Shown: in pieces, positions 1 through 64,000 of the stretch
How positions within the stretch are numbered: position 1 is the first letter of the stretch
Layout: each line of letters starts with the position of its first letter
Source of the DNA: a virus
Lineage: Duplodnaviria > Heunggongvirae > Uroviricota > Caudoviricetes
Virus record (IMG/VR): IMGVR_UViG_3300024298_000005
Reading direction: 5' to 3' (one strand)
DNA length: 64,000 nucleotides
The notes under the pieces: model-generated
Told to the model about the DNA's origin: nothing
Seen by the model: only the letters and a program-made list of their open reading frames with translations
Databases searched by the model: none
Position numbers and translations under genes: made by a program

Positions 1-234
1 CCAGTGTTTAACCAGATTTCGAAGAACATACATAGCCCACCACCACCACGATACAGCAACGCCAAACATAATAGTTTCGCCCGATATCATAACATAACCT
101 AGTGTTGAATGGTCAAAGAATTTCCATATAAAAAATATGCCTGCTAGTGCCGTTAGAGGAAGGACAGCCGCTGCCCAAGCCCAAAGCCTGATTTGAGAAA
201 TTGTTTTGTTTTTAAAATTGTTGAAGTTTTCCAT
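1..234 (-). CDS. membrane protein, partial (continues past window start)
   Basis: ATG at 232-234 on minus; hydrophobic Trp-rich TM-like segment; truncated by window edge. Confidence 0.3.
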   Translation of the reverse strand, partial: MENFNNFKNKTISQIRLWAWAAAVLPLTALAGIFFIWKFFDHSTLGYVMISGETIMFGVAVSWWWWAMYVLRNLVKHW

Positions 235-295
235 GATAAAAATAGCCCTTAAGTGAGCTATAGTATTTAAAATGGAATACTAGGAAATTTAACTC

Positions 296-688
296 CTAGA
301 TAATTTCAACAAAAATGTTTGACTTGTCGCCTTTACTTTGAAATGCAGGCGGATCTATATCTGCGGTGTTTGTTAAATTTTCTATCACAGGCACACCATG
401 TAGATCGTCAAGTAGTAGACCTACAGGATTATTTCCTTTAAGAAACTCGTCAACTCTTTCAGTATCAAATTCCCATATCCAATAAGTTGCCTTGCCTTTC
501 CAAGGGTCGGGTAACGTTCCATTGTTAACCACAGGATCTTTTACCCAAGAAATATTGGCTCTTAATCCTATAGCCTGGATCAACGAATTGAAATTAGATT
601 GTTGTCCAATTTTAATTTTATCCGTTTCAGTCCTTGGAGGATTAGATCTTGTTATATCGACTAAGGTGGTAATTCTATATCGTGCCAT
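296..688 (-). CDS. hypothetical protein
   Basis: 130-aa ORF, AT-rich phage-like codon usage. Confidence 0.5.
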   Translation of the reverse strand: MARYRITTLVDITRSNPPRTETDKIKIGQQSNFNSLIQAIGLRANISWVKDPVVNNGTLPDPWKGKATYWIWEFDTERVDEFLKGNNPVGLLLDDLHGVPVIENLTNTADIDPPAFQSKGDKSNIFVEII

Positions 689-707
689 AATGTGCTACTA
701 TTTATGG

Positions 708-740
708 CCAAAGAAAAAGGGCGGAAAAAATCCGCCCCCA
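708..740 (-). terminator. rho-independent terminator (GGGCGG-loop-CCGCCC then T-run on minus strand)
   Basis: hairpin 719-737 followed on minus strand by TTTTTCTTT. Confidence 0.6.
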
Positions 741-760
741 CTTCCCATCCCTAGGAAATA

Positions 761-1111
761 TTAAACAGCTAGGCTGAATGTAGCAACAATAGATACGGTG
801 ATATCTGAACCGTAGTCGCCGCTTGTAGTACCTAGTGTACCTGTACCGTTCAATAGAACGTATGCTGGGTCTGTACCTAAAGTAGCTGCGTTGAAACCAA
901 CAACGTTGAAAGCGTCATTTGTTGCGCCAACGTCTGTACCGTTGCAAATTTTCTTTAGAACTGCTACTAGTTCTGCTTCAGTAGCTGAACCTGTACCTTT
1001 GCTGATAGAAGCAACGATAAGATTACCGCTAAGACCTTGTGTGTTTACTAATTGCTCGTAGTTCGCACCAAATGTTGTGCTGCCTACTGCTAATGATGTT
1101 ACGTCTGCCAT
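761..1111 (-). CDS. hypothetical Gly/Thr/Ala-rich protein (possible virion component)
   Basis: RBS GGAGAAAA upstream of ATG; strong stem-loop terminator immediately downstream (708-740). Confidence 0.55.
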   Translation of the reverse strand: MADVTSLAVGSTTFGANYEQLVNTQGLSGNLIVASISKGTGSATEAELVAVLKKICNGTDVGATNDAFNVVGFNAATLGTDPAYVLLNGTGTLGTTSGDYGSDITVSIVATFSLAV

Positions 1112-1200
1112 GATATTTTCTCCTTAAATCAATGACCTCGCTCAGAGGCCGGCATAATATTTAGCCGTTTTGGATAAAACTAGGAGTTTACTGCGTCTTT

Positions 1201-1527
1201 TTAACTAATTGCTTCCATCATTCTACGAAACCATGCTACGGTTCCTATTTGGAAACTTTCAATAGTGTTTTGCTTGGGCAATTCTATTTCTTTGCGAGCT
1301 GCTTCAATTAGCTTTTCGTAATTGGGAAGTTTAATAATAACATTAACAATAGATTCAACGGTGGCTAAATCTTTGTCTGTGGTCATTTGTCCTAGCAAAC
1401 GTTTGGCAATTTGATTTTCGTCAGTAATGTTGATATCATTTTCAACAAGACCTAGCTCAGAACTATAAGCTAGTCCTTTAGCTTCAGCAATAGACGATAA
1501 AAGTAATTCTTTATTCTTCGGATTCAT
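1201..1527 (-). CDS. hypothetical protein
   Basis: 108-aa ORF. Confidence 0.45.
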   Translation of the reverse strand: MNPKNKELLLSSIAEAKGLAYSSELGLVENDINITDENQIAKRLLGQMTTDKDLATVESIVNVIIKLPNYEKLIEAARKEIELPKQNTIESFQIGTVAWFRRMMEAIS

Positions 1528-1792
1528 TTAACTTATTCTTATGTTTTTTTGATTCTGAAATTTTTCTAACACCTCGCACAAATTTGGCGGGGTCTTGCCC
1601 TTTAATAGCATTAATAAGCCTACGCTCTAATTCATCTGCTTGTTCAGGGTCGTAGTGCTTATGAATACTTTCAAGTAAATTGATTGCAGAATTAATAATA
1701 TTGGTGGCTCTGCTTTCGATGAGAGCATCAGTATTGCGTCGAGACGCAACTTCATTTAGTTCCTGCAAAATTGAACGAGTTCTTAGTTTCAT
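1511..1792 (-). CDS. hypothetical protein
   Basis: 93-aa ORF overlapping upstream neighbor by 17 nt. Confidence 0.45.
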   Translation of the reverse strand: MKLRTRSILQELNEVASRRNTDALIESRATNIINSAINLLESIHKHYDPEQADELERRLINAIKGQDPAKFVRGVRKISESKKHKNKLNESEE

Positions 1793-1876
1793 CGCAATTC
1801 CAATTCGTATTATGTATTTAACTCAGATTAATCTATATTAAACAAAATTGTTGATAAAATCAAGTGTTGAAAAAAT

Positions 1877-2134
1877 GTGCGGGTGCAGCATATAATTGCT
1901 AAATATATTAGTAGAAACCATGAGTTGCTACACACACTTACAGAGGATAGACAGATGAAAATCTTATCAAGAAAGATGCTAGCCATTTTAGAGCGACTAG
2001 CAGAGATGTTCCCAGATAGCTCTTATCAAAGCCGCTTAGATCAATATCTAAGTACCAAAGGCATTACCGATGCCGCTCAGTTAGAAAACTACATACGTGA
2101 ATTCAGCTATAACAGCAAGGAGCAATATCTATGA
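1877..2134 (+). CDS. hypothetical protein (start may be internal at 1955 after GAGGA RBS)
   Basis: 85-aa ORF; better RBS precedes internal ATG at 1955. Confidence 0.35.
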   Translation: MRVQHIIAKYISRNHELLHTLTEDRQMKILSRKMLAILERLAEMFPDSSYQSRLDQYLSTKGITDAAQLENYIREFSYNSKEQYL

Positions 2135-2362
2135 AATTGATCAAATCAACTTGGAATTTTTTAATAGCTTGTGCAGAATCATTGCACGAATATCGAAATC
2201 GTAAAGGCTATAGAAACGGCGGATATTATTAAAAACTAAACAAAGGAAATTTACTCGAATGTTCGTATTTCCGTTGAATTTTTAGTAAAAGAGATATATA
2301 ATAAAGATTACAAAGCAGGTTGCTGAGTAATCGTAAAACATACACACACAAGGAGAAAAATT

Positions 2363-2581
2363 ATGTTTACAGCAGACTTTATCATCGACAGCGTTCAAAA
2401 CGCTAAAAAGCAATTTGTTAACACTTTTGTCGTTAACAATGAATCTTTCAAAGCAGAACTTATCAAATTAGTAGATGCACAAACTGAATTTGCTAAGGGT
2501 CAGGTTAAAACTACTCTTTCAATTGCAGAAGCATTTGTTAAAAACGCATCTGATGCAGTTTACGCAAAAAAAAGCAAGTAA
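2363..2581 (+). CDS. hypothetical small protein
   Basis: RBS AAGGAGAAAAATT then ATG. Confidence 0.5.
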   Translation: MFTADFIIDSVQNAKKQFVNTFVVNNESFKAELIKLVDAQTEFAKGQVKTTLSIAEAFVKNASDAVYAKKSK

Positions 2582-2610
2582 TTTTTTAACACACACAGAG
2601 GAAAAATAAA

Positions 2611-2886
2611 ATGACAAATAACGGATTAAATGAAATGGTTAAAGCACCAGAAGTTAAATTTAATAAAAACGGTTACGAGATTAGAACAGAAGTTTTAGCT
2701 ATGGCTAAGGACTTGGTTGGTCAAGACTTCCACTATAAATATTTGGGTTGGGAAGCTACCGTTGAACGTGATAAAGAAGGTAAAGTTATTACTAAAGTTA
2801 ATATGCCTGAGTTTCCTGGAATTGAAAAAGTTCTAGAAGCTGCTGAAAAGATGTATTCTTTTGTAAATACAGGCGCGAAGAAATAA
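2611..2886 (+). CDS. hypothetical small protein
   Basis: RBS AGAGGAAAAATAAA then ATG; terminator downstream. Confidence 0.5.
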   Translation: MTNNGLNEMVKAPEVKFNKNGYEIRTEVLAMAKDLVGQDFHYKYLGWEATVERDKEGKVITKVNMPEFPGIEKVLEAAEKMYSFVNTGAKK

Positions 2887-2931
2887 TATAGTCCACCGCA
2901 TAGCGGTATTATATAATTATGTACTAGAAAG

Positions 2932-2953
2932 AAAGGGCCCTTCGGGGCCCTTT
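2932..2953. terminator. bidirectional stem-loop terminator between convergent genes
   Basis: AAAGGGCCC-TTCG-GGGCCCTTT perfect 9-bp stem; T-rich flank on minus strand. Confidence 0.65.
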
Positions 2954-2955
2954 CA

Positions 2956-3660
2956 TTATGATCTAATTTTTGCTAAGTTTAATTTTTCAAGAATTTTAAT
3001 ATACAACCAACCTATATCAAACTCAAACCACTTGCGACTCAGTTTAGGGTTAGCGCCATCTCCGTGGTGGTTGTTATGTAATTCTTCACCGCCAATTAAA
3101 AATCCAATAGGAAAAATATTTCTGCTATTGTCCTTGACATCATAATTACGATACCCCCACCAATGTCCTATTCCGTTCACAACTCCTGCTGCAAAGAAAG
3201 GAATCCATATCATTTGAACTCCCCACACTACTACCCCAACAAGACCAAAAAGAACAAGGTCTATGACCAACATTAAAAGAATTCCTGCTAGGGGGTGGGG
3301 AGTATAAACATTGCGTTCAATCCAATCATCTGGAGTACCAATGCCAAGTTTATCGATCATATCTCTGTCTTTACTGGCTATTCCGTAATACCGTACTCCG
3401 TTGAACACTATATTTTTAATTCCAAAAATTAAAGGGCTATGAGGATCACCTTCTTTATCTGCATATTGATGATGTTTTCTATGTATTGCTACCCATTCTT
3501 TTGTGATCATTCCTGTAGTTAACCATAACCAAAAACGCATAAAGTGTTCAACCCAAGGATGAAATTGTACTGCTCGATGTGTTTGACCTCTATGCAAATA
3601 TAGAGTAACACAGGCAATGGTAATTTGTACCATTACCAGAGTATATATAAATTCTATCAT
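2956..3660 (-). CDS. membrane fatty-acid desaturase (delta-9 / DesC-like)
   Basis: His boxes HRxxxH, HRKHHxYxDKxGDPHSP and HNNHH; hydrophobic segments. Confidence 0.8.
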   Translation of the reverse strand: MIEFIYTLVMVQITIACVTLYLHRGQTHRAVQFHPWVEHFMRFWLWLTTGMITKEWVAIHRKHHQYADKEGDPHSPLIFGIKNIVFNGVRYYGIASKDRDMIDKLGIGTPDDWIERNVYTPHPLAGILLMLVIDLVLFGLVGVVVWGVQMIWIPFFAAGVVNGIGHWWGYRNYDVKDNSRNIFPIGFLIGGEELHNNHHGDGANPKLSRKWFEFDIGWLYIKILEKLNLAKIRS

Positions 3661-4241
3661 AAAAATTTCCCTATCCTGTCTAGGATAATGTTAACTACTT
3701 GATCACTAATAACAACTTCATAATGATTTAAAGGGACTTCAATTTGTTCAAAGTCTTGTCTGTAACGCATACTCTCTAGAGTAACTACCCCGTCATTGGG
3801 CTCATGTATCCAAGGACTCTGACCAACCGTGGTAACAACCTGAGTCCAATTTGGTGGGGCAGGTAAATCTCTAGCCACTATCATTGGTTTACTCATGGTG
3901 CCTACATCTTTCATTAGCCTATTAAAAGGCAGGAAGTAACGAGCAAAATCTGCTTCTTTACTTCCACCGTAGGGTGTGCTTAAACTTACACCGCCGTGTG
4001 TAGTTTCTTTATAATGATTAGCCAAATACAAAGAATAGATACCACCTAGACTATGGCTAATAAAGAACAATCGGTCAGCATCGTCGAGTTGACCTTTCAT
4101 TTGATTAAGGTTGTGCATAAACCCGTCATCACTCTTATATTCAAGCATGATGTCGGGTTCTTCAAATGTGTCTCTAACATATTGTCTAATGTGCGTAAAA
4201 CTTGCGGCAGTTGCACTTGCACCATGAATATATACTATCAT
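3657..4241 (-). CDS. alpha/beta hydrolase (lipase/esterase-like)
   Basis: nucleophile elbow SHSLGG (GxSxG); overlaps desaturase start (ATGA). Confidence 0.55.
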   Translation of the reverse strand: MIVYIHGASATAASFTHIRQYVRDTFEEPDIMLEYKSDDGFMHNLNQMKGQLDDADRLFFISHSLGGIYSLYLANHYKETTHGGVSLSTPYGGSKEADFARYFLPFNRLMKDVGTMSKPMIVARDLPAPPNWTQVVTTVGQSPWIHEPNDGVVTLESMRYRQDFEQIEVPLNHYEVVISDQVVNIILDRIGKFL

Positions 4242-4244
4242 ACA

Positions 4245-5519
4245 TTAATGAAATTGTTCTTCCTCTGTGCTACCAACTAGTGCTTGAGTAGAAGCATCTG
4301 CTTCGATGGTTGTAGTAACACGATCAAAATATCCTGTTCCTACTTCTCTTTGATGTTTTACTGCCTCAAACCCTAATGCCTGATTTGCAAATTCTTGCTC
4401 TTGCATTTTTACAAAAGCGGTCATTCCTTCTCGGGCATATCCATGTGCTAATTCAAACATACCGTTGTTTAAATTATGGAATCCGGCAAGAGTAATAAAT
4501 TGAAACTTATAACCCATCGCACCTAATTCGCGTTGAAACTTTGCAATGGTTGCATCGTCTAGGTTCTTCTTCCAGTTAAATGATGGCGAGCAGTTGTAGG
4601 CTAACATTTTACCTGGATGGTGTTTGTGTACTTCTTCTGCAAATCTTCTTGCGAAATCAAGATCAGGTTTCCCTGTTTCACACCATACAAGATCGGCGTA
4701 GGGTGCGTAGGCAACGGCTCTTGAGACTGCTTGTTCAAATCCGTTCTTTGTACGATAAAATCCTTCAACGGTTCTTTCGCCAGTAAGGAAAGGACGATCA
4801 TTATCATCAACATCACTAGTGATAAGATCGCCTGCTTCGGCATCAGTACGGGCAATAACCAAAGTAGGCACGCCCATGACATCAGCAGCAAGACGAGCAG
4901 CAACCAATTTGTTAATAGCTTCTCTTGTTGGTACAAGTACTTTTCCTCCCATATGTCCGCATTTTTTTACTGAGGCTAACTGATCTTCAAAATGTACACC
5001 GGCTGCACCGGCTTCGATCATAGCTTTCATTAATTCAAATGCATTTAACACTCCGCCAAACCCAGCTTCGGCATCGGCAATTATTGGAGCATAAAAATCT
5101 TGTTCTTTGCCTTCGCTCCAAGCAATCTGGTCTGCTCTTCGAAATGTATTATTAATCTTACGAACTACTGACGGGACCGAGTTAGCTGGATACAAACTTT
5201 GATCAGGGTACATTTCTCCTGCTAAATTAGCATCGCCTGCTACCTGCCATCCTGATAGATAAATTGCTTTTAATCCTGCTTTAACTTGTTGTAATGCTTG
5301 CATACCTGTTAAGGCACCAAGTGTATTAATATAATCTTCTGTGTGAAGAAGTTTAAATAATTTGTTTGCTTGTTCAACAGCGAACTGGCTCGGATGTATT
5401 TTGCTGCCTTGTAGGCGTACTACATCCTCTGCTGTGTAAGGTCGTTTAATACCGTTCCATCTTGGGTTTGTGGCCCAATCTTGTTGTAGTTCTTGCTGTC
5501 TCTGTGTACGTTGGTCCAT
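4245..5519 (-). CDS. aceA: isocitrate lyase
   Basis: signature KKCGHMGGK; 424 aa, colinear with bacterial ICL. Confidence 0.9.
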
Positions 5520-5566
5520 TTGGATCCTCCTTCTGTGATCCAGTATTTATGGCCCATTAAGACCTT

Positions 5567-6229
5567 TTAGGTATCTAACTGATCAACAAAATCTAACAGC
5601 AATTTATAGTGTTTTCCTTGATGATAATGCGGTTTCATCCAACTATAATGTTCTGTATACCAATTAAGTTGACTTTCAGGGTGGCAACCTATTAATCCTA
5701 TATTATTTTGAATAATAGCCATAGGATCTCCATTGGCGTATGTTGCTATTGTTTGAAATTTTTTATTATCACCGATCAATGCGCATCCATCATAGAAATA
5801 CATGCGTTCTTGTTGTCCTAACCAATTAATATTAATTGCTTTTGCATGTGGTCTACGGGTGTCGGTGTTTGGACGAGTGATATATTGAACAGCGTCAACA
5901 TTATCTAAAATATCAAAATAGTGTTTGCCTGCCCAATATGCTCCCATACATATTCCTAGATATTTTCCACCGTCTTGAATAAACTTTTTTATACGGGTCG
6001 TATGATTACGCATTAGATAATGCCAACTTTCGCTATCTCCAAAACCTCCTGGAATAGCAATCATATCAACATCATCAAAAAAGTTATCGTCAAGATCCCA
6101 TTTAGTGAATAATTTAAATTTATGATATGGTTGAAGTGCTTCGAGAATACCGTTCCCAGACTCTATTGAACATTTAGGTTGATGCACAAATAACGCTATC
6201 TTCATGCCACGGTCTTTATAAAAGCTCAC
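5567..6229 (-). CDS. class I glutamine amidotransferase-like protein
   Basis: IPGGFG ... GICMG nucleophile-elbow-like motif. Confidence 0.45.
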   Translation of the reverse strand: MSFYKDRGMKIALFVHQPKCSIESGNGILEALQPYHKFKLFTKWDLDDNFFDDVDMIAIPGGFGDSESWHYLMRNHTTRIKKFIQDGGKYLGICMGAYWAGKHYFDILDNVDAVQYITRPNTDTRRPHAKAININWLGQQERMYFYDGCALIGDNKKFQTIATYANGDPMAIIQNNIGLIGCHPESQLNWYTEHYSWMKPHYHQGKHYKLLLDFVDQLDT

Positions 6230-6322
6230 TTAGGGGACCATTCCGGGGCACGACTCCCATAATCCCCTGCCCAGCAGCCGGGCAACCCTATAGTAACGAT
6301 AACGTCCTAAGGTAGGGTGTTT

Positions 6323-7450
6323 TTACTCGCCTTCGCGAATCCTTTCAACACTTATGTCGTCTCTGGTTAAATTTGGATGTCTTGTAATTACTTTATTAAT
6401 TACATCTTCTTCATTTTCACCCTCAACTCTTGCTTGTCGATTGTTTGATAACAATGTAACTAAGAATGTTCCTGGACCTTCATCGGTCTGTTCTGGCTCA
6501 TCTTTTTCCTTAGGTTTTTCCGAAGCATATGAATGAGGCAAACGATCTTTTATATCAGCAATGGCTTGATTAATATCGTAACCGCCTTGCATAAGTTCAG
6601 TAGAGTTTTGTTTGATTTCTTCTGCTTTAGATTTCATAGCAGCAATAATATCTTTCATTAGTCCAGGAAACAACTCAGCAAACTTAGCATCACCACTTCT
6701 ATAAGATAAACTTTGATTGCCGTTATTCATTTGTCCTGTAGGACCATGCATCTGCCATTTGCCGTTCACATCATCAATGTTTTCTTTGTCAAGGATACTG
6801 ATAATAGGACCGTCCTTGGCATATCGATTAAACCATGTTAGACCGCTGCTTGACCCTGTACAGAATGAAGCATTGAAACCTGCAGAGTTATTAAATGTAT
6901 AACAAGCACCATAGTTGTAAGGTAATGTAATTAAGAAACGTTCATTATCAATCAACGTTGTTTCTTTCTTTTCACGTTTATGTCTTTCAATCGTTTCAGA
7001 GTCTTTAATACGACGTAGTTCGTCGCGGTATTCTCTAGTTTGTACAATTGCCTGAATCTGGCGTAAATTTTTAAAACGATTAAAATCTTGATCTTTTTCT
7101 TTTAACTTGCCACGAATACTTAGAGCTTTCCAAGCACCTAGAGCATCGCCACCTTCGCCGTTAATATCTTCGTAGTCAACTACACCATTAGTATATAAAC
7201 GAGTTAACCAATCATCAAATTTACCATCTTGTGAAAGATCGCCATAGTCAGTTGATCTTAAAGAAGCATCTAATAATTCACTCCACAAGTTTAGAATTTG
7301 CTCATCGGTCGGCTTAGGGCCTAATTTTGCCACTTTGTCTTTTGGCAATGTGCTGTCGTGACGCATTGCAATCCCAATCATTTTGATTGTTTTAGGATCT
7401 TTAATTTTAGCCGCTATGTTGGCTTCTGATATTACTTGTTCTAGTTTCAT
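6323..7450 (-). CDS. hypothetical protein
   Basis: 375-aa ORF. Confidence 0.5.
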   Translation of the reverse strand: MKLEQVISEANIAAKIKDPKTIKMIGIAMRHDSTLPKDKVAKLGPKPTDEQILNLWSELLDASLRSTDYGDLSQDGKFDDWLTRLYTNGVVDYEDINGEGGDALGAWKALSIRGKLKEKDQDFNRFKNLRQIQAIVQTREYRDELRRIKDSETIERHKREKKETTLIDNERFLITLPYNYGACYTFNNSAGFNASFCTGSSSGLTWFNRYAKDGPIISILDKENIDDVNGKWQMHGPTGQMNNGNQSLSYRSGDAKFAELFPGLMKDIIAAMKSKAEEIKQNSTELMQGGYDINQAIADIKDRLPHSYASEKPKEKDEPEQTDEGPGTFLVTLLSNNRQARVEGENEEDVINKVITRHPNLTRDDISVERIREGE

Positions 7451-8316
7451 CCTGATATCAATGCCCTTTTAAAGAAAGATAGAACAGCGCCTAGTTTCTT
7501 TTGATCACCACCGGCAATGTCTTTTAATAATTGTTGTGTGCCTTCACTTCTTTCTGCACTAAATCTACTACCATAACTTTTTGTTATAGCGCCTGTTTGT
7601 TCTGGATAAAAATGACTAGATGCCATTAGTACAGAAACATTGATAGCATTAGAGATAAATTCCGGAGTAACATCTTCACCGGCTTCTAATGCTTCTAACC
7701 CACTTTGTAATTTACTAACATGATTTAATTTTCGCTGTGCTTTTTCAAACGCATCATTTTTAATCATATTAGAAACATGTCCTTTAACATCGGCCATGGC
7801 TGCTGTAATAGCACGAATCCACAATGGTCTAAATTTTTTAATTAAAGTTTCTTGAGTTACTTCGTTAGAAGTTCCTTTTTTAGCATCTGCACGTTTTTTC
7901 TGTTTATCACTAACTGCTCGAGTATTTTTACCTACATAAAATTTTTGTAGTTTTCCAATCTCACCTTTAAGAAAATCTAGAATATTTCCGCCGCGTCCAT
8001 CTGATGTTGTTCGGATCGGGCCTCCGCTGCTGGCCACTGCATCATAAGTGCCGTTTCTTCCGGCTTTAATAGCACCAGTGCCTTTAGCACCTTGAATAAT
8101 AACCCATGCACCCTCGTAGGCATTTTTTAAATCGCTCCAGGATATTTTATCCACTGGACGATAACCAATGTCGTGTGCTAGTTTTAAATCCTTATGCAGG
8201 GCTTGGACCACTTCTTTACCGCCAGTTTGACCAGCAATAAGACTCATAGATGTGCTTGCTTCGACTACGTGGCCTTCTAGTAATTGAGCAAATATTTGAT
8301 AAGATTTTGGATTCAT
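7447..8316 (-). CDS. hypothetical protein
   Basis: 289-aa ORF, ATGA overlap with downstream gene. Confidence 0.5.
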   Translation of the reverse strand: MNPKSYQIFAQLLEGHVVEASTSMSLIAGQTGGKEVVQALHKDLKLAHDIGYRPVDKISWSDLKNAYEGAWVIIQGAKGTGAIKAGRNGTYDAVASSGGPIRTTSDGRGGNILDFLKGEIGKLQKFYVGKNTRAVSDKQKKRADAKKGTSNEVTQETLIKKFRPLWIRAITAAMADVKGHVSNMIKNDAFEKAQRKLNHVSKLQSGLEALEAGEDVTPEFISNAINVSVLMASSHFYPEQTGAITKSYGSRFSAERSEGTQQLLKDIAGGDQKKLGAVLSFFKRALISG

Positions 8317-8328
8317 ACTATATTTATT

Positions 8329-9138
8329 TTAATCGGCTTTTCCGCACTTGGCTCTTTTGGCGTTTGTTAATGCACCATAATCCACAGGCCATTCTTGTCC
8401 TGGTTGTAGCTCTCGAGCGTTAGCTGGAAATGCAAACTTTACTCCTGCAGCCTGTTCAATGCCGTTAATTGGGGTACGGAATTTAGTTAAATCATTGCCT
8501 AAATTAACATAGGGCTTTTTATGAGGGAACATCCAGCCAGCAACTGCTCCGGTTTGCTGATCAATTACAATCTTATAATATGCGTTTGGAACAATAACAC
8601 CGTTACCAATGTACCCATCACCAGCGCCATATAATGCCCCCACGTAGATCGTAAATGCGCGATTCTGCTGTACCGCCCACCCACGTACTGAAGTTTCCAG
8701 TAGTTTCCATATTCCACGGTTTAAACTTCCATGCTGTGGATACATGTTGGTCATGAGAAAACTCTCATACTCCACGATTTGGGACCAACTTAGGTCACCG
8801 TCGGGAGCAGCATGTCCTTTGTCGTAGCCTGTGCCTGCGTAGTCGCTCGGAGTAGGCCCATTTGGAATACTCTGGTCCGCAACGAATGCGTTCGTACGTG
8901 GAAAGCATCCTAAAGCATTTTGTGGTAGTAGTGTGTAGGCCACGTAAGCAGGAATTTTAACAGGAGCATCATATGCTACAAGATATGCTTCGCGGCAAAT
9001 TGGTTGTACTTGACGTTGTGTTTGTGCAAATCCATAAGGGCTGTGTACTTGACACGCCTGAACTGGCAATGGCGCTCTTTGTTCCCAGGCAAATGCTGTA
9101 GAAACAAACAGCGATAATAATAGTAGCAGTTTTTTCAT
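8329..9138 (-). CDS. secreted DNA/RNA non-specific endonuclease (Serratia NucA family)
   Basis: N-terminal signal peptide MKKLLLLLSLFVSTAFA; active-site motif YDKGHAAP (DRGH-type). Confidence 0.75.
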   Translation of the reverse strand: MKKLLLLLSLFVSTAFAWEQRAPLPVQACQVHSPYGFAQTQRQVQPICREAYLVAYDAPVKIPAYVAYTLLPQNALGCFPRTNAFVADQSIPNGPTPSDYAGTGYDKGHAAPDGDLSWSQIVEYESFLMTNMYPQHGSLNRGIWKLLETSVRGWAVQQNRAFTIYVGALYGAGDGYIGNGVIVPNAYYKIVIDQQTGAVAGWMFPHKKPYVNLGNDLTKFRTPINGIEQAAGVKFAFPANARELQPGQEWPVDYGALTNAKRAKCGKAD

Positions 9139-9170
9139 ATCTAGAACCTTATAATAATAGTATCAGATAT

Positions 9171-9794
9171 TTATACTGCTTTTTCTGTATACTCTGCTTT
9201 ATCCCAGCCTATTAAATAACTGGCTTTCCAATGGTTCTGTTCAAATCCTTGAAGATTTTCCCACTTGTCTCTTGTTTCCCAAATACGTTTTGCAGCATCT
9301 ATCCAATCTGTGTGTCGAGCAAGATATTCAAAATTTATAATTCTATTTTTAAAATGTTCGTAATCATAGTTGTCATATTCTATGTGTAGAACTTCGTATA
9401 CAATTCCAGAGGGAGATACAGCATCTAAGGCAAAATCAAATCCCCATTTACGTCTACTTCTAATTAGATAATCAGCTAAGGGATATGTTGATTTTATTTT
9501 TTTAAGTTGTTCTAAAGCAGCACCATCATAGGAACATCGACAAAGAAACATTGAATGATCAAGTATTAATCCTAAATCATCTTTTTCTAATTCAAACCAA
9601 GGTTCTTGCCAGCAATGATGATTTAATATATGATAATGAATAGGATATTCCATTTCATCGTAGAATTTTCTTTCTGCTACATTTAGTTCAAATCCGTCTT
9701 TATCATAGAACCTAAAATCATCTGCATTGATATTTTCAACCGCTCTATTGCAAGATGGATTTGACAACAATGTTATTTGTCGTCTGCGAAGCAT
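9171..9794 (-). CDS. hypothetical protein
   Basis: 207-aa ORF downstream of tail fibre. Confidence 0.5.
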   Translation of the reverse strand: MLRRRQITLLSNPSCNRAVENINADDFRFYDKDGFELNVAERKFYDEMEYPIHYHILNHHCWQEPWFELEKDDLGLILDHSMFLCRCSYDGAALEQLKKIKSTYPLADYLIRSRRKWGFDFALDAVSPSGIVYEVLHIEYDNYDYEHFKNRIINFEYLARHTDWIDAAKRIWETRDKWENLQGFEQNHWKASYLIGWDKAEYTEKAV

Positions 9795-9795
9795 T

Positions 9796-9951
9796 TTAAT
9801 TATAACCGCGATCTAAATAATTTTCTTCTTCTGATCTGCAACGATCGCAAGCACATTCGGAGCAATGATCGCAGGTTTCTTCTAAACAACTATGTCCGCA
9901 ATGTGCGGCGTGTTTACAATGATTACAAGTTAATTTTTTATAGTCTTCCAT
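9796..9951 (-). CDS. small Cys-rich (CxxC/CxH-repeat) metal-binding protein, 51 aa
   Basis: hand translation MEDYKKLTCNHCKHAAHCGHSCLEETCDHCSECACDRCRSEEENYLDRGYN; not in ORF track (<60 aa). Confidence 0.4.
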   Translation of the reverse strand: MEDYKKLTCNHCKHAAHCGHSCLEETCDHCSECACDRCRSEEENYLDRGYN

Positions 9952-9961
9952 TTTTCACTCC

Positions 9962-12900
9962 TTATAATATTCTCTCGCCAATGATGTTGTAGCCTGTTGT
10001 GCTACCGTTGTCACTACGCATGAATGTAATGCGATAGATACGACCTGCCGCCTTATCCTGTAGTGTAACGGTAACGGTATCACCAGCGGCATCCATACCG
10101 TGTAGATTATACAATGTAGTCCAGGCAGAAGTAGATACGATTGTGCCAGTGCTACCTGCTTGAGCAACGGCTGCACCATTGATAGCACCCACACCAGTCC
10201 AAGCAAGATTTCTTGACGAACCGTTGCCAATAACCTGTGGGAATATACCCCCTTGATTGCTGATGCGGAAACGCATATTATCCAAGGTAATCTCAGTATC
10301 TATGGCTGCGTTGTATGCCGTTCTTGATACTGACGGTGTTCTCGATGTAAAGGTTGCGTCAGTGTTAAATGTAACACCCGTGCTGCTCATTGTCAGCACA
10401 TTGGTATACGAACTGCTCGAACGGAACTGGAATGATCCTTGAGTTGATCCACCAATGCTAACGTCAAAGTACATATTGGTACTACCATTCTTCAAGTTAC
10501 GAAGAGCGCCTTCGTTAGGCATTTGTAGTGCAACGCCACTGACAGCATTATCTCCAGCAATGAACGCTGTGGTAGCATTAGCTGTTACACTACCGCTGTT
10601 GGCCACTAGATTCTTACCGATGTTTACACTTGATCCAGATCCGCTGTTATATTGAGTTCCAATACTAATATCACTACTATCTAAACTATTGATCCATAAT
10701 GTTCCACTGCTGGTATGAATATGAAGGTTGCCGTCGTCAAAAAGTTGTCCGTGTGTGCCAATATTGAGAGTCTTATTAGTAGCAGAGTTATTAGTTACAC
10801 TTGTTGTTCCTGGAATCGTTAAGACACCAGCACCCGATAAGGTAAGAAGTGTAACTGGGGCGTTGGAACCAGCAAAGCCTAATCCGTCGCCAGCATACCA
10901 ACCAAAGTTGAAGTTAGGGCCTTGAACAGAGGACCATAAGGTATCAGTTGACATACCGATAGCACAATCCATTTTATTCACTGCTATATCTGGATTGAAT
11001 AATATTCTGGTTCCTGTAGATCTATCAGTTACGGTAGGAGCCCCATAGACATTGTTAAAGTCTATTCTACTATAAGTAGAACCGTTAATATAAAGTTGTG
11101 CACCTGTTCCGTGTGTTGCGGTTCCCGTTTTACTACTAGTAATAGTTCCACTAGTTGTTAAACTTGTTAGTGTGCCAACACTGGTTAAACTTGAAGTTAC
11201 TACGGTTGAATTTAATGTTGTGCCGGTTAGTGTGCCCGCGGCCGCTGTAATAGTAGCACTTGCACCTAGTGCGATACTTGTGCCATTAATCGTTACTGAA
11301 CTATTTGCCAACTTAGAATTGGCAATAGATCCTGCCAGCATTGTGTTTGTGACCGTGCCGGTGTCGGTGGTATAAACACCATTGGTTACGGTATCGGCAT
11401 TGCCGGTATAAGCGGTGCTCTGTGTGGTATTATCTGGAAATGTTAAACTACCAGTAGTTCCAAATGTCCAATCTTTTAATGGGGATGTTCCGGTTTCAAT
11501 GATCAATCCAGACGGACTTCTAAACTTATTTGTATTGCTTAGTATTAAACTGCCGGAAGCATCAAATCCTAATACGCCAGTAAAACCACTTGCTGAAATA
11601 CTATTAACGGTAATAGTGCCGCTTCCACCTAAAGAAATGCTTGTGCCATTGACAGAGATACTGCTGTTTGCTAATGCGCTATTTGGAACGGAACTTAGTC
11701 GTGCATTAGGTAATGTTCCGCTGGTAATATTAGAAGCATTTGTTGTATCTGTGGTAGCACTCGTAGCTAACCCAGTAATCTTGCTTGTGGCAATACTGCC
11801 TGCTAACATAGCATTTGTAACCGTGCCGGTATCGCCTGTAGTAATCAGTGTGCCAGTTGTTCCTGGCATTGTAACGGTTGTTGTACCAGCTATTGCACTA
11901 GGCCTTAATTGTGTTGTGCCGCTAGTGCTACCAGCAAATGTAATCCATGCCATTCCGCCAAGTGTAGTTGACGAACTGCCTAATGATATTGATGTAGTAC
12001 CAATGGTAACAGAGCTATTAGACAAACTCGAGTTGGCAATGTTGGTAATAGTATTACTTGAGCCACTAATGTTTTTACTAGTTAAAGTTTCAGCACCTGT
12101 CTTAGTTGCATAACCTGTTAGTGTTGGGCCAGTGATGGTGATATTGCCTTCAGCATCACTGGATGTTGTAATATTATTAGCTCCTATAAACTTAATTGTT
12201 TCTTGACTACTAATAGTTTTTAATGAACTATCATCGGCTGCTACATTAAATGTAAATTGTGCCGGTATTGCTGCGGCGGTAATGTATCCGCTGTCGTTGG
12301 CTAATTGGCTTACATTTGTAGGTATAGTTGGCTTATTAGTTAAGTCTGTATAACTACCACTAAAGATTGTAGGGGTCCCAGTTAACTTGCTGTAGGCTAG
12401 ACTTGTTATCCACGCTGGATTTGCGTATGTGCCTGTGGTATAAACACCGTTGGTCACCGTATCGGCATTGCCGTCAATACTTACACCTGTTAGTGTTTGG
12501 CTAGCACTTGATCTGTTTAGGGCAATACTGGTTGTACCAACATAGGTAGTATCTGCTCTACGTGCTATAGTATTATCAACTGCTACGGTAACTGCTGTGC
12601 TACCATCATAACTTGTTCCGCTGAGTCCTGTGCCAATAGTTAGTGCATTAGGATTTACTGCGGTGATAGTAATAGCAGCAGAACCATCAAAATTTATTCC
12701 GTTGATAGCACGAGCAGTTCCTAATTTAGTTGCTGTTGCGGCATTACCCGAGCTAGTAATATATCCTTGGCTAGTAACATAAGTCTGTGTAGCATAGGTC
12801 AATAGCGTAGACGACAGCGAGCTATTAGTTACATAAGATGTTAGGTTAGGCGGTGTAAATGTAAACACCCCCGAAGTATTGTTGTAACTTAAACTTCCTC

Positions 12901-14116
12901 CACCGCTGGCTGAAGCATTCGATGCTGATAAGTCAGTGAGTCCAATACCACTACCACCACTGCCTACTAGGTCAGCTGCTGGTTGCCATATGCTAAGGCT
13001 GGCATTATATTTTAAGACTTGACCGTCTGTGGCTCCCACGGTAGTCACATCATCTAAACTATTTAAAGTTGTTAATATTGTAGGCTTGCTGGTAACATCG
13101 CTCCAACTAACAGACCCAGTCCAAGCTGTAGTCTGTGTTGTGTTGTCACTGAATGTTAGTTGTTTAGATAGTTTAACTTCTGTTTCACTAAAGCGAACAA
13201 CTTCCTTATTGCCTGCTGATGCATCACCTGCAATAATCTTAGTATAGGTATTGGCAATACTTGTGCCAAGTACTAAGTTACCACCGCCAGCATTACCTCC
13301 TTGCACATACAACCATCCATCACGCTGTCCTACATTATCATATAAACTATTCTCTGCTGTGCCGTCCCAACTTGCTCCGTTAATACCTAAATCAATATAG
13401 TAGTCTGTGTCGCTACCGTTTGGACTTGTTGCTACCCATTCTGTACTTGCGTGATTGCCATCGTTAGTATTTTGAAAGTTGTTCTGTGCGTAGTCGTTAA
13501 CCTGCGCTTGACTTTGGATAACGGTGTTAGGTAGTGCAGCTACACCTGCGGCGCGGCCTGCAAATATAGCAGTGAAACCTTCAGCATCACCTGGTAATAC
13601 TCCTGTGGCATGCAGTTTATTGTTAGTATCAAAGTCAATGGTATCTAGATCAAAGCTACTAGAAGTTACATATCCGCTATCGTTAGTAAAGGAACTAACT
13701 ACGCTAGGAATGCCTGCCGATGTAATGTATCCACGAGTAGTTACATAAGTTTGTGTAGCATAACTAGATAAGGCGCTTGAAGTAATGTATCCGCTATCGT
13801 TAGTAAATGCTGAGACTGCTGTGGGTGCATTTGAAATACTAGCATATGGAACGGTACCCACACTGATAACTTGATTAGCAATGTTAATAGTGGTGCCGTC
13901 AATTTTAACACCACCTTTTACGGTAGTTGTTGCTGTGGGTAATGTATAAGTTCCCCCGCCTGTTCCTCCGCTGACAACGGTTCCCCCTGGTGTTACTCCA
14001 TCGGAAATACGTAAAATACCCGTATCTTCGTCGTAAAATAGTTGTCCGTGAGCACCAACGTAAAATTCTACGTCTTGGCCAGGTATACGCCCAGATTTAA
14101 TCTTTTGAATAGTCAT
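9962..14116 (-). CDS. tail fibre protein (1384 aa, repeat-rich)
   Basis: Gly/Thr/Ser-rich; repeated FTNDSGY(I/V)TS and TYATQTYVT motifs; size typical of long tail fibres. Confidence 0.8.
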   Translation of the reverse strand: MTIQKIKSGRIPGQDVEFYVGAHGQLFYDEDTGILRISDGVTPGGTVVSGGTGGGTYTLPTATTTVKGGVKIDGTTINIANQVISVGTVPYASISNAPTAVSAFTNDSGYITSSALSSYATQTYVTTRGYITSAGIPSVVSSFTNDSGYVTSSSFDLDTIDFDTNNKLHATGVLPGDAEGFTAIFAGRAAGVAALPNTVIQSQAQVNDYAQNNFQNTNDGNHASTEWVATSPNGSDTDYYIDLGINGASWDGTAENSLYDNVGQRDGWLYVQGGNAGGGNLVLGTSIANTYTKIIAGDASAGNKEVVRFSETEVKLSKQLTFSDNTTQTTAWTGSVSWSDVTSKPTILTTLNSLDDVTTVGATDGQVLKYNASLSIWQPAADLVGSGGSGIGLTDLSASNASASGGGSLSYNNTSGVFTFTPPNLTSYVTNSSLSSTLLTYATQTYVTSQGYITSSGNAATATKLGTARAINGINFDGSAAITITAVNPNALTIGTGLSGTSYDGSTAVTVAVDNTIARRADTTYVGTTSIALNRSSASQTLTGVSIDGNADTVTNGVYTTGTYANPAWITSLAYSKLTGTPTIFSGSYTDLTNKPTIPTNVSQLANDSGYITAAAIPAQFTFNVAADDSSLKTISSQETIKFIGANNITTSSDAEGNITITGPTLTGYATKTGAETLTSKNISGSSNTITNIANSSLSNSSVTIGTTSISLGSSSTTLGGMAWITFAGSTSGTTQLRPSAIAGTTTVTMPGTTGTLITTGDTGTVTNAMLAGSIATSKITGLATSATTDTTNASNITSGTLPNARLSSVPNSALANSSISVNGTSISLGGSGTITVNSISASGFTGVLGFDASGSLILSNTNKFRSPSGLIIETGTSPLKDWTFGTTGSLTFPDNTTQSTAYTGNADTVTNGVYTTDTGTVTNTMLAGSIANSKLANSSVTINGTSIALGASATITAAAGTLTGTTLNSTVVTSSLTSVGTLTSLTTSGTITSSKTGTATHGTGAQLYINGSTYSRIDFNNVYGAPTVTDRSTGTRILFNPDIAVNKMDCAIGMSTDTLWSSVQGPNFNFGWYAGDGLGFAGSNAPVTLLTLSGAGVLTIPGTTSVTNNSATNKTLNIGTHGQLFDDGNLHIHTSSGTLWINSLDSSDISIGTQYNSGSGSSVNIGKNLVANSGSVTANATTAFIAGDNAVSGVALQMPNEGALRNLKNGSTNMYFDVSIGGSTQGSFQFRSSSSYTNVLTMSSTGVTFNTDATFTSRTPSVSRTAYNAAIDTEITLDNMRFRISNQGGIFPQVIGNGSSRNLAWTGVGAINGAAVAQAGSTGTIVSTSAWTTLYNLHGMDAAGDTVTVTLQDKAAGRIYRITFMRSDNGSTTGYNIIGERIL

Positions 14117-14143
14117 ACCAATATTTATCGGTATGTTTTTTTA

Positions 14144-14389
14144 TTAATTTCTACGAAAAATGGGATTTTGCGGATTATGCTCGACTTCATCTTGCGTGAG
14201 CTTTTTGATAATTGGACTATCTTTTCCGGCTTCTGCTTTGTCTAGTTCTAGATGCTGTTGTAACGGAGGAACCATTATTGGATTTGGATCTGCTTTACTT
14301 GGATCTTTAGCTGGCAGATTGTTCTCGGACTCGCCGTCTAATTTGTCAATAATATCGGCTAACGCCCTCATAAATTCTGCTGCTCTCAT
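14144..14389 (-). CDS. hypothetical protein
   Basis: 81-aa ORF. Confidence 0.4.
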   Translation of the reverse strand: MRAAEFMRALADIIDKLDGESENNLPAKDPSKADPNPIMVPPLQQHLELDKAEAGKDSPIIKKLTQDEVEHNPQNPIFRRN

Positions 14390-14398
14390 AGTGTATAT

Positions 14399-15742
14399 TT
14401 AGTATATTTCGCGCCACTGCCAGCCAACGCCGACGTTTGTGCTCTGTGAGCCTATGTTAGTTGCTACTACAACGTAGATCTCGCTGTCAGTGCTGTCATA
14501 GTTTTGTACAATATAATTCTTTTTGGCTTCGCTGGGAAGGTTACTTGCTGGGGCACCGCCGGCTTTTTGACTACCTTGTGTACTAGCACCAACAAAGCCG
14601 TTGTCCATTTCATCGCCACCTGTGAATGCTGTGCAGGTAGCGTTATATTGTACACCACTATCAGTGTCAACATCTACCCAGGTAGATCCAGTCAATGCGG
14701 CCTGATTAGGCAGTTTGATCAAACGCCATTTGATACTATCGCCATCGCTGAATACATTTAGGTTTCCAGAACGAACTATCATACGGTTGGCATAGGTTTT
14801 GAATGTTGTTTTTAATCTTATGGCCATTATGGTCAATGTTGCACCAGAGGCTATGGTTCTTAGGCTAGGGCTAATCACTGACCAATCCTGTCCTGCTTCT
14901 ACGTAGCCGCCTTCTGACACTACGGTAGAGCAGATCTGATCAAAGTAAGCACCTGTAGTAGTGCCTGTGTTTACAATCTCACAGCGTACAGGCAAGTTTG
15001 GTGTGCTTATGTAGACCGTGGTCAAGTTGTTTGAGTGGTAGAATATGTGGCAGGGTATGTAAGCACCGTTGTGTACAAAACCTACGGTGACAGCACCCAC
15101 ACCTAACCATTGAAACTCTATAAAGGATAGTTGTGTTTTGGTAACATCTATATCAAATGTACTTCCGCCTGTGCCATCACATTTGTCAATGTTCCAGTCG
15201 GCCTGTGTGACACGATTCTCTACAGGAGCACCAGATGTATAAGTTCTTATAACCCAACTCAGAGTACCATCACCTGCTTGTTCAAAAAATATACCATTGT
15301 TATCATCAAAGTATCCTGTGCGCTTTGTAACATTGGCTGTGGCAGCATAGAAGTTAAAACTTGAAAGTATCTGCTGGCTCTTGCCTGGCATATAGTGATG
15401 ATAGAACTTAGTCTGATGAACAACACGACTACTAGAGTTATTACTTGTGGTCAATCTAGCACAGGCTTTATTTGATTGAAAATCTACGGTGCCACCATTT
15501 AATGTATAGTCGATAAAGTTAGGATCTAATCCGTATAAGTGTTTGTAGTCACCTAGAGTAAAAGGTGTACTCATACGTATGCGTCCAAAAGCATCTGTCT
15601 GTCCTACTTTAAGAGTAGTACGAAGCACAGGTTGTCCTAAGGCATTGTACTCCATAGAGTTTTCAATTCTATGAAGATGAGGATCTCTTGGATGAATATA
15701 CGCCGAAGTATTTTCAGGTTGTTCTGAAGGGAAAAGAGCCAT
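14399..15742 (-). CDS. hypothetical protein (probable virion/tail-associated)
   Basis: 447-aa ORF in tail-fibre neighbourhood. Confidence 0.5.
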   Translation of the reverse strand: MALFPSEQPENTSAYIHPRDPHLHRIENSMEYNALGQPVLRTTLKVGQTDAFGRIRMSTPFTLGDYKHLYGLDPNFIDYTLNGGTVDFQSNKACARLTTSNNSSSRVVHQTKFYHHYMPGKSQQILSSFNFYAATANVTKRTGYFDDNNGIFFEQAGDGTLSWVIRTYTSGAPVENRVTQADWNIDKCDGTGGSTFDIDVTKTQLSFIEFQWLGVGAVTVGFVHNGAYIPCHIFYHSNNLTTVYISTPNLPVRCEIVNTGTTTGAYFDQICSTVVSEGGYVEAGQDWSVISPSLRTIASGATLTIMAIRLKTTFKTYANRMIVRSGNLNVFSDGDSIKWRLIKLPNQAALTGSTWVDVDTDSGVQYNATCTAFTGGDEMDNGFVGASTQGSQKAGGAPASNLPSEAKKNYIVQNYDSTDSEIYVVVATNIGSQSTNVGVGWQWREIY

Positions 15743-15751
15743 ATTAAATCT

Positions 15752-16024
15752 TTAGGTTTTCCACGGACGACCGGCAACTAAGCCGCCAGTGTTAGGATTA
15801 TCGTCTGCGCCCGGAACATTGCCGTTATATGTGTCTGGCAATAATGTTGTGTCTAAAACATTGTTTGGTCTATAATATGGTTTAGAACTATCAAGAGAAC
15901 CAGTTATTGTTCCATCAGTCGCAACTACTTTGCCTTGACGTTTTGCTTCAGCAATTTGTAATTTAAGAAGCTGTGATTGTTCTTTAGTATGTAATAATCT
16001 ATCTGAAATACCGTTGGCTGACAT
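15752..16024 (-). CDS. hypothetical protein
   Basis: 90-aa ORF. Confidence 0.45.
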   Translation of the reverse strand: MSANGISDRLLHTKEQSQLLKLQIAEAKRQGKVVATDGTITGSLDSSKPYYRPNNVLDTTLLPDTYNGNVPGADDNPNTGGLVAGRPWKT

Positions 16025-16326
16025 TATTTTGCTCCATAGACCGTTCCTGGATACATTGCAACACTATCACTTCTAATATCTGCAGGATGTTTAGTTCCGT
16101 TTAAACTATCAGCACCAGCATCTACGGTCACAGAGTCAATGCTGGCATATTCTTCTTTCGGAGTATTTGAATATTCGGTTGGCTGACCTTGATCTGCTAG
16201 GTCTACAATTTGTTTAAATCTTTTTATATCTGTATCTTTGTATCCAGAAGGATCTGGGTCGTTTTGTTGTTGATCAACACCATCTATGATATCTAGCATG
16301 CCTCTTATTAATTCTGTAATTTTCAT
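16024..16326 (-). CDS. hypothetical acidic protein
   Basis: 100-aa ORF, ATGA overlap. Confidence 0.45.
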   Translation of the reverse strand: MKITELIRGMLDIIDGVDQQQNDPDPSGYKDTDIKRFKQIVDLADQGQPTEYSNTPKEEYASIDSVTVDAGADSLNGTKHPADIRSDSVAMYPGTVYGAK

Positions 16327-16556
16327 TGTACACCGCCCAATTGCCTAATGCGATTAATTTCTTCTTTAGCAGGATCGCCCTGTTTGTTCATAAAAGCTAC
16401 AATTTTGTCATAGTCTGCCATTGTAACTGGACCGTCTTGTGATAATTTAATAACTGCTTCTGCTATATCATGTAGATCTGCATCTTGCTTAACTTCTTCC
16501 CGAGCAAGCTCTAGCAAACGTATAAACAACGGCACATCTAATTGCACTATATCCAT
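16323..16556 (-). CDS. hypothetical protein
   Basis: 77-aa ORF. Confidence 0.45.
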   Translation of the reverse strand: MDIVQLDVPLFIRLLELAREEVKQDADLHDIAEAVIKLSQDGPVTMADYDKIVAFMNKQGDPAKEEINRIRQLGGVQ

Positions 16557-16598
16557 TTTATAATCTCCGATCTAATATTTAGTGTTAAATAGCATACT

Positions 16599-17801
16599 AT
16601 GATAAACAAAGAACCTTTTAAAAAACTATTGCAGGATCTTAAAGCATCAGGAAAATATCGTGTTTTTAATGATATTGTTAGAGAAGCTGGAAAATTTCCT
16701 ACAGCTATTTGGTACGGGCCTTATAACATTAAGAACATAGTAAACTGGTGTTCAAACGATTATTTGGGCATGGGCCAGCATAAAGTTGTGCTAGATGCTA
16801 TGCACACCGCTCTAGATCACACAGGATCTGGTTCAGGAGGCACTCGCAATATTGGCGGGTCTAGTCACTATCATAAAGCCTTAGAACACGAGCTTGCCAC
16901 TCTGCATAATAAACAGAGCAGTTTATTATTCAGCTCTGCATATGTGGCCAACGAATGGACTCTTATTGCTCTAAGCAAGATTGTGCCTAATATTCATTTT
17001 ATCAGCGATAGTAAAAATCACAATAGTTTAATTATAGGAATGAGTCATAGTCGAGCTCCTAAACAAATATTTGAACACAATAACCTAGAAGATTTAGAAA
17101 GCAAATTAGTTGCTGCTACACTTGCTGGCCATACTCCTTGTATTGTTTTTGAAAGTGTATATTCTATGGATGGTGATGTTGGAGACATAAGAGGAATTTG
17201 TAATCTAGCAGACAAATACAATGCTATCACTTACATTGACGAAGTACATGCGGTAGGGCTATACGGTGAGCGCGGCGCTGGTAAATTAGAAGAGTTAGGG
17301 TTCCAGGACCGAGTTGACATAGTTAACGGAACGCTTGGTAAAGCGTATGGTGTCCAAGGTGGATATATTGCTGCCGATGCAGATGTAATTGATGCTATCC
17401 GATCAGTGGCTGCAGGGTTCATTTTTACTACGTCTATGAGCCCTGTTACCTGTGCCGGTGCGTTGGCTGCAATCAAATACTTAAAAGAGCATAACGAAGT
17501 TCGAGAGAAACATCAAGAACGTGCTCGTAAATTAAGACATAGATTAAAGAAAGCAGGAATTCCTGTTATGGAATGTTCCACCACTCATATTATTCCTGTG
17601 CTTGTTGGAGATGCTAAGAAGTGTAAAGCAATGAGCGATATGCTGTTAAATGATCACAACATCTATGTTCAACCAATTAACTATCCTACGGTTGATGTAG
17701 GTACTGAAAGATTACGATTTGCACCCACTCCATATCACGACGACGGAATGATTGAAGATTTAGTCATTGCTCTTACTGCGGTGTTTAATAAATTTGATTA
17801 G
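16599..17801 (+). CDS. hemA: 5-aminolevulinate synthase (Shemin pathway, PLP-dependent)
   Basis: NYLGMGQHK ... [10 protein letters not shown] ... TLGKAYG PLP-lysine motif; colinear with ALAS. Confidence 0.85.
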
Positions 17802-18654
17802 TCTTTAAGTAATTAAAATATTCTTTAATACCTTGATCTATATTAAAGAATCCTTTAACATCAACACCAGCATCCTCTAAAAACTGGACTGATGCACAGG
17901 TGTATTCTTGATATTGTTCTTTAAGATCATTTGGCATGTCAATAGATATTTTTGTGCCATATCCAATCTCTTGTAAGCAAAGATCTGCAACTCGATCAAA
18001 ACTTACAGCATTACCAGTACCAAGGTCGTAGAGACCTTCTTTATAATTGTTAATAAAATGATGTACGGTTTTAGCCACATCTTCGACATATATAAAATCT
18101 CTTAGATAATTTTCTGAGTTGTTGAATATTTTTAAAATTAAATTGTTTTCTAATTGACGGTACCAATGAAAGGGCGTACTAGCCATACGACCTTTGTGAT
18201 ATTCATTTGGTCCGTAGACGTTGAATAATCGAAGTATTACACCATTAGTTATTTCTTGTTCGCAGGTAAGTTTACTAAAAGCATAGTGGTTAACAGGACC
18301 GTTTCCGTTGCCGTATACTGCTGCGCTTGACATGAATATAAACTTTTTTCCGTAATGCTTACAAAGGTCGTGCCATCTTCTTGTACTAACAATATTGGAT
18401 TCGTAGATGCTAGACCAATCTCTTTCTAGTGTACTTGCATTTGCTCCGCAATGGATAACACAATCGAACGCAGATAGATTGTCTATAATTTCTTTAGTAG
18501 AGTATAGTCCTTTATATTTTTTGCCAATTAAATTTTTATATTGATCTCCATAAGGCATATCATCAAAGAGGTAAACATCTTCGATTCCTTGTTTATTAAG
18601 ATAACCTAAAATATAACTTCCAATAAAGCCTGCTGCTCCTGTGAGTATAATCAT
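17785..18654 (-). CDS. hldD: ADP-L-glycero-D-manno-heptose 6-epimerase
   Basis: [13 protein letters not shown] Rossmann start, ...SSAAVYG; close to E. coli HldD over N-terminal 120 aa; start set at internal Met giving ATGA overlap. Confidence 0.75.
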
Positions 18655-19427
18655 AGTATTTCCTCTAATGTTGGTGCATAACATCCAACGTGCTGTACCG
18701 TAATTGATGATGCATTGTTGGCAAACTCTAATGCTTGCATCATATTTTCTGTTTCTAAAAATTTGTAGGTCAATGCAGCTAAGAAAGTATCGCCTGCTCC
18801 TGTTACATCAACCAATGGAACTTTTTTAGGGGTTAGTTTATTATCCAAATATTGAACCCCATCTTCGCCAAGAGTAACAATTAACCATTTGCTGTTTGGT
18901 AATGTAATAGCCTTGCTTTTTTCTAATTCATTTATTTTTACATAACAGCCTTCGAACCTAACAAGGTCTGTTTTTTTAGTGTCAATGAAAATAGGTCCTT
19001 TGTATTCTTTTCTAATTTCTTCAACAAGTTCGTAGGTAATGGTTCCTTTGTTATAATCGCTGATTACTATTGCATCATAAAAATTAGGAATAGGAGTATC
19101 AAACCTAATAGGATCACTTTTCTTATCTCTATCAATTCGAACTATCTGTTGTTTACTGCGTCGATCGATAAGTCTTTCTTTTTCGCTAGTTTCCCCGTAG
19201 AGGAAATTTACATTGCACCCAAGTGCTTCTAAATTTTCTCTAACGTTGTCGGCCATACCCGCTTTGTAAGTATGTCCATGTGGATTGAACACAGGTATTG
19301 GAGCTTCAGGACTAATCCTATTCACACTTCCGTATGTGTAAATGTCTGTACCTTTATCCCCTATCAATAATATCCTGTATTGTTTTGGAAGTTGAGTGAT
19401 TTGTTCGTTCATAAAATAATATTTCAT
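18651..19427 (-). CDS. PfkB-family sugar kinase (HldE kinase-domain-like, heptose-7-P kinase candidate)
   Basis: PfkB signature DVTGAGDTFLAAL; GGGAGA RBS before Met at 19427. Confidence 0.65.
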   Translation of the reverse strand: MKYYFMNEQITQLPKQYRILLIGDKGTDIYTYGSVNRISPEAPIPVFNPHGHTYKAGMADNVRENLEALGCNVNFLYGETSEKERLIDRRSKQQIVRIDRDKKSDPIRFDTPIPNFYDAIVISDYNKGTITYELVEEIRKEYKGPIFIDTKKTDLVRFEGCYVKINELEKSKAITLPNSKWLIVTLGEDGVQYLDNKLTPKKVPLVDVTGAGDTFLAALTYKFLETENMMQALEFANNASSITVQHVGCYAPTLEEIL

Positions 19428-19752
19428 TGCAGTATTCTTCTCCCACAATCGATCTATTGCGGTAGTCACTGCCTTTTACCATAGTTACAGGCCTAATGCT
19501 TTTAATTATTGAGATAAGTTCTTCTTCAGTATTGAAAATCTTAACATCATCTACAGATTTTAAATTCTGTAACATAAGCATACGATCCCATTGATCGTTA
19601 ATAGGGCGGCCCGGCCCTTTAAGAAAATTTACACGAGCATCGCTGTCAATACAAACTAGCAAACGATCGCCAACAGACTTTGCATAGTTTAATAATTCTA
19701 TGTGTCCTCTATGCAATATATCAAAAGTTCCATTGACTATTATTTGTTTCAT
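19354..19752 (-). CDS. cytidylyltransferase-like nucleotidyltransferase (HldE domain-II-like, heptose-1-P adenylyltransferase candidate)
   Basis: GTFDILHRGH (H/T-x-G-H) motif. Confidence 0.7.
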   Translation of the reverse strand: MKQIIVNGTFDILHRGHIELLNYAKSVGDRLLVCIDSDARVNFLKGPGRPINDQWDRMLMLQNLKSVDDVKIFNTEEELISIIKSIRPVTMVKGSDYRNRSIVGEEYCNEILFYERTNHSTSKTIQDIIDRG

Positions 19753-20372
19753 GGTAACGAGTTAACAAAACTTGCAAGATCGTCAAATATAATAGTTCGA
19801 CGCTTTAATTCTCTGTAAGTGAATTTGTTTAATTCTTTTTCTGTTTCAAGGCCATAACCTGTTCTAACTAACACAGGTTTTGAACCCATCTTAACTGCTG
19901 CTTTAAGATCTTTAATCTTATCGCCTACATAATAACCTTGATTAAATTTAATATCTGGAATTTCTTTTTCACATCTCTTAAACATTCCAGTATTTGGTTT
20001 TGCAAACGGATCATCTTTACGTGAGCTAGCAGAATAATATATTGCATCGATACTAGAACATCCTGCCTTGCCAAACAAATCTAGCATATGTGTGTGCAAT
20101 GTATCTACTTGTTCTTGTGTATAGATACCCTTTTCAATTCCCCCTTGATCTGTAATGATTACAATCTTATAACCTTTACGTCTAAGTTCAGCAACTGCAT
20201 CAACGCTGCCAGGAATTGGATCAAAATCTTCAACACGATAACAATAGGTACCTAGATCGCGATTAATAACTCCGTCACGATCTAAGCCTATTACACACTT
20301 TGTTCTAAACTCGCCACCAGTCCAGGTAATCTTAGGCTGGTTGTTCTGTGGCTGGTTGTTCTGTTGTTGCAC
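19749..20372 (-). CDS. gmhB: D,D-heptose 1,7-bisphosphate phosphatase (HAD-IIIA)
   Basis: GLDRDGVIN motif and HAD fold spacing. Confidence 0.7.
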   Translation of the reverse strand: MQQQNNQPQNNQPKITWTGGEFRTKCVIGLDRDGVINRDLGTYCYRVEDFDPIPGSVDAVAELRRKGYKIVIITDQGGIEKGIYTQEQVDTLHTHMLDLFGKAGCSSIDAIYYSASSRKDDPFAKPNTGMFKRCEKEIPDIKFNQGYYVGDKIKDLKAAVKMGSKPVLVRTGYGLETEKELNKFTYRELKRRTIIFDDLASFVNSLP

Positions 20373-20733
20373 TTTGGCTGTCTCCGGGAATGATTCGATA
20401 GTTATCCTCTACACTATCTGCTGTACTAACTTCAAATATCATTGAGTTTGGTACAAGAGCAATAAGTTGATGAGGCATCATAGGAGGGTTATGCCAAGTA
20501 TCACCTTCATTTAAGAATTTTTCGTGATAGGTTGCTGTTTTTGTGTCGCACCAAACCAATTTAAATTTTCCTGCGTTTACAAACCATGTTTCGTCTTTTT
20601 CTTTATGAAAGTGCATACTAAACTTAGCACCTGCTTTTTCAAAGACCATAATCTTACCGCAGTACTTGTCGTTGGTTGCCCAAATAATTTCGCAACCCCA
20701 TCCTTTATCTACTTTACCTTCTTGTCTTGTCAT
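20332..20733 (-). CDS. cupin-fold protein (sugar isomerase/epimerase-like)
   Basis: small beta-barrel-type sequence with His-rich motifs; within sugar-nucleotide cluster. Confidence 0.4.
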   Translation of the reverse strand: MTRQEGKVDKGWGCEIIWATNDKYCGKIMVFEKAGAKFSMHFHKEKDETWFVNAGKFKLVWCDTKTATYHEKFLNEGDTWHNPPMMPHQLIALVPNSMIFEVSTADSVEDNYRIIPGDSQSATTEQPATEQPA

Positions 20734-21320
20734 TATCGTTTCTCGATGATTTTGTCAACGAGTCCATATTCAAGAGCTTCTTGCGCTGACATAAACTTAT
20801 CACGTTCCATGTCGCGAGCAAACTCTTCGTAGGTCTTACCTTTTGAATTATGCTTAACATAAATCTCAGTAAGATTCTTTTTCATTTTTAAAATCTCTTC
20901 TGCTTGAATTTGAATATCTGTAGCTTGACCACGGGCGCCGCCGCTGGGTTGATGAATCATGTGACGAGCGTTTGGCAACATATAACGTTTACCTTCTGCT
21001 CCTGCTTGTGCTAACAAACTTCCCATTGAACAAGCCTGTCCCATAACGTAGGTAGCCACAGGGCATTTAATAAACTGCATTGTGTCATAAATGCTCATGC
21101 CTGCTGTAACAACACCACCTGGGCTATTAATAAACAGACTAATTTCTTTATCTGGATTTTCGCTTTCTAAAAATAATAGTTGTGCAACTACAATATTTGC
21201 CATGTGGTCTTCAACTTCACCTGTTAACATGACAATACGCTCTTTAAGTAATCTGCTATAGATATCGTATGCACGTTCGCCTTTTGATGTAGACTCAACT
21301 ACCATTGGTACTAAACTCAT
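20733..21320 (-). CDS. clpP: ATP-dependent Clp protease proteolytic subunit
   Basis: Ser (GQACSMGS), His (HQPSGG), Asp triad spacing; 195 aa. Confidence 0.85.
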
Positions 21321-22256
21321 TTATGCTTCCTTAATGTTAGAAATATTTTTTAGTTTAAGCTCTTCCATTAGGTCCGTCAACCATCGTAATACCTTTACAT
21401 TTGGTTTATAACCCAGTTCGGCTAATCTTGTAATATCTGCTTCTGTATTTGCTACTGCTCCAACACGTGGCGGAACAACTATTTGTCTATGACTAATAAT
21501 GTCTGCCAATTGTTTGATACTTACAGATTGGCCTGATCCTAAATTGAATACGTCTCCGTGTTCACCGTACTCTAGAACAATCATAAGACCTTTGATAACA
21601 TCACTAACATGAACAAAGTCTCTGCGTTGATCACCACCGCCGTGTAACAACAACGGTTGATTGGTTTCCCAGGCAGAAATAAACTTTGGAATCACTAATG
21701 CGTTTTTGCCAAAGTCCATAAAGTCTCCGTACATGGTAAAAGGTCTTATTATTATTAATTCTGTATCCCCAACAAGACTCTGCACGTGAAGTGCCCATTC
21801 TGCAGACATCTTGCTCACAGCATAAGGATTGGTTGGCATCAATTGGCTATCTTCTCGTTGTTTGATTGTACCGTTGTTTCCATACACTGAGCTAGAACTT
21901 ATATAAACAAATTTCCTTACACCCATAGTTTGGCATAAACTAAAAAATTTATGTGTTGCTGTTATGTTTACATTATAGTATTCAGCGTACTCATTCCAAC
22001 TAGGATCAATCCTAGATCGATTGGCCATATGAACAACAACATCAACTTCTTTAAGATGTTCTTTTAAAACTGGAATATCTTCTGTTATATCGCAATAATG
22101 TATTTGATTATTGTGCGACCACCCTTCTCGAACACTTTGGTCCCATAAGAACGGAGGTTTATCAATCAATACCGTTTCGTCAAACATTTGTTTTAAGAAT
22201 GGGGTAGCATTGCGTCCAAGAAACCCATTTGCTCCAGTGATCATTAATTTGCTCAT
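21321..22256 (-). CDS. NAD-dependent sugar epimerase/dehydratase (SDR family)
   Basis: ITGANGFLG Rossmann motif, YAVSK catalytic YxxxK. Confidence 0.75.
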   Translation of the reverse strand: MSKLMITGANGFLGRNATPFLKQMFDETVLIDKPPFLWDQSVREGWSHNNQIHYCDITEDIPVLKEHLKEVDVVVHMANRSRIDPSWNEYAEYYNVNITATHKFFSLCQTMGVRKFVYISSSSVYGNNGTIKQREDSQLMPTNPYAVSKMSAEWALHVQSLVGDTELIIIRPFTMYGDFMDFGKNALVIPKFISAWETNQPLLLHGGGDQRRDFVHVSDVIKGLMIVLEYGEHGDVFNLGSGQSVSIKQLADIISHRQIVVPPRVGAVANTEADITRLAELGYKPNVKVLRWLTDLMEELKLKNISNIKEA

Positions 22257-22331
22257 ATATTAATTTATTTGTCAATGACTTGATTTTTTAGTAATCTGAG
22301 CATATAATACATTCTCGGCGTTAAATACACT

Positions 22332-22871
22332 TTGTTAACCAAAAGTAAAAAAATGAGTACCCTACTATTAAATGCAGACATGCAACCAATTAGCCTACTT
22401 CCGCTATCTTGTGTAGATTGGCAGGAAGCCATTCGCTATATGGTTTTGGACAAGGCCGAAGTCCTTGAGTGGTATGACGACTGGATTGTTCATTCAGCTC
22501 GTTGGGAAACTAAAGTTCCTGCTGTACTAATGCTCAAGGAATATCAAAAGCCTAAGAACACAATGCGCTTATCTAAGCGTAATGTATTCTTGCGAGACCA
22601 ATATACTTGCCAATACTGCGGTACAGAAGTAACAGATCAAACTGCTACTTTGGACCATGTACATCCTGTGTCAAAAGGAGGTAAGACCACTTGGGAAAAC
22701 TCTACAACTGCATGTAAGCCTTGCAACTATAAAAAGGCTGCTCATGTAGGTAAGATGAAACCAAAATTGTCTCCATACAAACCCCACTTTTGGGATCTAG
22801 TTGAAAAGAGAAAACTAAAAGGTTTTCACTTACATCATCCAAGCTGGGCATCTTATTTGGGTGTTGAATGA
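22332..22871 (+). CDS. HNH endonuclease
   Basis: CxxC ... LDHVHPVSKGG ... N ... CxxCN HNH motif. Confidence 0.7.
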   Translation: MLTKSKKMSTLLLNADMQPISLLPLSCVDWQEAIRYMVLDKAEVLEWYDDWIVHSARWETKVPAVLMLKEYQKPKNTMRLSKRNVFLRDQYTCQYCGTEVTDQTATLDHVHPVSKGGKTTWENSTTACKPCNYKKAAHVGKMKPKLSPYKPHFWDLVEKRKLKGFHLHHPSWASYLGVE

Positions 22872-23458
22872 CTCCGATCAGTCTATCTCCAGCGGTTGTA
22901 TGGAAAGGCCATTATTCTGGTGACCTAAGTGAGTTGGTTAAACGAGCTTCTCATAAACTCAAAACTGGATCACAACTTAATAACAGAGTAGAACGGGACG
23001 GAGGGATAAGTTCTTCCTCCGATCCCGATGCGCCTCACTACTGGGAAGAATCAAACGATTTTCTTGTTTGGGCGGGACCAATGATAGAAAAAGTTTGGGC
23101 TGAATGGCAACTTCCAAAATGTGACTTATCAATAAGCTCTAGTTGGGTTAACCTTCATCCTTTTAACGGATGGACTGACGAACACACTCACGGTAGTGTT
23201 CCGTTGGTCTGCGTTTTATATGTTGAACAACCTGCCAACGGTGGAAACTTAGAAATTTTTGATCCAATGTTTCATATTTGGAGCGGAAGTCTTAGAGTTG
23301 AGCTTCCTTGGAAAGAAGTTGAAGTCCAAACGGGAGATGTATTAATGTTCCCAGGTTGGATGCTACATAAAACTCAAAAAAACAACTCAAACGATGATCG
23401 GATCGTTATGAGTATAAACATTAGCCCAAATCCTCACACATTCCATAGAACATTTTAG
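22868..23458 (+). CDS. 2OG-Fe(II) oxygenase superfamily protein (TIGR02466-like)
   Basis: C-terminal LMFPGWMLHK motif shared with paralogs at 29352, 33094, 55829. Confidence 0.6.
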   Translation: MTPISLSPAVVWKGHYSGDLSELVKRASHKLKTGSQLNNRVERDGGISSSSDPDAPHYWEESNDFLVWAGPMIEKVWAEWQLPKCDLSISSSWVNLHPFNGWTDEHTHGSVPLVCVLYVEQPANGGNLEIFDPMFHIWSGSLRVELPWKEVEVQTGDVLMFPGWMLHKTQKNNSNDDRIVMSINISPNPHTFHRTF

Positions 23459-23459
23459 G

Positions 23460-23488
23460 TTGACATCTGTATTTTCCTGTGTTATACT
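23460..23488 (+). promoter_or_regulatory. sigma70-type promoter (TTGACA-N17-TATACT)
   Basis: consensus -35 and near-consensus -10 read directly. Confidence 0.5.
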
Positions 23489-23520
23489 AGTAACATAGTA
23501 AACTTCGTATAGGGAGATAT

Positions 23521-23697
23521 ATGGATACACTTTTAATGTTATGGGTTTTGGCTTGGGGCAACAATGCTTATAATGAGTTGACAGAACCTCCGCCCGAAGT
23601 TATAATAACAAAGTTACCTGTATCGCCTGAATTGTATTACCCAGACCTCACAAATGAAGATATGTGGGACCCAAACTGGATCAACAAGAAAGTTTAA
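23521..23697 (+). CDS. small hypothetical protein (58 aa)
   Basis: GGGAGA RBS; hand translated; absent from ORF track. Confidence 0.35.
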   Translation: MDTLLMLWVLAWGNNAYNELTEPPPEVIITKLPVSPELYYPDLTNEDMWDPNWINKKV

Positions 23698-23698
23698 A

Positions 23699-24052
23699 AT
23701 GCGTTATATATTAGCATCTTGGGATCGCGAAGGATTCGAATGTTTAGAAGACATTACTTCTAAGCATCCGGACATTTGGGAAAAAAACCAAATCATCGAA
23801 GTGCTCAAAGGCAACGAACTCCGAACAAATCCGTTGGCACAACAAATCGGACACATGACTCTTCGTGCTCGTTTCAATTCGCAACGTTGTTATGAAATCT
23901 ATGTGTTCACCACAGAAGATGATATAGAATTTAAAGATGTAGAAGATTGGATGATTGCTGATCCACAAAGTTTAGTTAATTGGATTCGTGTTAATCACTA
24001 TGCCAAAATCTACTCGGACTATCACCCCAACCACAAACCTGTAATTGTTTAA
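23699..24052 (+). CDS. hypothetical protein
   Basis: ORF track 23654..24052, start moved to ATG following upstream stop. Confidence 0.45.
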   Translation: MRYILASWDREGFECLEDITSKHPDIWEKNQIIEVLKGNELRTNPLAQQIGHMTLRARFNSQRCYEIYVFTTEDDIEFKDVEDWMIADPQSLVNWIRVNHYAKIYSDYHPNHKPVIV

Positions 24053-24060
24053 GGACTTAT

Positions 24061-25383
24061 ATGCGAACACAACCACAAGTTATTATTCAGCGTCTTGAAG
24101 CAGACAATAGCCGTCTAGCTAAAGAAGCTGTTATTGCTGATGCTATGACCGAAGGCTTAGATGAGTTCTTCGAAGGCGTAAAAATGGCGTTAGACAATCT
24201 TTATACATTTGGTGTTAAACAGGTCCCTACATCAGACAAAGATGGACAGGGACTAAGTTGGGATAACTTTAAACAACTGGCAGAGAGTTTATATCGTCGT
24301 GAGCTCACCGGTCATGCCGCACGTGATGCTATCCAATTGGCTATGGATGTGGCAACCAAAGATCAATGGAATGATTTTTATCGTCGTATTCTTATTAAAG
24401 ATCTGCGCTGTGGTGTTAGCGAAAAGACCGTTAACTCTGTAGCAAAGAAACAAAAGAAATTAGAATATGCTGTGCCAGTATTTGAATGCCAGCTTAGCCA
24501 CGATAGTGCTAATCACGAAAGCAAACTTACAGGTAAGAAAATTGTAGAGCGTAAGTTAGATGGTGTTCGTTGTTTAACGGTAATTGATTATGAACAACGC
24601 ACCGTGACACAATATACACGTAATGGTAAAGTCCTTGAAAACTTTAAACACATTACCGATTATCTGCAAAATTATATTGACGAGTTTGGTCGTTCATATG
24701 TATTAGACGGCGAAATTATGAGCAATTCGTTTCAAGATTTAATGAAACAAGTTCATCGTAAAGACAATGTAAATGCGTCTGATGCTGTTCTCAATTTGTT
24801 TGATATTGTACCATTAGTGGAATTCAAACAAGGCAAGAGTACATTAGGTCAACGTCGTCGTAGTGCTTTCCTAAAAAATTGGGAAAACATCTTTAATGAT
24901 TCGGGTTTTATAACCATTGTGCCTCAACGAGAATTCAATCTTGATGTGTTCACAGACGAAATTGATTTCAAAGACTACATGAAAGAAATGGTCGAGGCAG
25001 GCTATGAAGGCGTAATGATCAAAGATCCTGATGCCAAATATGAATGTAAACGTAGTACCTCTTGGCTTAAGATGAAACCGTTTATTGAAGTTAGTCTATC
25101 AGTTACGTCAGTAGAAGAAGGAACAGGACGTAATGTAGGCAAGTTAGGTGCTATTGTTTGTGAAGGTGTAGATGATGGTAAAAGGATTGTGGTCAATTGT
25201 GGTTCGGGTTTTACAGACGAACAAAGAGCAGAATTCTGGGAAGCTAAGGATACGCTCATTGGGCAGGTCGTGGAAGTCCGTGCAGATGCAGCGACTCGGA
25301 GCCAGGATAGCGAAGATACGTGGTCGCTACGTTTTCCACGATTCCTCCGGTTCCGTGGATTTACAAAAGGTGAAAAACTCTAA
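24061..25383 (+). CDS. ATP-dependent DNA ligase
   Basis: adenylation motif ERKLDGVR (KxDG), 440 aa. Confidence 0.85.
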   Translation: MRTQPQVIIQRLEADNSRLAKEAVIADAMTEGLDEFFEGVKMALDNLYTFGVKQVPTSDKDGQGLSWDNFKQLAESLYRRELTGHAARDAIQLAMDVATKDQWNDFYRRILIKDLRCGVSEKTVNSVAKKQKKLEYAVPVFECQLSHDSANHESKLTGKKIVERKLDGVRCLTVIDYEQRTVTQYTRNGKVLENFKHITDYLQNYIDEFGRSYVLDGEIMSNSFQDLMKQVHRKDNVNASDAVLNLFDIVPLVEFKQGKSTLGQRRRSAFLKNWENIFNDSGFITIVPQREFNLDVFTDEIDFKDYMKEMVEAGYEGVMIKDPDAKYECKRSTSWLKMKPFIEVSLSVTSVEEGTGRNVGKLGAIVCEGVDDGKRIVVNCGSGFTDEQRAEFWEAKDTLIGQVVEVRADAATRSQDSEDTWSLRFPRFLRFRGFTKGEKL

Positions 25384-25384
25384 G

Positions 25385-25624
25385 ATGCAAAAAGGTGCTA
25401 TTAAAGATCTAATCTATGGTGGTTTGGAAGAGATCTTAAACAACAGAAACTACTACTATCACTCCAGTGTGGGTGCTGCCTACAGCCATTTAACCGAGGA
25501 CGGTAAAGTGGCAGTCGTTGAGTTTATGGACTTGATGTCGTGGAAGATCAAAGAAGCCAACGAAGCAGATCTAGAACGTAGAGCCAAACAACAAGTATTA
25601 GATCAACTTAAAAAGAAAGATTAA
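25385..25624 (+). CDS. hypothetical protein
   Basis: in-frame ATG after ligase stop. Confidence 0.45.
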   Translation: MQKGAIKDLIYGGLEEILNNRNYYYHSSVGAAYSHLTEDGKVAVVEFMDLMSWKIKEANEADLERRAKQQVLDQLKKKD

Positions 25625-26295
25625 TGGACATAAAATTTTACTGCACCGATCCTGCCGTTGTAGAACATTTTTCTCCGCAGCCGGCAAATAAAGTTATACC
25701 ACAATGGTATAAAGACCTGCCTGTTGACATTTTAGATCGTTGGGGGAAACTTGATGTGCCTAGTGCAAAACAATGTGTTCCTTTGCAGGATATGATTACC
25801 TCTGGGTATATTTTATTCAATAGTTTTGATATAGAATTATATCCTAATATGATCGAAGGGATTGAAGATTACAAAGTTCGAACACCATCTAGAGAACACG
25901 TAAGCAGTCATCCGCACAAACAATGTCCTGTTCACATTGACGGGAAAAAGAAAAACTATATTAAAATTGTAAACGAATGGCTTGTTCGGACGCCTCCGGG
26001 CTATAGCTGTTTGTTTATACAACCATTTTACCATTTTGAAGAAAACTTCAAATTGTTGCCTGCTATTGTTGATACAGATACATTTGATATTCCAGTTCAA
26101 TTTCCGGGATATCTAACAGGTAAACATGAGTGCTATACTATCAAATCAGGTACTCCGTTAATGCAGGTTATTCCTTTTAAAAGAGAAGATTGGAATATGA
26201 GTGTTGAGCTTAAACAACCTCAAAAAAGTTTCTTAGAATTTTCTTTTTCAAATACTTATAGAAGTATTTTTCATCGTAAGAAACATTACAAATGA
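25624..26295 (+). CDS. hypothetical protein
   Basis: 223-aa ORF, ATGA coupling. Confidence 0.5.
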   Translation: MDIKFYCTDPAVVEHFSPQPANKVIPQWYKDLPVDILDRWGKLDVPSAKQCVPLQDMITSGYILFNSFDIELYPNMIEGIEDYKVRTPSREHVSSHPHKQCPVHIDGKKKNYIKIVNEWLVRTPPGYSCLFIQPFYHFEENFKLLPAIVDTDTFDIPVQFPGYLTGKHECYTIKSGTPLMQVIPFKREDWNMSVELKQPQKSFLEFSFSNTYRSIFHRKKHYK

Positions 26296-26522
26296 CAATT
26301 AGCTACATTCCAAATTACACTATAGAAAACACTACTATCAGTGTAAACGAGAACGCATATAATACCATTCAATGCTATGCTGGCGGTGCTGAAATGCTTC
26401 GTGTTGCTAAAGATGGATTTTATGTTCGTGGAGTAAAAGTGCCACAGGATGATAAAGAAGCAGAAACCGTGTACAATGCATTCAAGGCATTTTTAATGTG
26501 GTCAGAACTTAATAGGAGATGA
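26292..26522 (+). CDS. hypothetical protein
   Basis: 76-aa ORF. Confidence 0.4.
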   Translation: MTISYIPNYTIENTTISVNENAYNTIQCYAGGAEMLRVAKDGFYVRGVKVPQDDKEAETVYNAFKAFLMWSELNRR

Positions 26523-26523
26523 T

Positions 26524-26703
26524 ATGAGTGGACGTGGATTTATTGCAGAAGAACTGCCAACCGTTTGTGAAATGTGCGGAAAGATAGACGAATGTCGTCC
26601 CTATGGTCCAAACGATGAGCAAATTTGTTTTGAGTGTGCTATGAAAGACGAAGAAACAACTCAAAAGAAAATGGCTGCTTATATTTTCGGAGTTGAAGAA
26701 TGA
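26524..26703 (+). CDS. small zinc-ribbon protein (CxxC...CxxC)
   Basis: hand translation MSGRGFIAEELPTVCEMCGKIDEC...ICFECA. Confidence 0.4.
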   Translation: MSGRGFIAEELPTVCEMCGKIDECRPYGPNDEQICFECAMKDEETTQKKMAAYIFGVEE

Positions 26704-26876
26704 TTAGACTAGTATTGGTATTTGCTTTTTTGGCAGCAGTCATCCATTTTACCATTACAACTTGGAGAAACATGACCGGAAAGGAACGTTGGTCGTTGAC
26801 AAAAACTCTAGGTTATAGTATAATTGTTTCACTGCTAGCAATAGTGGTAATGATGTTTATCGTAGTTTTATTTTAA
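26700..26876 (+). CDS. small membrane protein
   Basis: two hydrophobic helices; contains promoter for next gene. Confidence 0.35.
   Translation: MIRLVLVFAFLAAVIHFTITTWRNMTGKERWSLTKTLGYSIIVSLLAIVVMMFIVVLF
26796..26824 (+). promoter_or_regulatory. consensus sigma70 promoter TTGACA-N17-TATAAT
   Basis: perfect hexamers, 17-nt spacer, upstream of SPFH lipoprotein gene. Confidence 0.6.
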
Positions 26877-26887
26877 GGACACACACA

Positions 26888-27682
26888 ATGAAGCGTATTG
26901 CAACTCTTTCTATCCTTGCCGCGGCTATTTTGGCCACTGGCTGTACTCGTATTGAAACTGGTGAAGTTGGTCTGCGGGTCGGCTTTGACAAACAAGTTAA
27001 GAATGATGAGCTCTTGCCTGGCAGTTTTAATCAAACCATTATTGGAGATGTTCTTACATTCCCGGTTAAGGATGTTAACGTCAAACTGGATGACATGACT
27101 CCTATTGCCAAAGATAACAGCACAATGAAAGACTTTGATGCTATTGTTATCTATAGTTTGAACCAAGCACAGGTAGCAGAACTTTACAATACAAAAAGCA
27201 AAGCATTTCACGTTAAACATGACGGTGATACTTATCTAATGTTTAATTACATTTACAATGCTGCTCGTAATGCTATCTACAAAGAAGCACGTAAGTATGA
27301 AGCATTGGACATGGCGGACAATCGTCAGCAAATGGAAACTGCTATTAAAGAACAAATCCAAAAAACTCTTGTAGAAGAAAAATTGGATGGTTCAATTACT
27401 ATTACACAAGTTCTTGTTCGTAATGTTGTGCCAGCAGACTCCGTTGTAGAATCAGCCAATGCTCTTGTTCGTGCAAAGAATGAGTTCAAACAAAAAGAAG
27501 TTGAAGTGGCTACTGCTAAGAAAGAAGCAGAGCGTATGCAAGCTCTGAGCAATCAAGGCGCCCAATCAATTGCTTACATGAACGCACAGGCCGCACTTAA
27601 TATCTCAGAAGGTATTAAGAACGGTAAGGTACAGACAATTGTTGTTCCTAGCAACATGACTGGTTTGATGATTAACAAGTAA
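26888..27682 (+). CDS. SPFH/band-7 (HflK/C-, prohibitin-like) lipoprotein
   Basis: signal peptide with lipobox LATGC; SPFH-like core; C-terminal coiled-coil. Confidence 0.6.
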   Translation: MKRIATLSILAAAILATGCTRIETGEVGLRVGFDKQVKNDELLPGSFNQTIIGDVLTFPVKDVNVKLDDMTPIAKDNSTMKDFDAIVIYSLNQAQVAELYNTKSKAFHVKHDGDTYLMFNYIYNAARNAIYKEARKYEALDMADNRQQMETAIKEQIQKTLVEEKLDGSITITQVLVRNVVPADSVVESANALVRAKNEFKQKEVEVATAKKEAERMQALSNQGAQSIAYMNAQAALNISEGIKNGKVQTIVVPSNMTGLMINK

Positions 27683-28200
27683 TGAAGATCTTCGGACGCT
27701 CAGGGGGCTACTACTTATTTTGGTGTAGTGCCCTCTACCTAGTGATAGGTATGCTAGATATATTTTTTATCGAAGCAGACCTATCACCGCAAATACAGAT
27801 AGCATGGTTATCTGTTCTAGTTGCTCCCTTTGTGTTTCCACCCTGGGGGCGTTGGTTTAATTTAGATATAAATTGGGATAAGAAAATGTTCAATTTGTTT
27901 GGCAAAAAAGATAAAGGCAATGTTGTAGACTTTCCTAAACTGGTAGAGCCTACAGAACCTAAACCAGAACCCAAAAAAGAAGAACCTGCTAAGATTTTTT
28001 ATCGCCTGGGCCTAACTGACAACAACCGTGTTAGTTTCCAAATGGGCTACAGCGAGATTACCATGAATAAGGCAGGTTGTCAACAAATGATTGATCAACT
28101 TGAATTCTTTAAAGGTCAACTCTACGACGACAACGACACAACCCCGCCCGATCCAGACGGCGGTGAACCAGTTCCAGTTCCAGAACAAAAGGCTGCGTGA
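27682..28200 (+). CDS. membrane protein with Pro/Glu-rich tail
   Basis: N-terminal TM helices, PEPKPEPKKEEP segment. Confidence 0.45.
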   Translation: MKIFGRSGGYYLFWCSALYLVIGMLDIFFIEADLSPQIQIAWLSVLVAPFVFPPWGRWFNLDINWDKKMFNLFGKKDKGNVVDFPKLVEPTEPKPEPKKEEPAKIFYRLGLTDNNRVSFQMGYSEITMNKAGCQQMIDQLEFFKGQLYDDNDTTPPDPDGGEPVPVPEQKAA

Positions 28201-28314
28201 TGGTTATTGAAATCGTGATGTGGGGATTCCTATCAGCTTTTGGCTGGTGGGGAGCCAACCATTATGTAATTGAACCTTACTTTCCTCCACCTATCGAAAA
28301 AAAGAAAGAAGACA

Positions 28315-28989
28315 ATGGGATCGATTCTAAGTGATATTTTTGATGATTGGAGAAACGATGCGTCTTATTACAAGCCGCAACATAAAAACTACAATCAGCC
28401 TGTAAAGATTATTAGGGTTCCGTGTTGTCACAATGACGATCAAGAACCTGTGTCTATCATTTGTCCAGACATGAAAAACGGGCCATGGATCGCCGGTGGT
28501 GCATGTCTACGCTGGTATCAAGGTCTTCCTGTAGGAGATGCTGATATTGATGTGTTCTGTTCATCTCCTGAACAGGCACAACAAATTATCGATGAGATTA
28601 AAAGCTACGGTCGTTATTCTACAAAATTTGAAAGTGAAAATGCCACCACGTTAAGCTATCATAGTAAAGATAGTAAGTATTGGACTTTACAGATCATTAA
28701 GCGTAGGTATTTTAAAAACTTACAAGAAGTTATTGATAATTTTGATATTAGTGTTTGTCAAATTGGCACAGGAGGTCAAGAGTGGTTAATGGGTAAAACT
28801 ACTGCTCGAGATATTCGTGAGAAAAATCTAAGAATGAACATGCCATTGCAACCAGATGCTGCTAAACGTCTTGCAAAATATTGGACTTATGGTTATCGTC
28901 CTGTAGACGGTTTGCTTGATTCTATTCGAAATAATCCTGTAGCAAAACAAGAATTCCAAGTAGATGGAGATTACGAAAATGCGTTCTGA
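28315..28989 (+). CDS. hypothetical protein (possible nucleotidyltransferase fold)
   Basis: AGGA...VGDADID resembles hG[GS]-x-DhD NTase motif; start moved to ATG 28315. Confidence 0.4.
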   Translation: MGSILSDIFDDWRNDASYYKPQHKNYNQPVKIIRVPCCHNDDQEPVSIICPDMKNGPWIAGGACLRWYQGLPVGDADIDVFCSSPEQAQQIIDEIKSYGRYSTKFESENATTLSYHSKDSKYWTLQIIKRRYFKNLQEVIDNFDISVCQIGTGGQEWLMGKTTARDIREKNLRMNMPLQPDAAKRLAKYWTYGYRPVDGLLDSIRNNPVAKQEFQVDGDYENAF

Positions 28990-29359
28990 ACTAAGTTGGA
29001 GTGTACTAGATCCAAAACCGGTTCTATTGTATATTAGAAATTCTGACGAATATATATGTTATTGGAACGGCATTGCTATGACACATACTATGGCTATGAA
29101 TATGGCTTTAGAACCGTTTGGTATCTTTGCTACTCCAGAAATGAAAACATCTATGGAACAGGACTATCGAAGAATCTATTATGCAGGAGGTTTCGATACT
29201 CGTGCTTGGGATTTTAAAGTTTCAGAAAGCCCAATATATCCATATGTAAAACGTTTAATGGCTGAACATATTAAAAAGACCATTGCTGAACAAAAACGTC
29301 CTATTGCAGAAGTATTAGGATGGTTTGATTATAGTAGGGCTCGAACAGATAATGATTGA
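28979..29359 (+). CDS. hypothetical protein
   Basis: GGAGA RBS before internal Met. Confidence 0.4.
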   Translation: MRSELSWSVLDPKPVLLYIRNSDEYICYWNGIAMTHTMAMNMALEPFGIFATPEMKTSMEQDYRRIYYAGGFDTRAWDFKVSESPIYPYVKRLMAEHIKKTIAEQKRPIAEVLGWFDYSRARTDND

Positions 29360-29948
29360 AGATATATTTGCTATTTCAATATATAGAACAAAATATAAAG
29401 ATAACATTGTTGAATTACAAAACAATGTTATCCCCCTTCTTGAGCCTGTCTTTGCTGAAACAATTAAAGACAATCAAGGTTCAATGAGGAACGGTGGATT
29501 ATGCTCTTATAATGTTGTACGCAATTTACAATCAATGCCCGAACTACAAGGGTTATTAGAATTTTTAACAGAACATGTTAATGCATATTGGCAACATTTA
29601 AATTATTCAGGAAAACCTGCTATTGTTGAGATGTGGGCCAATCGATATGCTCCAGGGTCATTTATCGATACGCACAATCATAGTCCAGTTCCGTTAACAT
29701 CAAGTTTTTATCTTAAGAAAAATAAAGATTCGGGCAATCTTGTTTTTGAACACCCAAATGAAGTAATACTTAAACATCAACCATATTCATTTAACAATAG
29801 AAGTTCATATCACCAGTTGTTTGATTACGAAGTGCCTGTTGAAGAAGGAGACCTTGTTATCTTTCCTTCATATCTAAGACACAAGACTATGCCCAATCAA
29901 TCTACAGAAGATAGAATTATTATTGGTACAAACATATTCGCTGTATGA
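29352..29948 (+). CDS. 2OG-Fe(II) oxygenase superfamily protein (TIGR02466-like)
   Basis: HNH..., C-terminal VIFPSYLRHKT motif; paralog of 22868, 33094, 55829. Confidence 0.65.
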   Translation: MIEDIFAISIYRTKYKDNIVELQNNVIPLLEPVFAETIKDNQGSMRNGGLCSYNVVRNLQSMPELQGLLEFLTEHVNAYWQHLNYSGKPAIVEMWANRYAPGSFIDTHNHSPVPLTSSFYLKKNKDSGNLVFEHPNEVILKHQPYSFNNRSSYHQLFDYEVPVEEGDLVIFPSYLRHKTMPNQSTEDRIIIGTNIFAV

Positions 29949-30595
29949 TAAGAACTATTGAACCGGATATATTAATGCTCGATCCTGATCAGTGTATGGA
30001 ATTTTATTCTGCACATAGAGAAGGGTTAAGAGAGTTTTTCATTAGTCAGATAGCCACTCACAAAGTACAAGGTGATGTTGCTGATTTAGGATGTGGTCCT
30101 GCAGACTATTCTTTTGCATTATCTAGAGAATTTAGAAACATTCATATTGATTGTTATGACGGTTCCCCTGCTATGATAGATCTTGCTAGAGAATTTGTTG
30201 TTGCAGATAATAGACAAATTACATTATACAACAAAATGTTTAGCGATATTGATAAAAAGTATGACTGGATTATATCTACAAATACTCTACATCATTTTCA
30301 CAACCCAAATGATTTTTGGAACGTTGTAAAAAACATTTCGAAACCAGGATCGAATGTTTTTGTATTGGATCTAGCTCGACCCGACAGCGAAGATACAATT
30401 GAGTATTACATAAACACATTTTCTTTTTTAGATGGCGAGAAATTTAAAGAAGATTTTAGAAACTCTTTAAGAGCCGCTTTTACCAAAACCGAATTAGAAG
30501 AACAATTAAAACTAAATGGGCTGACAGGCCTATCTGTACAATCATTTTCATTCCCTTTGGAAGTGTTAATTGTACAAGGAAAGATTGACAACTAA
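29945..30595 (+). CDS. class I SAM-dependent methyltransferase
   Basis: motif I VADLGCGPADYS. Confidence 0.7.
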   Translation: MIRTIEPDILMLDPDQCMEFYSAHREGLREFFISQIATHKVQGDVADLGCGPADYSFALSREFRNIHIDCYDGSPAMIDLAREFVVADNRQITLYNKMFSDIDKKYDWIISTNTLHHFHNPNDFWNVVKNISKPGSNVFVLDLARPDSEDTIEYYINTFSFLDGEKFKEDFRNSLRAAFTKTELEEQLKLNGLTGLSVQSFSFPLEVLIVQGKIDN

Positions 30596-30634
30596 TAATA
30601 ATTCACGTATAATGTAGTTAGAAAGGACACAAAG

Positions 30635-30874
30635 ATGGACATGGATCAAGCAGCAGTTTTTTTGGCTGGATCAATTTTGACGGCTATAGGATTTTTAGTT
30701 ATACTAGGAGCAATCTTAATTGCTAATAACCTTATAGCCAAGTACTGGAAGTCTTGGGGTTGGCATTGGATGCCGTGGTGGGCAGGCGAGCCTCAAAGAT
30801 TTATGACTCAAGAAGAAGTAGAGAAAATTGCACCAACATTAAATGACACAAACGACATTAAGGTGAATAAATGA
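30635..30874 (+). CDS. small membrane protein
   Basis: single TM helix, Trp-rich. Confidence 0.45.
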   Translation: MDMDQAAVFLAGSILTAIGFLVILGAILIANNLIAKYWKSWGWHWMPWWAGEPQRFMTQEEVEKIAPTLNDTNDIKVNK

Positions 30875-31413
30875 TTACTCTAAAGCAATTTATGGAAACT
30901 TGTAACTATCGTATTACTGAAGGTAGTGAATACGGTTGGCAATGTTTTGGGCGTGATGCTTATCGCTTAGATTCTTGGAATGGCGATATTGAAGGACACA
31001 CAATTACCATTGTGTTTGATACCAAAACACAGGTTGTCTATGAAGTAGAAGCATTTGACTATAAACGTGAACGTGCTTATCGTATGATCAATCTTGCGTT
31101 CAAACCTGCCTTTGATGCAGAAGTTGAGGATCGAGAAATCCTTGATATGGCTTGGGAAAAAGATGACGGTACACCCGTTAAGTATGTTGACATTGATGTA
31201 GATGAAGACTTTCTTGAAAAGGCCTATGCTATCTGCAACGATCAAGAATATGATACTCGTGTACAGGTTCAAGTAGAGTTCTCAGACGAAGAACTTTTAA
31301 ATTACATGAAGATTGCTCACGAACGCGATATTACTTTTAATCAACTTGTAGAACAAGCATTAAAGGCTGCAATCGATCTTAATGCTTCTATTAAGAATCT
31401 TAGATTAGACTAA
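30871..31413 (+). CDS. hypothetical protein
   Basis: 180-aa ORF. Confidence 0.5.
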   Translation: MITLKQFMETCNYRITEGSEYGWQCFGRDAYRLDSWNGDIEGHTITIVFDTKTQVVYEVEAFDYKRERAYRMINLAFKPAFDAEVEDREILDMAWEKDDGTPVKYVDIDVDEDFLEKAYAICNDQEYDTRVQVQVEFSDEELLNYMKIAHERDITFNQLVEQALKAAIDLNASIKNLRLD

Positions 31414-31962
31414 CCAAGTATTCACTGCCTGTGTTCCTGCAAGTTCACAGCAGTGACTCCATAGGTCTCTTGGTGGTATTGTAAATAGATCTTCTGGGCC
31501 TGGAGCACGGGCAACTATCCAGCTAGAATCAATGGTCCACGGACCTTCACCGTCCATTTCCATTTCAAGTTGTCCTGGTGCCCAACTGCTTAGACCAATC
31601 ATAACTCTAAACCATTTTGGTCTATCGCCATCGATGATCTTGTGAAACATATTCATTGAACTGGTCATTGACCAATGTGTTCCAATTCTTAAGGTATTGT
31701 CTGCTGTCCAGCTTGGGTCATGCAACATCCATACCGTGTTAACTCCAACTGGCCCACCCCAATATAAAGGAATGTCTTGTTCCAGAGATATTTCAATTGG
31801 TTTTATTATTTCATTAACGGTATGACCGGACGGTCTGTTAATGCACAAGCCCTGACTACCCTGATTTGTATCCTGGGTCAATAATATTACGGTTTGTTTA
31901 AATCTTGGGTCTGCCATTGCTGGCGGAGATATCAATAAATCTCCAGGGCGGTATTGAGTCAT
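31405..31962 (-). CDS. YqgE/AlgH-family (DUF179) protein
   Basis: LLISPPAMADPRF...VILL...GLCINRP and WAPGQLEME colinear with E. coli YqgE. Confidence 0.6.
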   Translation of the reverse strand: MTQYRPGDLLISPPAMADPRFKQTVILLTQDTNQGSQGLCINRPSGHTVNEIIKPIEISLEQDIPLYWGGPVGVNTVWMLHDPSWTADNTLRIGTHWSMTSSMNMFHKIIDGDRPKWFRVMIGLSSWAPGQLEMEMDGEGPWTIDSSWIVARAPGPEDLFTIPPRDLWSHCCELAGTQAVNTWLV

Positions 31963-31965
31963 TGT

Positions 31966-32454
31966 TTAACTCCAATCAGGTAAAGGGCCTCCGTATTTTT
32001 TGCCTTTGATCTTTTTGCCTCTAACTTTAACACGTTCGCTGCCTACCTTGTGTGATTTGCCGCCTTCTCTTGATCTGTACCCTTGACTCTTGCATGAAGC
32101 AAGCTGGCTGGCTCCAAGGGCACTATCGGGCTTTCCCGATGTACATAAGGCACGCGATGCAGGTTCTTCTGCAACTGCTTCATCGTCTGTGCCACCTCCA
32201 AACATAACATCATCGTTGATTGGAAAATCTAAATCCATAAAACGCTCAGGTAATTGAGCTGTGCTGATAATCATTTCAAGCTCTTCTTCTGTTGGATGTA
32301 CTTTCAAAAGAACTTTGGCAGCTTCATCGTGAGCATCGCCATTTTCCCAAATATTAATATCATAGTGTTCTTTGTAAAGTTCAGCCACGGCCTGCATGAC
32401 CTTATGATAATCTGTGGTGAATATATTTTCTGTAATAATATCTTTTATTTTCAT
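31966..32454 (-). CDS. hypothetical protein with basic C-terminus
   Basis: 162-aa ORF. Confidence 0.45.
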   Translation of the reverse strand: MKIKDIITENIFTTDYHKVMQAVAELYKEHYDINIWENGDAHDEAAKVLLKVHPTEEELEMIISTAQLPERFMDLDFPINDDVMFGGGTDDEAVAEEPASRALCTSGKPDSALGASQLASCKSQGYRSREGGKSHKVGSERVKVRGKKIKGKKYGGPLPDWS

Positions 32455-32455
32455 A

Positions 32456-32689
32456 TTAAGCTACCTGAGCAACTGCGTAGATCGCGTTGACTAAAAGTGT
32501 TTTAGTATCTAGGTCAGTGGCTTCTGCATCAAGTCTATCTGCTCGAACTAGGTCTAACATTAGTTCTCGATATTCATCCGCTGATATACCACCCTGTTGA
32601 TATTGGCCAGCAATTTCCAAGGCCATTTGAGCTCTTTGTGCTGCCCAACTTGGGCCATTGGCTGCTAGATGTTGTAGGTGTTCAAACAT
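32456..32689 (-). CDS. hypothetical protein
   Basis: 77-aa ORF. Confidence 0.4.
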   Translation of the reverse strand: MFEHLQHLAANGPSWAAQRAQMALEIAGQYQQGGISADEYRELMLDLVRADRLDAEATDLDTKTLLVNAIYAVAQVA

Positions 32690-33078
32690 TAGAATCTCCC
32701 AAGGATACTAGCTGCGGCACGCTCTGCTTGTGCTGCCATTAGTTTCTTTTTAATTTCACAATAGACCTTAGAACCCTGTTGTGTCTGTGCTCGAGTAACC
32801 ATGTCTCCTACGGTTTCCTGTAAGGGTTTGATAATGTTAATAACATCCTGATGTCTACGACCAGCGGATTGGCTGTATAATTCAAACCAACGTAGATCCT
32901 GTTGTATCTTTAGTACCTGTGGTAACTGCTCTTGAGAGCAGTCCAAACGATCAATGTCTGCACGAACATCGATTATTCTAGAACTTTGATTAGGATCCGA
33001 AAAACTAGGAATCATGCCTACTAGGCTTGAGCAGCCAGAAAGCATGAAAACACATACTAGAGCAATTAGTCTATTCAT
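32689..33078 (-). CDS. lipoprotein
   Basis: signal peptide with lipobox LSGC. Confidence 0.5.
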   Translation of the reverse strand: MNRLIALVCVFMLSGCSSLVGMIPSFSDPNQSSRIIDVRADIDRLDCSQEQLPQVLKIQQDLRWFELYSQSAGRRHQDVINIIKPLQETVGDMVTRAQTQQGSKVYCEIKKKLMAAQAERAAASILGRF

Positions 33079-33093
33079 AAAAATATTTAGTTC

Positions 33094-33675
33094 TTAGGCT
33101 AGATTAAATGCTATGCTGACTCGCTGTTTATCTGTGCGGTTAACTCCTACCTTGTGTGTTAACCAACTAGGAAACATGATCAAAGTTCCTGTTTTTGGCT
33201 GTATATGATGGCTCTGACGTTGTGGCAGTAGATCTGCGGGCCATAGTCTAAGATGATCTACAGGGTTAGGGCTTTTAAAGGTTAAATTACCCTCATCACC
33301 ATCTGCTTGATAATAGTAGCAGCCCGAAATAGCTCGTTCCGGATGTACATGATCGTACATGAAGTTTTTGGGCTCGTAGATATTGACCCAGCTGTCTGTG
33401 AGCCTAAAGGGTCTAACTGGATATTTGATAAAATTACACCAATCACGTAGACTTTCAAATATAGAGTCAGTTAGGTGGTTCATGCCCAGGTCCACAATAT
33501 CGTTGGAGCCGTCAAATTTAAAGCTGGAACTAACTTCGTCGTCCCAGGGATTATCCTTGACTTCCAACTGGTCTAATGCTTGTTTGATCTGTGCCTGTAC
33601 TCGATCTAGTTCTTCGCCCTCTAGTTCACGTACATAAACAGGAGCATAAAATAAGTGTAGTTTTTGTGATTTCAT
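33094..33675 (-). CDS. 2OG-Fe(II) oxygenase superfamily protein (TIGR02466-like)
   Basis: HVHPE ... IMFPSWLTHKV; start set at Met giving ATGA overlap with upstream gene. Confidence 0.65.
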   Translation of the reverse strand: MKSQKLHLFYAPVYVRELEGEELDRVQAQIKQALDQLEVKDNPWDDEVSSSFKFDGSNDIVDLGMNHLTDSIFESLRDWCNFIKYPVRPFRLTDSWVNIYEPKNFMYDHVHPERAISGCYYYQADGDEGNLTFKSPNPVDHLRLWPADLLPQRQSHHIQPKTGTLIMFPSWLTHKVGVNRTDKQRVSIAFNLA

Positions 33676-34283
33676 TTGAATACCAAGTAAGTTGAAAGAA
33701 TGTATTTGGTTTGTCCGTCTTGGGGCATAAGCCCTGCATGAGGAAAATGCCAAGTGGGTGTGAATATACAGAGCCGACCTCGACGAGCAGCCACGGTCAT
33801 GTTTTCCAAAGGAAACTCTGTGCCAGCGTCCGAATCGTTGAGATAAAACAAACAGGCCAAAAATCTAGATGAAGTTTCTAGGGTAGTATTATCAGCGTGT
33901 AGTTTAAACTCATGACGACCATTGGGTCTATAGCATTTGATTCTAAAACCCTCTAGGGCAAAGTCATAGGGCAAGATGTTTAGAGTGTCCCAATCACGCT
34001 TATAGTCACTGACCAAGGGTATGACCCTAGCTGAGAGTTGATCGCAGGTCTCAGTCCAATCATAGGCCCAGTGGCTGCTTTTCTTATAAAGATCCCAGGG
34101 ATTACGAGCCTGAGGGTGGCGTGTAGAGTGTAGATCTAATTCAATTAATTTGGCCCACTCGCCCGGACGTTCCTTATGGAATCGAGCGCAGAGTTCAAAG
34201 GCCTTGACCATTTCATCGCAGAATTCTGGGTCAAGGGCAGCGTCAATGACCCGTATGTAGTTTTTGTCGTAGACTATTTCCAT
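33672..34283 (-). CDS. 2OG-Fe(II) oxygenase (prolyl-4-hydroxylase / PhyH-like)
   Basis: HADN (HxD) ... HFPHAG second His; jelly-roll spacing. Confidence 0.6.
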   Translation of the reverse strand: MEIVYDKNYIRVIDAALDPEFCDEMVKAFELCARFHKERPGEWAKLIELDLHSTRHPQARNPWDLYKKSSHWAYDWTETCDQLSARVIPLVSDYKRDWDTLNILPYDFALEGFRIKCYRPNGRHEFKLHADNTTLETSSRFLACLFYLNDSDAGTEFPLENMTVAARRGRLCIFTPTWHFPHAGLMPQDGQTKYILSTYLVFK

Positions 34284-34303
34284 GCAGTATTTACTGCTGG
34301 GGC

Positions 34304-35146
34304 CTAGCTGCCAAATACGATTGTGAATGCTGTTTGTCTAAGGGCCAGGTTATCCACATAGGCCTTGGTAGTGGCCTGAAGGGGTTCTGTTACTGCTTCT
34401 GTTAGGCTAAGGGTACCCAGGGTAGTTATGTGTAGCCATTGGGGGTCTGTGTATTCTTGAGTTTCTAAAACAGCACCCTCTTGATAGGGCCCTGTTTCAA
34501 GCTCAAAGTTTAAGACATAGTCAGGGCCAGTGCCTTCAATGGTCACTGAGCTGCCCGAGCCCGAGGGTCTAGTTGTAACAGAGCCTATGCTGATCTCAGG
34601 TGCAGGGCCTGCGACATAGCCAGCTACCTGTTCACGCCCATCCGACCAGCGATATATGAGATTGCCCGTGGCTGTGTCTACTCTAAGACTTTCTATTTGC
34701 TGAGCTGCGGCCGAAGTTTGTACCACTTCTGTAGTGATCAGCTGTGCCCTAGGCGTTTGAGCAGTTTCATCGCTGACCAAGCCTGAGGTAGTCAAAGCCC
34801 AGGTTAGGCTAAGATTTTCAGCTGTGACAATGTTGTCTGTGGTTAATAGTTCAAGGGGAAACTGAGTGCCCAGAACTGATCTGCCCTTGCGAATGTTCTG
34901 TTGATAATGATCAAACCAAGCACGTGACCAATCAATTCTATTCTTATACTCTTCACGGTCTATGGTGATGCTGACAATGGTCTGTCCTAGCAGATCCGAG
35001 CTAGGCGGGTTAGCTGTGCGTATTTCCTTACTGGTAAATTTAAGCGCAACTTCTCGAATGGCTCTAGCATTGGCCCTAGTGGGTGTAACTCCTGAGCGTA
35101 TCAAGGAGTCTGTGAGCACACGATGTTGATTTTTGGTAAGAGCCAT
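34304..35146 (-). CDS. hypothetical protein
   Basis: 280-aa ORF. Confidence 0.5.
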   Translation of the reverse strand: MALTKNQHRVLTDSLIRSGVTPTRANARAIREVALKFTSKEIRTANPPSSDLLGQTIVSITIDREEYKNRIDWSRAWFDHYQQNIRKGRSVLGTQFPLELLTTDNIVTAENLSLTWALTTSGLVSDETAQTPRAQLITTEVVQTSAAAQQIESLRVDTATGNLIYRWSDGREQVAGYVAGPAPEISIGSVTTRPSGSGSSVTIEGTGPDYVLNFELETGPYQEGAVLETQEYTDPQWLHITTLGTLSLTEAVTEPLQATTKAYVDNLALRQTAFTIVFGS

Positions 35147-35158
35147 ACTAGTATTTAA

Positions 35159-35509
35159 TTAAACCCAGCTGCGACTATGACTTCTAGATAATTCTGGGTA
35201 TTTGATTTCAAAGAACACACGATTACGATCAGGCACAAAAAAGTCTATGTCGCCCCCAGGTTGTATACTGAGAAAGCCACCCCACGCTTGTACATCACGC
35301 CAAATCTGTTCAGGATCTAACCCATGTCGAAAGTGATGATATCTATAACAATGATCTGTGATCTGAATCGCCATCCTGTACTTATCCAAAATGGCCGAGC
35401 ATAATTCTATAAGCCGCGAAGCGGCAGCGGTAGCGCCATAAATATCAAATGAGGAAATTGCTGTTAATTTTAACTCTAGGCCTAGAGGCATGCTCACAGC
35501 TTTGCCCAC
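35159..35509 (-). CDS. hypothetical protein
   Basis: 116-aa ORF. Confidence 0.45.
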   Translation of the reverse strand: MGKAVSMPLGLELKLTAISSFDIYGATAAASRLIELCSAILDKYRMAIQITDHCYRYHHFRHGLDPEQIWRDVQAWGGFLSIQPGGDIDFFVPDRNRVFFEIKYPELSRSHSRSWV

Positions 35510-35561
35510 AGGGCCTTACAGAAGATCCACATAGAGTGTGTGTGCAGATAAGGATACAGGT

Positions 35562-35819
35562 ATGAAACAACAGGTTTGGTATCTGGTGCATAAAGACACC
35601 CAAAGACGCTTAAAGTACTACAGGTCTCTTGCGGGTGCTCGTATAGCACAAAGAGCACGTAATCATAGACTGGGCTTTATTGAGCGTGTAGAGCGTGTAG
35701 AGATATGGGATAACTGGGAAGTGGAAAGGTGCAAAAATAAAGCGGGTCTTATCTTAGAAGCAACTTGGTGTATAGTAGAAGACACCGTGGACATTGAGGA
35801 TTTATATGCAGAAGAATGA
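35562..35819 (+). CDS. hypothetical protein
   Basis: ORF track 35538, start moved to Met after AAGGA. Confidence 0.4.
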   Translation: MKQQVWYLVHKDTQRRLKYYRSLAGARIAQRARNHRLGFIERVERVEIWDNWEVERCKNKAGLILEATWCIVEDTVDIEDLYAEE

Positions 35820-35935
35820 TACGAAACTACAAGCATTACTAGCAAGTATAGTCTTAGTCTTGGTCTACTGGCTGTTTTGGATCATAACACATTAAATACT
35901 TGTATAACAACAAACAACTACGCAGGAGCGTGTAT

Positions 35936-36139
35936 ATGCGTAATCCAGAAGAAATTTCTAAATGGGTAAGAACAGAACTGGCTAGAGTAAATCCCTATAC
36001 AGATAAACTTAGAGCACATCTTTGGGCAGTGGGTTTTCTAAGTTCAATTATAGCTAGTCTAATATGGGCAGACTCTAAGAACTTGACGAGTTTTAGACTG
36101 GCTGTGGCTGCTAAACTCAAAGAACAAGATAGACTATGA
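35936..36139 (+). CDS. hypothetical protein with C-terminal TM helix
   Basis: AGGAGCG RBS 7 nt before ATG 35936. Confidence 0.4.
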   Translation: MRNPEEISKWVRTELARVNPYTDKLRAHLWAVGFLSSIIASLIWADSKNLTSFRLAVAAKLKEQDRL

Positions 36140-36370
36140 CCTATAATGGCCCCGCTGTAGAATCAACGTGTACATATATGTAGTATAGGCCTAAAGGCCG
36201 AGGGAACTATATATACATTCTTACTGAAGGATAAGAATCAAAGATTCTTACTGAGCTGTAGACGTTGATTTTACTGGGGTTTTGCAGCTGGGTCAGTAAG
36301 TAGCAAAAAGTGTGATTTACTGAGCCTAGACTCGCGTACAGGCCCCGCTGCGTAGGGTGTGCGCAAGGAA

Positions 36371-36410
36371 AAAGTGCAGAAAAGTGTGATAAAGTGTGAA
36401 ATTGTGTGGT
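36371..36410. repeat. four tandem 10-bp repeats AAAGTG(T/C)(G/A)(A/G)N
   Basis: aaagtgcaga aaagtgtgat aaagtgtgaa attgtgtggt read directly. Confidence 0.6.
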
Positions 36411-36514
36411 ATTTGAACTATGCCTCATAACCAATTCACCACGGTAGAGTCTACACTAAAAGATTCTAGCCTAGACTCTGCTCAAACGATTCAGAATCCA
36501 CCATTTCTCAGGGA

Positions 36515-36538
36515 GAATCCACCGTGAATCCACCGTGA
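36515..36538. repeat. tandem 12-mer GAATCCACCGTG x2 (third copy GAATCCACC at 36494)
   Basis: read directly; resembles DnaA-box-like TTATCCACA. Confidence 0.6.
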
Positions 36539-36598
36539 ACTAGTGCTCTTAAACCAGTCTACGGTAGGCGCAAAGTGGCCCCGCTGCTGTAGATTGTG

Positions 36599-36628
36599 GT
36601 TGACATACTCACGTAATGACTATATAAT
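36599..36628 (+). promoter_or_regulatory. sigma70 promoter TTGACA-N18-TATAAT
   Basis: -10 ends 7 nt before ATG 36636 (possibly leaderless). Confidence 0.5.
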
Positions 36629-36635
36629 ATCGCAT

Positions 36636-36890
36636 ATGACACAAAGAGAAGTATTTGAATATAACAATGAAGAAGAAGCCGAAATGGCTCAGATTCATAG
36701 TCTACACATTAATCAGAACGCTATAGATTCTGTACAAGCAGAGTTGGCTCGTCAAAGATCACAGCCTAGTCTAGAGGAATGTGAAGACTGCGGTGAAGCT
36801 ATTCCACAGGCTAGACAGCAAATGGTCCCAGGTTGTACACGCTGCGTATACTGCCAAGGCTTATTTGAGCGTCGTAGAGCTGGATACTAA
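36636..36890 (+). CDS. DksA/TraR-family C4 zinc-finger protein
   Basis: CEDCGEAIPQAR-x-CTRCVYC (CxxC-N17-CxxC) at C-terminus, size 85 aa. Confidence 0.6.
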   Translation: MTQREVFEYNNEEEAEMAQIHSLHINQNAIDSVQAELARQRSQPSLEECEDCGEAIPQARQQMVPGCTRCVYCQGLFERRRAGY

Positions 36891-36920
36891 TAGGCCCCGC
36901 TGCTATACACACGTACATGT

Positions 36921-37259
36921 ATGCAAAAGAAAAGACTATTATCTAAAAGCAGAGACTCTATGACCCTACCTGATGAACGTTATCGCGCTGTAGAGCAAAC
37001 ACAGCGTTTTCTAGAATCACTATTAGATTCTGCACAAACTCCCAGAGTACCCAAAAAGATCCGAGATTCAGCAAGAAGTCTGCTGCGCCACTATCCCTCA
37101 CGTTGGGATCTAGATCGTGCAGCAGCAGCTAGTCCTGATGTTTTTATACGTAGACTTGATCCCTTGTACAAGATGGTCAAGACTCATGACATGCAGCAGC
37201 GTATGGCCGAGGATGTGGAAGAAGATCTACGTGAAGCTAAGAATAGAGGTGAACTATGA
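36921..37259 (+). CDS. hypothetical protein
   Basis: 112-aa ORF, start uncertain (alternative ATG 36960). Confidence 0.4.
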   Translation: MQKKRLLSKSRDSMTLPDERYRAVEQTQRFLESLLDSAQTPRVPKKIRDSARSLLRHYPSRWDLDRAAAASPDVFIRRLDPLYKMVKTHDMQQRMAEDVEEDLREAKNRGEL

Positions 37260-37432
37260 CTAGGATAAAGATTGTTCAACCGGTGGAAGCGGACGGGGAA
37301 GTGGCTATGACTCCAGAAGAACTAGCACTAGCACAGGCTCGTCAACGTGCTGCGCTGGTGCCTAAATACGGGGAACCTGGCTGGAATCCTGATGCTCGCG
37401 ACCCCGACACTGACACCTTACCCAATCAATAA
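37256..37432 (+). CDS. small hypothetical protein (58 aa)
   Basis: ATGA overlap with previous stop; hand translated. Confidence 0.35.
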   Translation: MTRIKIVQPVEADGEVAMTPEELALAQARQRAALVPKYGEPGWNPDARDPDTDTLPNQ

Positions 37433-37438
37433 TTAATT

Positions 37439-37515
37439 CACGCATTAGCTCAGTTGGATAGAGCAACAGCCTTCTAAGCTGTGGGTCAGGGGTTCGAATC
37501 CCTTATGCGTGGCCA
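37439..37515 (+). tRNA. tRNA-Arg (anticodon UCU), CCA encoded
   Basis: cloverleaf folded by hand: acceptor CACGCAT/ATGCGTG, D GCTC/GAGC, anticodon loop CUUCUAA, T-loop TTCGAAT. Confidence 0.8.
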
Positions 37516-37519
37516 GTTA

Positions 37520-37597
<78 letters not shown>

Positions 37598-37604
37598 CTT
37601 GAGA

Positions 37605-37640
37605 AACCCTATAGTCAACTCAGCTATAGGGTTTTTTCTT
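37605..37640 (+). terminator. rho-independent terminator after tRNAs
   Basis: AACCCTATAG-loop-CTATAGGGTT followed by TTTTTTCTT. Confidence 0.7.
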
Positions 37641-37667
37641 GTCCAAACGGCTGTGATCGTGTACAAT
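37639..37667 (+). promoter_or_regulatory. sigma70-like promoter TTGTCC-N17-TACAAT
   Basis: weaker -35; precedes 42-aa ORF. Confidence 0.35.
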
Positions 37668-37689
37668 ATGCATTTAAACAAGGACAGCA

Positions 37690-37818
37690 ATGACAGCACT
37701 ACAGCAAAAGTTCTACGCTGCGTTAGCCTCGCTACAGCAGCACACAAATTTAGATGACGAAGAACAGCAAGACGCAATTGCTGCACTCGCGCAGCTAATC
37801 GAGGATCACGTCAAATAA
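37690..37818 (+). CDS. small hypothetical protein (42 aa)
   Basis: hand translated MTALQQKFYAALASLQQH...; followed by CCCTAG-GCCCT-CTAGGG hairpin. Confidence 0.3.
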   Translation: MTALQQKFYAALASLQQHTNLDDEEQQDAIAALAQLIEDHVK

Positions 37819-37852
37819 CCCTAGGCCCTCTAGGGTCTTAGACAAAATTGGT

Positions 37853-37880
37853 TGACATTTTGGCGCAGAGATCGTACAAT
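37853..37880 (+). promoter_or_regulatory. sigma70 promoter TTGACA-N16-TACAAT
   Basis: read directly. Confidence 0.5.
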
Positions 37881-37904
37881 ATACATATGTTGAAGGAGCG
37901 GCGA

Positions 37905-38225
37905 ATGCGAGCAAAGAGATCAGATCGTAATCACATCATCTATGAACTACGTGTTAACGGTGAGAACTACATTGGTGTCACAGCCAAGACTGAATCAACT
38001 ATTAATAAGAGTGTTCGCGCTCGTGCTGCCAAGCACTTCTATCGTGCCAAAACAGAAACTAAGAATTGGCTGCTTTGCTCAGCTCTACGCAAGCTCAACA
38101 GCAAAGAAGAAATTGAAATCATTGTTCACGAGATTGTTCGTGGCAAAGCCCTGGCCCATAAGCGCGAAGTAGAAATCCGCAGACTGGTAGGCCCTACACT
38201 AAACACAGACACACGAGGAGACTAA
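37905..38225 (+). CDS. GIY-YIG domain protein
   Basis: IIYELRVNGENYIGVT (GIY...YIG) motif; AAGGAGCG RBS before ATG 37905. Confidence 0.55.
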   Translation: MRAKRSDRNHIIYELRVNGENYIGVTAKTESTINKSVRARAAKHFYRAKTETKNWLLCSALRKLNSKEEIEIIVHEIVRGKALAHKREVEIRRLVGPTLNTDTRGD

Positions 38226-38226
38226 C

Positions 38227-38481
38227 ATGGACTTGACCGTAGAAATGTATCGTATAGATCGTCGCTGCAAAGCGGGCCGAGTACTAGTAATGAAGCAGGA
38301 CTACACAGACGTGAGCTGGGCCCAAATGGAGCGCATGTACCCACGTCGTCCACGCTACATCGTAGAGTTTCACGAGACTTGGGTTACAAAGACTAACCTT
38401 ATGACGGGCTTGCCCTATCAGGAACGTTACGATACCCCACATTGCTGTTCAGCAGCCAGCGAGACCTACTGGAGCATGTAG
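38227..38481 (+). CDS. hypothetical protein
   Basis: 84-aa ORF after GGAGA RBS. Confidence 0.45.
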   Translation: MDLTVEMYRIDRRCKAGRVLVMKQDYTDVSWAQMERMYPRRPRYIVEFHETWVTKTNLMTGLPYQERYDTPHCCSAASETYWSM

Positions 38482-38484
38482 GGG

Positions 38485-38513
38485 TTGACAACTAGGAATT
38501 TTGGCAGTATAAT
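38485..38513 (+). promoter_or_regulatory. sigma70 promoter GGTTGACAA-N17-TATAATAc
   Basis: consensus hexamers. Confidence 0.55.
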
Positions 38514-38541
38514 ACAGGCTTACAACGTTAAGGAGCGACCT

Positions 38542-38718
38542 ATGACTAACCCAATCCCTTCTAGCAACATTTGGCACACACCCGCAGATCTCAACGAGCT
38601 GCAGGATATGATCAATCAGTTCACAGGCCAGGAAGCTGCGCTGGCTGCACACGTGATGATGTTGACCCTGAACACCTGCCACAAATTAGTCGATGAAGCT
38701 ATCAAGGAGGCCGCATGA
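38542..38718 (+). CDS. hypothetical protein
   Basis: AAGGAGCGACCT ATG; ORF track start 38485 rejected in favour of RBS-supported ATG. Confidence 0.45.
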   Translation: MTNPIPSSNIWHTPADLNELQDMINQFTGQEAALAAHVMMLTLNTCHKLVDEAIKEAA

Positions 38719-39080
38719 GGTACTGGGACGAACTGCTGCGCGAGCAGCGTAATGGTCTAACCGTGATCGTGGACAAGACCTGGGAAGACTGCTCTATTCG
38801 CGATCTCTTTGATGAAAGCTGCTGTGATGTAGAGGACCTGGAACGTAAGGTTAACAGGGGCGATTTGGATTGGTTTATGCTCAGAGCTCGCGTCATGTAC
38901 AATGATCTGGAACTGGGCTCAGAGATCTGTGGAGGGTTCCTCTACGAAGATGCTCGCGATGTGCTGCGTGATGGTATGGCTGACGAGATGATCTGGCAAG
39001 CAGAGGAAGAAGCCAAACGACAATTACCCGGCCTTATTGAAGGGTTATTGCGTGTAGAGGTTGACAAATTGGCTGCGTGA
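38715..39080 (+). CDS. hypothetical acidic protein
   Basis: AAGGAGG RBS; ATGA overlap. Confidence 0.5.
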   Translation: MRYWDELLREQRNGLTVIVDKTWEDCSIRDLFDESCCDVEDLERKVNRGDLDWFMLRARVMYNDLELGSEICGGFLYEDARDVLRDGMADEMIWQAEEEAKRQLPGLIEGLLRVEVDKLAA

Positions 39081-39116
39081 GCATACAATAGAGACTTAGC
39101 AACAAAGGAGCGCGAT

Positions 39117-39455
39117 ATGCAGACACTTTTTAGCACAGCAGGCGACGGCTTGTGGAGCAACGTAGCAAAGCCTGTACACATTGTAGACATGCAACTTGCC
39201 TACATTAACGACGAGAGAGATTTTGGCGAGCTGCGTGTTTACTTTAACACTAAGTTTTGGGACGTTAACAAAGACGGTCTCATTTACACAGACAGCAACT
39301 TTATTGAAGAACTGCGCAATTTTTTAATTGCACAAGAACTAACTGACGACTGCGACTACAGCGAGCAAGGCATGCAGGGAGACAACTACGTTAGCTTAGA
39401 CGTGGGAGAGGGCTTTATTGCTGCGTGGGATGCAAAGTTTAACTTGTTTGCATAA
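39117..39455 (+). CDS. hypothetical protein
   Basis: AAAGGAGCG RBS. Confidence 0.5.
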   Translation: MQTLFSTAGDGLWSNVAKPVHIVDMQLAYINDERDFGELRVYFNTKFWDVNKDGLIYTDSNFIEELRNFLIAQELTDDCDYSEQGMQGDNYVSLDVGEGFIAAWDAKFNLFA

Positions 39456-39461
39456 GCACAA

Positions 39462-39498
39462 AACGGGGGTTGACAACAGCCCCCGTTTATAGTACAAT
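39462..39498 (+). promoter_or_regulatory. stem-loop (AACGGGGG/CCCCCGTT) enclosing -35 of promoter TTGACA(39470)-N17-TACAAT(39493)
   Basis: 8-bp inverted repeat flanks TTGACAACAG; read directly. Confidence 0.5.
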
Positions 39499-39527
39499 AG
39501 ACACACATTAACACAAAGGAGCGTGAA

Positions 39528-39950
39528 ATGGCTACTCGAAGCACTATTGCAATGGAGCAACCCGACGGTCGCGTAATGCAGATCTACTGCCACTGGGACG
39601 GTTACCTTGATCACAACGGAGAGATCCTTCAGGAGCACTATCGTGATCGCGCTAAGGTTTTGGCACTCATGTATCTGGGCGATATCAGCTCCTTAGCTCC
39701 TAGCATCGGAGAACCGCACGATTGGGACAACTGCCCTGAGGGTGTCTGCAACGCCTACGGACGCGATCGTGGCGAATCGGGCTGTGAAGCTCGTGTGTTC
39801 AAGGACTTTGAGGACTACAAGGCCAACCACCAGTACGAAGAATACGAGTATATCTTCCGTTCGGACGATCAGTGGTATGTTTCCGAATACAGCCGAGCCT
39901 ACCGCGCACTTGAGCAGGTGCTGGCAGAAGCAGAAACCCTAGAGGATTAA
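39528..39950 (+). CDS. hypothetical protein
   Basis: AAAGGAGCG RBS; 140 aa. Confidence 0.5.
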   Translation: MATRSTIAMEQPDGRVMQIYCHWDGYLDHNGEILQEHYRDRAKVLALMYLGDISSLAPSIGEPHDWDNCPEGVCNAYGRDRGESGCEARVFKDFEDYKANHQYEEYEYIFRSDDQWYVSEYSRAYRALEQVLAEAETLED

Positions 39951-39969
39951 GGGTTATTACTGAATGGGG

Positions 39970-39998
39970 TTGACAACAGCCTCATTTGGTAATATAAT
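39970..39998 (+). promoter_or_regulatory. sigma70 promoter GGTTGACAACAGCC-N-TATAAT (imperfect hairpin around -35)
   Basis: TTGACA 39970, TATAAT 39993, spacer 17. Confidence 0.55.
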
Positions 39999-40031
39999 AG
40001 AGGTATGTTCAACAAATGCATAGGAGCGAAA

Positions 40032-41105
40032 ATGCCAGCAGTAATTGAGATTCGTGAGGGTTCGTATAAGATCCGTGGCTCAGATGTGAGCATGGCCGGT
40101 AACCGTTTCGAACTAGTAGAGCAATACAAAGAAGGTGCTCAGGGTGGTTATGTAACCGTAGAAGGTGGCTCTGTACAGCCTGCTAACCCTGGCATTCCAG
40201 ATCGTAAGATCCGTATTCGTTGCAGTTCAGCACAAAGTTACATGATTGTCGCCGGTGAAGTGCCAGCAATGCCCGCAGGTGATAAAAGTTTGGAGCAGAT
40301 TAAAATTTCAGATAATGCCGTAGCACACGAAACGGACGAGCAGATCATCGAACGTCTTCGTAACCGTTTTGACGTGCTCAAAGATATGACCAAAGCAGTC
40401 AAAGAAGGTACCGTGCGAGCTATGATCGTCACAGGCCCTCCAGGCGTGGGCAAGAGCTTTGGTGTAGAAGAAGTACTAAGCAAGGACGATCTCTTTGATA
40501 TGATGGGTCAGCGCAAGCCCAAATATGAGATTGTCAAAGGCGCAATGTCAGCAGTGGGTCTGTACAGCAAGCTCTATCACTACAGCGAAAAAGGCAATGT
40601 TATCGTGTTTGATGACTGCGACTCTGTGCTGTTGGATGACCTTAGCCTTAATATTTTGAAGGCTGCTCTGGACTCTAGCAAGAAGCGTACTATCTCTTGG
40701 AACACTGACAGCCGTGTTCTGCGTTCAGAAGGAGTGCCAGATCGCTTTGAATTTAAAGCAGGCGCTATCTTTATCACTAACATCAAGTTTGAGAATGTGC
40801 GTTCTAAGAAACTGCAGGATCACCTTGCCGCTCTTGAAAGCCGTTGCCACTACATTGATCTTCAAATGGACACAGATCGCGAAAAGGTCTTGCGCATTAA
40901 GCAGATCACCCAAGATGGCATGTTGGACAGCTACGAGTTTGAAGACTGCGTTAAGGATGAGATCATTGATTACATTCTTGAAAAACGAGCACAAATGCGT
41001 GAGCTGAGCCTGCGTACGGTACTCAAGGTAGCAGACCTGCGCAAGAGCTTTCCTACAAATTGGAAGAGCATGGCAGAAGTTACCGTTATGAAGCGAGGTG
41101 CCTAA
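40032..41105 (+). CDS. AAA+ ATPase with unique N-terminal domain
   Basis: Walker A GPPGVGKS, Walker B VIVFDDCD; AGGAGCG RBS before ATG 40032. Confidence 0.65.
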   Translation: MPAVIEIREGSYKIRGSDVSMAGNRFELVEQYKEGAQGGYVTVEGGSVQPANPGIPDRKIRIRCSSAQSYMIVAGEVPAMPAGDKSLEQIKISDNAVAHETDEQIIERLRNRFDVLKDMTKAVKEGTVRAMIVTGPPGVGKSFGVEEVLSKDDLFDMMGQRKPKYEIVKGAMSAVGLYSKLYHYSEKGNVIVFDDCDSVLLDDLSLNILKAALDSSKKRTISWNTDSRVLRSEGVPDRFEFKAGAIFITNIKFENVRSKKLQDHLAALESRCHYIDLQMDTDREKVLRIKQITQDGMLDSYEFEDCVKDEIIDYILEKRAQMRELSLRTVLKVADLRKSFPTNWKSMAEVTVMKRGA

Positions 41106-41347
41106 TGGAAGGCCCGTCTAAGACCTGTACTTGGATTGGGCCCGAGCAGGACCCTTTGAAGCACTGGCCCATTCATTACTGCGGGTGTCCTAGTGTTCAA
41201 GGGTCTAGCTACTGCGCTGATCACTACTGGAAGGTCTATGCTCGAGGCACTTCAGTTAACGGCCGTCGACGTGAACGTGCCATAGAGCAAGAGATTCAAC
41301 AACTTAAACAAGCACAAGAGCTTGAGGAGTATGAAAATGAAAACTAA
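41105..41347 (+). CDS. GcrA C-terminal-domain-like zinc-binding protein (no N-terminal DNA-binding domain)
   Basis: TCTWxGP ... HYCGC ... YCADH matches GcrA CTD signature; TAATG coupling to AAA+ gene. Confidence 0.5.
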   Translation: MEGPSKTCTWIGPEQDPLKHWPIHYCGCPSVQGSSYCADHYWKVYARGTSVNGRRRERAIEQEIQQLKQAQELEEYENEN

Positions 41348-41537
41348 CATCTTTACAATTGCCCTGCTGGCGCTTGTAATCGTATTCTTTTTTGCCGTAG
41401 GTCCTATCCTGGTAATTTGGAGTATGAATACACTATTCCCCGTGTTGGCCATTCCGTATACGTTTTGGACATGGTTAAGCGTGGTCTTGCTCGGCGCATT
41501 CTTTCGAGCAAATGTTTCCATTAAACGGAAAGATTGA
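41337..41537 (+). CDS. small membrane protein
   Basis: GAGGAG RBS 7 nt before ATG 41337; two TM helices. Confidence 0.45.
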   Translation: MKTNIFTIALLALVIVFFFAVGPILVIWSMNTLFPVLAIPYTFWTWLSVVLLGAFFRANVSIKRKD

Positions 41538-41617
41538 GGTTGCTATTTTACAACAAGAATGCTACTATATTGACACGCTGTGGAACACAGCCATATAACA
41601 TAAAGGAAAACACAGAC

Positions 41618-41893
41618 ATGAAACGTATCTCTAAAGACTCAAAGACTTTTAAGATTTTTACTGCACTACAAAATGGTGACAAACTAACTGCAAGCCAAGC
41701 TGAGAAGCGTTTTGGCGTAAAGAACCTGGCTGCTGAAGCAAGCCGTCTCCGCCAAGCTGGTTATGCTGTTTATGCTAACTCTCGCAAGGCAGGTAATGGT
41801 GTTACCGTTACTGAGTATGAACTAGGCCGTCCTTCACGCGAGATCGTTGCTCTAGGCTACTTAGCTCGTAACATGGGCATGACATTGGCTTAA
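41618..41893 (+). CDS. hypothetical basic protein (possible DNA-binding)
   Basis: AAGGAAA RBS; 91 aa. Confidence 0.4.
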   Translation: MKRISKDSKTFKIFTALQNGDKLTASQAEKRFGVKNLAAEASRLRQAGYAVYANSRKAGNGVTVTEYELGRPSREIVALGYLARNMGMTLA

Positions 41894-41947
41894 TAGGTCG
41901 CTCCACAAAACCAAGCCGATTCGCTCCCGGGGCGGTTTTGGAATAGG

Positions 41948-41975
41948 GTCCTAAGGGCCCTATTTTTTTGGCCGT
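41948..41975 (+). terminator. rho-independent terminator
   Basis: ATAGGGTCC-TAA-GGGCCCTAT then TTTTTTT. Confidence 0.7.
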
Positions 41976-42015
41976 TTGTTGCAAAAAAGCCACAGGCCGG
42001 CACTCTCCAAAATGG

Positions 42016-42044
42016 TTGACAGAACTGCTGTTTGATGGTATAAT
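42016..42044 (+). promoter_or_regulatory. sigma70 promoter TTGACA-N17-TATAAT
   Basis: consensus. Confidence 0.55.
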
Positions 42045-42064
42045 AGAGTTATTGTTAAGGAGCG

Positions 42065-42712
42065 ATGATGAGCACATTTACAGCAGATCAAGTTTGGGGC
42101 CTAGCTGTTAGGGCTGATACACAGAATGGCGGCTACTGCAAAGAGCCTGTATTCGCTGCTACCGCTACACACGGGATCGATTACAATAACGTGATCAAAC
42201 AAGCCAACAAGGTTCTGGTCAAGAACTGGCTCAGAGAGAATGCTCAGCCTACAGCAGAAGAGATCACTCTTGGCCAAGAGTATCGTAACTATTTCAAAAC
42301 ATTCACCCTCAAAGCACTCACTGGCAAGATCAATGACTTTGAGACCACAGCTATGAAGATTGCAGCCAAAGACGAGTTCACTGGCCGTGATATGTTGGAC
42401 TTTGCTGTTGTCAGCTGTTTACCCAGCGTAGCTCGTCGTGATAAGGCCCAAACAGAGCTCAAGCGAGAGATCTATCAAAGCGAGCAACTCTCCGGCGCTG
42501 TAGGTGATGAGATCGTAGGGGAGATCGAAGTGATCCGCACACGATTCAACCCTGAATACAACAAGTATCGCATCACTGCTCGTATGGGTGAGAGCTTTAT
42601 TGATTTTTGGTACAAGGATGATGTCAAAGGCACTATCCGTATCAAGGGCAAGATCAAGAATGTTCGTGGCGATAAAACAACACAGCTCAACTATGTTAAA
42701 AAAGTTGGTTGA
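42065..42712 (+). CDS. hypothetical protein
   Basis: AAGGAGCG RBS; 215 aa. Confidence 0.5.
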   Translation: MMSTFTADQVWGLAVRADTQNGGYCKEPVFAATATHGIDYNNVIKQANKVLVKNWLRENAQPTAEEITLGQEYRNYFKTFTLKALTGKINDFETTAMKIAAKDEFTGRDMLDFAVVSCLPSVARRDKAQTELKREIYQSEQLSGAVGDEIVGEIEVIRTRFNPEYNKYRITARMGESFIDFWYKDDVKGTIRIKGKIKNVRGDKTTQLNYVKKVG

Positions 42713-42737
42713 CAACTGCACCAAGAGGTGCTACAAT
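42709..42737 (+). promoter_or_regulatory. sigma70 promoter TTGACA-N17-TACAAT
   Basis: overlaps 3' end of upstream ORF. Confidence 0.5.
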
Positions 42738-42789
42738 AATGATACTGGGAAAGTAATTGTTTTAACTCTTTTTATTAGCGAGGTCTAGA

Positions 42790-43875
42790 ATGGCAAAAGC
42801 ACAAGACGTTTCCGTCCGTCAAGTTGGCCCTAAGGGTGCCAAAAAAGCAATCCGTCACGCAATTAAAATGCGTCGTCCTGTATTCCTGTGGGGCCCTCCA
42901 GGTATTGGTAAGTCCGATCTCGTGAAGCAGATCGGTGATGATTCCAACCGTGAGGTTATTGATGTGCGCCTAGCACTTTGGGAACCCACCGACATCAAAG
43001 GTATTCCGTATTACAACGCAGACCAGGGCAAGATGGTTTGGGCTCCTCCCGCAGAACTGCCCATTGACCCAGAGTCCACTGCTATCATCTTCTTGGATGA
43101 ATTGAACTCTGCTCCTCCTGCTGTTCAGGCCGCGGCCTATCAGTTGGTGCTGAACCGTCGTGTTGGTACCTATGTTCTGCCTAAGGGTGTTGACGTAGTC
43201 GCCGCTGGTAACCGTGAAGGTGACCGTGGTGTTACCTATCGTATGCCTGCTCCGTTGGCTAACCGCTTCCTGCACTTGGAAATGAAGGTGGACTTTGATG
43301 ACTGGCAAGATTGGGCTACCCTTAACAAGGTGCATCCTGAGGTTGTAGGTTATGTGGGTTTTGCCAAGCAAGACTTGTATGACTTCGATCCTAAGAGCCC
43401 TAGCAAGTCATTTGCTACTCCTCGTTCTTGGAGTTTCGTCAGCGACCTGTTAGGTGATGACGGTGTTGACGAAGATACTTTGTCTACATTGGTAAGTGGT
43501 GCTATTGGTGACGGCTTGGCTGTTAAGTTTATGGCTCACCGTAAGATTGCTGGCAAATTGCCTAAGGCAGAAGACATCCTTATTGGCAAGGTCAAGGACC
43601 TTCAGATCAAGGAAGTGTCAGCGATGTATTCTTTGACCGTTTCATTGTGCTACGAGTTGAAAGACCGTGCAGAGAAAAAGGTTAAAGATTGGGATGCTCA
43701 GGCAGACAACTTCTTCCGCTACATGATGGACAATTTCCCAACTGAGATTGTGGTCATGGGTGCTAAGACTGCTCTTACCAACTACGACTTGCCGTTGGAC
43801 GCTACAAAGATGAAGAGCTTTGACGAGTTCCACAAGCGTTTTGGTAAGTATGTTTTGAAAGCGATGGAGAATTAA
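42790..43875 (+). CDS. MoxR-family AAA+ ATPase (AAA_5; CobS/GvpN/NorQ-like)
   Basis: Walker A GPPGIGKS, Walker B IIFLDELN, sensor region; 361 aa. Confidence 0.8.
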   Translation: MAKAQDVSVRQVGPKGAKKAIRHAIKMRRPVFLWGPPGIGKSDLVKQIGDDSNREVIDVRLALWEPTDIKGIPYYNADQGKMVWAPPAELPIDPESTAIIFLDELNSAPPAVQAAAYQLVLNRRVGTYVLPKGVDVVAAGNREGDRGVTYRMPAPLANRFLHLEMKVDFDDWQDWATLNKVHPEVVGYVGFAKQDLYDFDPKSPSKSFATPRSWSFVSDLLGDDGVDEDTLSTLVSGAIGDGLAVKFMAHRKIAGKLPKAEDILIGKVKDLQIKEVSAMYSLTVSLCYELKDRAEKKVKDWDAQADNFFRYMMDNFPTEIVVMGAKTALTNYDLPLDATKMKSFDEFHKRFGKYVLKAMEN

Positions 43876-43935
43876 GACCTCGCCCATCGCCGGGCGGGGG
43901 CTCACCCAGGGCTTCCGCCCACCTTTTGGAGTGCC

Positions 43936-43980
43936 GGGCGGTGTTGTAAATACGCAACATCGTCCGGTTTCTTTTTGGTT
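43936..43980 (+). terminator. rho-independent terminator (13-bp stem with G-U pairs)
   Basis: CCGGGCGGTGTTG-TAAATACG-CAACATCGTCCGG then TTTCTTTTT. Confidence 0.7.
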
Positions 43981-44008
43981 GACAAACCCGGATCCTGGTG
44001 CTATAATA
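43979..44008 (+). promoter_or_regulatory. sigma70 promoter TTGACA-N18-TATAAT
   Basis: consensus hexamers. Confidence 0.5.
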
Positions 44009-44032
44009 TACACATACTAAGGAGAGCGACTA

Positions 44033-45241
44033 ATGTCTACAAACATCGTTGATAAATTAACTACTGCACGGGTCGGTCTATTGCTCAAAGCACCGTTCTT
44101 TGGCAACATGGCAACTCGTATGCGTTTAGTCTGTGCTGACGACTGGTGCCCTACTGCGGCGACCAATGGCCGTGACTTTTATTACAACACAAAGTTCATC
44201 GAAAAACTTTCAGAGAAAAAACTAGAGTTCCTGTTTGGTCACGAGATCCTTCACTGCGTGTTTGATCACTTTGGCCGTGTAGGTAGCCGTGATCGTCAAC
44301 TTTCTAACATCGCACAGGACTTTGCTGTAAACCAAATCCTTGTAGACGAGCGTATTGGTGAGAAGATCACTGAGGTTAAGATCTGTTATGATCCTAAGTT
44401 CCGTGGACTTGCTTGGGAAGAAATCTACGATATTCTGTATGAAAAAGCAGAGAAGATTCCTATGGATCAACTGATGAAAGAGTTGGGCGATCTGTTGGAC
44501 GAGCACATTAAGGAACAAGAGGGTGCTGGCTCAGAAGATGACAAGACCAAAGACGGTAAGAGCAAGCCTAGCCTTAGCAAAGAAGAAGCAGAACGCATCA
44601 AGCAAGAGATCAAAGAAGCAATGATCCAAAGTGCCGCGGCCGCTGGTGCAGGCAAGACTCCTGCAGGCATTATGCGTATGATTAAGTCTATGACTGAGCC
44701 TAAGATGGACTGGCGTCAGTTGGTGCAACAAGAGATCCAAAGCATTGTTCGCAACGACTACTCCTTCCAGCGTGTTAATCGCAAGAGTATGCACTCAGGC
44801 GCAATCTTGCCAGGCATGAAAGAAGCAACTACCATTGACGTGGCTATTGCTGTTGACATGAGTGGTAGTATTGGTGAAGAAGATGCCAGCACATTCCTTT
44901 CGGAGATCAAAGGCATCATGGACCAATACGAGGACTTCAAGATCAACCTGTGGTGCTTTGACACAGAGATCTATAACCCACAAGAGATCACTCATGACAA
45001 CTCACATGACTTGCTTGAGTATGAACCTCAAGGTGGCGGTGGCACAGACTTTGATGTCAACTTTACCTACATGGAAGAGAATGACATTCGCCCTAAGAAG
45101 TTCATTATGTTCACAGACGGCTATCCCTGTGGTAGTTGGGGTCCTGAGGACTACTGCGACACAATCTTTATCGTTAAGGGCAATACACAAGCAGAGGCGC
45201 CCTTTGGTCAAACGGTGATCTACGAAAAAGAGGCGGGCTAG
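44033..45241 (+). CDS. VWA-domain protein with N-terminal HExxH metallopeptidase-like domain (DUF2201/CobT-like partner of MoxR ATPase)
   Basis: FGHEILHCVFDH (HExxH); MIDAS DMSGSIG; TAAGGAGAGCG RBS. Confidence 0.7.
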   Translation: MSTNIVDKLTTARVGLLLKAPFFGNMATRMRLVCADDWCPTAATNGRDFYYNTKFIEKLSEKKLEFLFGHEILHCVFDHFGRVGSRDRQLSNIAQDFAVNQILVDERIGEKITEVKICYDPKFRGLAWEEIYDILYEKAEKIPMDQLMKELGDLLDEHIKEQEGAGSEDDKTKDGKSKPSLSKEEAERIKQEIKEAMIQSAAAAGAGKTPAGIMRMIKSMTEPKMDWRQLVQQEIQSIVRNDYSFQRVNRKSMHSGAILPGMKEATTIDVAIAVDMSGSIGEEDASTFLSEIKGIMDQYEDFKINLWCFDTEIYNPQEITHDNSHDLLEYEPQGGGGTDFDVNFTYMEENDIRPKKFIMFTDGYPCGSWGPEDYCDTIFIVKGNTQAEAPFGQTVIYEKEAG

Positions 45242-45324
45242 GAGAGTGCCGGGGGGTGTGGCTAAAAAGCCACACTTCCACCAAAGGCCCCGCTGCTACA
45301 CGTATGCACGTATATAGATTATGG

Positions 45325-45353
45325 TTGACAGATAGATAATTTGGCCTTATAAT
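45325..45353 (+). promoter_or_regulatory. sigma70 promoter TTGACA-N17-TATAAT
   Basis: consensus. Confidence 0.55.
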
Positions 45354-45384
45354 ACATATACACAGACACAGAAAGGGGCGGTAA

Positions 45385-45528
45385 ATGGAACTAGTAATTG
45401 CATTTGTCCTTGGGCTCATAGTAATGGACTTAATGTGGGCCTGGCGCTTGGGCATCCCTCAGATGCTTTGGGCACGTTGGAAGTATCGCAAAGTCCTTAA
45501 ACAAATGTCAGAACAGGAGCAATCATGA
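45385..45528 (+). CDS. small membrane peptide (47 aa)
   Basis: hand translated MELVIAFVLGLIVMDLMWAW...; ATGA coupled to next. Confidence 0.3.
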   Translation: MELVIAFVLGLIVMDLMWAWRLGIPQMLWARWKYRKVLKQMSEQEQS

Positions 45529-45653
45529 AAGTATTCATCGCAGGTACAATCTTTGGTCTCGTAGTGGCTACCGTAGGATTATCGGGCATCGCTAAGATCT
45601 TCGATAATGGGGTTGCCAAAGTCCAGGAAGTATCTAAAGAAGCTGCGAAGTAA
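45525..45653 (+). CDS. small membrane peptide (42 aa)
   Basis: AGGAGCAATC ATG; MKVFIAGTIFGLVVATVGL... Confidence 0.3.
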   Translation: MKVFIAGTIFGLVVATVGLSGIAKIFDNGVAKVQEVSKEAAK

Positions 45654-45862
45654 TGCCTAGATACACGTTCTGGCGCAATTCTATAATCTGCGAAGTCTAC
45701 GAACTTGAAGCAGGTTCAGAAGAGGAAGCACGTGAAAAGCTCATGAATGGAGAAGTGGACCCAATGACCGAAGAATGGGTTGATTGGGCCACTGACAACT
45801 TCGAGCTGGAAGACGTGGAAGATGAATTGGTAACATTCTTAAAATCAAAGGAAACAACATGA
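45653..45862 (+). CDS. hypothetical acidic protein
   Basis: 69-aa ORF, TAATG coupling. Confidence 0.4.
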   Translation: MPRYTFWRNSIICEVYELEAGSEEEAREKLMNGEVDPMTEEWVDWATDNFELEDVEDELVTFLKSKETT

Positions 45863-46050
45863 CTTTTGGTATGATCGTTGAAGATCCCTTTTATGATGAA
45901 GATGGTGTACTCATTGACGAGGATGCTGATTGGGAAGATGTTGCAGACCCGGGCGACCTAGTCTACAACGAAGACATCGGCGAATGGTTGGACAAAGAGC
46001 TAGCTGCTCACGATCGCACCTACAGCCCATTCGATACAATCAACAGCTAA
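45859..46050 (+). CDS. hypothetical acidic protein
   Basis: 63-aa ORF. Confidence 0.4.
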   Translation: MTFGMIVEDPFYDEDGVLIDEDADWEDVADPGDLVYNEDIGEWLDKELAAHDRTYSPFDTINS

Positions 46051-46065
46051 CGTACATCATTTTGG

Positions 46066-46094
46066 TTGACAACTTGGCTTTTTGGTGTTAAACT
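46066..46094 (+). promoter_or_regulatory. sigma70 promoter TTGACA-N17-TAAACT
   Basis: consensus -35, weaker -10. Confidence 0.45.
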
Positions 46095-46119
46095 ATAGGC
46101 ATAGTGAAAGGAGCCAGCT

Positions 46120-46323
46120 GTGAATCAAAATGAATTTGAATACCTGAAGCGAGCCGTTGATGCATTGGGATCGTCAGAGACAACTCCGATGGCCCGTGTC
46201 AAGATCTTAAGGACGATGGAGCAGATCGCCGGACGCTGTGCCGTGGTGATCGAGAGGGAGTTCCAAGACCGCGTAGATCAGAACTTGGCCAATGCACATT
46301 TGGTTGACCTTTTGAGAAAATGA
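46120..46323 (+). CDS. hypothetical protein (GTG start)
   Basis: GAAAGGAGCC RBS then GTG. Confidence 0.35.
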   Translation: MNQNEFEYLKRAVDALGSSETTPMARVKILRTMEQIAGRCAVVIEREFQDRVDQNLANAHLVDLLRK

Positions 46324-46357
46324 TTGTATAATTTTAACACTAACTTAAGGAGCGAAT

Positions 46358-46984
46358 ATGCCTAATTGGTGCAACAACAACTTGACGCTGGAGCATGATG
46401 ATCCAGCAATGATTACCCGTGCTAAAGAAGCACTTGATCGTGGAGAGTTCCTGCAGGAGTTTATTCCTGTGCCCAAAGAACTCACAGAGACCATGGCAGG
46501 ATCCTACGGGGATGATGCCAAACAAAAGGATCTGGAAGCACAGATGAAAGCCAATGTGGCCAAATATGGCTACAGCAACTGGTATGACTTCTGCGTGGGT
46601 GAATGGGGAACCAAATGGGATGTAGGCGGTGATGGACAAAGCGACATCCACCCAGACGGTAAGAGTCTATTCACTTCTTTTGATTCAGCATGGTCACCAC
46701 CCGTGAATGCTTATCAGAAGTTGGAACAACTTGGCTTCCGTGTGAACGCAATGTTCTACGAATCCGGTATGGCATTTGCTGGTATTTACGAAGATGGCAA
46801 CTGCGAGGACTTTAGCCTAGAAGGCATGAGTGCCGATGAGATCGAGCAGAACTATCCAGAGTTGGACGAAGCATTCTGCATCGCCGAGGCTATCCGTGAA
46901 TTCCAGGAAGAGGACGAAGAGCTCACAGAGTGGATCAAGGATGGTGTTGAGCAGAACAAGAAACTAGGACTTGTTTCAGAATGA
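46358..46984 (+). CDS. hypothetical protein
   Basis: AAGGAGCG RBS; 208 aa. Confidence 0.5.
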   Translation: MPNWCNNNLTLEHDDPAMITRAKEALDRGEFLQEFIPVPKELTETMAGSYGDDAKQKDLEAQMKANVAKYGYSNWYDFCVGEWGTKWDVGGDGQSDIHPDGKSLFTSFDSAWSPPVNAYQKLEQLGFRVNAMFYESGMAFAGIYEDGNCEDFSLEGMSADEIEQNYPELDEAFCIAEAIREFQEEDEELTEWIKDGVEQNKKLGLVSE

Positions 46985-47280
46985 TGCACATTGTTAAACT
47001 CGACAAGAGATACGATGGTTATGGAAGATTTAGCCATCGTGTCGAGTTTATCAGTTATGGCGCAGGTGCGAGGCTTACAGATCAAAAGAATTGGATTAAG
47101 TCTCGCAACTACTTGTGGACGCAATTCGGTCCGAGTGCCGAATTGCACCTAGCTCGCCCAGAGTTATTCGATGGGGTCCAACCAAAATGGGCCTGGGATG
47201 ATTCTAAGAGTGCTATATATTTGAAAGACGAATCTTACACAATGTTCGTTTTGAAATGGGAGTCATGGCAAAATGCCTAG
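46981..47280 (+). CDS. hypothetical protein
   Basis: ATGA coupling. Confidence 0.45.
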   Translation: MMHIVKLDKRYDGYGRFSHRVEFISYGAGARLTDQKNWIKSRNYLWTQFGPSAELHLARPELFDGVQPKWAWDDSKSAIYLKDESYTMFVLKWESWQNA

Positions 47281-47467
47281 AGAGTTTAACTTCAGTTTTC
47301 ACGTGGTCTGCGCCGGGGACGGCAAGGCAGACGTGGGCCGAGTCGAAGAAATGATCGATTTGGCCATGCAGGATCTGGTCTACGACGACGAGTTCATCGC
47401 CGCCTTGGACGAGAAGGACAGCGTTACTATTCAAGTAATTCCGCAATTTGGACAAACAAATGGTTGA
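47273..47467 (+). CDS. hypothetical protein
   Basis: 64-aa ORF. Confidence 0.4.
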   Translation: MPREFNFSFHVVCAGDGKADVGRVEEMIDLAMQDLVYDDEFIAALDEKDSVTIQVIPQFGQTNG

Positions 47468-47492
47468 CAAACTTGAATAGTGATGCTACATT
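47464..47492 (+). promoter_or_regulatory. sigma70-like promoter TTGACA-N17-TACATT (weak -10)
   Basis: read directly. Confidence 0.35.
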
Positions 47493-47549
47493 ATTAACAT
47501 GCCCAATAGGCATATCTTTAACACACACACTTTTTGGAGAACTTTAAAA

Positions 47550-47851
47550 TGGCTACAGATAAGAAATTTGCGGTTGCTGGTGTTTCGACACTGGAAGGTA
47601 AGACCAAGCTTCGTTTCGCTAACGATGTTATGCGCATCAAGATCTTGGCAAAGAACGGTCACAAGGATGTTGAGCTCGTTGAGCTGCCATCAGAGATGAC
47701 CAAGGCTGAGGCTGTACAACACCTCAAGAGCGTTGGTTTCGGCTCAGGCAATGCTGCTGTACAAGCTGCGATCGCCTACGCTGAGAAGAAGAATCCAGCC
47801 CCTAAAGCTGTTAAGACTACTGCCGCGAAGGCAGAGGCTGTTACCGCTTAA
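47550..47851 (+). CDS. hypothetical protein
   Basis: GGAGAACTTTAAA ATG; ORF track 47534. Confidence 0.45.
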
Positions 47852-47881
47852 ATCCGATTCGCTCCCGGTAGCGGTAACCTT

Positions 47882-47920
47882 GGGCCCTAGTATGCACACG
47901 TATACTAGGGCGTTTTTTTT
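47882..47920 (+). terminator. rho-independent terminator
   Basis: CCCTAGTAT-GCACACGT-ATACTAGGG then TTTTTTTT. Confidence 0.7.
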
Positions 47921-47928
47921 GACTTCGG

Positions 47929-47957
47929 TTGACAACTGGATTAACTGATCATATAAT
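47929..47957 (+). promoter_or_regulatory. sigma70 promoter TTGACA-N17-TATAAT
   Basis: consensus. Confidence 0.55.
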
Positions 47958-47996
47958 AGTATTAACGAATTGGAGCACAGGAGCTTAAATACACAC

Positions 47997-48323
47997 ATGA
48001 GCAAATTAGAATACCTTGCAAGACCTCTGGTAGCATTCGATGCTTATAACAAAGATCATAGGCGCTACTACGCAGAGTTCCTAGAATACGGTGGATGGGG
48101 GCGATGTCCAGTTCGCTTTATTTGTCCCAGTGATTCCGGTTCAGATCTAACACTAATGATCAAGAACCACCTAACTGAATACTACATTGATCGCGAGTTT
48201 GGGGGCGGCAAACTGCAACAGCTCAAAAGCGAAGAACTCAGCGAAACCGCAGACGAAATGTATCGAAGAGCAGGGAAACTTCGTAAGGAAGCAGCCGCCC
48301 TGTTGAATCCCAGGAGAACCTAA
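47997..48323 (+). CDS. hypothetical protein
   Basis: ORF track 47970; ATG 47997 also possible start. Confidence 0.45.
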   Translation: MSKLEYLARPLVAFDAYNKDHRRYYAEFLEYGGWGRCPVRFICPSDSGSDLTLMIKNHLTEYYIDREFGGGKLQQLKSEELSETADEMYRRAGKLRKEAAALLNPRRT

Positions 48324-48709
48324 TGAGCGACCTTGATGTAACCATGATCATCCTTTACGGCCTTGGCCTACTTTCAGGCTGGTGGGCATCTAAGATCTTT
48401 CATCTGCACCTACTACGCAGCATCCTGAAGGATCTTGGGGTGAGTCAGCAGGATCTACTCGCACTCCTTAACCGATCAGAAGAAGAATCATCCGATGATC
48501 CCGAGCTGGATCAGATCGATATCAAAGTTGAGAAGCATAGTAACACACTCTATGCGTTTCGTAAAGACAACGATCAGTTCCTAGGGCAGGGCAACAGCAA
48601 GGAGCAGCTGATCGAAGCCATGGCGCAGCGTATGAAGAATGTAAGGTTGATCGTGGTTGAGGGCCGTGAATACATGGAGTCCAAAACGGTTGACACGACC
48701 GCGGTTTGA
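48323..48709 (+). CDS. hypothetical protein (N-terminal TM helix)
   Basis: TAATG coupling. Confidence 0.45.
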   Translation: MSDLDVTMIILYGLGLLSGWWASKIFHLHLLRSILKDLGVSQQDLLALLNRSEEESSDDPELDQIDIKVEKHSNTLYAFRKDNDQFLGQGNSKEQLIEAMAQRMKNVRLIVVEGREYMESKTVDTTAV

Positions 48710-48724
48710 GCTTACAATTGAGTT

Positions 48725-49276
48725 ATGAAAATTACAGAACTCCAGAACCTATACCGCGCAGGCCAGATCATCCGCAAGGCAGATCACGCAGACAAGTTGG
48801 ACATCCAATTGGATCCCACAATGACTCGCGAGCTGTTTCGACAAGAAGTTGGCCGTGTTTACTTCATCGTAGTCAACGGTGAAATCAAGAAGATTGGCGG
48901 CTCACAGGCCAAGGGCGGACTCAAGGGAACCTTAGGGGCCTACTTCACTGGTTTTGCCAAGGGCATGAGCGCCAGGACCTATTGCGTATGGAACTTCATG
49001 CGCCAGCAGATCGATCAAGGGCACACGGTTGAGATCTATGTTACATTTGCTCCCCTGGTTGAAGCAACCATTCCAGGTCCCCTGGGACATGTAACCGTAC
49101 ACATTCCTGTAGACTATCATACCATTGAGAAGAGCTACGTGGATCACTTCGTGCTGGTCGAGAGCAAGCATCCTTACTTGAACATGCAGGAAAGTGCGGG
49201 CCGTTGGGAAGATACGGGGCTTTTAGAAGGCTATCACGGGCTTTGGGTTCCACAACAAGAAACCCTAGCAGCCTAA
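48725..49276 (+). CDS. hypothetical protein
   Basis: 183-aa ORF. Confidence 0.5.
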   Translation: MKITELQNLYRAGQIIRKADHADKLDIQLDPTMTRELFRQEVGRVYFIVVNGEIKKIGGSQAKGGLKGTLGAYFTGFAKGMSARTYCVWNFMRQQIDQGHTVEIYVTFAPLVEATIPGPLGHVTVHIPVDYHTIEKSYVDHFVLVESKHPYLNMQESAGRWEDTGLLEGYHGLWVPQQETLAA

Positions 49277-49295
49277 GGGTTATTCAAAAAAGTGG

Positions 49296-49324
49296 TTGAC
49301 AACAGCCTCTAGATCGCATATAAT
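49296..49324 (+). promoter_or_regulatory. sigma70 promoter GGTTGACAACAGCC-N-TATAAT
   Basis: consensus. Confidence 0.55.
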
Positions 49325-49355
49325 ACAAGCTCAACAAACAACTTAGGAGCGAAAC

Positions 49356-49709
49356 ATGGAAGCACAAGCACGTGAGTATTTTGTCCGTCGTCTTAACGAA
49401 GTAGCACAAGAAAAAGTGCAGGCCAAAGCAGTAGAACTTTACGGCGCAAGTGGCCGTCCAGAACAGCCTACTTGGGGCATGGTGTTTGAGGGCATTAAAT
49501 CCGGCGAGATTACCCTTAAAGCAGACAAGGTGGACTATACGGGTCCTTACCTCAACCCTACGGACGTGGAGTGGCCTGCTATGGAAGCCAAAAAGGCAGA
49601 GCTGGAAGCATATCGCAAGTTGGTAGCCGCTGAGAAGCAACGGGCTATGGACGCTGTCTATTTGGACGAGAGCGCACAAGAAGCCCTTAAGGCTTTTGAA
49701 GCAATTTAA
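49356..49709 (+). CDS. hypothetical protein
   Basis: TAGGAGCG RBS. Confidence 0.5.
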   Translation: MEAQAREYFVRRLNEVAQEKVQAKAVELYGASGRPEQPTWGMVFEGIKSGEITLKADKVDYTGPYLNPTDVEWPAMEAKKAELEAYRKLVAAEKQRAMDAVYLDESAQEALKAFEAI

Positions 49710-49716
49710 ACAACAA

Positions 49717-49748
49717 AAGCCCTACACTCCGTAGGGCTTTTTCTTGAC
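49717..49748 (+). terminator. rho-independent terminator
   Basis: AAAGCCCTAC-ACTCC-GTAGGGCTTTTTCTT. Confidence 0.7.
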
Positions 49749-49772
49749 CTTTTGGCACTTTGGACATATAAT
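49744..49772 (+). promoter_or_regulatory. sigma70 promoter TTGACC-N17-TATAAT
   Basis: overlaps terminator T-tract. Confidence 0.5.
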
Positions 49773-49796
49773 ACACTTACACAGAAGGAGAAGTGT

Positions 49797-49979
49797 ATGA
49801 GAGTAGAAGTCAAAAGCCTATACAGAGTTCAATGCACAGAGTATGAAAGAGGCTATGGTCAAAGGGACATGGGTGTGGTGTTCTTTGACACAGAAGAAGA
49901 AGCCAAGCAGTTCTGCCTAGAATACGCCTCGGGTGATAGCGAATGCTACTTCCGAGCAAGCTACGAAAAGATCAACTAA
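49797..49979 (+). CDS. hypothetical protein
   Basis: AAGGAGAAG RBS before ATG 49797. Confidence 0.4.
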   Translation: MRVEVKSLYRVQCTEYERGYGQRDMGVVFFDTEEEAKQFCLEYASGDSECYFRASYEKIN

Positions 49980-49995
49980 TTCTAGAAAGCCTAAA

Positions 49996-50232
49996 ATGAA
50001 AAGCAAAGACACACAGATCTACAAGAACATTGGCTCTATCCAGGCAGTACAGGGTGACGAAGGCCGCTACTACTTCTACACTCACTTTGCTACAGGTAAC
50101 ACCTGCGACGAAGACACTATCAAAGGTGCCAAAGAGATGTTGGATTGGGAAGAAAAGAACCATCAAGAAGTACAGGCTGCGATCCGTGTGCTTCAGGGTC
50201 GAGGTTACAGAGTATTCAAAGAGGTTTGTTAA
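49996..50232 (+). CDS. hypothetical protein
   Basis: 78-aa ORF. Confidence 0.4.
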   Translation: MKSKDTQIYKNIGSIQAVQGDEGRYYFYTHFATGNTCDEDTIKGAKEMLDWEEKNHQEVQAAIRVLQGRGYRVFKEVC

Positions 50233-50471
50233 TGGGATGGGTAGTCTACGATGCTCGTACGGGGCACATGCAAAAGTATTACAAGCTGGCCCGTACAGCC
50301 AAGAGTATCGTCACGCAGCACAACACAGAACGAATCTATGAGGACTGGATCTATCGTCCTCAGAGCACTTGGGCCTGCTGCTCCTATGCAGACTACGAAG
50401 GGATCTTAATGGGTCTGCGTGGGGAAGCGTTTAAGATGTGGCAGTTTGTTAAGAATAACCCGCAGAGCTAA
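50232..50471 (+). CDS. hypothetical protein
   Basis: TAATG coupling. Confidence 0.4.
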   Translation: MGWVVYDARTGHMQKYYKLARTAKSIVTQHNTERIYEDWIYRPQSTWACCSYADYEGILMGLRGEAFKMWQFVKNNPQS

Positions 50472-50488
50472 AGGGTCTTTCTTTTTGG

Positions 50489-50518
50489 TTGACCTTTGGG
50501 CCTTTTGGTGCTATACTA
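50489..50518 (+). promoter_or_regulatory. sigma70 promoter TTGACC-N18-TATACT
   Basis: read directly. Confidence 0.45.
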
Positions 50519-50540
50519 TAGGTATAGTAAGGAGCGTGAA

Positions 50541-50789
50541 ATGATAACAGAAAAACAACGTGTTGTAAATGCCCTAAAGGGTTGGCAGTTCATCCGTGGA
50601 ACCCATGGTTGCTTGTATGATCGTGGCTCAGCAGATTCCTACTACGGCCGTCCACGTCAACCTCACTACGGTGGAGTGGGAGGCGATTCCGGCCGCCGAG
50701 TCTCGGTCAACGATGCTGCATCCGTGGCCGAATACTTGGCAGGCTACGACTACAACGAGCGTTATGGAGACAAAAAGAACTATGATTAA
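50541..50789 (+). CDS. hypothetical protein
   Basis: AAGGAGCG RBS. Confidence 0.4.
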   Translation: MITEKQRVVNALKGWQFIRGTHGCLYDRGSADSYYGRPRQPHYGGVGGDSGRRVSVNDAASVAEYLAGYDYNERYGDKKNYD

Positions 50790-51006
50790 TCATGGCCTAC
50801 AATGGCTGGGCACAGCCGCTCTGATCTCTATGTATATTGTGATGAGCTTCTTTCCTGAGCGATATCCGCTGAATATCCTCTTAGGATTACTGGGAGGTCT
50901 ATGCTATTTTGCGTGGTCGTATCGTGTGGCAAATAAGCCACAGATGATCGTTAACTTCGCAGGAATAGCCGTGTGTGCCGCAGGGTTATTTCGTTATTTT
51001 GATTGA
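50782..51006 (+). CDS. small membrane protein
   Basis: two TM helices; overlaps previous stop. Confidence 0.4.
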   Translation: MINHGLQWLGTAALISMYIVMSFFPERYPLNILLGLLGGLCYFAWSYRVANKPQMIVNFAGIAVCAAGLFRYFD

Positions 51007-51031
51007 CACTCAGGCACTTTGGCTATACAAT
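51004..51031 (+). promoter_or_regulatory. sigma70 promoter TTGACA-N16-TACAAT
   Basis: read directly. Confidence 0.45.
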
Positions 51032-51063
51032 TAACACATACGCTAAACAACTAGGAGCAGAAA

Positions 51064-51246
51064 ATGGTTACACAAGCACAGGCAATGTTTGTATTTGTAG
51101 TAGGACTACTAATCACAATGTTGGGCACAGGTGGTGTAGAAGCCAGCATCTCTAACCTAGAACTTCTACAAGGTCTAGCAGTGGCCATCACTGGCCTAGG
51201 CTGTATGGGCTGTGGTGTGCTCATGCTTAGGCAAGCCGAGGACTAA
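51064..51246 (+). CDS. small membrane protein
   Basis: TAGGAGCAG RBS; two TM helices. Confidence 0.4.
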   Translation: MVTQAQAMFVFVVGLLITMLGTGGVEASISNLELLQGLAVAITGLGCMGCGVLMLRQAED

Positions 51247-51247
51247 T

Positions 51248-51559
51248 ATGGAAGCCCTAGTTGAAACAACTGGGGGCCAGTTCCCCGCGCACACATATCT
51301 ACTAGACGGTACTACCCTAGTAGCCTATGTAAAGGTCAACGAAACTACGCCCGTCTATTTCAAAAGCGGTATCAAGGGCTTTGATAAGCGTGGTAGGCAG
51401 TTCGTTAAGGGTAACATCAACTTATTCAAAGTAAAGGCAACTAATGACACAAGATCTGTCCAAGGCTCAAAAGGCCAAGTCTACTCAGTCAACGACGCAG
51501 AGAAAACCTGTACCTGTCCAGGATTTACATTTAGAGGTACCTGCAAACACTTGGGCTAA
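51248..51559 (+). CDS. SWIM zinc-finger protein
   Basis: C-terminal CTCPGFTFRGTCKH (CxC-x10-CxH). Confidence 0.5.
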   Translation: MEALVETTGGQFPAHTYLLDGTTLVAYVKVNETTPVYFKSGIKGFDKRGRQFVKGNINLFKVKATNDTRSVQGSKGQVYSVNDAEKTCTCPGFTFRGTCKHLG

Positions 51560-51580
51560 CATGATAAAGGTATTGATGCA

Positions 51581-51808
51581 ATGAGCATACAACTACACGG
51601 ACTGACCCGCCAGCAGTATCAGATCGCTGACATGATCTGGAGCTGTGAATCACAAGAGGATGTTCAACGCTTGATCAATAACCTGCCCGCAGAGTATAAG
51701 AAGGACGCTGTGGTCATACACGATCTAATGATAGCAGCAGTCATGGACCAACATATGGAGATCACTGAAGATGTTCGTGCGCTTATTCATAGTATTGCTA
51801 GCCGCTAG
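51581..51808 (+). CDS. hypothetical protein
   Basis: 75-aa ORF. Confidence 0.4.
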   Translation: MSIQLHGLTRQQYQIADMIWSCESQEDVQRLINNLPAEYKKDAVVIHDLMIAAVMDQHMEITEDVRALIHSIASR

Positions 51809-52139
51809 CTTAACAGCCTGCACAGCCTTTAGGGATCCACGTGATGCTGCGTGGGATCCTAGGCAGGATCAAGGTCGTTACCTTCACGAACAGATTCCAA
51901 ATTGGCAGCATGAAGCCCTCAGAGTCTGTGGTGGTGGTGACCGAGTGAGGAGACCTGGTATGACCGATCGGTGTTGATGGTCGGTCGGTGGTCGGTGGTG
52001 AGGGGTAACATATGTTAGTAAGTACTAACAAGCTAGTAAGGGGTAGCAAATCACCACCCTGAAAAGAAAAGTACTGCCCTTAAAAATTTTGCGCGGCCAA
52101 TTTTTTCCCCTGTAGACCCATTTTGCTGTAAATACACTC

Positions 52140-52304
52140 ATGAAAGATCAAATTGAACGTAACGGGCGACTCTATGAGTACTCAGCCACTGACGATTGTT
52201 GGTATCCTGTGCCCACTGAAGACCAGTATGATTTTCAACGTTTTGTTATTTTTATCAGCACAATTCTAGTTATTTGTTATCTAGCCTATGCAACACTCAC
52301 ATAA
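52140..52304 (+). CDS. small hypothetical protein (54 aa)
   Basis: hand translated; weak support. Confidence 0.25.
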   Translation: MKDQIERNGRLYEYSATDDCWYPVPTEDQYDFQRFVIFISTILVICYLAYATLT

Positions 52305-52448
52305 TTATATTGGCCCACATTGGCGTAGTAGTCTGCCATTTTACCCATGGACCATACTTGCTCGTAGGCCCGAATTTGTCGCTGATCCCTTGTTGAATCA
52401 AAAGAGCTCATGGGAGTTCAAGCCCGATCCTGTTATACATCCTAAACT

Positions 52449-52646
52449 ATGATAGAATACGCTGTACTCACACGGGATCCTGATTTTTTGAAGTTTGCGG
52501 AATTTATACAAGCACACAATCTCAGCCACGAAATACATCTTAATCGTACTCGTGTACACCTAGTTGAAAACTCTAGTCTACACCTAGAGTTTTTATTGAG
52601 ATTTCCCAGTGCTTTTCCCATAACCACTTTCACGGAGTCGCTATGA
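52449..52646 (+). CDS. hypothetical protein
   Basis: 65-aa ORF. Confidence 0.3.
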   Translation: MIEYAVLTRDPDFLKFAEFIQAHNLSHEIHLNRTRVHLVENSSLHLEFLLRFPSAFPITTFTESL

Positions 52647-53197
52647 CTGAACCTAGAATAATACCTAATTTATTAGGCCCCAGCACATTTGAATATGCAC
52701 AATCACGTTTTACGGATCTAGGCATACACTGGTACTACATGCCCGTGACCAGCTGTGAAAAAGATCAAATGCAGTATGCAGGCAGCTTTAGTCATTTGAT
52801 CTATAAAAATGGAGAACCCATTAGTCCCTTATGGGATCTTAGTCTACAGATACTCTTAGCTGCCTGTGATCATCACGGTGAACGACTAGCAGAAATTGCT
52901 CGTGTTAGACTGGGCTTTTGTACTCGTACACCCTATGCTGTGGAGCATACACCGCATCAAGATTTTCAAGGACCGCATCGTACGGGCATATATTACCCTA
53001 TTACCGCTGACGGCCCTACTACTATCTACGCAGAGAAAACAGAACAACTTGATGGTGCGTATACTCTGTTGGCTAGTCAACAGCCTAGGGCTAACCTTTG
53101 GATGGACTTTGACGGCGAACATTTTCACAGCAGCACTACTCCCGTAGATCACGAAAATCGCTTGGTTTTGACCCTAAACTACAGAATACAAGAATAA
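52643..53197 (+). CDS. hypothetical protein (possible 2OG-Fe(II) oxygenase-like, HxD...H)
   Basis: HQD ... H spacing only; weak. Confidence 0.4.
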   Translation: MTEPRIIPNLLGPSTFEYAQSRFTDLGIHWYYMPVTSCEKDQMQYAGSFSHLIYKNGEPISPLWDLSLQILLAACDHHGERLAEIARVRLGFCTRTPYAVEHTPHQDFQGPHRTGIYYPITADGPTTIYAEKTEQLDGAYTLLASQQPRANLWMDFDGEHFHSSTTPVDHENRLVLTLNYRIQE

Positions 53198-53214
53198 TGT
53201 CGTAAATACAAGAT

Positions 53215-53439
53215 ATGCTTCTAGTGTATCTTGAACCTTTTGTTCGTGAGCAAGAGGACCTACTACAATCCTGGCGGGATCTAGTACACTATTGGCCTCG
53301 TAGTTATGCGCACACAGATGCTTATAACTCTGCTATACCTACAGATTGGTGGCTCTTGTTTAGGGATGCTCGTTACTCTAGTATATGGTTGATCAAATAC
53401 CCTGAACACTCAAGAATTATGCTGACCTTATTCGACTAA
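53215..53439 (+). CDS. hypothetical protein
   Basis: 74-aa ORF. Confidence 0.35.
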   Translation: MLLVYLEPFVREQEDLLQSWRDLVHYWPRSYAHTDAYNSAIPTDWWLLFRDARYSSIWLIKYPEHSRIMLTLFD

Positions 53440-53522
53440 AAAATCTTGCGCTTGGCGCTTCGCGCTAAAAAATTGCGCTGCGGCTTCGCCGATCTTGATA
53501 AATATTCGAAACAGGAGCAATC

Positions 53523-53729
53523 ATGCCACAGGCCTATAAAATCATGGCACGTAACACTAGAACAGGTGTCAGAATACAAAAACAATTTCTAGATGGAGCC
53601 ACCGTCACAAACTATGATATGGCTCTAGAACACGCTCAAGATCTAGCTCAGCGTCAAAGTTCACGCAGTCGCGAAACTTGGGTGGGCGAAGTAGAAATCT
53701 ACACCGTGGGCAACAAGCCCGGTCAGTGA
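53523..53729 (+). CDS. hypothetical protein
   Basis: AGGAGCAATC ATG. Confidence 0.4.
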   Translation: MPQAYKIMARNTRTGVRIQKQFLDGATVTNYDMALEHAQDLAQRQSSRSRETWVGEVEIYTVGNKPGQ

Positions 53730-54157
53730 TACATATAGTTCACTGAATCTTCATTTTCCCTAAATGTCTCGGCCCCGTTTTTATGATGAAAACGTCGGGC
53801 CATTTCTGTCTTTGGACTTAGAGTAACAAAGGTCTTGACTTCGGGGCTGTTTTCTTTGATGTCTGCCTGTGCTTGTGTGATCAACTCACGACCTGCACCT
53901 GCGGCATAGCTCCAAATGGTATAGAACACAGCAGTGGTAGAGTTTACTGCTAGATTGGCTAGATCATCAACATTCTTAGGAATGTCTGCTAGAAACTTAA
54001 CACAGGTCACAGCCAAAGGACGGTTTTCTTCATCTTTGAGTACATAGACCTTGCCGTGTTCGTCAACTCGAAAGTCCGCAGGAATTTCTGGACGCACAGG
54101 ATCGTCTTTGAGTAGGCTCAATAGTTCTTCGTTGATGGTGGTGATTTTTTCTAGCAT
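53723..54157 (-). CDS. GNAT-like acetyltransferase (tentative)
   Basis: AAGAGRELI resembles GNAT motif A (R/Q-x-x-G-x-G/A). Confidence 0.4.
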   Translation of the reverse strand: MLEKITTINEELLSLLKDDPVRPEIPADFRVDEHGKVYVLKDEENRPLAVTCVKFLADIPKNVDDLANLAVNSTTAVFYTIWSYAAGAGRELITQAQADIKENSPEVKTFVTLSPKTEMARRFHHKNGAETFRENEDSVNYMYH

Positions 54158-54212
54158 GATGTTAATGATTATATAACATTACTTATCATCTTGTCAATAA
54201 AACTAGCAGATA

Positions 54213-55106
54213 ATGTTTTACCAGATAAGTATGCTTATGACAGAACCGAGATTATTCATTACCGGCGATAGCTTTGCCATATTTCCCAAAGATCCTGATC
54301 CAGTGAAAAATTGGGGACTGCTCTTAGCTGACCTGTTGGGTCAGGAATTAGGACAGACCCTACAGGTGGTCAATAACAGCCTTATGGGCTGTGCTCAAGA
54401 TTGGAATTGGCTGAGTCTTCAAAATTGGTACGAACATACAATCACAGAACATGACTATGTGGTCATAGCTCTAACTCATCCTAGCCGTCAGTGGTTCTTT
54501 GAAAACAGCCCTGAAATTGCCAATGCTAATCTAATTGATCTAGATCGTTGGGTCACTCGAGAGCAGGCCAAGACCGTAGAGCTGTTTATCAAATACATGC
54601 AACGTCCTAGTTTAGATCTAATAGCAGTTCAAAATCGTTTGGCCTATTTGGCCTATATGACTAGACTTAAGGGTCTAAGGCCGCCTGTGATTATGAAATG
54701 TTTTACACAGGAATTTGGACAGGCCAATACGTGGCCAGATCTTAAGATTGCTCAGGGTGATCTAATGAACATACAACGTTATGAGTTTGAGGACATAGAC
54801 ATAGATATTCGTTCGGATTTTTGGAAAGGACTAGACAGCAGGTACAATCATCTGTGTAGATCCAATCACACCATCCTAGCTCAAAAGGTCTTTGACACCC
54901 TAACCAAAGGCGCAGAGTTAGATCTTACCACAGGGTTTATTCAAGGTCTGCTTAAAAACAATACTCTTGATGACCTAGACTTTGTTCAACGAGAATTGGA
55001 TTATCCTACGTTTCTAAAAAATCGTGAAAAGCTCAAAAAGAGCCGTGGTCCAATACTGCCGTGGAAAACCAGAGTTAATATCCAAACCGGACAGGATGAT
55101 GCTTGA
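54213..55106 (+). CDS. SGNH/GDSL-family hydrolase
   Basis: N-terminal FITGDSFA block-I motif. Confidence 0.55.
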   Translation: MFYQISMLMTEPRLFITGDSFAIFPKDPDPVKNWGLLLADLLGQELGQTLQVVNNSLMGCAQDWNWLSLQNWYEHTITEHDYVVIALTHPSRQWFFENSPEIANANLIDLDRWVTREQAKTVELFIKYMQRPSLDLIAVQNRLAYLAYMTRLKGLRPPVIMKCFTQEFGQANTWPDLKIAQGDLMNIQRYEFEDIDIDIRSDFWKGLDSRYNHLCRSNHTILAQKVFDTLTKGAELDLTTGFIQGLLKNNTLDDLDFVQRELDYPTFLKNREKLKKSRGPILPWKTRVNIQTGQDDA

Positions 55107-55132
55107 CACCTGCTGTTAATCTTAGTATAATA
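55104..55132 (+). promoter_or_regulatory. sigma70 promoter TTGACA-N17-TATAATAc
   Basis: consensus, same extended form as early-region promoters. Confidence 0.55.
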
Positions 55133-55151
55133 CATAGACAAGGAGACCACA

Positions 55152-55832
55152 ATGTTTGATTCAATTACAACTTATCGTTCAGCTGAAGCTATCAATAGTG
55201 CCATGGCCAGTGTTTATAAACACATGGGTCTAGCAGTATTGACCAGTATGATCGTTTCATTGTTTGTAGGAACCAATCCTGCACTATTGGCCTTTTTCTT
55301 TACAGGCTTTATAAAATGGATTGTTATATTTGCACCGCTGGTAGCTATTATTGCTCTTAGTATGAATATGGATTCTATGAGCAAGGGCACAGCACAACTA
55401 GCTCTACATGGCTTTGCCGCGCTAATGGGCTTGAGCTTTGCTACTATCTTTGCTGTCTACACTATGGGCAGTATTTTTTCAGCTTTTATGAGTGCCGCAG
55501 TATTGTTTGGCGTTATGAGCTTTTATGGTTATTTTACCAAGAAGAGTTTAGATAGCCTAGGCCAGTTTATGTTCATAGGCCTAATTGCCATTATCATTGC
55601 TAGTCTAATCAATATCTTTATTGGCAGCACCTTAATGCAAATGGTTATTTCGGCTATTGCTGTTATTATCTTTCTAGGCCTTACTGCCTACGACACACAA
55701 AAGATTCGAGAAATGGTCAGCTATGATACAGCGGAAGGCAATGCTGAAATTGTTGGCGCACTAACTCTGTATCTTGATTTTATTAATCTTTTCCTAAATC
55801 TTCTACAACTATTTGGCGGTAGAAAAGATTGA
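55152..55832 (+). CDS. Bax-inhibitor-1/YccA-family membrane protein
   Basis: seven hydrophobic segments; C-terminal YLDFINLFLNLLQLFGG like YccA tail. Confidence 0.65.
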   Translation: MFDSITTYRSAEAINSAMASVYKHMGLAVLTSMIVSLFVGTNPALLAFFFTGFIKWIVIFAPLVAIIALSMNMDSMSKGTAQLALHGFAALMGLSFATIFAVYTMGSIFSAFMSAAVLFGVMSFYGYFTKKSLDSLGQFMFIGLIAIIIASLINIFIGSTLMQMVISAIAVIIFLGLTAYDTQKIREMVSYDTAEGNAEIVGALTLYLDFINLFLNLLQLFGGRKD

Positions 55833-56392
55833 ACGAATATGTTTTATTCCCTACAATAGTTAGGGAATACGATTTCAGCAAGGACCCAGATTTTCATGTC
55901 CTTGCTGATTTTGTTTCTAAACAAAAAACAGAACCACATAGACTAGTAGGCTGGGCAGAAAGCAGTTACGGTGTAGGCCGTAGTCTTTTTGATAATTTTA
56001 TTCTCAAAGGCATACGACAAAAACTACAGGCCGCTGTTGATGCATATATCATTGAACTTGGTATAGCACCAGTTAAAATAACCAATAGTTGGTTTAATAA
56101 ACTAGGTCAACATCAACGTGTAGAAACTCATAGACATGAATTAAGTGTTGTGTCAGGAGCATTCTATGTTCATGCAGATCCCGGTAGTGTGGGACTAAAA
56201 TTATTCAGTCCTTTGGCACAACTTCGTATGTACGAACAGATTGTAAATCACAATGCTGTTAATGCTAATTTTATTGAAATGGAATGTTGTACAGGTCAGC
56301 TAATTTTATTTCCTAGCTGGATAGAACACGGAACCGATAATAATCAAACCGATAGTAGAATTACGGTTAGTTTTAATACAGAATATTGTTAG
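55829..56392 (+). CDS. 2OG-Fe(II) oxygenase superfamily protein (TIGR02466-like)
   Basis: HRHE ... ILFPSWIEHG; paralog. Confidence 0.65.
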   Translation: MNEYVLFPTIVREYDFSKDPDFHVLADFVSKQKTEPHRLVGWAESSYGVGRSLFDNFILKGIRQKLQAAVDAYIIELGIAPVKITNSWFNKLGQHQRVETHRHELSVVSGAFYVHADPGSVGLKLFSPLAQLRMYEQIVNHNAVNANFIEMECCTGQLILFPSWIEHGTDNNQTDSRITVSFNTEYC

Positions 56393-57083
56393 TCTGTTCT
56401 AGACTAAGTTCTTGATCTTCTAATTCACGAATCTTTTCAGTAATCTCGTCAATAAGACCTAGGTTACGTAGAATCTTAAAAACTAGATTTTCCACAGACC
56501 ATTCTCCGGCACGCTCAAGTCCGGCCTTTCTCATAGTAGTAATTTTTTCTTTTACTGCTCTAAGTTTTTCTAGATCCTTAGAAACCATCGCTTCTTCAAT
56601 GGCTTTCATTATACCATCTTTCTTTGCTTCCACGGCAGCATCGTCTACTTCCGGCTTGACCTTCTTTGGTTCTACCAGCCATTGACCTTTAGCTATGCTA
56701 TACACTCCTGTGCTGTGGTGCGGCTCATCTTCTCCTTGAACATAACATTCAACTGGAAGACCTTTGATAGTGATAGTGTGTTGTTCTGCCCAAAGTGCCT
56801 TTTTGGCGCTGTATAATTCTCGTTCGTCGTCCGTTGGAGAACCTTTGACAATGACATGAAGATCTAGGTCAGAATGTTTAGTCCAGGTATAATTTGCATT
56901 AGATCCTGTTATGGTATAATCAACAATATCTAGATCCACTCCAACAAAATCTACAAAGGCTTTGGCAATGTCCATTAGTTTGGCTTCAACTTCTAGATCT
57001 AATGAATCACCGTCCCATATTCTAGGATTTAATCTTTTATTGACCGTAACAACAGAAGATGCTGTAAACTCACGTAACTTCAT
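56373..57083 (-). CDS. hypothetical protein (possible minimal nucleotidyltransferase fold)
   Basis: ITGS-x10-DLDLHV resembles hG[GS]...DhD. Confidence 0.4.
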   Translation of the reverse strand: MKLREFTASSVVTVNKRLNPRIWDGDSLDLEVEAKLMDIAKAFVDFVGVDLDIVDYTITGSNANYTWTKHSDLDLHVIVKGSPTDDERELYSAKKALWAEQHTITIKGLPVECYVQGEDEPHHSTGVYSIAKGQWLVEPKKVKPEVDDAAVEAKKDGIMKAIEEAMVSKDLEKLRAVKEKITTMRKAGLERAGEWSVENLVFKILRNLGLIDEITEKIRELEDQELSLEQTNNILY

Positions 57084-57494
57084 TTAAACTCCAAATCGAT
57101 TACGTTTTTTTGTTGCAACAGGACTGCTCTTATTGACGTCTTTGGTTTCATGACTACCTGTTGATGTAATTTGTTTTTTAGCACTAGAACTTAAACCAAT
57201 TTGATTTAATGCATCATCAATAATATCTTTGGTTGTGTTAGTATAACTAATAACAATAGCGTTTTCACCCCAAGGACTTTTTGCTTGAAACGTATCTCTT
57301 TTAATAACGTCGTCTTTGGCTTTATTTGCTCGAGCATTTGCTAAAGCAACACCAAATCGGTATTGCTTATATGGGTCTTGATTAGGTAGAGCAGGAATAA
57401 CAAATGCGCTTGGAATCGCTTCCGCGACATCGTCTTCCATGCCATTCTCTCTAGACTCTTGAATAAATTCTTTAGCTCTCATTAGCAGTTCCAA
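57084..57494 (-). CDS. hypothetical protein
   Basis: 136-aa ORF. Confidence 0.45.
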   Translation of the reverse strand: MELLMRAKEFIQESRENGMEDDVAEAIPSAFVIPALPNQDPYKQYRFGVALANARANKAKDDVIKRDTFQAKSPWGENAIVISYTNTTKDIIDDALNQIGLSSSAKKQITSTGSHETKDVNKSSPVATKKRNRFGV

Positions 57495-58108
57495 CGTCTA
57501 CGTGCTTTACAGATTGCCTTATCTGGAGTTTTCGAACAATCAATGTGATGCATTTTCTTTTGACCGGCTGATCTTGAGCAATAGCTCTTACGACGTTTGC
57601 TGGCCTTAGAACCTTTTTTAAGTTTACTTGGTTTGGTAGTTACAGCAGTTTTTAATTTGCTGCCTGGATGTTCTCTACGATAAGCATTAACAGCTTTTTT
57701 GCTCATGCCATCGGTTTTGTCTTTCTTGTTGACTTTTTGCCAATCTTCTAATACAGGTTGTGTAACTGCAAACACATATAATTCGTCATCAGTTAGAGAT
57801 TCTAAATCTTCCCATACTAGATCAACATCAACTTGATTATGTTCTGCAATTCTAGAAATGATAGATTCGATTAAATCAAATTCTTGTTCTAGACTTTCAT
57901 TTTTAGGTTTTTTGCCTTGCTTTTTCATATTGACAGCAATAGCTGCCTGTTGTGCCGGGCTACCTGCTTCATCGACACTTTCGTTAGGAACGCAATTATT
58001 AACACGAACACCACCTTTAATTTTGGTGCCCTCTTTGTGCTTGCCTTTCCAACATTTAGCGTCTAAACGTTGTTTTATAGCTTCTGTAATAAATTCTTGT
58101 GCTCGCAT
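57482..58108 (-). CDS. hypothetical Lys-rich protein
   Basis: 208-aa ORF. Confidence 0.45.
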   Translation of the reverse strand: MRAQEFITEAIKQRLDAKCWKGKHKEGTKIKGGVRVNNCVPNESVDEAGSPAQQAAIAVNMKKQGKKPKNESLEQEFDLIESIISRIAEHNQVDVDLVWEDLESLTDDELYVFAVTQPVLEDWQKVNKKDKTDGMSKKAVNAYRREHPGSKLKTAVTTKPSKLKKGSKASKRRKSYCSRSAGQKKMHHIDCSKTPDKAICKARRRWNC

Positions 58109-58129
58109 AGTGTAAATCCGATTAATACA

Positions 58130-58375
58130 CTATTTAGCCCATCTTAGGTGATACTCTACTTCTATTTTAGAATCGTAAAATTCTACTACAAGTGCAAGAT
58201 TTTCAGCTATTTTTTCAACAACTAATTGACACTTTGTTTTGGGCTGAGCTAAAATCCATTCTAAATGATCTACACCAATCAGCTTTTGTATTTTAGGCCA
58301 ATCTATATCAATGTTGCCAACAACTTCAATATCTGGGGACGACCACTCTGCTAGAGTAACTTTAGTATGTTTCAT
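58130..58375 (-). CDS. hypothetical protein
   Basis: 81-aa ORF. Confidence 0.4.
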   Translation of the reverse strand: MKHTKVTLAEWSSPDIEVVGNIDIDWPKIQKLIGVDHLEWILAQPKTKCQLVVEKIAENLALVVEFYDSKIEVEYHLRWAK

Positions 58376-59807
58376 CTTCAGAGCTCATCGAATTTAAAAT
58401 CTCACGCAATTTTGTAGATTCGACATTAGCTCTTACTTTACCCAAACTTGCACCTTGTGTAGGATCTGTAATAACTCCATCACTATCTACGTTCTTTGGT
58501 GCTTGTACGGTTGTTCTTGATTTGATAGATTCGATAATACTAGAACTTCCTCTACTTGCCCCTGCGTGTTCTTGTTCGTCTTCTGGTAGATCAGAAATCT
58601 TTAAACTTTCTAGATTAAATTCTAAATCTACCTTCATACCAACACCGCTAGAACTACGTGTTTTCATAAGTTGAATTTGATAGCGTCCACGTTCACGCAT
58701 AGCACGTGATGTAAAAATACCAAACACATTATCTGCGGTTTGAATTTTACTTAAACCACCTGAAATATGTGAATGATCAAATTCTACTTCTTCAACAGCG
58801 CCACGATTCAACTGACTCGCAGTTACAAGTATACAATTCTTTTCTACTGCTAGATTACGCAATTCTTCCGATACATATTTGTCTTTAATAAACAAATCTG
58901 CTGGACTAATTTTCTTACTCATAGGCATTAATAAGTCTAGATAGTCAACTAACAATACATCAACTTTTCTGCCTGTTTTAATTTCAAATTCTTTTAGATA
59001 TGCTCTCAGATCGTTTGCAGTTTTACCAGAAGGCATATATTTGATTTGCAATGCTCCAGATTTCTTTCCAATGATCTTAACTTTCATTTCAACATCGTCA
59101 AGATCTTTAAAAATTTCTTTTGTTGGAATTCCAGTTGTCATTGCATCAATACGCATAGCAACTAAATCTTCCGAAAGTTCTAATGTTAGGTACACGACGT
59201 TAAGTCCTTGCAAACACCAATTAACACCTAAGTTTGCCAAGAACAAAGATTTACCTGCACCCGAACCACCGGCAAAAATATTCAACTCTCCGCGGTTCAT
59301 TCCACCAAACAATTTACGATCAAGACTTGGCCAACCTGTGCTAATTTGTCCGTTCTTATCTTTAATTTTTAATAAACGAGCTCTCGGGTCTGCAAAATAA
59401 TCAGTGCCCATATCTTTAGTTAAAGATATTTGAACTGCTTCTTTAATCTTCGTTTCAACCTGACCGTAGTCTTTCTTTTCTAATAAATCTGCTGAGTCAA
59501 TGATTGCACGTTCAAGCGCCTTGTGCCTAGTAAAAGACTCGAATTCATCCATTAGCCATTCGTTGTGACCTTCTTTTATATCTTCAGGTTTTTTAAGATC
59601 TATCCTGCAACTTGCATTAACCATTTCATAGTCAGGCAATACAGCATATTCTTTTGCATACACATTGATAAATTCTGCTGCATCTTGTAACTTTCGATCA
59701 AACAATGTGTGATCAAAGATACCTTGACAACGAACAAATACTTCTGCATCTGCAAGCATCAACTCGAGATATAATTTTTGTACTTCGTAATCGTATGTTT
59801 TTATCAT
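58362..59807 (-). CDS. replicative DNA helicase (DnaB / T4 gp41-like)
   Basis: Walker A GGSGAGKS, RecA-like C-terminal domain, 481 aa. Confidence 0.85.
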   Translation of the reverse strand: MIKTYDYEVQKLYLELMLADAEVFVRCQGIFDHTLFDRKLQDAAEFINVYAKEYAVLPDYEMVNASCRIDLKKPEDIKEGHNEWLMDEFESFTRHKALERAIIDSADLLEKKDYGQVETKIKEAVQISLTKDMGTDYFADPRARLLKIKDKNGQISTGWPSLDRKLFGGMNRGELNIFAGGSGAGKSLFLANLGVNWCLQGLNVVYLTLELSEDLVAMRIDAMTTGIPTKEIFKDLDDVEMKVKIIGKKSGALQIKYMPSGKTANDLRAYLKEFEIKTGRKVDVLLVDYLDLLMPMSKKISPADLFIKDKYVSEELRNLAVEKNCILVTASQLNRGAVEEVEFDHSHISGGLSKIQTADNVFGIFTSRAMRERGRYQIQLMKTRSSSGVGMKVDLEFNLESLKISDLPEDEQEHAGASRGSSSIIESIKSRTTVQAPKNVDSDGVITDPTQGASLGKVRANVESTKLREILNSMSSEDETY

Positions 59808-60424
59808 CTTATAATTTTATAATCTACAACAATGCATCGTCTCGGTGTTGACTTTACCGGATATACACCATGTAAGACACTTCCTGTCATTAAAATACAA
59901 CGCCCTTCTTTAGGCATTAATGTTTTATAAATCGTTTCCTCACCACCTGCTATTACAGCAAAAATAGAACCCCACGCTGATTCTTTTGGCGGATCTTGCG
60001 GTTTATAATGATATAAATTATCAAGATAAATGACCTGCGTAACACAATCGCTATCATGATTATGCATACTTTGCCATCCGTTTTCTTGATAGTCCATATA
60101 CCACGCAATAGTTGGCTGAATATTTAAATTCAACTCGTGATCAAATAATGTCTTTTTAGTCCATTCAAAAAGTTTTTCCTGAATGTTTTGCCAATTATTA
60201 TGTGGTTTAAAATTGCCTGAAAATTGCCTATGATAAAATGTTTCTGATAATTTATTATCGCACCAAAGTGGATACTGCCTGGCATTGACTGCTACGGTTT
60301 CTTTGCTATATTCTTTTGTTTCATCTAAATCTGTTGTTAATACAAATAGTTCTTTGTAATTGGGATAAAATGAATCAACAAGCCATTGTGTTCCACTAAC
60401 ATATTTCATAACTTTATTATACAC
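59804..60424 (-). CDS. hypothetical protein (2OG-oxygenase/cupin-like HxD...H)
   Basis: HNHDSD ... LHGV spacing. Confidence 0.45.
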   Translation of the reverse strand: MYNKVMKYVSGTQWLVDSFYPNYKELFVLTTDLDETKEYSKETVAVNARQYPLWCDNKLSETFYHRQFSGNFKPHNNWQNIQEKLFEWTKKTLFDHELNLNIQPTIAWYMDYQENGWQSMHNHDSDCVTQVIYLDNLYHYKPQDPPKESAWGSIFAVIAGGEETIYKTLMPKEGRCILMTGSVLHGVYPVKSTPRRCIVVDYKIIR

Positions 60425-61361
60425 GAACCTCTATGTGTTTTACAACCCCAAGGTTAGCATTCCAGACTCGTTGCTTGGTATGATATAATACAGCACCGAT
60501 ACTACTACTAGGATCACCAGGTTGTGGCAGGCTCCAAATATAGTTAAACTTTGGCTCTACTACTGATTTATTTGTTTTACTATTCATCGCGCAACCGCCC
60601 ATGTATACTAGACAATCAGTACCTGTTAGATCTTTGGCTTTTTTCATAACCATATCAACTTGTTCAGTAAACACTTCTTGAACAGCGGCAGCTATGTGAT
60701 ATTTGTTTTCTTCTGTAACTTCAAACGGCCAATCCCAAATACCTTTATGCATGTTTTTATATGCAGTTACTAAAGTTCCCATATATTCTTTTACAGCAAA
60801 ATAATATTTGTTAGGATCTCCCTTATCGGAATCTTGTTGTAATAAAAATTCATCTTGAACCGGTTTGTAACCAATAAGTTCTGTGAATGCAGAATAAAAT
60901 AATCCTAGGCTATTAGGATAATCTTTATGCCAAACTTTTTTAATTTCTCCGTGCTTACCTTCCCAGATACTAGCACATTCCCACTCACCTATAGCATCAA
61001 GGACTACAATTGCACAATGATTAAAGGGACTGGTATAATATCCGGCAGCAGCATGGCTAGCATGATGTGGGGTATAATGAATCTTTGCATAGTCGGCTCT
61101 AATTTGTCTAATATAATTTGATGGTAATGCAGAAAAATCAAACACTCTATTCCATTGACCTGCATAGGCCTGGCGTGTTTTCTTAACCCAGGGGCGTTCA
61201 TACCAAAAAATATTATCCGGAGTCCCTACATCAAGAGCCTTCCTGATAGTGCTACTTTCTAGTGTATCAGATTTATCGAATGTGTTCGAAACAAATTCGT
61301 TATTTTTAAACACGGCTAGACTCGAGCCGTGATTGAGTGCGTTAATTCCCCAATTAATCAT
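60417..61361 (-). CDS. carbamoyltransferase N-terminal (Kae1/ASKHA-like) domain protein; C-terminal domain absent
   Basis: GINALNHGSS, HHASHAAAG, SLGLFYSAFTELIGY, YMGGCAMNS blocks match NodU/CmcH N-domain. Confidence 0.6.
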   Translation of the reverse strand: MINWGINALNHGSSLAVFKNNEFVSNTFDKSDTLESSTIRKALDVGTPDNIFWYERPWVKKTRQAYAGQWNRVFDFSALPSNYIRQIRADYAKIHYTPHHASHAAAGYYTSPFNHCAIVVLDAIGEWECASIWEGKHGEIKKVWHKDYPNSLGLFYSAFTELIGYKPVQDEFLLQQDSDKGDPNKYYFAVKEYMGTLVTAYKNMHKGIWDWPFEVTEENKYHIAAAVQEVFTEQVDMVMKKAKDLTGTDCLVYMGGCAMNSKTNKSVVEPKFNYIWSLPQPGDPSSSIGAVLYHTKQRVWNANLGVVKHIEVRV

Positions 61362-61454
61362 TTGTAGATAAACGGATCACGTTTTCTCAGTTCAGCAAGA
61401 CGTTTTTTCCATGCCTTGTGTTCTTGATATTTCCTCCAGGGAAATGTAATAAAA

Positions 61455-62483
61455 TCAATTATTGTTTTCAGCATTTTTTAATATCTCTAATTTAGTTTGA
61501 AGGTTACGTTTAGCAATTTCAATTTTAATAGGACCTTCTTGTGCTGTTTTAATAGCATCGACAATGACAAATAATTTTCCATATTTTTGTACTGCATCGG
61601 CAGTATCTTTTACATCATTGTCCCACGTTGGAAAAGCTACCTTCCATCCTAATTCTTTGGCCTGTTCTATCAAAATTAAACCTGCTTTGTCTTGGTCAGG
61701 AATCACAATAACTTCCTTGCCTAGACTATTAATTATCCTACTTTGTTGTTCAGAAACTTCATTAGTGAGAAGTGCAACACCGCCTACAGCTAATGCATCA
61801 AATGGTCCTTCGCATACAAATACATATTTGTGATCTTCAGATTGTTCGTCAACATTAAAGACAAAAAACGGATGTTGATCTGATAGATATTTTGGTTTTC
61901 CGTCGGTGACTTTTCTGGCAGTATTGCCAACGATTTTTCCTTGATAGAAAAACGGAATAATGACTCGAGTTTCGTAACCGGCAGCAGGACTCCAATAAAA
62001 ATGATTATCTAATGGATCAAATCCTCTCAAAGATATGTATTCTATAACAGGATCTAACCAAAGAGCAGTCATGTCGTCATACATGTCAAGCCATTTGGCT
62101 ATTGGCATTGCGCCTTCTGGAAGCTCTTTTTCTGTAAAGTCTACTTTAGGTTGGTATTGTTCAGGCTTGTACTCTTCGCTTTCTGTTTTAAGAGCTTCAA
62201 AGATCATTTCTTTAACTATATCATCGCTGGCGCCCATCCATCGAACCAACGTTTTCATTTTTTCGCCAATTGGACTTCCTGGTTGCCATCCGGTGGTAAA
62301 TTTGCAGTTAAAGCAGTTATAGACTATTCCGTTACCGTCGAAGCGAACGCCTGCCCGTTTACGAGTATCCGGACTATGTCCGCGATGCTGGCAACAAGGT
62401 GCGTTGAAACTGAGCCAACCAGAAGGGCTCGGTTTAGTTTTAACAGGAAGCAATCTACGAAATAAGTCTACGACCATAGTCAT
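61455..62483 (-). CDS. DNA primase (T4 gp61-like, zinc ribbon + TOPRIM)
   Basis: CCQHRGH...CFNC zinc ribbon, EGPFDALAV TOPRIM, 342 aa. Confidence 0.85.
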   Translation of the reverse strand: MTMVVDLFRRLLPVKTKPSPSGWLSFNAPCCQHRGHSPDTRKRAGVRFDGNGIVYNCFNCKFTTGWQPGSPIGEKMKTLVRWMGASDDIVKEMIFEALKTESEEYKPEQYQPKVDFTEKELPEGAMPIAKWLDMYDDMTALWLDPVIEYISLRGFDPLDNHFYWSPAAGYETRVIIPFFYQGKIVGNTARKVTDGKPKYLSDQHPFFVFNVDEQSEDHKYVFVCEGPFDALAVGGVALLTNEVSEQQSRIINSLGKEVIVIPDQDKAGLILIEQAKELGWKVAFPTWDNDVKDTADAVQKYGKLFVIVDAIKTAQEGPIKIEIAKRNLQTKLEILKNAENNN

Positions 62484-62495
62484 AAACTTATTATA

Positions 62496-63326
62496 CTATC
62501 TGTATAGTATCTTGTCAAATGTTCCTGTATTAGGAATTGCCGGTTTGTGTTTGACTCTTAACCATTTCCATTTTCCTTCAATATTTGAATAGGAAAGATT
62601 ATTAGTGGTAAAGGTCAGTGTGTCCAATGTGGTCCAGGATGTTGGAGTTCCACCTTCAAACATACTACCTTCTATAGTAACTTCGCCGGAATAATTGGTC
62701 ATATAAAAAGCAAAGGTATGTGTGCTTTTTGATGTTGATAATTCATAACTAGCGTCAATTAAACTGCTATAATAAATTGGATTTCCGGTGTCACCTGTTA
62801 CGCTAGGCTGTAATAATAAAAACTTTGTTATTTCAATACTATCTAACGGATCGCCTTGGGCATCTCCTTTAATCTCAATAACAGCTTCGGTGCCGTATTG
62901 GCTATCAATGTATACCGGAGTTTTTTTGGCAACGTATTTGGTTGTATCTGCACTATCTAAAGTACGTTCTTCTTTATAGATGCTATATTGATAAAAACCA
63001 GGTCGTAAATCATAAAGTTCGCTGGCGGTTAACTCGACATTGAGTTTACCAGACGACAGCGTAACTACGGTACAATCTTTGGATAATACAAGTTCTCGAT
63101 TTTCACGATTAACAAGATTAAAAACAAATGAATAGTTTTTGTTTGTTAAATCAATTGCTTTTTCGTCTGAATTTCTAACCTGTATATCTATAGGATTATC
63201 AATACCGCGATAAATTTTTATATTTCTATTATACACTCTACGATACCTCTCTGTTGTCCAAGATCCGGGAACATTTGTATAGACATCGATTCTATTTGGA
63301 TATAAATAAACTGGATTTAGTTGCAT
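62496..63326 (-). CDS. hypothetical protein
   Basis: 276-aa ORF. Confidence 0.5.
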   Translation of the reverse strand: MQLNPVYLYPNRIDVYTNVPGSWTTERYRRVYNRNIKIYRGIDNPIDIQVRNSDEKAIDLTNKNYSFVFNLVNRENRELVLSKDCTVVTLSSGKLNVELTASELYDLRPGFYQYSIYKEERTLDSADTTKYVAKKTPVYIDSQYGTEAVIEIKGDAQGDPLDSIEITKFLLLQPSVTGDTGNPIYYSSLIDASYELSTSKSTHTFAFYMTNYSGEVTIEGSMFEGGTPTSWTTLDTLTFTTNNLSYSNIEGKWKWLRVKHKPAIPNTGTFDKILYR

Positions 63327-63355
63327 ACACTAGTGAGCCCTTTAGCATATTTAGT

Positions 63356-63727
63356 ATGAGAATAACAGAAAATTTACAACAAAACTTTCCTTTTATAAGT
63401 GTTATAAACCACGTAAATCAAGAATACGTGGGTATTATCATTAATCAGGATGCGCAGGTAACCAGCTTTTACGATTACGTAGCATTACGGAGCGAAGAAG
63501 AAAAATCTAAGTTTTTAGAGCTTGGAGAAGCATGGTGGTGGGAATCAAATAGACAAATTCCTATCAACATATTCCTAGCTAAAGAAATACAGGTATTTAG
63601 ATACGCTATTAAAAATTTTGCAACTAAAGATGTAAGGGTAATGTTTGGACCGTGTACTAGTTTAAATGATATTATCACAAAAAGAATTAAGCGTAAATCA
63701 ATTACACTAGTTAGGCGAAGTACTTAA
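63356..63727 (+). CDS. hypothetical protein
   Basis: ORF track 63254 trimmed to Met beyond convergent gene. Confidence 0.4.
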   Translation: MRITENLQQNFPFISVINHVNQEYVGIIINQDAQVTSFYDYVALRSEEEKSKFLELGEAWWWESNRQIPINIFLAKEIQVFRYAIKNFATKDVRVMFGPCTSLNDIITKRIKRKSITLVRRST

Positions 63728-64000
63728 CTAAATCCGTAACTAACACCTTCGCAGATTAGATTCATCTGAACAACAATAGCCATGGCATATGCTGTAGCAT
63801 GGCTTTTCTTAAAATAGTATTCGTCATTCTCCGGTTTCGTCCATACTTCCGTCATCACCGTAGTCCAATCTTTGCCAATCAGATAACGTTTCGCTGGGCG
63901 TATCATTGCTAGAATGGCCGCCAGTTGTTCCACACTCTTTGGCTTCATTTGTCTTAATATAGAACCATGCCCGTTTACGTGAAAGAGTAAGTTGACGAAA
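63724..64000 (-). CDS. hypothetical protein, partial (open to window end)
   Basis: no stop upstream of Met 63948 in frame to position 64000. Confidence 0.35.
   Translation of the reverse strand, partial: FVNLLFHVNGHGSILRQMKPKSVEQLAAILAMIRPAKRYLIGKDWTTVMTEVWTKPENDEYYFKKSHATAYAMAIVVQMNLICEGVSYGFS

Follow-up and report, generated by a model that had tools for sequence, protein, structure and literature searches.

The analysed phage DNA carries a gene for an SPFH/Band 7 lipoprotein that is paired with a tiny gene encoding a two-helix membrane protein, and the same pairing recurs in many phage families. This pairing is the more useful result of our analysis of the window, by which we mean the whole 64-kb stretch of DNA under study. 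A preliminary description of the window had taken the SPFH protein, together with a seven-helix (7-TM) protein of the BI-1 family encoded elsewhere in it, for candidate joint modulators of the host protease FtsH. On balance, and with moderate confidence, we favour a reading in which each gene serves a takeover of the host membrane of its own, independent of the other and probably early, the SPFH protein forming a periplasmic ring with the hairpin as its partner and BI-1 a cytoprotective cation-leak channel.

The source of the window is an uncultured freshwater jumbo myovirus, distantly PA5oct/Atu_ph07-like by its DnaB helicase. Megablast of both gene regions against INPHARED gave no match, the source phage having no close cultured relative. 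The two open reading frames of the preliminary description exist as it gave them (264 and 226 aa, both on the plus strand), and they are listed with the other features of the two loci in Table 1. PADLOC found no credible defence-system match for the four proteins of the two loci, and a search of Rfam returned two tRNAs only, the ybhL-leader RNA not being found. Literature searches on phage SPFH proteins, phage BI-1 and YbhL found no functional study; SPFH, Band 7, BI-1 and FtsH were likewise absent from the text of publications dealing with the 'moraphage' lineage and with jumbo phages of boreal waters.

Table 1. Features of the SPFH and BI-1 loci (positions in the window).
Feature	Position	Strand	Size	Remarks
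Two-helix (hairpin) membrane protein	26700..26876	+	58 aa	Directly 5′ of the SPFH gene; absent from the preliminary description
σ70 consensus promoter, TTGACA-N17-TATAAT	26796..26824	+		Perfect match; inside the 58-aa hairpin ORF
Shine-Dalgarno site of the SPFH gene, AAGGA	26875..26879	+		8 nt 5′ of the start codon; read from the sequence
SPFH/Band_7 lipoprotein	26888..27682	+	264 aa	Pfam PF01145, E 1.1e-17; phrog_200 'lipoprotein', E 1.2e-32
Membrane protein	27682..28200	+	172 aa	Start codon shares bases with the stop codon of SPFH (TAATG); loose link to SPFH
σ70 consensus promoter of BI-1	55103..55131	+		Perfect match; ends 20 nt 5′ of the start codon
Shine-Dalgarno site of the BI-1 gene, AAGGAG	55140..55145	+		Read from the sequence
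BI-1/TMBIM 7-TM membrane protein, YbhL/YetJ-type	55152..55832	+	226 aa	Pfam PF01027, E 6.4e-52

The product of the small gene has the layout of a membrane hairpin, with TM1 at residues ~3-21, a basic loop (R..TGKE+W.LTK) and TM2 at residues ~37-58. The gene was located directly 5′ of the SPFH gene in 74/83 related loci. Its product measured 58 aa in each of 54 distinct relative sequences, with zero indels, and its ω was ~0.34. Searches of Pfam, PHROG and NCBIfam gave no family match. Three identities were tried and rejected: NfeD, for which no match was found in the hairpin and 36 homologues and for whose OB domain the protein is too short; YjeT/DUF2065, with an hhalign probability of 0.3% against E. 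coli YjeT; and any PHROG, none of which matched.

Small two-helix ORFs were found at the same position in phages BUCT-ZZ01, CBA120, AbTZA1, phiAB441, XC38, S-CREM1 and B23, and in a metagenome locus (L191). Altogether, the hairpin and SPFH genes were adjacent in 8/9 other lineages examined, Acinetobacter phage AM24 being the one in which the hairpin was absent. The arrangement extends to at least four phage families (Ackermannviridae, Straboviridae, Schitoviridae and Kyanoviridae) and to metagenome loci. Since sequence similarity between hairpins of different phage families was not detectable, they are the same partner only in the sense of position and topology. The 172-aa ORF on the other side of the SPFH gene matched no family in Pfam, PHROG or NCBIfam, and was rejected as a third member of the module: a homologue lay within 3 kb of SPFH in 23/83 relatives, often at a non-adjacent position. 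This ORF probably stands outside the core SPFH module.

The SPFH protein itself is made up of a signal peptide (residues 1-18), the lipobox Cys19, a core at residues ~21-180, a long helix (184-244) and a C-terminal β-strand, QTIVVP. Its N-terminus, MKRIATLSILAAAILATGC, is a lipoprotein signal with Cys19, and the lipobox LATGC on which the preliminary description had called it a lipoprotein was borne out: Cys19 was invariant in 30 close homologues, the lipobox as such was retained by most close homologues, and one was found in 74 of the 82 full-length representatives of the family. Where a lipobox is present, its Cys stands 2-5 residues ahead of the first SPFH strand. The SPFH/band-7 core was confirmed as well: Band_7 (PF01145) scored 65.1 bits (cut-off 23.6), with residues 21-214 aligning to model positions 2-176 of 176. 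The coiled-coil tail described earlier was recovered as one long helix, at residues 184-244, in an AF2 model of low confidence (pLDDT 53), for which the input alignment was shallow, its members being 80-92% identical.

Comparison of this low-confidence model (pLDDT 53) with the PDB by Foldseek gave SPFH proteins as the top 43/43 matches, among them HflK/C (3.6e-5), prohibitin and stomatin, and entries 9cz2, 7wi3 and 8z5g; superposition of the same low-confidence model on the stomatin SPFH domain gave ~3 Å rmsd over ~100 residues. By sequence, neither phmmer with the protein nor a shallow 30-sequence profile retrieved anything meaningful from the PDB. SPFH structures were reached by a sequence profile only with the 82-sequence family profile, which matched stomatin (1.2e-7), prohibitin (3.9e-6), HflK (1.2e-4) and QmcA (1.7e-3). 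In this profile comparison, the long helix and a 'vvvP' strand aligned with the cage-closing part of stomatin.

The likeness to HflK/C claimed in the preliminary description did not hold up. The SPFH protein matched no NCBIfam family at E ≤ 0.1, the HflK and HflC models included, and its scores against the E. coli paralogues (HflK 22.7 bits, QmcA 21.1, HflC 18.0) showed no real difference. These comparisons place it no nearer to HflK/C than to the stomatin, prohibitin and QmcA branches. What it shares with HflK and HflC is the SPFH superfamily, a predicted periplasmic SPFH domain, and a long helix and C-terminal segment suited to a cage. There is also a resemblance of gene order, since hflKC is followed by the small membrane-protein gene yjeT, to whose product the phage hairpin is not homologous. 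HflK and HflC differ from it in being a hetero-pair anchored by TM helices, whereas the phage protein is the product of a single gene with a lipobox, and thus a predicted lipid anchor; the 64-kb window contains one SPFH ORF only and no tandem K/C pair.

Other SPFH systems resemble the phage pair in different respects. Stomatin/NfeD and QmcA-YbbJ combine a ring-forming SPFH protein with a small membrane protein encoded beside it, the partner being proposed to lie inside the ring, and stomatin gave the best profile match, one that spans both the helix and the closing strand. The phage partner differs in lacking the NfeD OB-fold, and the phage SPFH protein is predicted to be periplasmic and lipidated, whereas QmcA faces the cytoplasm. 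The closest counterparts are phage proteins annotated as phrog_200 'lipoproteins', namely Escherichia phage CBA120 orf126 and those of Salmonella phage Vi01, Acinetobacter phage AbTZA1 (gp059) and Synechococcus phage S-CREM1 (S-CREM1_131). These belong to the same family, with 29-47% identity to the window protein, a length of ~265 aa, the same lipobox-SPFH-helix-strand layout, and a small two-helix ORF directly 5′ there too. The window protein differs from them in its clade, a distinct and very large one known from metagenomes, with 77-92% identity among its members. The role of the phrog_200 phage proteins has been termed 'unclear' (PMC13239085).

The lipobox suggests that the SPFH protein would be exported and then lipidated at Cys19. 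The residues that follow are Thr at +2 and Arg at +3, and Asp at +2, the residue by which E. coli retains lipoproteins in its inner membrane, occurs in no listed family member. Under the E. coli rule, which may not be the rule of the host, Thr at +2 without Asp predicts sorting to the outer membrane, and this would separate the lipoprotein from a hairpin in the inner membrane. Cyanophage versions of the protein carry an N-terminal TM anchor in place of the lipobox, which points to the cytoplasmic membrane, on its periplasmic side, as the site of action. In the reading that we favour, the 58-aa hairpin would insert in the inner membrane with its basic loop in the cytoplasm, as predicted by the positive-inside rule. 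The 60-residue helix and the C-terminal β-strand of the SPFH protein would, on the model of the family architecture, drive assembly of homo-oligomers into a ring or cage like that of stomatin, on the periplasmic side of a membrane. Such a ring may fence a membrane patch holding the hairpin and a client; candidate clients are a protease of host quality control, a component of entry or secretion, and a membrane protein of the phage itself.

Both loci carry the perfect σ70 promoters reported in the preliminary description. These are real and beyond chance, the one correction being that the BI-1 site starts at 55103, not 55104. Perfect TTGACA-N17-TATAAT sites number 13 in the window, where chance would give 0.01, and the consensus is therefore a genome-wide promoter type and no mark of the SPFH and BI-1 genes. 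In phage PA5oct, 32 TTGAC/TATAATA promoters have been mapped to transcription start sites, and that phage relies on the host RNA polymerase (PMC7318152). Host σ70 RNA polymerase would likewise transcribe both genes here, perhaps early in infection, the same promoter type presumably driving at least a dozen other genes of the window. At the SPFH promoter, transcription is predicted to start near position 26831, leaving an SPFH leader of ~57 nt. Its TTGACA coincides in part with the Leu-Thr codons in the hairpin's conserved LTK motif, and its TATAAT lies within the YSII codons. A promoter match of at least 10/12 within 250 nt 5′ of the SPFH gene was present in 55/83 relatives (66%), compared with 12% of random positions. 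Upstream of BI-1, a match of the same quality was found in 16/93 relatives, near the 12% background, and this promoter is not conserved.

Retention of the SPFH promoter would also suit a function in superinfection exclusion or entry blocking, in which the hairpin and SPFH proteins, made early, would shield the route of incoming phage DNA at the inner membrane or in the periplasm and BI-1 would be unrelated. A strongly promoted small membrane protein beside a predicted periplasmic lipoprotein resembles the exclusion genes of T4 and T5, the T4 analogues being Imm and Sp. The T5 analogue is the lipoprotein Llp (PMC9586334). In CBA120, moreover, the pair lies directly 3′ of a phrog_1510 gene annotated 'superinfection exclusion', a label that is annotation only. 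However, exclusion proteins are usually fast-evolving and lineage-specific, whereas the SPFH protein is 77-92% identical among relatives that show 30-60% identity in the genes next to it, and its ω of ~0.11 indicates purifying selection. The phrog_200 family, furthermore, spans phages of quite different receptors and hosts. We consider an exclusion module unlikely.

The second protein had been described as BI-1/YccA-like. Membership of the BI-1 7-TM family stood, with a Bax1-I (PF01027) score of 176.8 bits (cut-off 34.1), and the protein did not group with transporters; the YccA part of the description did not survive. Against the NCBIfam YccA equivalog (NF007765) it scored 25.3 bits, the cut-off being 353, and it aligned with E. 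coli YccA at 26% over 133 aa (E 8.6e-9), whereas its best E. coli paralogue, YbhL, aligned over the full length at 40.6% identity (E 1.7e-49). An AF2 model (pLDDT 72) was all-helical and matched BsYetJ as the only solved fold; the sequences of the two proteins also matched (E 1.8e-10). Two aspartates, D181 and D209, were invariant across 30 homologues and aligned to D171 and D195, the pH-sensor aspartates of YetJ. This pair is kept by phage BI-1, YbhL and YetJ, whereas YccA has Glu and Ser at the two sites. Taken together, these comparisons indicate a YbhL/YetJ-type protein, distinguished by being phage-encoded, and not a YccA-like one; with YccA it shares the Pfam family, the 7-TM layout and a cytoplasmic tail at the N-terminus.

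BI-1 was absent from complete cultured phage genomes and common among uncultured freshwater jumbo phages. A search of genome contigs returned nine loci; those with 70-74% identity were carried by short MAG contigs, probably phage sequence binned in error. Homologues of truly cellular origin were ~45% identical or less, which makes the capture an old one. The neighbourhood of BI-1 differs among relatives, the gene lying among AMG-like ones, 2OG-Fe(II) oxygenases for example, and in some relatives the gene is placed within an operon.

Among viral proteins in BFVD, the best fold matches of the phage BI-1 model were giant-virus proteins and herpesvirus US12-family proteins. The poxvirus protein vGAAP and cytomegalovirus US21 function as cation channels and postpone the death of the host cell (PMC4416878, PMC10470750). 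Phage BI-1 is like vGAAP, US21/US12 and the giant-virus homologues in being a TMBIM protein captured by a virus. It differs from vGAAP and US21, which belong to eukaryotic viruses and act on ER/Golgi calcium and apoptosis, in that the host of the phage is bacterial. In the reading that we favour, phage BI-1 would be a pH-gated cation-leak protein of the YbhL/YetJ type, buffering the infected cell against ion or membrane stress so that it survives the long jumbo-phage cycle, as the bacterial-virus counterpart of vGAAP and US21. An anti-death role by this analogy, for instance against abortive infection, is conjecture.

With both proteins placed, the FtsH interpretation can be weighed. It holds that both bind and tune host FtsH, the SPFH protein as a mimic of HflK/C and BI-1 as a mimic of YccA, giving the phage early control of membrane proteolysis. 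Pairing of an SPFH scaffold with a membrane protease is common (HflK/C with FtsH, prohibitin with m-AAA), stomatin being also paired with NfeD. A periplasmic SPFH domain is predicted, as in HflK/C, the TM anchor of the cyanophage versions is HflK/C-like, and the low ω of the SPFH gene fits a conserved host target. FtsH requires an N-terminal cytoplasmic tail of ~20 aa to start degradation; the ~25 residues ahead of TM1 in phage BI-1 would be enough and permit, but do not show, engagement by FtsH. The summary of Kihara 1998 in PMC7876416 places YccA, FtsH and HflKC of E. coli in one complex. Finally, at least three of the clade's genomes carry both BI-1 and SPFH, and at least two shared contigs stand among the IMG/VR matches listed.

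Against this stand the score of the YccA equivalog far below its cut-off, YbhL as the closest E. coli paralogue, and the aspartate pair that YccA lacks. On the SPFH side, the NCBIfam HflK/HflC models did not match, the family profile preferred stomatin and prohibitin, and the gene is single, with no K/C pair. The lipoprotein has no Lol-avoidance Asp at +2, and if it resided in the outer membrane, contact with FtsH would be impossible. Furthermore, no link was found between the SPFH and BI-1 genes, which are 27.5 kb apart, and the cultured phages CBA120, Vi01, AbTZA1 and BUCT-ZZ01 carry SPFH without BI-1. For these two reasons we regard the genes as independent. The BI-1 promoter, too, is not conserved among relatives. 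The step from family membership to joint FtsH modulation had been one of analogy, and every test run weakened it; both proteins acting on FtsH is in our judgement improbable. The preliminary interpretation as a whole is thus partly supported: an SPFH fold is indicated and the second protein is a BI-1 protein, while FtsH becomes one possible client of the SPFH module and not the indicated one. The JGI labels of the two proteins, 'FtsH-binding integral membrane protein' and 'HflC', are over-specific in the same way and are corrected by the present analysis.

It could also be supposed that both genes are passengers (morons) that contribute nothing to infection, having been acquired, for instance, from the host in recent times. 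The BI-1 family is cellular, and its neighbourhood in these phages is variable, with AMG-like surroundings. However, confirmed IMG/VR relatives of the two genes number 206 and 391, that is, hundreds of phage contigs for each, and both genes are conserved across a clade of jumbo phages that is very abundant in fresh water. The distance from the closest true cellular BI-1 also speaks against recent capture. Selection on both genes is strongly purifying (ω 0.11 for SPFH and ~0.14 for BI-1), and each has a consensus promoter and a Shine-Dalgarno site. The passenger reading is disfavoured, and we would be surprised if it were correct.

A bolder form of the takeover reading would make the hairpin and SPFH proteins a widespread, unrecognised phage cage, built on the host inner membrane at its periplasmic face, that captures a conserved host machine, FtsH being the obvious candidate, and BI-1 an anti-cell-death factor. 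The hairpins would then form a transmembrane palisade, a part that HflK/C supply themselves. BI-1, as the first tailed-phage BI-1/TMBIM homologue, would counter, for example, membrane-depolarising abortive infection, in parallel with vGAAP and US21. We hold this version to be doubtful. If a cage of SPFH and hairpin proteins in the host envelope did prove true, it would represent a new class of phage takeover structure. The pair is directly testable, since it is present in tractable phages, namely CBA120 and Vi01 (E. coli, Salmonella) and T4-like Acinetobacter phages. Phage BI-1, for its part, would extend the capture of TMBIM proteins for delaying host death from eukaryotic viruses to bacteriophages, and would offer a first way into the function of the YbhL branch, so far uncharacterised.

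The preliminary description placed the lipoprotein gene in the SPFH/band-7 superfamily, and this assignment was borne out by a Pfam Band_7/SPFH match spanning the entire domain (65.1 bits, cut-off 23.6). The protein is the sole SPFH ORF product of the 64-kb window and falls in PHROG phrog_200, 'lipoprotein' (E 1.2e-32). An AF2 model from a shallow alignment was poor (pLDDT 53), and the best 43 PDB matches of this model in Foldseek all belonged to the SPFH superfamily (HflK/C, prohibitin, stomatin, erlin, flotillin and QmcA). A profile of 82 family sequences matched stomatin (1.2e-7), prohibitin (3.9e-6), HflK (1.2e-4) and QmcA (1.7e-3) in the PDB; the stomatin alignment took in the long helix and the C-terminal 'vvvP' strand. 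In recent cryo-EM structures, these two elements close SPFH cages. When 1.84 billion cluster representatives were searched exhaustively, only 342 clusters came up at E < 1e-3; judged from sequence, the phage SPFH family forms a small branch that is distinct within the superfamily. Cultured phages with family members include Ackermannviridae (Vi01; CBA120 orf126), T4-like and other Acinetobacter phages, one Schitoviridae phage and cyanophages. In the papers found, the role of the family is 'unclear' or a speculated link to lysogeny (PMC13239085, PMC8540360).

Lipidation, also proposed earlier, was supported across most of the family, the lipobox Cys preceding the first strand (.ETG.VGV) by 2-5 residues in 74/82 full-length representatives. 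Position +2 after this Cys is Thr, and Asp occupies +2 in none of the family members listed. Under the E. coli +2 rule, which is host-specific, the lipoprotein would be destined for the outer membrane. The cyanophage members S-CREM1 and B23 carry an N-terminal TM anchor in the lipobox's place; such an anchor can sit in the cytoplasmic membrane only, which counts against outer-membrane sorting.

In 74 of the 83 related loci, an ORF for a small membrane hairpin lies directly 5' of the SPFH gene. Every one of the 54 distinct relative sequences was exactly 58 aa long despite identities of 29-95%, and the omega of this ORF (a selection measure, low values being purifying) was ~0.34. Two-helix ORFs occupied the same position in several cultured phages and in a high-GC metagenome locus (see the table), and another metagenome locus had a hairpin-like 54-aa ORF two genes 5' of the SPFH gene. 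Acinetobacter phage AM24, with no hairpin ORF, was the sole such case among the lineages examined. No mutual sequence similarity was detectable between hairpins of different phages; on position and topology, the hairpin-SPFH pairing recurs in at least four phage families. Identification of the hairpin as NfeD (no match) or YjeT/DUF2065 (hhalign probability 0.3%) was rejected. E. coli K-12 provides a positional parallel, hflK and hflC being followed by yjeT, the gene for a small DUF2065 membrane protein of 65 aa (2039-4584 of the hflKC locus), but no homology between yjeT and the phage hairpin was detectable. A 172-aa ORF 3' of the SPFH gene was present in only 23/83 loci and is tied to it only loosely.

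Features of the window, and two-helix ORFs immediately 5' of the SPFH gene in other phages and loci
Feature	Coordinates	Strand	Description
Isocitrate lyase	4245-5519	-	Pfam ICL, E 5.9e-106
1384-aa ORF	9962-14116	-	short patches (5-7% coverage, 41-59% identity) like cyanophage tail-fibre proteins
Sugar-nucleotide/modification cluster	16599-22256		class I/II aminotransferase, NAD-dependent epimerase/dehydratase, PfkB-like kinase, phrog_540 nucleotide-sugar epimerase
Hairpin ORF	26700-26876	+	58 aa, two hydrophobic helices, basic loop
SPFH promoter	26796-26824	+	TTGACA-N17-TATAAT
SPFH/Band_7 lipoprotein	26888-27682	+	264 aa, N-terminus MKRIATLSILAAAILATGC; Shine-Dalgarno AAGGA
Second 2OG-Fe(II) oxygenase	29325-29948	+	PF13759
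Lipoprotein-signal ORF	32689-33078	-	129 aa, MNRLIALVCVFMLSGC...
tRNA-Arg(TCT), tRNA-Met(CAT)	37439-37597	+	side by side
Lipoprotein-signal ORF	51771-51977	+	68 aa, MFVRLFIVLLAASLTAC...
MCD-like ORF	53723-54157	-	144 aa, malonyl-CoA decarboxylase C-terminal-like domain (Pfam MCD, E 2e-7)
Perfect N18 site	54197-54168	-	promoter of MCD-like ORF
BI-1 promoter	55103-55131	+	TTGACA-N17-TATAAT
BI-1	55152-55832	+	226 aa; Shine-Dalgarno AAGGAG
2OG-Fe(II) oxygenase	55829-56392	+	PF13759
Carbamoyltransferase N-terminal-like domain	60417-61361	-	E 1.2e-25
Perfect N17 sites	23578, 26796, 30585, 36600, 38485, 39970, 42016, 43979, 45325, 47929, 49296, 55103	+	
Perfect N17 site	62518-62490	-	
Two-helix ORF, BUCT-ZZ01			58 aa
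Two-helix ORF, CBA120 orf127A			69 aa
Two-helix ORF, AbTZA1			90 aa
Two-helix ORF, phiAB441			92 aa
Two-helix ORF, XC38			87 aa
Two-helix ORF, S-CREM1			53 aa
Two-helix ORF, B23			54 aa
Two-helix ORF, L191 (high-GC metagenome locus)			63 aa

In Escherichia phage CBA120 (1918-3235 of the locus), orf127 (phrog_1510, 'superinfection exclusion') is followed by the hairpin gene orf127A and then by the SPFH lipoprotein gene orf126; a gene for an Rz-like spanin is found 2.4 kb upstream. Superinfection exclusion is a rival explanation of the pair about as likely as FtsH modulation: in CBA120 the pair comes after a gene annotated for exclusion, but a protein evolving as slowly as the SPFH protein is a poor fit to such a role.

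Perfect consensus promoters had been described for both the SPFH and BI-1 genes and are indeed present, the first exactly as placed and the second one base from the position given (55104). The window has 13 perfect TTGACA-N17-TATAAT sites (12 on the + strand, one on the - strand), where shuffles expect 0.01, and one perfect N18 site besides, divergent from the BI-1 region. The + strand sites fall in small-ORF-rich regions, and genes 3' of perfect sites include a ligase operon, an AAA ATPase, a primase and many small ORFs. Because they head such diverse genes, the consensus sites are the phage's general host-RNA-polymerase promoter and therefore no marker of the SPFH and BI-1 genes. As in PA5oct, which needs host RNA polymerase and for which 32 TTGAC/TATAATA promoters were found around mapped transcription starts (PMC7318152), they mark host-RNA-polymerase transcription units, probably early ones. 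Among related loci, a promoter match of at least 10/12 within 250 nt upstream was found for the SPFH gene in 55/83, versus 12% at random positions, and for the BI-1 gene in 16/93, about background. Strong dedicated transcription is therefore conserved for the SPFH gene only. The SPFH promoter sits within the hairpin ORF, its -35 TTGACA overlapping the Leu-Thr codons of a conserved LTK motif and its -10 lying in Y-S-I-I codons, so that the same bases are under constraint from the protein sequence and from the promoter at once.

Of the 'BI-1/YccA-like' identity proposed for the second protein, the BI-1 part stood (Pfam Bax1-I, 176.8 bits, cut-off 34.1) and the YccA part fell, the curated YccA model giving 25 bits against a cut-off of 353. 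Among E. coli K-12 proteins, YbhL was closest (40.6% identity, full length, E 1.7e-49), ahead of YccA (26% over 133 aa, E 8.6e-9) and YbhM (E 2e-3). B. subtilis YetJ was the sole match among solved structures, by sequence and by fold. In a five-way alignment, whose YetJ sequence agreed with YetJ fragments in the structure-search alignment, both YetJ pH-sensor aspartates were common to phage BI-1 (D181, D209), YbhL and YetJ, whereas YccA has Glu and Ser at these positions. Both aspartates were invariant across 30 phage homologues, and omega for BI-1 was ~0.14. True cellular homologues are alphaproteobacterial and at most ~45% identical, and capture of BI-1 is therefore old. BI-1 genes 70-74% identical occur on short contigs in two MAGs, one betaproteobacterial from Lake Erken and one of Crocinitomicaceae; most likely these are phage contigs that binning put in the wrong genomes, and they are no evidence for a host. 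INPHARED held only eight matching records, short and unannotated. Confident BFVD fold matches were giant-virus and betaherpesvirus US12-family proteins; two virus TMBIM proteins, poxvirus vGAAP and cytomegalovirus US21, are cation channels that delay cell death (PMC4416878, PMC5451544, PMC10470750). Neither a tailed-phage TMBIM protein nor a functional study of YbhL was found in the literature. The BI-1 3' end is translationally coupled to a 2OG-Fe(II) oxygenase gene, likewise on other contigs of the same phage; PF13759, the family also of the window's second oxygenase, is typical for aquatic phage genomes.

DNA-level search of INPHARED with both regions returned no similar record. Identical proteins recurred in dozens of metagenome contigs, the longest being 219-223 kb. 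Homologues at 67-92% identity were spread over hundreds of lake-sample contigs in IMG/VR, with lengths up to 364 kb and always amid phage genes. The closest cultured relative of the DnaB helicase is that of Pseudomonas jumbo phage PA5oct (51-53% identity); the replication genes resemble those of jumbo phages PA5oct, Atu_ph07 and Phosso, and one virion protein resembles cyanophage proteins. Heavy TTGACA/TATAAT use and the PA5oct/Atu_ph07 affinity suggest a proteobacterial host. Elsewhere in the window, isocitrate lyase is an unusual auxiliary metabolic gene (glyoxylate shunt), and the sugar-nucleotide cluster may serve DNA or surface glycan modification. From its patchy similarities, the 1384-aa ORF is probably a mosaic receptor-binding protein. 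The two lipoprotein-signal ORFs could encode spanin-type or exclusion lipoproteins. The carbamoyltransferase-like gene lies between primase and DnaB helicase, and the two tRNA genes are the sole Rfam matches.

The SPFH and BI-1 genes, 27.5 kb apart, occur together on at least two IMG/VR contigs, 3300017917_001123 (331 kb) and 3300047274_000273 (138 kb), and BI-1 was not found in SPFH-bearing cultured phages. Neither synteny nor regulation ties them, and the idea of one coordinated FtsH system was not upheld. Nor was an FtsH-modulating identity for either protein: the SPFH protein had no HflK or HflC match in NCBIfam, and BI-1 is of the YbhL type. Family analogy still makes tuning of host FtsH conceivable, since membrane proteases frequently partner SPFH scaffolds and YccA, HflKC and FtsH form one complex (PMC7876416), but every specific test came out contrary and we regard it as improbable. 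The reading best supported is that of two membrane functions, independent of each other and both under host-type promoters: a lipidated periplasmic SPFH ring would act with the hairpin membrane protein on some client, and a cytoprotective BI-1 of the YbhL/YetJ cation-leak type would act apart from this pair.

Both proteins extend known families, and that of the phage SPFH lipoproteins had been catalogued before. New here are the recurrent hairpin partner, the promoter within its ORF, the YbhL rather than YccA identity of BI-1, and the abundance of BI-1 in uncultured freshwater jumbo phages. No surprising mechanism is demonstrated; the lead is clean and testable in tractable phages, CBA120 being such a system for the hairpin-SPFH module.

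Follow-up and report, generated by a model that had tools for sequence, protein, structure and literature searches.

A GC-rich block of small genes behind repeated sigma70-type promoters in an uncultured large phage

Genes, promoters, and terminators of the block

The window, which is the whole 64,000-nt stretch of DNA analyzed, derives from an uncultured large phage of freshwater type; the nearest isolates of this large myophage are the PA5oct group, at ~51% amino-acid identity. By analogy, the block described here would be its variable "early gene" region. In 35.5-53.75 kb, 46 small ORFs were mapped on the + strand, close to the roughly 45 reported in a first-pass annotation, and an independent gene caller (ENA) agreed for 37.7-53.7 kb, where its genes were exclusively on the + strand (Table 1). 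About 30 of the 46 proteins were without a PHROG or Pfam family, in line with the earlier remark that most had no recognizable family. The first gene behind the first promoter encodes a DksA/TraR-type zinc finger, the sole block protein hinting at a host "takeover"; proteins of this family bind RNA polymerase. The divergent cluster next to the block carries TAAATA-type motifs instead of sigma70 sites.

When up to two mismatches to TTGACA-N17-TATAAT were allowed, 19-20 sites were found at 36.6-51.1 kb, all on the + strand. Exact TTGACA-N16-18-TATAAT matches numbered 14 in the window compared to 0.12 expected from shuffles (0 of 100 shuffles reached 14); one mismatch gave 17 + strand sites at 36.6-51.1 kb, and the weaker sites at 46066, 47464, 50489, and 41570 brought the count to 19-20 units. 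GG preceded 16 of these sites, and GGTTGACA occurred 16 times on the + strand and 0 times on the - strand. The observation reported earlier is thus real and partly confirmed, although its details were overstated. At least 17 promoter-led units were indeed recovered, but GGTTGACAA itself was counted 10 times; TACAAT replaces TATAAT in six promoters, and in three the -10 box is weaker. The verbatim recurrence of extended forms was reproduced (GGTTGACAACAGCC 3 times and TATAATAC 4 times within the island), whereas the Shine-Dalgarno sites were not identical, with exact AAGGAGCG found just 7 times, AGGAGCG 10 times, and GGAG in 26 of 46 genes. The ATG lies 7 nt past the -10 box at 36600..36628 and 6 nt past it at 48690..48718, so both mRNAs are probably leaderless. 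The four terminators named earlier are good hairpins with a T-run (-16 to -27 kcal/mol, z -2.3 to -7.5), and a fifth was found at 37601-37640. The stretch rich in promoters reaches only to 51.1 kb, and high GC3 extends to about 52 kb, short of the island end of 53.75 kb claimed before.

Table 1. Coordinates of the block, its neighboring cluster, and their features
Feature	Position	Strand	Remarks
Divergent cluster adjoining block	31405..35509	-	two 2OG-Fe(II) oxygenases, tail-protein-like ORF, ORFans
Uninterrupted ORF block	35562..53729	+	46 ORFs of 28-402 aa, plus 2 tRNA genes; ORF and SD map
Promoter TTGACA-N17-TATAAT (12/12)	36600..36628	+	drives DksA-like gene, 2 ORFs, tRNAs
DksA/TraR-type C4 zinc-finger protein	36636..36890	+	phrog_54 2e-17; PF01258 2.9e-9
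GC3-rich part	37256..51977	+	gene GC3 0.35-0.63, mean about 0.5; backbone 0.19-0.39
tRNA-Arg(TCT) and tRNA with anticodon CAT	37439..37597	+	
Intrinsic terminator	37601..37640	+	past tRNA genes; -18.4 kcal/mol, z -4.1
Promoter GGTTGACA-N17-TACAAT	37852..37880	+	then AAGGAGCG
Promoter GGTTGACAA-N17-TATAATAC	38485..38513	+	then AAGGAGCG
Promoter (TACAAT)	39061..39089	+	-35 within 3' end of preceding ORF; then AAGGAGCG
Promoter	39470..39498	+	-35 in stem-loop GGGGGTTGACAACAGCCCCC; -18.5 kcal/mol, z -5.1
Syntenic core	39528..45241	+	retained in all near relatives
phrog_1987 protein	in core 39528..45241	+	
Promoter, GGTTGACAACAGCC hairpin type	39970..39998	+	within 59-nt repeat common to 49296 unit
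AAA protein	40032-41105	+	syntenic core; two small ORFs follow
Probable promoter TTGACA-N18-TATAAC	41570..41599	+	spacer hairpin; precedes wHTH gene
wHTH protein	41618-41893	+	syntenic core
Intrinsic terminator	41940..41966	+	T7 run; -16.1 kcal/mol
Promoter (12/12 plus TG)	42016..42044	+	position kept upstream of g17 orthologues
214-aa ORF	between wHTH and MoxR-like genes	+	in core listing
Promoter of MoxR-like ATPase gene	42709..42737	+	extended -10 GGTG at least 90% conserved, 35 relatives
MoxR-like AAA ATPase	42790-43875	+	syntenic core
Intrinsic terminator	43933..43968	+	-27.3 kcal/mol, z -6.3
Promoter (12/12 plus TG)	43979..44007	+	joined to T-run of terminator before it
DUF2201 metallopeptidase and VWA-like protein	44033-45241	+	syntenic core
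Promoter (12/12)	45325..45353	+	
Weaker promoter (TTGACA / TAAACT, with TG)	46066..46094	+	
Promoter TTGACC-N17-TATAAT	46304..46332	+	then AAGGAGCG
Weaker promoter (TTGACA / TACATT, with TG)	47464..47492	+	
Intrinsic terminator	47884..47911	+	-21.5 kcal/mol, z -4.8
Promoter (12/12)	47929..47957	+	immediately 3' of terminator 47884-47911
Promoter (TACAAT)	48690..48718	+	
Promoter (12/12), GGTTGACAACAGCC type	49296..49324	+	
Intrinsic terminator	49715..49741	+	-16.3 kcal/mol, z -7.5
Promoter TTGACC-N17-TATAATAC	49744..49772	+	fused to terminator 49715-49741
Promoter TTGACC / TATACT with TG	50489..50517	+	
Promoter (TACAAT)	51003..51031	+	last in series

Base composition and codon usage

GC content per kb was 0.455-0.50 at 37-52 kb compared to 0.33-0.40 across most other DNA of the window, which bears out the GC-richer stretch. 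Third codon positions account for most of the difference: GC3 was about 0.51 in the island and 0.28 in the backbone, while GC2 was equal. ATA (0.05 vs. 0.24), AGA (0.09 vs. 0.33), and TTA (0.09 vs. 0.37) were rarer in the island than in the backbone, and GGA was also avoided; ATC (0.58 vs. 0.16) and AAG (0.61 vs. 0.25) were commoner. C-ending two-fold codons made up 0.54 in the island and 0.32 in the backbone, four-fold GC was 0.39 vs. 0.24, and intergenic GC was 0.43-0.45 vs. 0.34-0.36. The phage tRNA-Arg(TCT), located in the first operon, reads AGA. Codon usage is documented to differ between early and late phage genes (PMC5683454), and the codon pattern is compatible with the "selection for high expression" proposed previously.

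The raised intergenic GC and the four-fold shift are explained no less well by a regional compositional force than by codon selection. A regional mutational effect, such as GC-biased gene conversion or repair bias, with the promoter array unrelated to it, is a possible but somewhat unlikely source of the GC richness. Its candidate driver would be very high recombination of the plastic region, and the GC domain coincides with the shuffling zone. Island intergenic DNA is ~0.08 GC-richer than backbone, four-fold sites are shifted by 0.15, and the domain is confined neither to one strand nor to one promoter class: the - strand cluster at 31.4-35.5 kb is GC-elevated (GC3 0.32-0.46 here and 0.42-0.61 in relatives) and is part of the GC domain, outside the promoter array. 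Consensus promoters also head AT-rich genes, namely in the 36636-37432 operon, where a perfect promoter precedes genes of low GC3 (0.29-0.42), and in the 22.3-31.4 kb block; sites of this type in AT-rich DNA were found at 23460, 23578, 26796, 30585, and 55103, indicating that promoter type is separable from GC richness. However, the two-fold shift exceeds the four-fold one (C-ending +0.22 and AAG +0.36 vs. +0.15), and the strongest shift, 3- to 5-fold, affects ATA, AGA, TTA, and GGA, codons typically served by phage tRNAs. The GC3-rich state is also gene-sharp in PA5oct, where the orthologous ATPase has a GC3 of 0.67 and its neighbours 0.21-0.22, which is hard to reconcile with a regional effect, and the equally recombinogenic PeSL region of RB49 has no GC elevation (GC3 0.39 vs. 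0.39). The GC-rich codons most likely reflect long-term selection for fast translation via the host tRNA pool, with the codons of the AT-rich remainder of the genome supplied by phage tRNAs; regional mutation or gene-conversion bias may contribute to the GC step.

Conservation and cassette shuffling among relatives

Diverged IMG/VR relatives share the promoter hexamers, the GC step, and the syntenic core, with promoter-bounded gene cassettes shuffled. Across ten related loci (191 kb), 12/12 sites numbered 127 on the + strand and 0 on the - strand. Upstream of orthologous g17, g18, and g19 (24-35 distinct relatives), the hexamers were at least 90% conserved and the spacers variable; the promoter at 43979..44007 was conserved upstream of the DUF2201 gene. 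Gene order was kept in the core g12-g19 and permuted outside it. Homology among relatives starts at the -35 box and stops at the next promoter, the repeat families D1-D5 being the promoters, and the 50489 cassette was kept entire with its gene regardless of upstream content.

The comparison also bears on the "separate evolutionary origin" read earlier into the compositional contrast. Foreign DNA not yet ameliorated, either a module acquired from a GC-richer phage or from the host or a region continually refilled with GC-richer genes, could account for the atypical composition, the tRNA genes at the left edge, the predominance of orphan ORFs, and accessory cassettes that vary between relatives, as well as for the scattered single GC-rich genes in PA5oct. 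We nevertheless consider it unlikely. In many diverged relatives, independent of one another, the GC step had an unchanged location; all of them have the g12-g19 core, and the island ATPase and a backbone helicase were equally distant from PA5oct (51.1% and 51.4%), with relatives ranking alike for both. GC3 of 0.51-0.65 was held in eleven lineages although four-fold identity was only 46-64%, so the GC-rich state is an equilibrium rather than a remnant. A search for an integrase or flanking repeats of the island found none. Because the step is clade-wide and has outlasted heavy synonymous divergence, a recent foreign origin is unsupported, and for the core a foreign origin is largely refuted.

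It is highly improbable that the GC step arose during assembly, from a chimeric contig joining two phages. The window does derive from a metagenome, and several contigs terminate near 37.45 kb, within the tRNA-Arg gene; but contigs from different samples independently span the left edge (L007, L012, L020, L025, L029) and the right edge (L112/L113, L114, L124, L083/L084, L086, L099, L103).

Proposed transcription by the host polymerase

The data suggest that the block is likely a hyperplastic region transcribed through host sigma70, probably expressed early and assembled from promoter cassettes. A matrix of 384 distinct sites from related contigs combined the complete consensus -35, 17-bp spacing, and the -10 box with GG at -37/-36, an extended -10 TG at -18/-17, an A at position -6, and CA at the start, AnAnACAT being conserved there. 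PA5oct, the closest cultured relative, has no RNA polymerase of its own, is rifampicin-sensitive, and relies on host RNA polymerase; 32 TTGAC/TATAATA promoters coincide with the transcript starts mapped for it, and blocks of small + strand ORFs make up the early genes (PMC7318152). Of the earlier interpretation, the separate origin is not upheld, whereas a host-polymerase-dependent block is favored by the consensus sites in relatives, the conserved hexamers, the rifampicin data, and the DksA/TraR-type gene; by analogy, it appears built for use by host primary-sigma RNA polymerase.

Alternatively, the motif may not chiefly be a host sigma70 promoter: a phage-encoded factor (an activator, a repressor, or a sigma of the phage itself) could bind it, or expression of the block could fall at middle or late times. 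The conserved positions beyond the hexamers (GG, TG, and AnAnACAT) would suit such a factor, hairpins within some promoters could serve as protein or attenuator sites, and the PA5oct ATPase orthologue was found in virions. This reading seems improbable, as the hexamers, 17-bp spacing, extended -10 TG, and CA start are features of bacterial primary-sigma promoters; structural-side genes are marked by a different, separate short motif (TAAATA 4-6 nt ahead of the ATG); and PA5oct, which is blocked by rifampicin, has the same two motifs (PMC7318152).

Under host sigma70 transcription, RNA polymerase with the primary sigma factor would initiate at ~20 near-consensus promoters, each laid out as GG, TTGACA, a 17-bp spacer with the extended -10 TG, TATAAT, and a CA start rich in A. 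About 25 nt past each promoter comes a strong GGAG(CG) ribosome site, then 1-4 small ORFs. Intrinsic terminators, five in all and every one joined to the following promoter, would insulate some units, yielding numerous short, independent, strongly expressed transcription units. Promoter, leader, and ORF move together as a cassette, gained, lost, or re-ordered at promoter boundaries between related genomes; the breakpoints point to recombination between repeated promoter sequences as the presumed route. This model has been put forward for PeSL cassettes in T4-type phages (PMC2839356, PMC4122927).

A layout of ~20 near-perfect bacterial promoters for ~45 mostly unfamiliar small genes is known from T4-like phages; new here is the phage clade, and the unusual trait is that the codons of the block are GC-richer than the rest of the genome. 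Single GC-rich genes are scattered in PA5oct. Classical PeSLs have an AT-rich upstream tract, which no promoter here has. Stem-loops were present in some promoters, as in T4-type PeSLs, though in a minority: 43 of 376 folded at -10 kcal/mol or better, compared to 8 with shuffled spacers.

Promoters, terminators and stem-loops

The repeated sigma70-type promoter described by the first-pass annotation for the GC-rich, plus-strand island at ~35.5-53.75 kb was confirmed: exact TTGACA-N16-18-TATAAT occurred 14 times, compared to 0.12 expected. With one mismatch allowed, 17 plus-strand sites were found between 36.6 and 51.1 kb, and 3-4 weaker sites brought the total to 19-20 units, all of them (≤2 mismatches) on the plus strand. 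The sequence GGTTGACA was present in 16 copies on this strand and in none on the other. The sites had the TTGACA -35 box, the spacer of 17 ± 1 bp and the TATAAT -10 box of sigma70 promoters. The array is real, strongly non-random and conserved. Its units were less uniform than in the earlier claim of at least 17 units with one promoter pattern and an identical Shine-Dalgarno sequence: GGTTGACAA was found 10 times, TACAAT occurred in six promoters, and AAGGAGCG and AGGAGCG were counted seven and 10 times, respectively.

A typical unit opened with a short T-run and GG, then had TTGACA, a spacer of 17 bp (with TGGTG at its end in many cases), and TA(T/C)AAT plus A, followed by an A-rich leader of ~25 nt, (A)AGGAGCG and, after 4-5 nt, the ATG. 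Each unit carried 1-4 ORFs, with frequent overlaps of 1-4 nt. At two promoters the ATG was only 6-7 nt away, which would yield leaderless mRNAs (coordinates in the table). A matrix was built from 384 distinct sites in relatives, and these natural variants provided an unusually clean promoter model: GG at -37/-36 (81-83%), TG at -18/-17, T-15 and G-14 (extended -10), A at -6, and a conserved C-A pair 7 nt past the -10 box. An AT-rich upstream element was absent from this matrix, with information content near zero at -55 to -42; T or A was preferred over the short interval from -41 to -38, and then came GG.

The four terminators named in the first-pass annotation proved to be stable hairpins with T-runs, and a fifth of the same form was found after the tRNA genes. 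The five intrinsic terminators ranged from -16 to -27 kcal/mol, and there were five terminator-promoter composites. The distance from a terminator to the next promoter was 30-70 nt, and in two cases the T-run merged directly into the -35 region. Hairpins were also embedded in promoters, four of which are in the window. In the relatives, 43 of 376 promoters folded at ≤ -10 kcal/mol, compared to eight with a shuffled spacer. [quoted passage not shown] In orthologous promoter copies, the stems differed yet stayed complementary through compensatory changes among relatives.

Three perfect (12/12) sigma70-type sites were located outside the island. In 35 relatives (contigs L003-L043), a block within the 5' leader of the gene for the MoxR-like ATPase, ..T.A.ACTG.GA.., was ≥90% conserved; it is special to this gene, the other leaders being different, and may be a translational operator.

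A second motif, TAAATA, was found 4-6 nt before the ATG of many structural-side genes, at 11 sites compared to 4.1 ± 2.1 expected; nine of the 11 were at the start codon of a mapped ORF. It looks like a T4-type late promoter (reminiscent of TATAAATA) close to the ATG, which would make the mRNAs leaderless or nearly so. The window thus seems to have at least two promoter classes, and this supports, by analogy, the sigma70 class as that of the early phase.

Directly upstream of the first strong promoter, a 496-bp ORF-free stretch was densely filled with short direct repeats and also had inverted repeats, the direct repeats being GAATCCACCGT, AAGTGTGA and TGGCCCCGCTG (three copies each) and AGCCTAGACTC (two copies). 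An origin, a regulatory region and a non-coding RNA are all possible roles for it. The early region of PA5oct, a Pseudomonas jumbo phage and the closest cultured relative, has highly transcribed ORF-free 'lncRNA' loci. The motif GGCCCCGCTG(C) was found five times, and two of the copies lengthen to a 31-nt repeat, AGGCCCCGCTGCTA..CACGTA.., just past terminator-like hairpins or stop codons. Another repeat, CCGATTCGCTCCCGG, was found twice in the 3' untranslated interval between stop codon and terminator. It was conserved in relatives and also occurred in contigs L041 and L009 downstream of homologues of island gene g28. Part of it, TCGCTCC, is perfectly complementary to GGAGCGA, an extended and unusual form of ribosome site that the island uses; in that form, the added CG(A) is unable to pair with the standard 16S rRNA tail.

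Coordinates of features in the window
Feature	Coordinates	Strand	Remarks
TAAATA sites	8314-8326, 14114-14127, 14387-14401, 33076-33089, 34281-34293, 35144-35157	-	
TAAATA sites	47986-47999, 52129-52142, 53203-53217	+	
1384-aa ORF	9962-14116	-	odd profile (GC1 0.42, GC2 0.56, GC3 0.30); no PHROG match; probably a low-complexity fibre or structural protein
2OG-Fe(II) oxygenase paralogues	33094-34283	-	tandem pair (phrog_81, phrog_61)
ORF-free stretch with repeats	36140-36635		
GGCCCCGCTG(C) motif	36147, 36340, 36576, 36892, 45285		
Promoters with ATG 6-7 nt away	36600, 48690	+	
First operon	36636-37432	+	
CAT-anticodon tRNA gene	37520-37597		
Promoters with embedded hairpins	39470, 39970, 42709, 41570		
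CCGATTCGCTCCCGG copies	41916-41932, 47854-47870		
Leader of ATPase gene	42738-42789	+	~50 nt
MoxR-like ATPase gene (g18)	42790-43875	+	
Perfect sigma70-type site	54168-54197	-	before 53723-54157
Perfect sigma70-type site	55103-55131	+	
Perfect sigma70-type site	62490-62518	-	before primase gene 61455-62483

Phage lineage, gene content and conservation among relatives

The window forms part of a phage contig from a metagenome. ENA contigs with lengths up to 101 kb encoded a protein of the same sequence as the island ATPase, and the index of the assembly collection had this protein in 71 blocks. Relatives of the ATPase were encoded on at least 598 IMG/VR contigs, some of more than 200 kb, which points to an extensive and abundant clade of big, uncultured phages. 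The closest isolates by protein were the PA5oct group, with 51.1% identity for the ATPase and 51.4% for the DnaB-like helicase; for each of the two proteins, the ranking then continued with Sinorhizobium phage Phosso, Agrobacterium phage Atu_ph07 and Salicola phage SCTP-2. When the island DNA was searched against INPHARED (50,697 phage records), the tRNA genes were the sole match, and the Rfam search matched the two tRNAs and nothing else.

A total of 46 plus-strand ORFs and two tRNA genes were mapped at 35.5-53.75 kb. Our ORF map and an independent gene caller agreed with the first-pass annotation that all genes are on the plus strand, and its statement that most of the proteins have no recognizable family also held, with ~30 of the 46 matching neither PHROG nor Pfam. 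In the first operon, the gene for a DksA/TraR-type zinc finger, whose family binds RNA polymerase, was accompanied by two ORFs and by the genes for tRNA-Arg(TCT) and the CAT-anticodon tRNA, and a terminator closed the operon. The recognizable genes past this operon encoded an AAA protein, a winged-helix protein, the MoxR-like AAA ATPase, a DUF2201 metallopeptidase and VWA-like protein, a SWIM zinc finger and two nuclease-like PHROG matches. No integrase or transposase family was among the PHROG and Pfam matches of the island proteins, and the repeat search found no direct repeats flanking the island. The PADLOC defence models gave generic P-loop noise only, and a PDB sequence search with core proteins g12 and g17 gave no significant match. 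A weak full-length alignment of g17 to peptide deformylase was rejected, since the catalytic motifs were absent. The ORF at 52643-53197 was found to be unrelated to the 2OG-Fe(II) oxygenases at 33.1-34.3 kb, of which it had been considered a paralogue; its 'endonuclease V' label comes from a single PHROG with no Pfam match. Several independent contigs (L001, L002, L006) ended ~5.3 kb upstream of the ATPase gene, at window position ~37457, inside or adjoining the tRNA-Arg gene, perhaps because the assembly broke at a repeated tRNA or because a terminal repeat has its boundary there.

Ten loci from relatives (191 kb) had 127 perfect 12/12 matches to the promoter, every one of them on the strand that carries the genes. 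Upstream of orthologous g17, g18 and g19 (24-35 distinct sequences), the -35 and -10 boxes were ≥90% conserved, whereas spacers and flanks varied freely, the footprint expected of functional promoters. At the ATPase gene (g18), a weaker TATACT box was paired with an invariant extended -10. The eight-gene core at 39.5-45.2 kb (g12-g19) was syntenic in all relatives, with promoters at matching places, whereas genes outside the core were re-ordered, lost or replaced between relatives. For g29, g32 and g36, similarity started at the -35 box or at a terminator-promoter composite and stopped at the next promoter, whatever followed, so that promoter, leader and ORF seem to behave as a cassette; this comparison covers three genes, in relatives that are 70-78% identical and too distant for locating crossovers. 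A 'far clade' (ATPase identity 70-74%; AT-rich and without the promoters) was considered as a sister group and dropped as an evolutionary comparison, because the ATPase-DUF2201 pair was all that it had in common with the island.

Comparison with PeSL cassettes and with early regions of PA5oct and T4

Promoter-early stem-loop cassettes (PeSLs; Arbiol, Comeau, Krisch), described in hyperplastic regions of the T4-type phages RB49/phi1, T4/PST and KVP40/nt-1, combine a strong sigma70-like promoter with a stem-loop and a ribosome site; they precede orphan ORFs and mediate modular shuffling (PMC2839356, PMC4122927). The window array matches these cassettes and is a known kind of architecture. Both have many strong sigma70-consensus promoters on one strand before small orphan ORFs, each with its own Shine-Dalgarno sequence; composites of terminator and promoter; stem-loops over the -35 box or between -35 and -10, often GGGG...CCCC; and gene gain, loss and re-ordering among relatives, which in the window clade seem to be located at these elements. 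The differences are that the closest isolates of the window phage are PA5oct-like and not Straboviridae, that its promoters have GG and a short T-run instead of an AT-rich tract before the -35 box, and that only ~10-20% of them contain embedded hairpins. The RB49 region has five strict sites in 9 kb compared to ~1.3 per kb here, roughly twice that density, and it shows no GC enrichment (GC3 0.39 vs 0.39), whereas the window block is markedly GC3-richer than the rest. These data extend promoter-cassette genome plasticity past the T4-type phages to a PA5oct-related uncultured clade.

According to the PA5oct report (PMC7318152), this phage (Arenbergviridae) lacks its own RNA polymerase and is sensitive to rifampicin, TTGAC and TATAATA motifs are found at its transcript starts, and long runs of small plus-strand ORFs are expressed early. 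The long plus-strand runs of small ORFs without assigned function are shared with the window. In contrast, the early genes of PA5oct sit in a 39-kb terminal repeat (same source), its consensus sites are far sparser (two in 50 kb by the same scan), and its gene content differs almost entirely. In T4, promoters close to the consensus allow the host sigma70 polymerase to transcribe the early genes in its unmodified form (PMC2988021), and structural genes have a short, separate late motif, TATAAATA in T4 and TAAATA here. With the early class taken from the promoter type and from PA5oct and T4, the block is best read as an early region that is built from cassettes and driven by host polymerase, in a new phage clade related to PA5oct. 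Promoters and terminators of this kind are by themselves ordinary for a virulent phage using host RNA polymerase; the clade-wide GC3-rich dialect is the part that departs from described examples.

The GC step and codon usage

The GC contrast noted in the first-pass annotation was reproduced, with 0.455-0.50 per kb at 37-52 kb compared to 0.33-0.40 over most of the rest and intermediate values at 31-36 kb and 52-55 kb. The step was mostly synonymous: GC3 was 0.35-0.63 in island genes (38.2-52 kb) and 0.19-0.39 in the backbone, GC2 was equal, and GC1 was slightly higher in the island. Four codons were rarer in the island than in the backbone, namely ATA (0.05 vs 0.24), AGA (0.09 vs 0.33), TTA (0.09 vs 0.37) and GGA (0.12 vs 0.31), and three were more frequent, namely ATC (0.58 vs 0.16), CAC (0.72 vs 0.38) and AAG (0.61 vs 0.25); GC at four-fold sites was 0.39 vs 0.24. 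The AGA codon, enriched outside the island, is read by the phage-encoded tRNA-Arg(TCT). The CAT-anticodon tRNA was called 'Met' by ARAGORN, and its acceptor stem has C4-G69 and C5-G68, which we take to be the pairs by which lysidine synthetase recognizes tRNA-Ile2; in that case, its codon would be ATA, which accounts for 24% of the backbone Ile codons and 5% of those in the island.

In other samples, contigs that reach from the replication genes into the island showed GC steps from 0.32-0.40 to 0.46-0.53, with promoters confined to the GC-rich part, so the step is neither peculiar to this genome nor an assembly artefact. The ATPase genes of eleven relatives were 46-64% identical to that of the window at four-fold sites and all had a GC3 of 0.51-0.65, indicating that the step is old. 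The separate evolutionary origin proposed earlier is thus argued against as a recent import, as the step is clade-wide and old and the ATPase and helicase are equally diverged from PA5oct. Instead of the patchy presence and discordant phylogeny of an acquired island, the GC step and the core were found in all near relatives.

PA5oct itself (33% GC; host 66% GC) was surveyed in MK797984.1 at 1-50000 and 222000-252000 (segments L163 and L164). Its orthologous ATPase gene had a GC3 of 0.67 and its DUF2201 gene 0.50, with neighbours at ~0.22, and some of the genes in the terminal repeat that holds its early region were at 0.5-0.77. These GC3-rich genes are scattered singly, whereas the window has one 15-kb domain. 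The sharply bounded genes were gp38 (0.77), gp53-57 (0.53-0.70), gp86-88 (~0.6), gp98 (0.77), gp103-104 (0.66), the ATPase gp335 (0.67) and gp340 (0.50), with neighbours at 0.14-0.36, and gp35 and gp80 were likewise counted as GC3-rich; the searched text of the PA5oct paper (PMC7318152) does not discuss them.

Codon selection could produce such a step if the island genes were translated fast on host tRNAs, ahead of the accumulation of phage tRNAs. The avoidance of rare codons, the larger shift at two-fold sites and the gene-sharp pattern in PA5oct speak for it. Codon usage differences between early and late phage genes are documented, with synonymous usage differing by temporal class and linked to host and phage tRNAs (PMC5683454). 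Compared to these, the window split is far more visible (10 GC points over 15 kb) and spatially contiguous, and it does not strictly match promoter class. A similar codon adaptation has been proposed for the leading regions of conjugative plasmids, a first-expressed set of small accessory or anti-defence genes that is richer in GC and better adapted in its codons than the rest of the element (bioRxiv 10.1101/2025.04.03.647016); those are plasmids rather than phages, their DNA enters single-stranded, and the window island shows no palindrome depletion.

A strict match between codon shift and expression class was not found within the window, and three observations argue against expression class as the sole explanation. 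Promoters of this type are shared by the first operon and the plus block at 22.3-31.4 kb, yet the codons there are AT-rich; the minus-strand cluster at 31.4-35.5 kb lacks these promoters, yet is GC-elevated, more so in relatives; and the intergenic DNA of the island is GC-richer too. For these same reasons, a regional bias linked to recombination stays a serious rival as the cause of the step. The minus-strand cluster includes two 2OG-Fe(II) oxygenases and a tail-like protein. In contig L025 (1252-3641), three tblastn matches to the oxygenase at 33094-33753 and one to the oxygenase at 33672-34283 were found, which suggests that this family is expanding in the cluster.

A tentative and rather doubtful extension of codon selection is that large AT-rich phages of the PA5oct-related lineage keep a selected, host-like 'fast-start' dialect, GC-rich and free of rare codons, with maximal promoters and ribosome sites, while their other genes drift AT-rich and lean on phage tRNAs. 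The gene set concerned may be a whole plastic block of 15-20 kb here and single genes, such as the MoxR-like ATPase, in PA5oct. If this were true, the GC step would mark a division of labour at the level of translation that has long been stable in evolution, and host GC content and immediate-early genes would be predictable from sequence alone. A selected GC3-rich state would likewise serve in uncultured phages as a sequence-only marker of immediate-early or high-expression genes and as a hint at host GC.

Restriction-site avoidance was considered as a cause of the composition and rejected, since there was no island-specific palindrome depletion and GATC was enriched. At 37600-52000, GATC occurred 126 times compared to 81 expected (1.56-fold), or 8.8 per kb vs 4.2 in the backbone, an excess that may be a by-product of the preferred AAG/GAG and ATC codon pairs.

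Follow-up and report, generated by a model that had tools for sequence, protein, structure and literature searches.

Features of the window

The analysed window, a 64,000-nt stretch of DNA, comes from a large phage, a relative of Pseudomonas jumbo phage PA5oct, and contains the 10-mer GGCCCCGCTG at positions 36148, 36341, 36577, 36893 and 45286. All five copies, placed correctly in the preliminary description, are exact matches on the + strand, as compared to 0.03 copies expected by chance, and none of 100 shuffled sequences reached this number. No copies with one mismatch are present elsewhere in the 64 kb window.

Copy 1 (36148..36158), which represents the GGCCCCGCTGT variant, lies 8 nt past the stop codon of a 67-aa gene (35936-36139) and is followed by a 17-nt alternating purine-pyrimidine tract, ACGTGTACATATATGTA (36166..36182). 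Copy 2 (36341..36351) is located in non-coding DNA, at the start of a conserved iteron-like unit, and its place is taken in some relatives by a degenerate copy, GTAGAGGCCGCTGCG. The unit itself (36372..36534), situated between copies 2 and 3, comprises four to five (A/T)AAGTGTGA repeats with a period of ~11 nt (36372-36410) and, in the opposite sense, three AGAATCCACC repeats (36493-36534). The unit resembles iterons or an origin and is the context of the motif rather than a part of it. The 10-mer core of copy 3 (36577..36587) ends 13 nt before the -35 hexamer of a perfect sigma-70 promoter, TTGACA-17-TATAAT (12/12; 36600..36628, + strand), which drives a DksA/TraR-like gene (36636-36890). Copy 4 (36893..36903) begins 2 nt past the stop codon of the latter (36890) and 56 nt ahead of the ATG (36960) of a BPSL0761-family gene, with a 22-nt alternating tract directly after it (36904..36925); in relatives without the DksA cassette, copy 4 is followed by a sigma-70 promoter.

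The remaining features are located further downstream and, apart from the alternating tract, are assigned to the + strand. A gene of the same early block encodes a winged-helix protein (PF14090; 41618..41893), which is only a candidate for a motif-binding protein. The 402-aa DUF2201/VWA gene (44033-45241) is followed by a hairpin without a T-run, GGTGTGGC-TAAAAA-GCCACAC(T) (45255..45276), which in relatives is kept just upstream of copy 5. Copy 5 (45286..45296), 44 nt past the stop codon of this gene, is the most widely syntenic site, with GACCCCGCTGC present at its place in some relatives. It is followed by a 20-nt alternating tract (45297..45316) and, 29 nt past the 10-mer core, by a second 12/12 sigma-70 promoter (45325..45353), which drives the gene of a 47-aa hydrophobic, probably membrane, protein (45385-45528).

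Conservation of the motif

The five sites of the window were found again in seven independent assemblies, and 287 copies of the motif are present in 88 related loci (1.2 Mb). Its full form, yAtA-GGCCCCGCTGC-t, encompasses 11-16 bases and consists of an invariant core, in which 10 of 11 positions are G or C, preceded by semi-conserved yAtA and followed by semi-conserved t. In 1.33 Mb, the 11-mer GGCCCCGCTGC occurs 150 times on the + strand and never on the - strand, and only three single transitions are tolerated in it. A position matrix of 176 non-redundant sites shows conservation exclusively from -4 to +11; positions -20 to -5 carry no information and the matrix is flat beyond +11. The flanks of the motif are unrelated between sites. 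Its copies occupy syntenic places. It is a real conserved word, restricted to one clade, which is found at a few gaps between the early genes of a family of uncultured giant phages.

The ACGT/TACAT-rich continuation described previously, CTATACA or CTACACG with TATATA or TATGCA further on, corresponds to the alternating purine-pyrimidine tract, but it is missing at 36341 and 36577 and its distance from the motif is not fixed. The three longest alternating runs of the whole window (36166-36182, 36904-36925 and 45297-45316) directly follow motif copies, and a run of at least 12 nt is present within 50 nt downstream of 33% of non-redundant sites, as compared to 2-10% of control windows.

The motif has no recognizable RNA structure. 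A search of region 35000-47000 against Rfam 15 (E<1) returned two tRNAs and nothing at the motif, the pairing probability of which equals that of its flanks. The energy of motif-flank duplexes is close to that of controls, with GGGG in the vicinity of only 13-14% of sites, although a subset of copies does contribute the C-run arm to a GGGG...CCCC stem. Neither an excess of hairpins ending just upstream of the motif nor an overall enrichment of hairpins was detected. An intrinsic terminator (a G+C-rich hairpin with a T-run) is present within ~100 nt of 10 of 176 sites, and the motif is not a part of it; since canonical hairpin terminators are so rare beside the motif, the motif stands where one would be expected. 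The simplest explanation for a linear, strand-specific and invariant sequence without structure is its sequence-specific recognition by a protein. Of the interpretations proposed in the preliminary description, the fallback one, a factor-binding or RNA-processing site, is left standing.

The other interpretation proposed there, namely a -30 box and a -10 element arranged as in the MotA-dependent middle promoters of T4, did not withstand the analysis. Such a promoter would combine a MotA-box-like TGCT at -30 with a sigma-70 -10 hexamer and would depend on sigma appropriation. Similarly to T4 middle promoters, the motif is short, oriented, situated upstream of early or middle genes of a phage served by the host polymerase, and has a TGCT-like core; its 3' half, GCTGCT(a/t), recalls the TGCTT of the MotA box, and the phage has other T4-like traits, such as early promoters close to consensus and the (c/a)TAAATA that precedes many non-early genes. 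However, the frequency of TAnnnT at 115 non-redundant sites without a sigma-70 promoter is 0.00-0.06 at offsets +8 to +44 (background ~0.025), i.e., at background level at every offset, and no -10 element is found at the required 11-13 nt or at any other fixed distance. In addition, the G+C-rich 5' half, which is the invariant part of the motif, has no counterpart in MotA boxes, and a complete sigma-70 promoter, including a -35 of its own, lies downstream of half of the sites. The search for a gene of sigma appropriation gave no Pfam match to MotA_activ, MotCF, AsiA or sigma-factor domains in the ~40 early-region ORFs scanned. At the sequence level, we reject the middle-promoter reading, which has become highly improbable.

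Placement relative to genes and promoters

The motif was previously described as following stop codons within about 12 nt. This is true of real genes only at 36148 (8 nt) and 36893 (2 nt); at 45286 the gap from the stop codon at 45241 is 44 nt, while 36341 and 36577 are outside coding DNA, and a stop codon nearby is trivial there. Among 176 non-redundant sites, ~19% of those outside called ORFs lie 0-5 nt after the stop codon of a + strand ORF and the others are widely spread. The motif is intergenic, and an open + frame runs across 11% of its sites, as compared to 59% of random positions.

The motif has the same orientation as the densely spaced, near-perfect sigma-70 promoters of the early region. 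Strong sigma-70 promoters in the 88 loci are predominantly on the motif strand (1149 vs. 46 on the other strand), and the 287 motif copies can accompany only a small minority of them. Of 138 de-duplicated sites, 70 are followed by a -35 hexamer after 1-50 nt, with a mode of 7-9 nt; in a stricter non-redundant set, 50 of 166 sites (~30%) have one within 60 nt. TTGACA is the most enriched word downstream of the motif. A promoter within 100 nt upstream was found at one of the 138 de-duplicated sites. The motif never overlaps promoter hexamers (the minimum spacing is 1 nt) and contains no internal -35/-10 hexamers at 16-18 bp spacing, being located upstream of complete promoters instead. At sites without a nearby -35, the next downstream feature is another motif copy or a gene.

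Motif copies number ~5-8 per 20-64 kb; they are confined to the early block, and no non-early gene of the window has one. The early block opens with an array of 3-8 copies, which bracket the iteron-like unit of non-coding DNA as well as small cassettes of variable content. Between the copies, variable units follow in a conserved order, and individual copies turn over. Homology between relatives, as judged by HSP ends, breaks at motif edges and also at promoters, and the breakpoints are stronger at -35 hexamers than at the motif.

It may be considered whether the motif itself is a phage-specific promoter or start signal, used by the host polymerase with a phage factor or by an undiscovered phage polymerase. 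The array that marks the left edge of the early block would in that case be the equivalent of the left-end tandem promoters of T7 or N4. The tandem promoters A1-A3 of T7 are located at the start of its early block, and such an arrangement is classical. Every motif copy is upstream of something and points in the direction of the genes, the array-internal units and several genes that follow single copies have no sigma-70 promoter, and the flexible purine-pyrimidine tract downstream could serve as a melting region. Abundant non-coding RNAs 'lacking known promoters' are expressed by PA5oct (PMC7318152), which is also consistent with this possibility. Against it, no -10-like or other second element occurs at a fixed distance from the motif, its core is G+C-rich (10/11), and it is missing from all non-early genes of the window. 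At L053 11235, L174 13666 and L030 8211, an intrinsic terminator follows a perfect motif after 13-40 nt, and at L052 12595 a Shine-Dalgarno sequence and an ATG are located within 13 nt downstream. No polymerase, sigma, MotA or AsiA gene was found in the ORFs scanned, and PA5oct has no phage polymerase. We regard a phage-specific promoter as rather unlikely.

The same data can be viewed in terms of RNA, with the motif acting in read-through early transcripts as a linear target of an endoribonuclease, of a factor involved in stability or translation, or of an elongation/antitermination factor (ops-/boxA-like). It is always on the transcribed sense strand, often directly past stop codons or 7-58 nt ahead of start codons; its invariance across diverged phages fits a conserved host factor, and, should a complementary RNA be the partner, G-U pairing would survive the C to T changes tolerated at core positions 8 and 11. 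At L150 12286, transcription from a sigma-70 promoter would begin at the motif. On the other hand, no conserved structure, Rfam family or complementary sequence was found in 1.3 Mb, transcripts from the adjacent promoter would almost never carry the motif in their 5' UTR, and array copies have no visible promoter upstream. At L063 16863, the motif is behind a strong terminator that lies 4 nt ahead of it and upstream of the next promoter, and hence it would be transcribed only rarely. In a direct comparison, its likeness to boxA and ops is too low to claim membership. Altogether, an RNA-level site appears doubtful.

A DNA function apart from transcription deserves attention as well. The motif could be a replication binding or nicking site, the core of an integron-like cassette recombination system, a strand-specific nick of the T5 or phiKMV-like kind, or a signal for packaging close to the boundary of a terminal repeat. 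Its copies bracket the iteron-like unit with DnaA-box-like repeats beside the AAA+ and winged-helix genes, the arrays bound variable cassettes and the copies turn over, while the exactness of the core between two unrelated flanks is the trace expected of recombination within it. Every transcription-based model has contradicting sites. However, the homology breakpoints, which pile up more at -35 hexamers, are not motif-specific, and the loci showed no recombinase, nickase or HUH gene. Single conserved copies located 9 and 14 kb inside the early block misfit an origin or a pac site, and the strict tie to the direction of transcription is left unexplained. Nick sites of the T5/phiKMV type are, like the motif, few, strictly one-stranded, conserved and of 10-20 nt; the association with intergenic gaps and promoters is no known property of theirs. 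Although the early genes of PA5oct are in its 39-kb terminal repeat (PMC7318152), contigs end at random positions in the region, with no sign of a terminus. We consider a function of this kind rather improbable.

Discussion

Our tentative reading, to which we assign a probability of about 0.3, is that the motif is a protein-bound, asymmetric element marking boundaries between early transcription units. The binding of a protein, the identity of this protein and its effect on transcription are inferred, while the invariance of the motif, its strand specificity, its intergenic and promoter-related placement, its restriction to one clade and its lack of structure are observed. According to this proposal, yAtA-GGCCCCGCTGC-t would be read by one sequence-specific protein, most likely encoded by the phage, or possibly by the host. 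Always oriented with transcription, the site would punctuate an early block transcribed by the host RNA polymerase, between the end of one unit and either the following unit or that unit's sigma-70 promoter. When bound, it would form a polar boundary at which read-through from upstream would be halted or weakened; the adjacent promoter might be modulated as well. Such boundaries would insulate small cassettes of the early block, together with the iteron-like unit, and permit a timed shut-off of early units. The reliance on the host enzyme is consistent with the biology of PA5oct, the closest cultured relative, which has no phage RNA polymerase and depends on that of the host (PMC7318152).

Several observations do not easily agree with the polar boundary. 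The arrays of 3-8 copies have no recognizable promoter upstream, which makes the target of the stop obscure, and the purine-pyrimidine tract is left unexplained. At L063 15922, L002 2479 and L052 12595, a start codon follows the motif after 7-13 nt without an intervening promoter, and thus any stop would have to be conditional, while at L063 16863 the terminator already present ahead of the motif would make a roadblock redundant. As to the binder, the PF14090 winged-helix gene is present in 56 of 58 motif-bearing loci, but its co-occurrence with the motif is no better than that of its neighbours. No repressor homolog of the stoperator type was recognized, and the winged-helix protein is only a generic one.

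It is also conceivable, albeit quite unlikely, that the motif is the core of an undescribed system of PA5oct-related phages, either a factor-dependent polar boundary that needs no hairpin or a recombination core. In the former version, a lytic phage would use it in timing its early gene cassettes. In the latter, which is bolder, an integron-like array would capture and exchange promoter-bearing ORFan cassettes, and the purine-pyrimidine tract would serve to open the strands.

Jumbo phages of the PA5oct lineage use the host RNA polymerase, and the ordering of their very large early gene sets is almost unstudied. An invariant, oriented and clade-wide word offers a tractable experimental handle, both as a bait for its binder and as a marker of unit boundaries. 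Even if it is only regulatory punctuation, it is a useful annotation feature for an abundant group of freshwater phages.

Among known systems, the promoters of single-subunit RNA polymerases (T7, SP6, Syn5) are similarly near-invariant, oriented, intergenic, of ~16-23 nt and present in a handful of copies, and the yATA-GG junction of the motif recalls the TATA-GGG of T7. These promoters have a recognition region of ~12 bp upstream of the AT-rich melting region and +1. In contrast, no conserved region corresponding to -17 to -5 precedes the motif, no such polymerase was seen in the window or is present in PA5oct, and at some sites terminators or start codons follow too closely.

Stoperators of Cluster A mycobacteriophages (L5 gp71) are known to occur in temperate phages, in 20-30 copies per genome, and their two-domain repressor blocks elongation in an orientation-dependent manner. 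Each site of the L5 type is 13 bp long, asymmetric and aligned with transcription; it is found in a short intergenic space and binds a monomer (PMC9283540). The motif resembles stoperators in being short (13-16 bp), asymmetric, intergenic and oriented with transcription, as well as in its many copies, its well-conserved sequence and the transcription of the phage by the host polymerase. It differs from them in that its phage looks lytic and jumbo myovirus-like, its sites are far fewer, limited to the early block and clustered at the start of this block, it never overlaps promoter hexamers, and no homolog of the repressor was found.

The promoter-early stem-loop (PeSL) cassettes of the T4-type phages RB49/phi1, T4/PST and KVP40/nt-1 consist of a terminator and a near-perfect sigma-70 promoter and flank ORFans (PMC2839356, PMC4122927). 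As in the case of PeSLs, the element described here is composite, intergenic and located in a hyperplastic early region, and at part of its sites the G/C-rich element is directly upstream of a near-perfect TTGACA-N17-TATAAT. It is repeated between small ORFan cassettes that vary among close relatives, homology breaks at it, and a subset of its copies is in a GGGG...CCCC stem as the C-run arm. Unlike in PeSLs, the conserved part is an invariant linear 11-mer with no stable stem-loop, promoters with the motif are a minority, and many array copies have no promoter at all. The motif may represent a protein-dependent counterpart of the stem-loop half of a T4-type PeSL, with a stoperator-like mode of action, and it allows PeSL-like shuffling and stoperator-like control of elongation to be tested outside T4-like phages and mycobacteriophages.

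Occurrence and genomic setting of the motif

Five copies of the 10-mer GGCCCCGCTG are present in the window, at 36148, 36341, 36577, 36893 and 45286 (copies 1-5), as the preliminary description had listed. All five copies are on the + strand and within a block of small + strand genes, while the chance expectation is 0.03 and no shuffle gave five; a search of the 64 kb for additional copies with one mismatch found none. The five sites are identical in seven independent assemblies of the window phage. The observation is confirmed and far from random. Copies 1-4 lie within 750 bp at the left edge of the early block, adjoining a leftward gene block, and three of them are inside or bound a 497-bp non-coding gap. 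A literature search for the 10-mer returned unrelated primers as the sole matches.

No close DNA relative of the window was found among sequenced phages. The Pseudomonas jumbo phage PA5oct has replication and MoxR/VWA proteins that share about 44-53% identity with those of the window, and the related metagenomic contigs reach up to 275-364 kb; the window is a part of a large phage. The early genes of PA5oct are located in a 39-kb terminal repeat, and this phage, which is without a polymerase of its own, is rifampicin-sensitive (PMC7318152). In the window, the block of small + strand genes spans 36.6-51 kb, with a G+C content of 0.45-0.49 vs. 0.34-0.40 in the remainder of the window; taken over about 33000-52000, the early block has 0.42-0.49, and the structural and replication regions on either side have 0.34-0.40. 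Between 36600 and 51031 there are at least 16 sigma-70 promoters that are close to perfect and have an extended -35 (tGGTTGACAa-N17-TATAAT), all on the + strand. In the case of several of them, an ATG follows the -10 by about 7 nt (e.g., TATAAT 36623-36628, ATG 36636), which suggests that their mRNAs are leaderless.

Certain other features of the window were recorded. A tRNA-Arg(TCT) and tRNA-Met(CAT) pair (37439-37597) within the early block is followed by a hairpin terminator (about 37607-37640). Auxiliary metabolic genes at 4245-5519 (-), 16599-17801 (+), 17785-22256 (-), and 22868-23458 and 29325-29948 (+) include those of isocitrate lyase, a class I/II aminotransferase, two nucleotide-sugar epimerases, and several 2OG-Fe(II) oxygenases. 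An ORF of 1384 aa (9962-14116, -) adjoins the virion genes; its sequence matched nothing in Pfam, PHROG or PDB. Many non-early genes carry (c/a)TAAATA 10-25 nt ahead of the ribosome-binding site (e.g., before 296-688, 4245-5519, 16323-16556, and 62496-63326), which recalls the late promoters of T4 and cyanophages; the full T4 late promoter TATAAATA is not enriched.

Conservation of the motif in related loci

Among 80 loci collected around relatives of the 402-aa gene (the DUF2201/VWA gene at 44033-45241, just upstream of copy 5), 49 contain the 10-mer, every time on the gene strand. Its syntenic places are an array about 8 kb upstream and one copy directly after the 402-aa gene; a further copy about 5 kb beyond the latter site is frequent and also syntenic. 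In 1.33 Mb the + strand holds 150 copies of the 11-mer GGCCCCGCTGC and the - strand none, and the only recurrent variants of the 11-mer there are ...GCTGT, GACCCC..., and ...CCGTTGC, the second being confined to the site after the 402-aa gene. The motif is absent from PA5oct and from clades in which the identity of the neighbouring protein does not exceed 57%; ordinary hairpins occupy its syntenic place in the motif-less clades, and a search for an analogous motif in PA5oct or the sister clades found none.

Additional family loci were obtained by scanning the collection with a 14-base pattern, the matches to which mix family members with chance hits from G+C-rich contigs; the figures based on them refer to the matches listed. 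The consensus y-A-t-A-GGCCCCGCTGC-t was derived from 176 non-redundant sites of the loci collected and the matches listed together, and their matrix holds no information at other positions from -20 to +39; an earlier matrix covering -60 to +89 was likewise flat. A word of this kind, linear, invariant and asymmetric amid flanks that are unrelated, requires sequence-specific recognition. Locus L106 (the end of a 176-kb contig, G+C 0.38), from a family member that is more divergent, has seven copies within 5 kb, several of them preceded by AAGTGCC, which in other genomes stands before the hairpin upstream of the copy that follows the 402-aa gene.

Position relative to genes, promoters, and terminators

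An open + frame crosses 11% of motif sites vs. 59% of random positions. The coupling to stop codons noted in the preliminary description was rejected as a general feature: only about 19% of sites outside called ORFs lie 0-5 nt past the stop of a + strand ORF, the others being widely scattered. Among the loci collected and the matches listed, the 88 family loci hold 287 motif copies, and their strong sigma-70 promoters amount to 1149 on the strand of the motif vs. 46 on the other one. A strong promoter with its -35 beginning 1-50 nt downstream is present at 70 of the 138 de-duplicated sites, most commonly at a spacing of 7-9 nt, and no downstream word is more enriched than TTGACA; only one of the 138 sites has a promoter in the 100 nt preceding the motif. 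The next feature after the motif, at 166 non-redundant sites among the matches listed, is another copy (73), a promoter (57), or a Shine-Dalgarno sequence with a start codon (26). Canonical terminators with a hairpin and T-run are rare near the motif (10 of the 176 non-redundant sites).

The initial comparison of the motif to the -30 box of T4 middle promoters was wrong in its specifics. TAnnnT is at background level at every offset and the motif never overlaps promoter hexamers; with neither a fixed-distance -10 nor hexamer overlap, a promoter of MotA or any -35/-10 type was rejected, and the MotA analogy is essentially refuted. The suggested search for MotA and AsiA, extended to sigma and RNA polymerase domains, found none in about 40 early ORFs. 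This result also weighs against a phage-specific promoter, which would account for the arrays and for promoter-less genes; its second element is absent, the core is G+C-rich, and terminators come immediately after conserved copies, so that we regard such a promoter as unlikely.

A site acting at the RNA level agrees with the strandedness of the motif and is at odds with its position upstream of promoters. RNA structure was rejected, as nothing consistent emerged: pairing probability of the motif equals that of its flanks (single-sequence partition folding, 140 sites), its duplex energy with the flanks is near that of controls, no more than 13-14% of sites have a GGGG in their vicinity, hairpins ending just upstream are not in excess, and Rfam gave no hit. 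At a few conserved sites, namely, downstream of the 402-aa gene and where the iteron-like unit (36372-36534, bracketed by copies 2 and 3) ends, the C-run of the motif makes up the 3' half of a GGGG...CCCC stem or a small hairpin directly adjoins the motif, which is not general. An RNA-level role appears quite improbable.

Array anatomy and the downstream tract

The units between the copies follow a conserved order, from the iteron-like non-coding unit through one or more variable small units to a BPSL0761-family gene; shuffling of units was rejected, their content alone being variable. A cassette made up of a promoter and a DksA-like gene lies between copies 3 and 4 of the window, and in relatives devoid of this cassette a promoter directly follows the corresponding copy. 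Copies themselves turn over, as several relatives have a degenerate version in place of copy 2. Homology between relatives stops at motif edges, with -35 hexamers being still more frequent break points; conserved regulatory islands as a class delimit the mosaic pieces. A genome terminus at the array was rejected, as far as visible, since the contig starts and ends found there are randomly placed, as assembly breaks in hypervariable DNA would be.

The non-coding unit 36290-36534 is conserved in 18 relatives. It comprises an inverted repeat CAGTAA...TTACTG (36290-36326), four to five (A/T)AAGTGTGA repeats of 11-nt period (36372-36410), a conserved CCATTTGAGCATAGCCTC-like block, and three AGAATCCACC repeats of opposite sense (36493-36534). 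The repeats look like DnaA boxes; an origin or an array for protein loading is a possible role of the unit. The arrays of related metagenomic loci (L002 2300-2330, L006 3330-3350, L021 3850-3880, and the arrays of L041 and L063) repeatedly contain palindromes TATATAC(A/T)GTATA or TATACGTATA just ahead of the ribosome-binding sites of tiny genes; these palindromes resemble operator sites for a dimeric regulator and are separate from the motif.

The 'ACGT/TACAT-rich' stretch noticed downstream of the motif proved to be an alternating purine-pyrimidine tract, real and asymmetric, although present at only about one third of sites and at variable distance. The three longest alternating runs of the window (17, 22, and 20 nt) are directly 3' of copies 1, 4, and 5, and 33% of non-redundant sites have a run of 12 nt or longer in the 50 nt that follow, vs. 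5% upstream and 2-10% in control windows. This flexible tract, the iteron-like neighbour, and the location at cassette borders would all agree with a replication, recombination or nick site; no matching enzyme was found and the tie to transcription would be left unexplained, which makes this explanation doubtful.

Proposed function and comparison with known systems

The most coherent model, to which we assign a probability of roughly 0.3, is that the motif is an asymmetric, protein-binding boundary element. An AAA+ ATPase (AAA_16-like, PHROG 1250; 40005-41105) and a small winged-helix protein (PF14090; 41618-41893), the latter a candidate binder, are both conserved across the motif-bearing loci and may form a pair of initiator or regulator proteins; when these two proteins and the 1384-aa protein were compared by sequence with solved structures, nothing useful emerged. 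A boundary role accounts less well for arrays in DNA without visible incoming transcription, for some copies 7-13 nt ahead of start codons, and for one copy behind a strong terminator. Should the motif be a recombination core or a hairpin-independent terminator, its interest would rise from moderate to high.

By analogy, the element is best placed among the known intergenic punctuation elements of phages. Its location, immediately ahead of early promoters close to the consensus and amid ORFan cassettes, is that of the terminator stem-loop in the PeSL cassettes of T4-type phages (PMC2839356, PMC4122927), the slot of which it would fill in the putative mechanism. In its formal properties it also agrees with the stoperators of mycobacteriophages, being a short and asymmetric intergenic site that points in the direction of transcription (PMC9283540).
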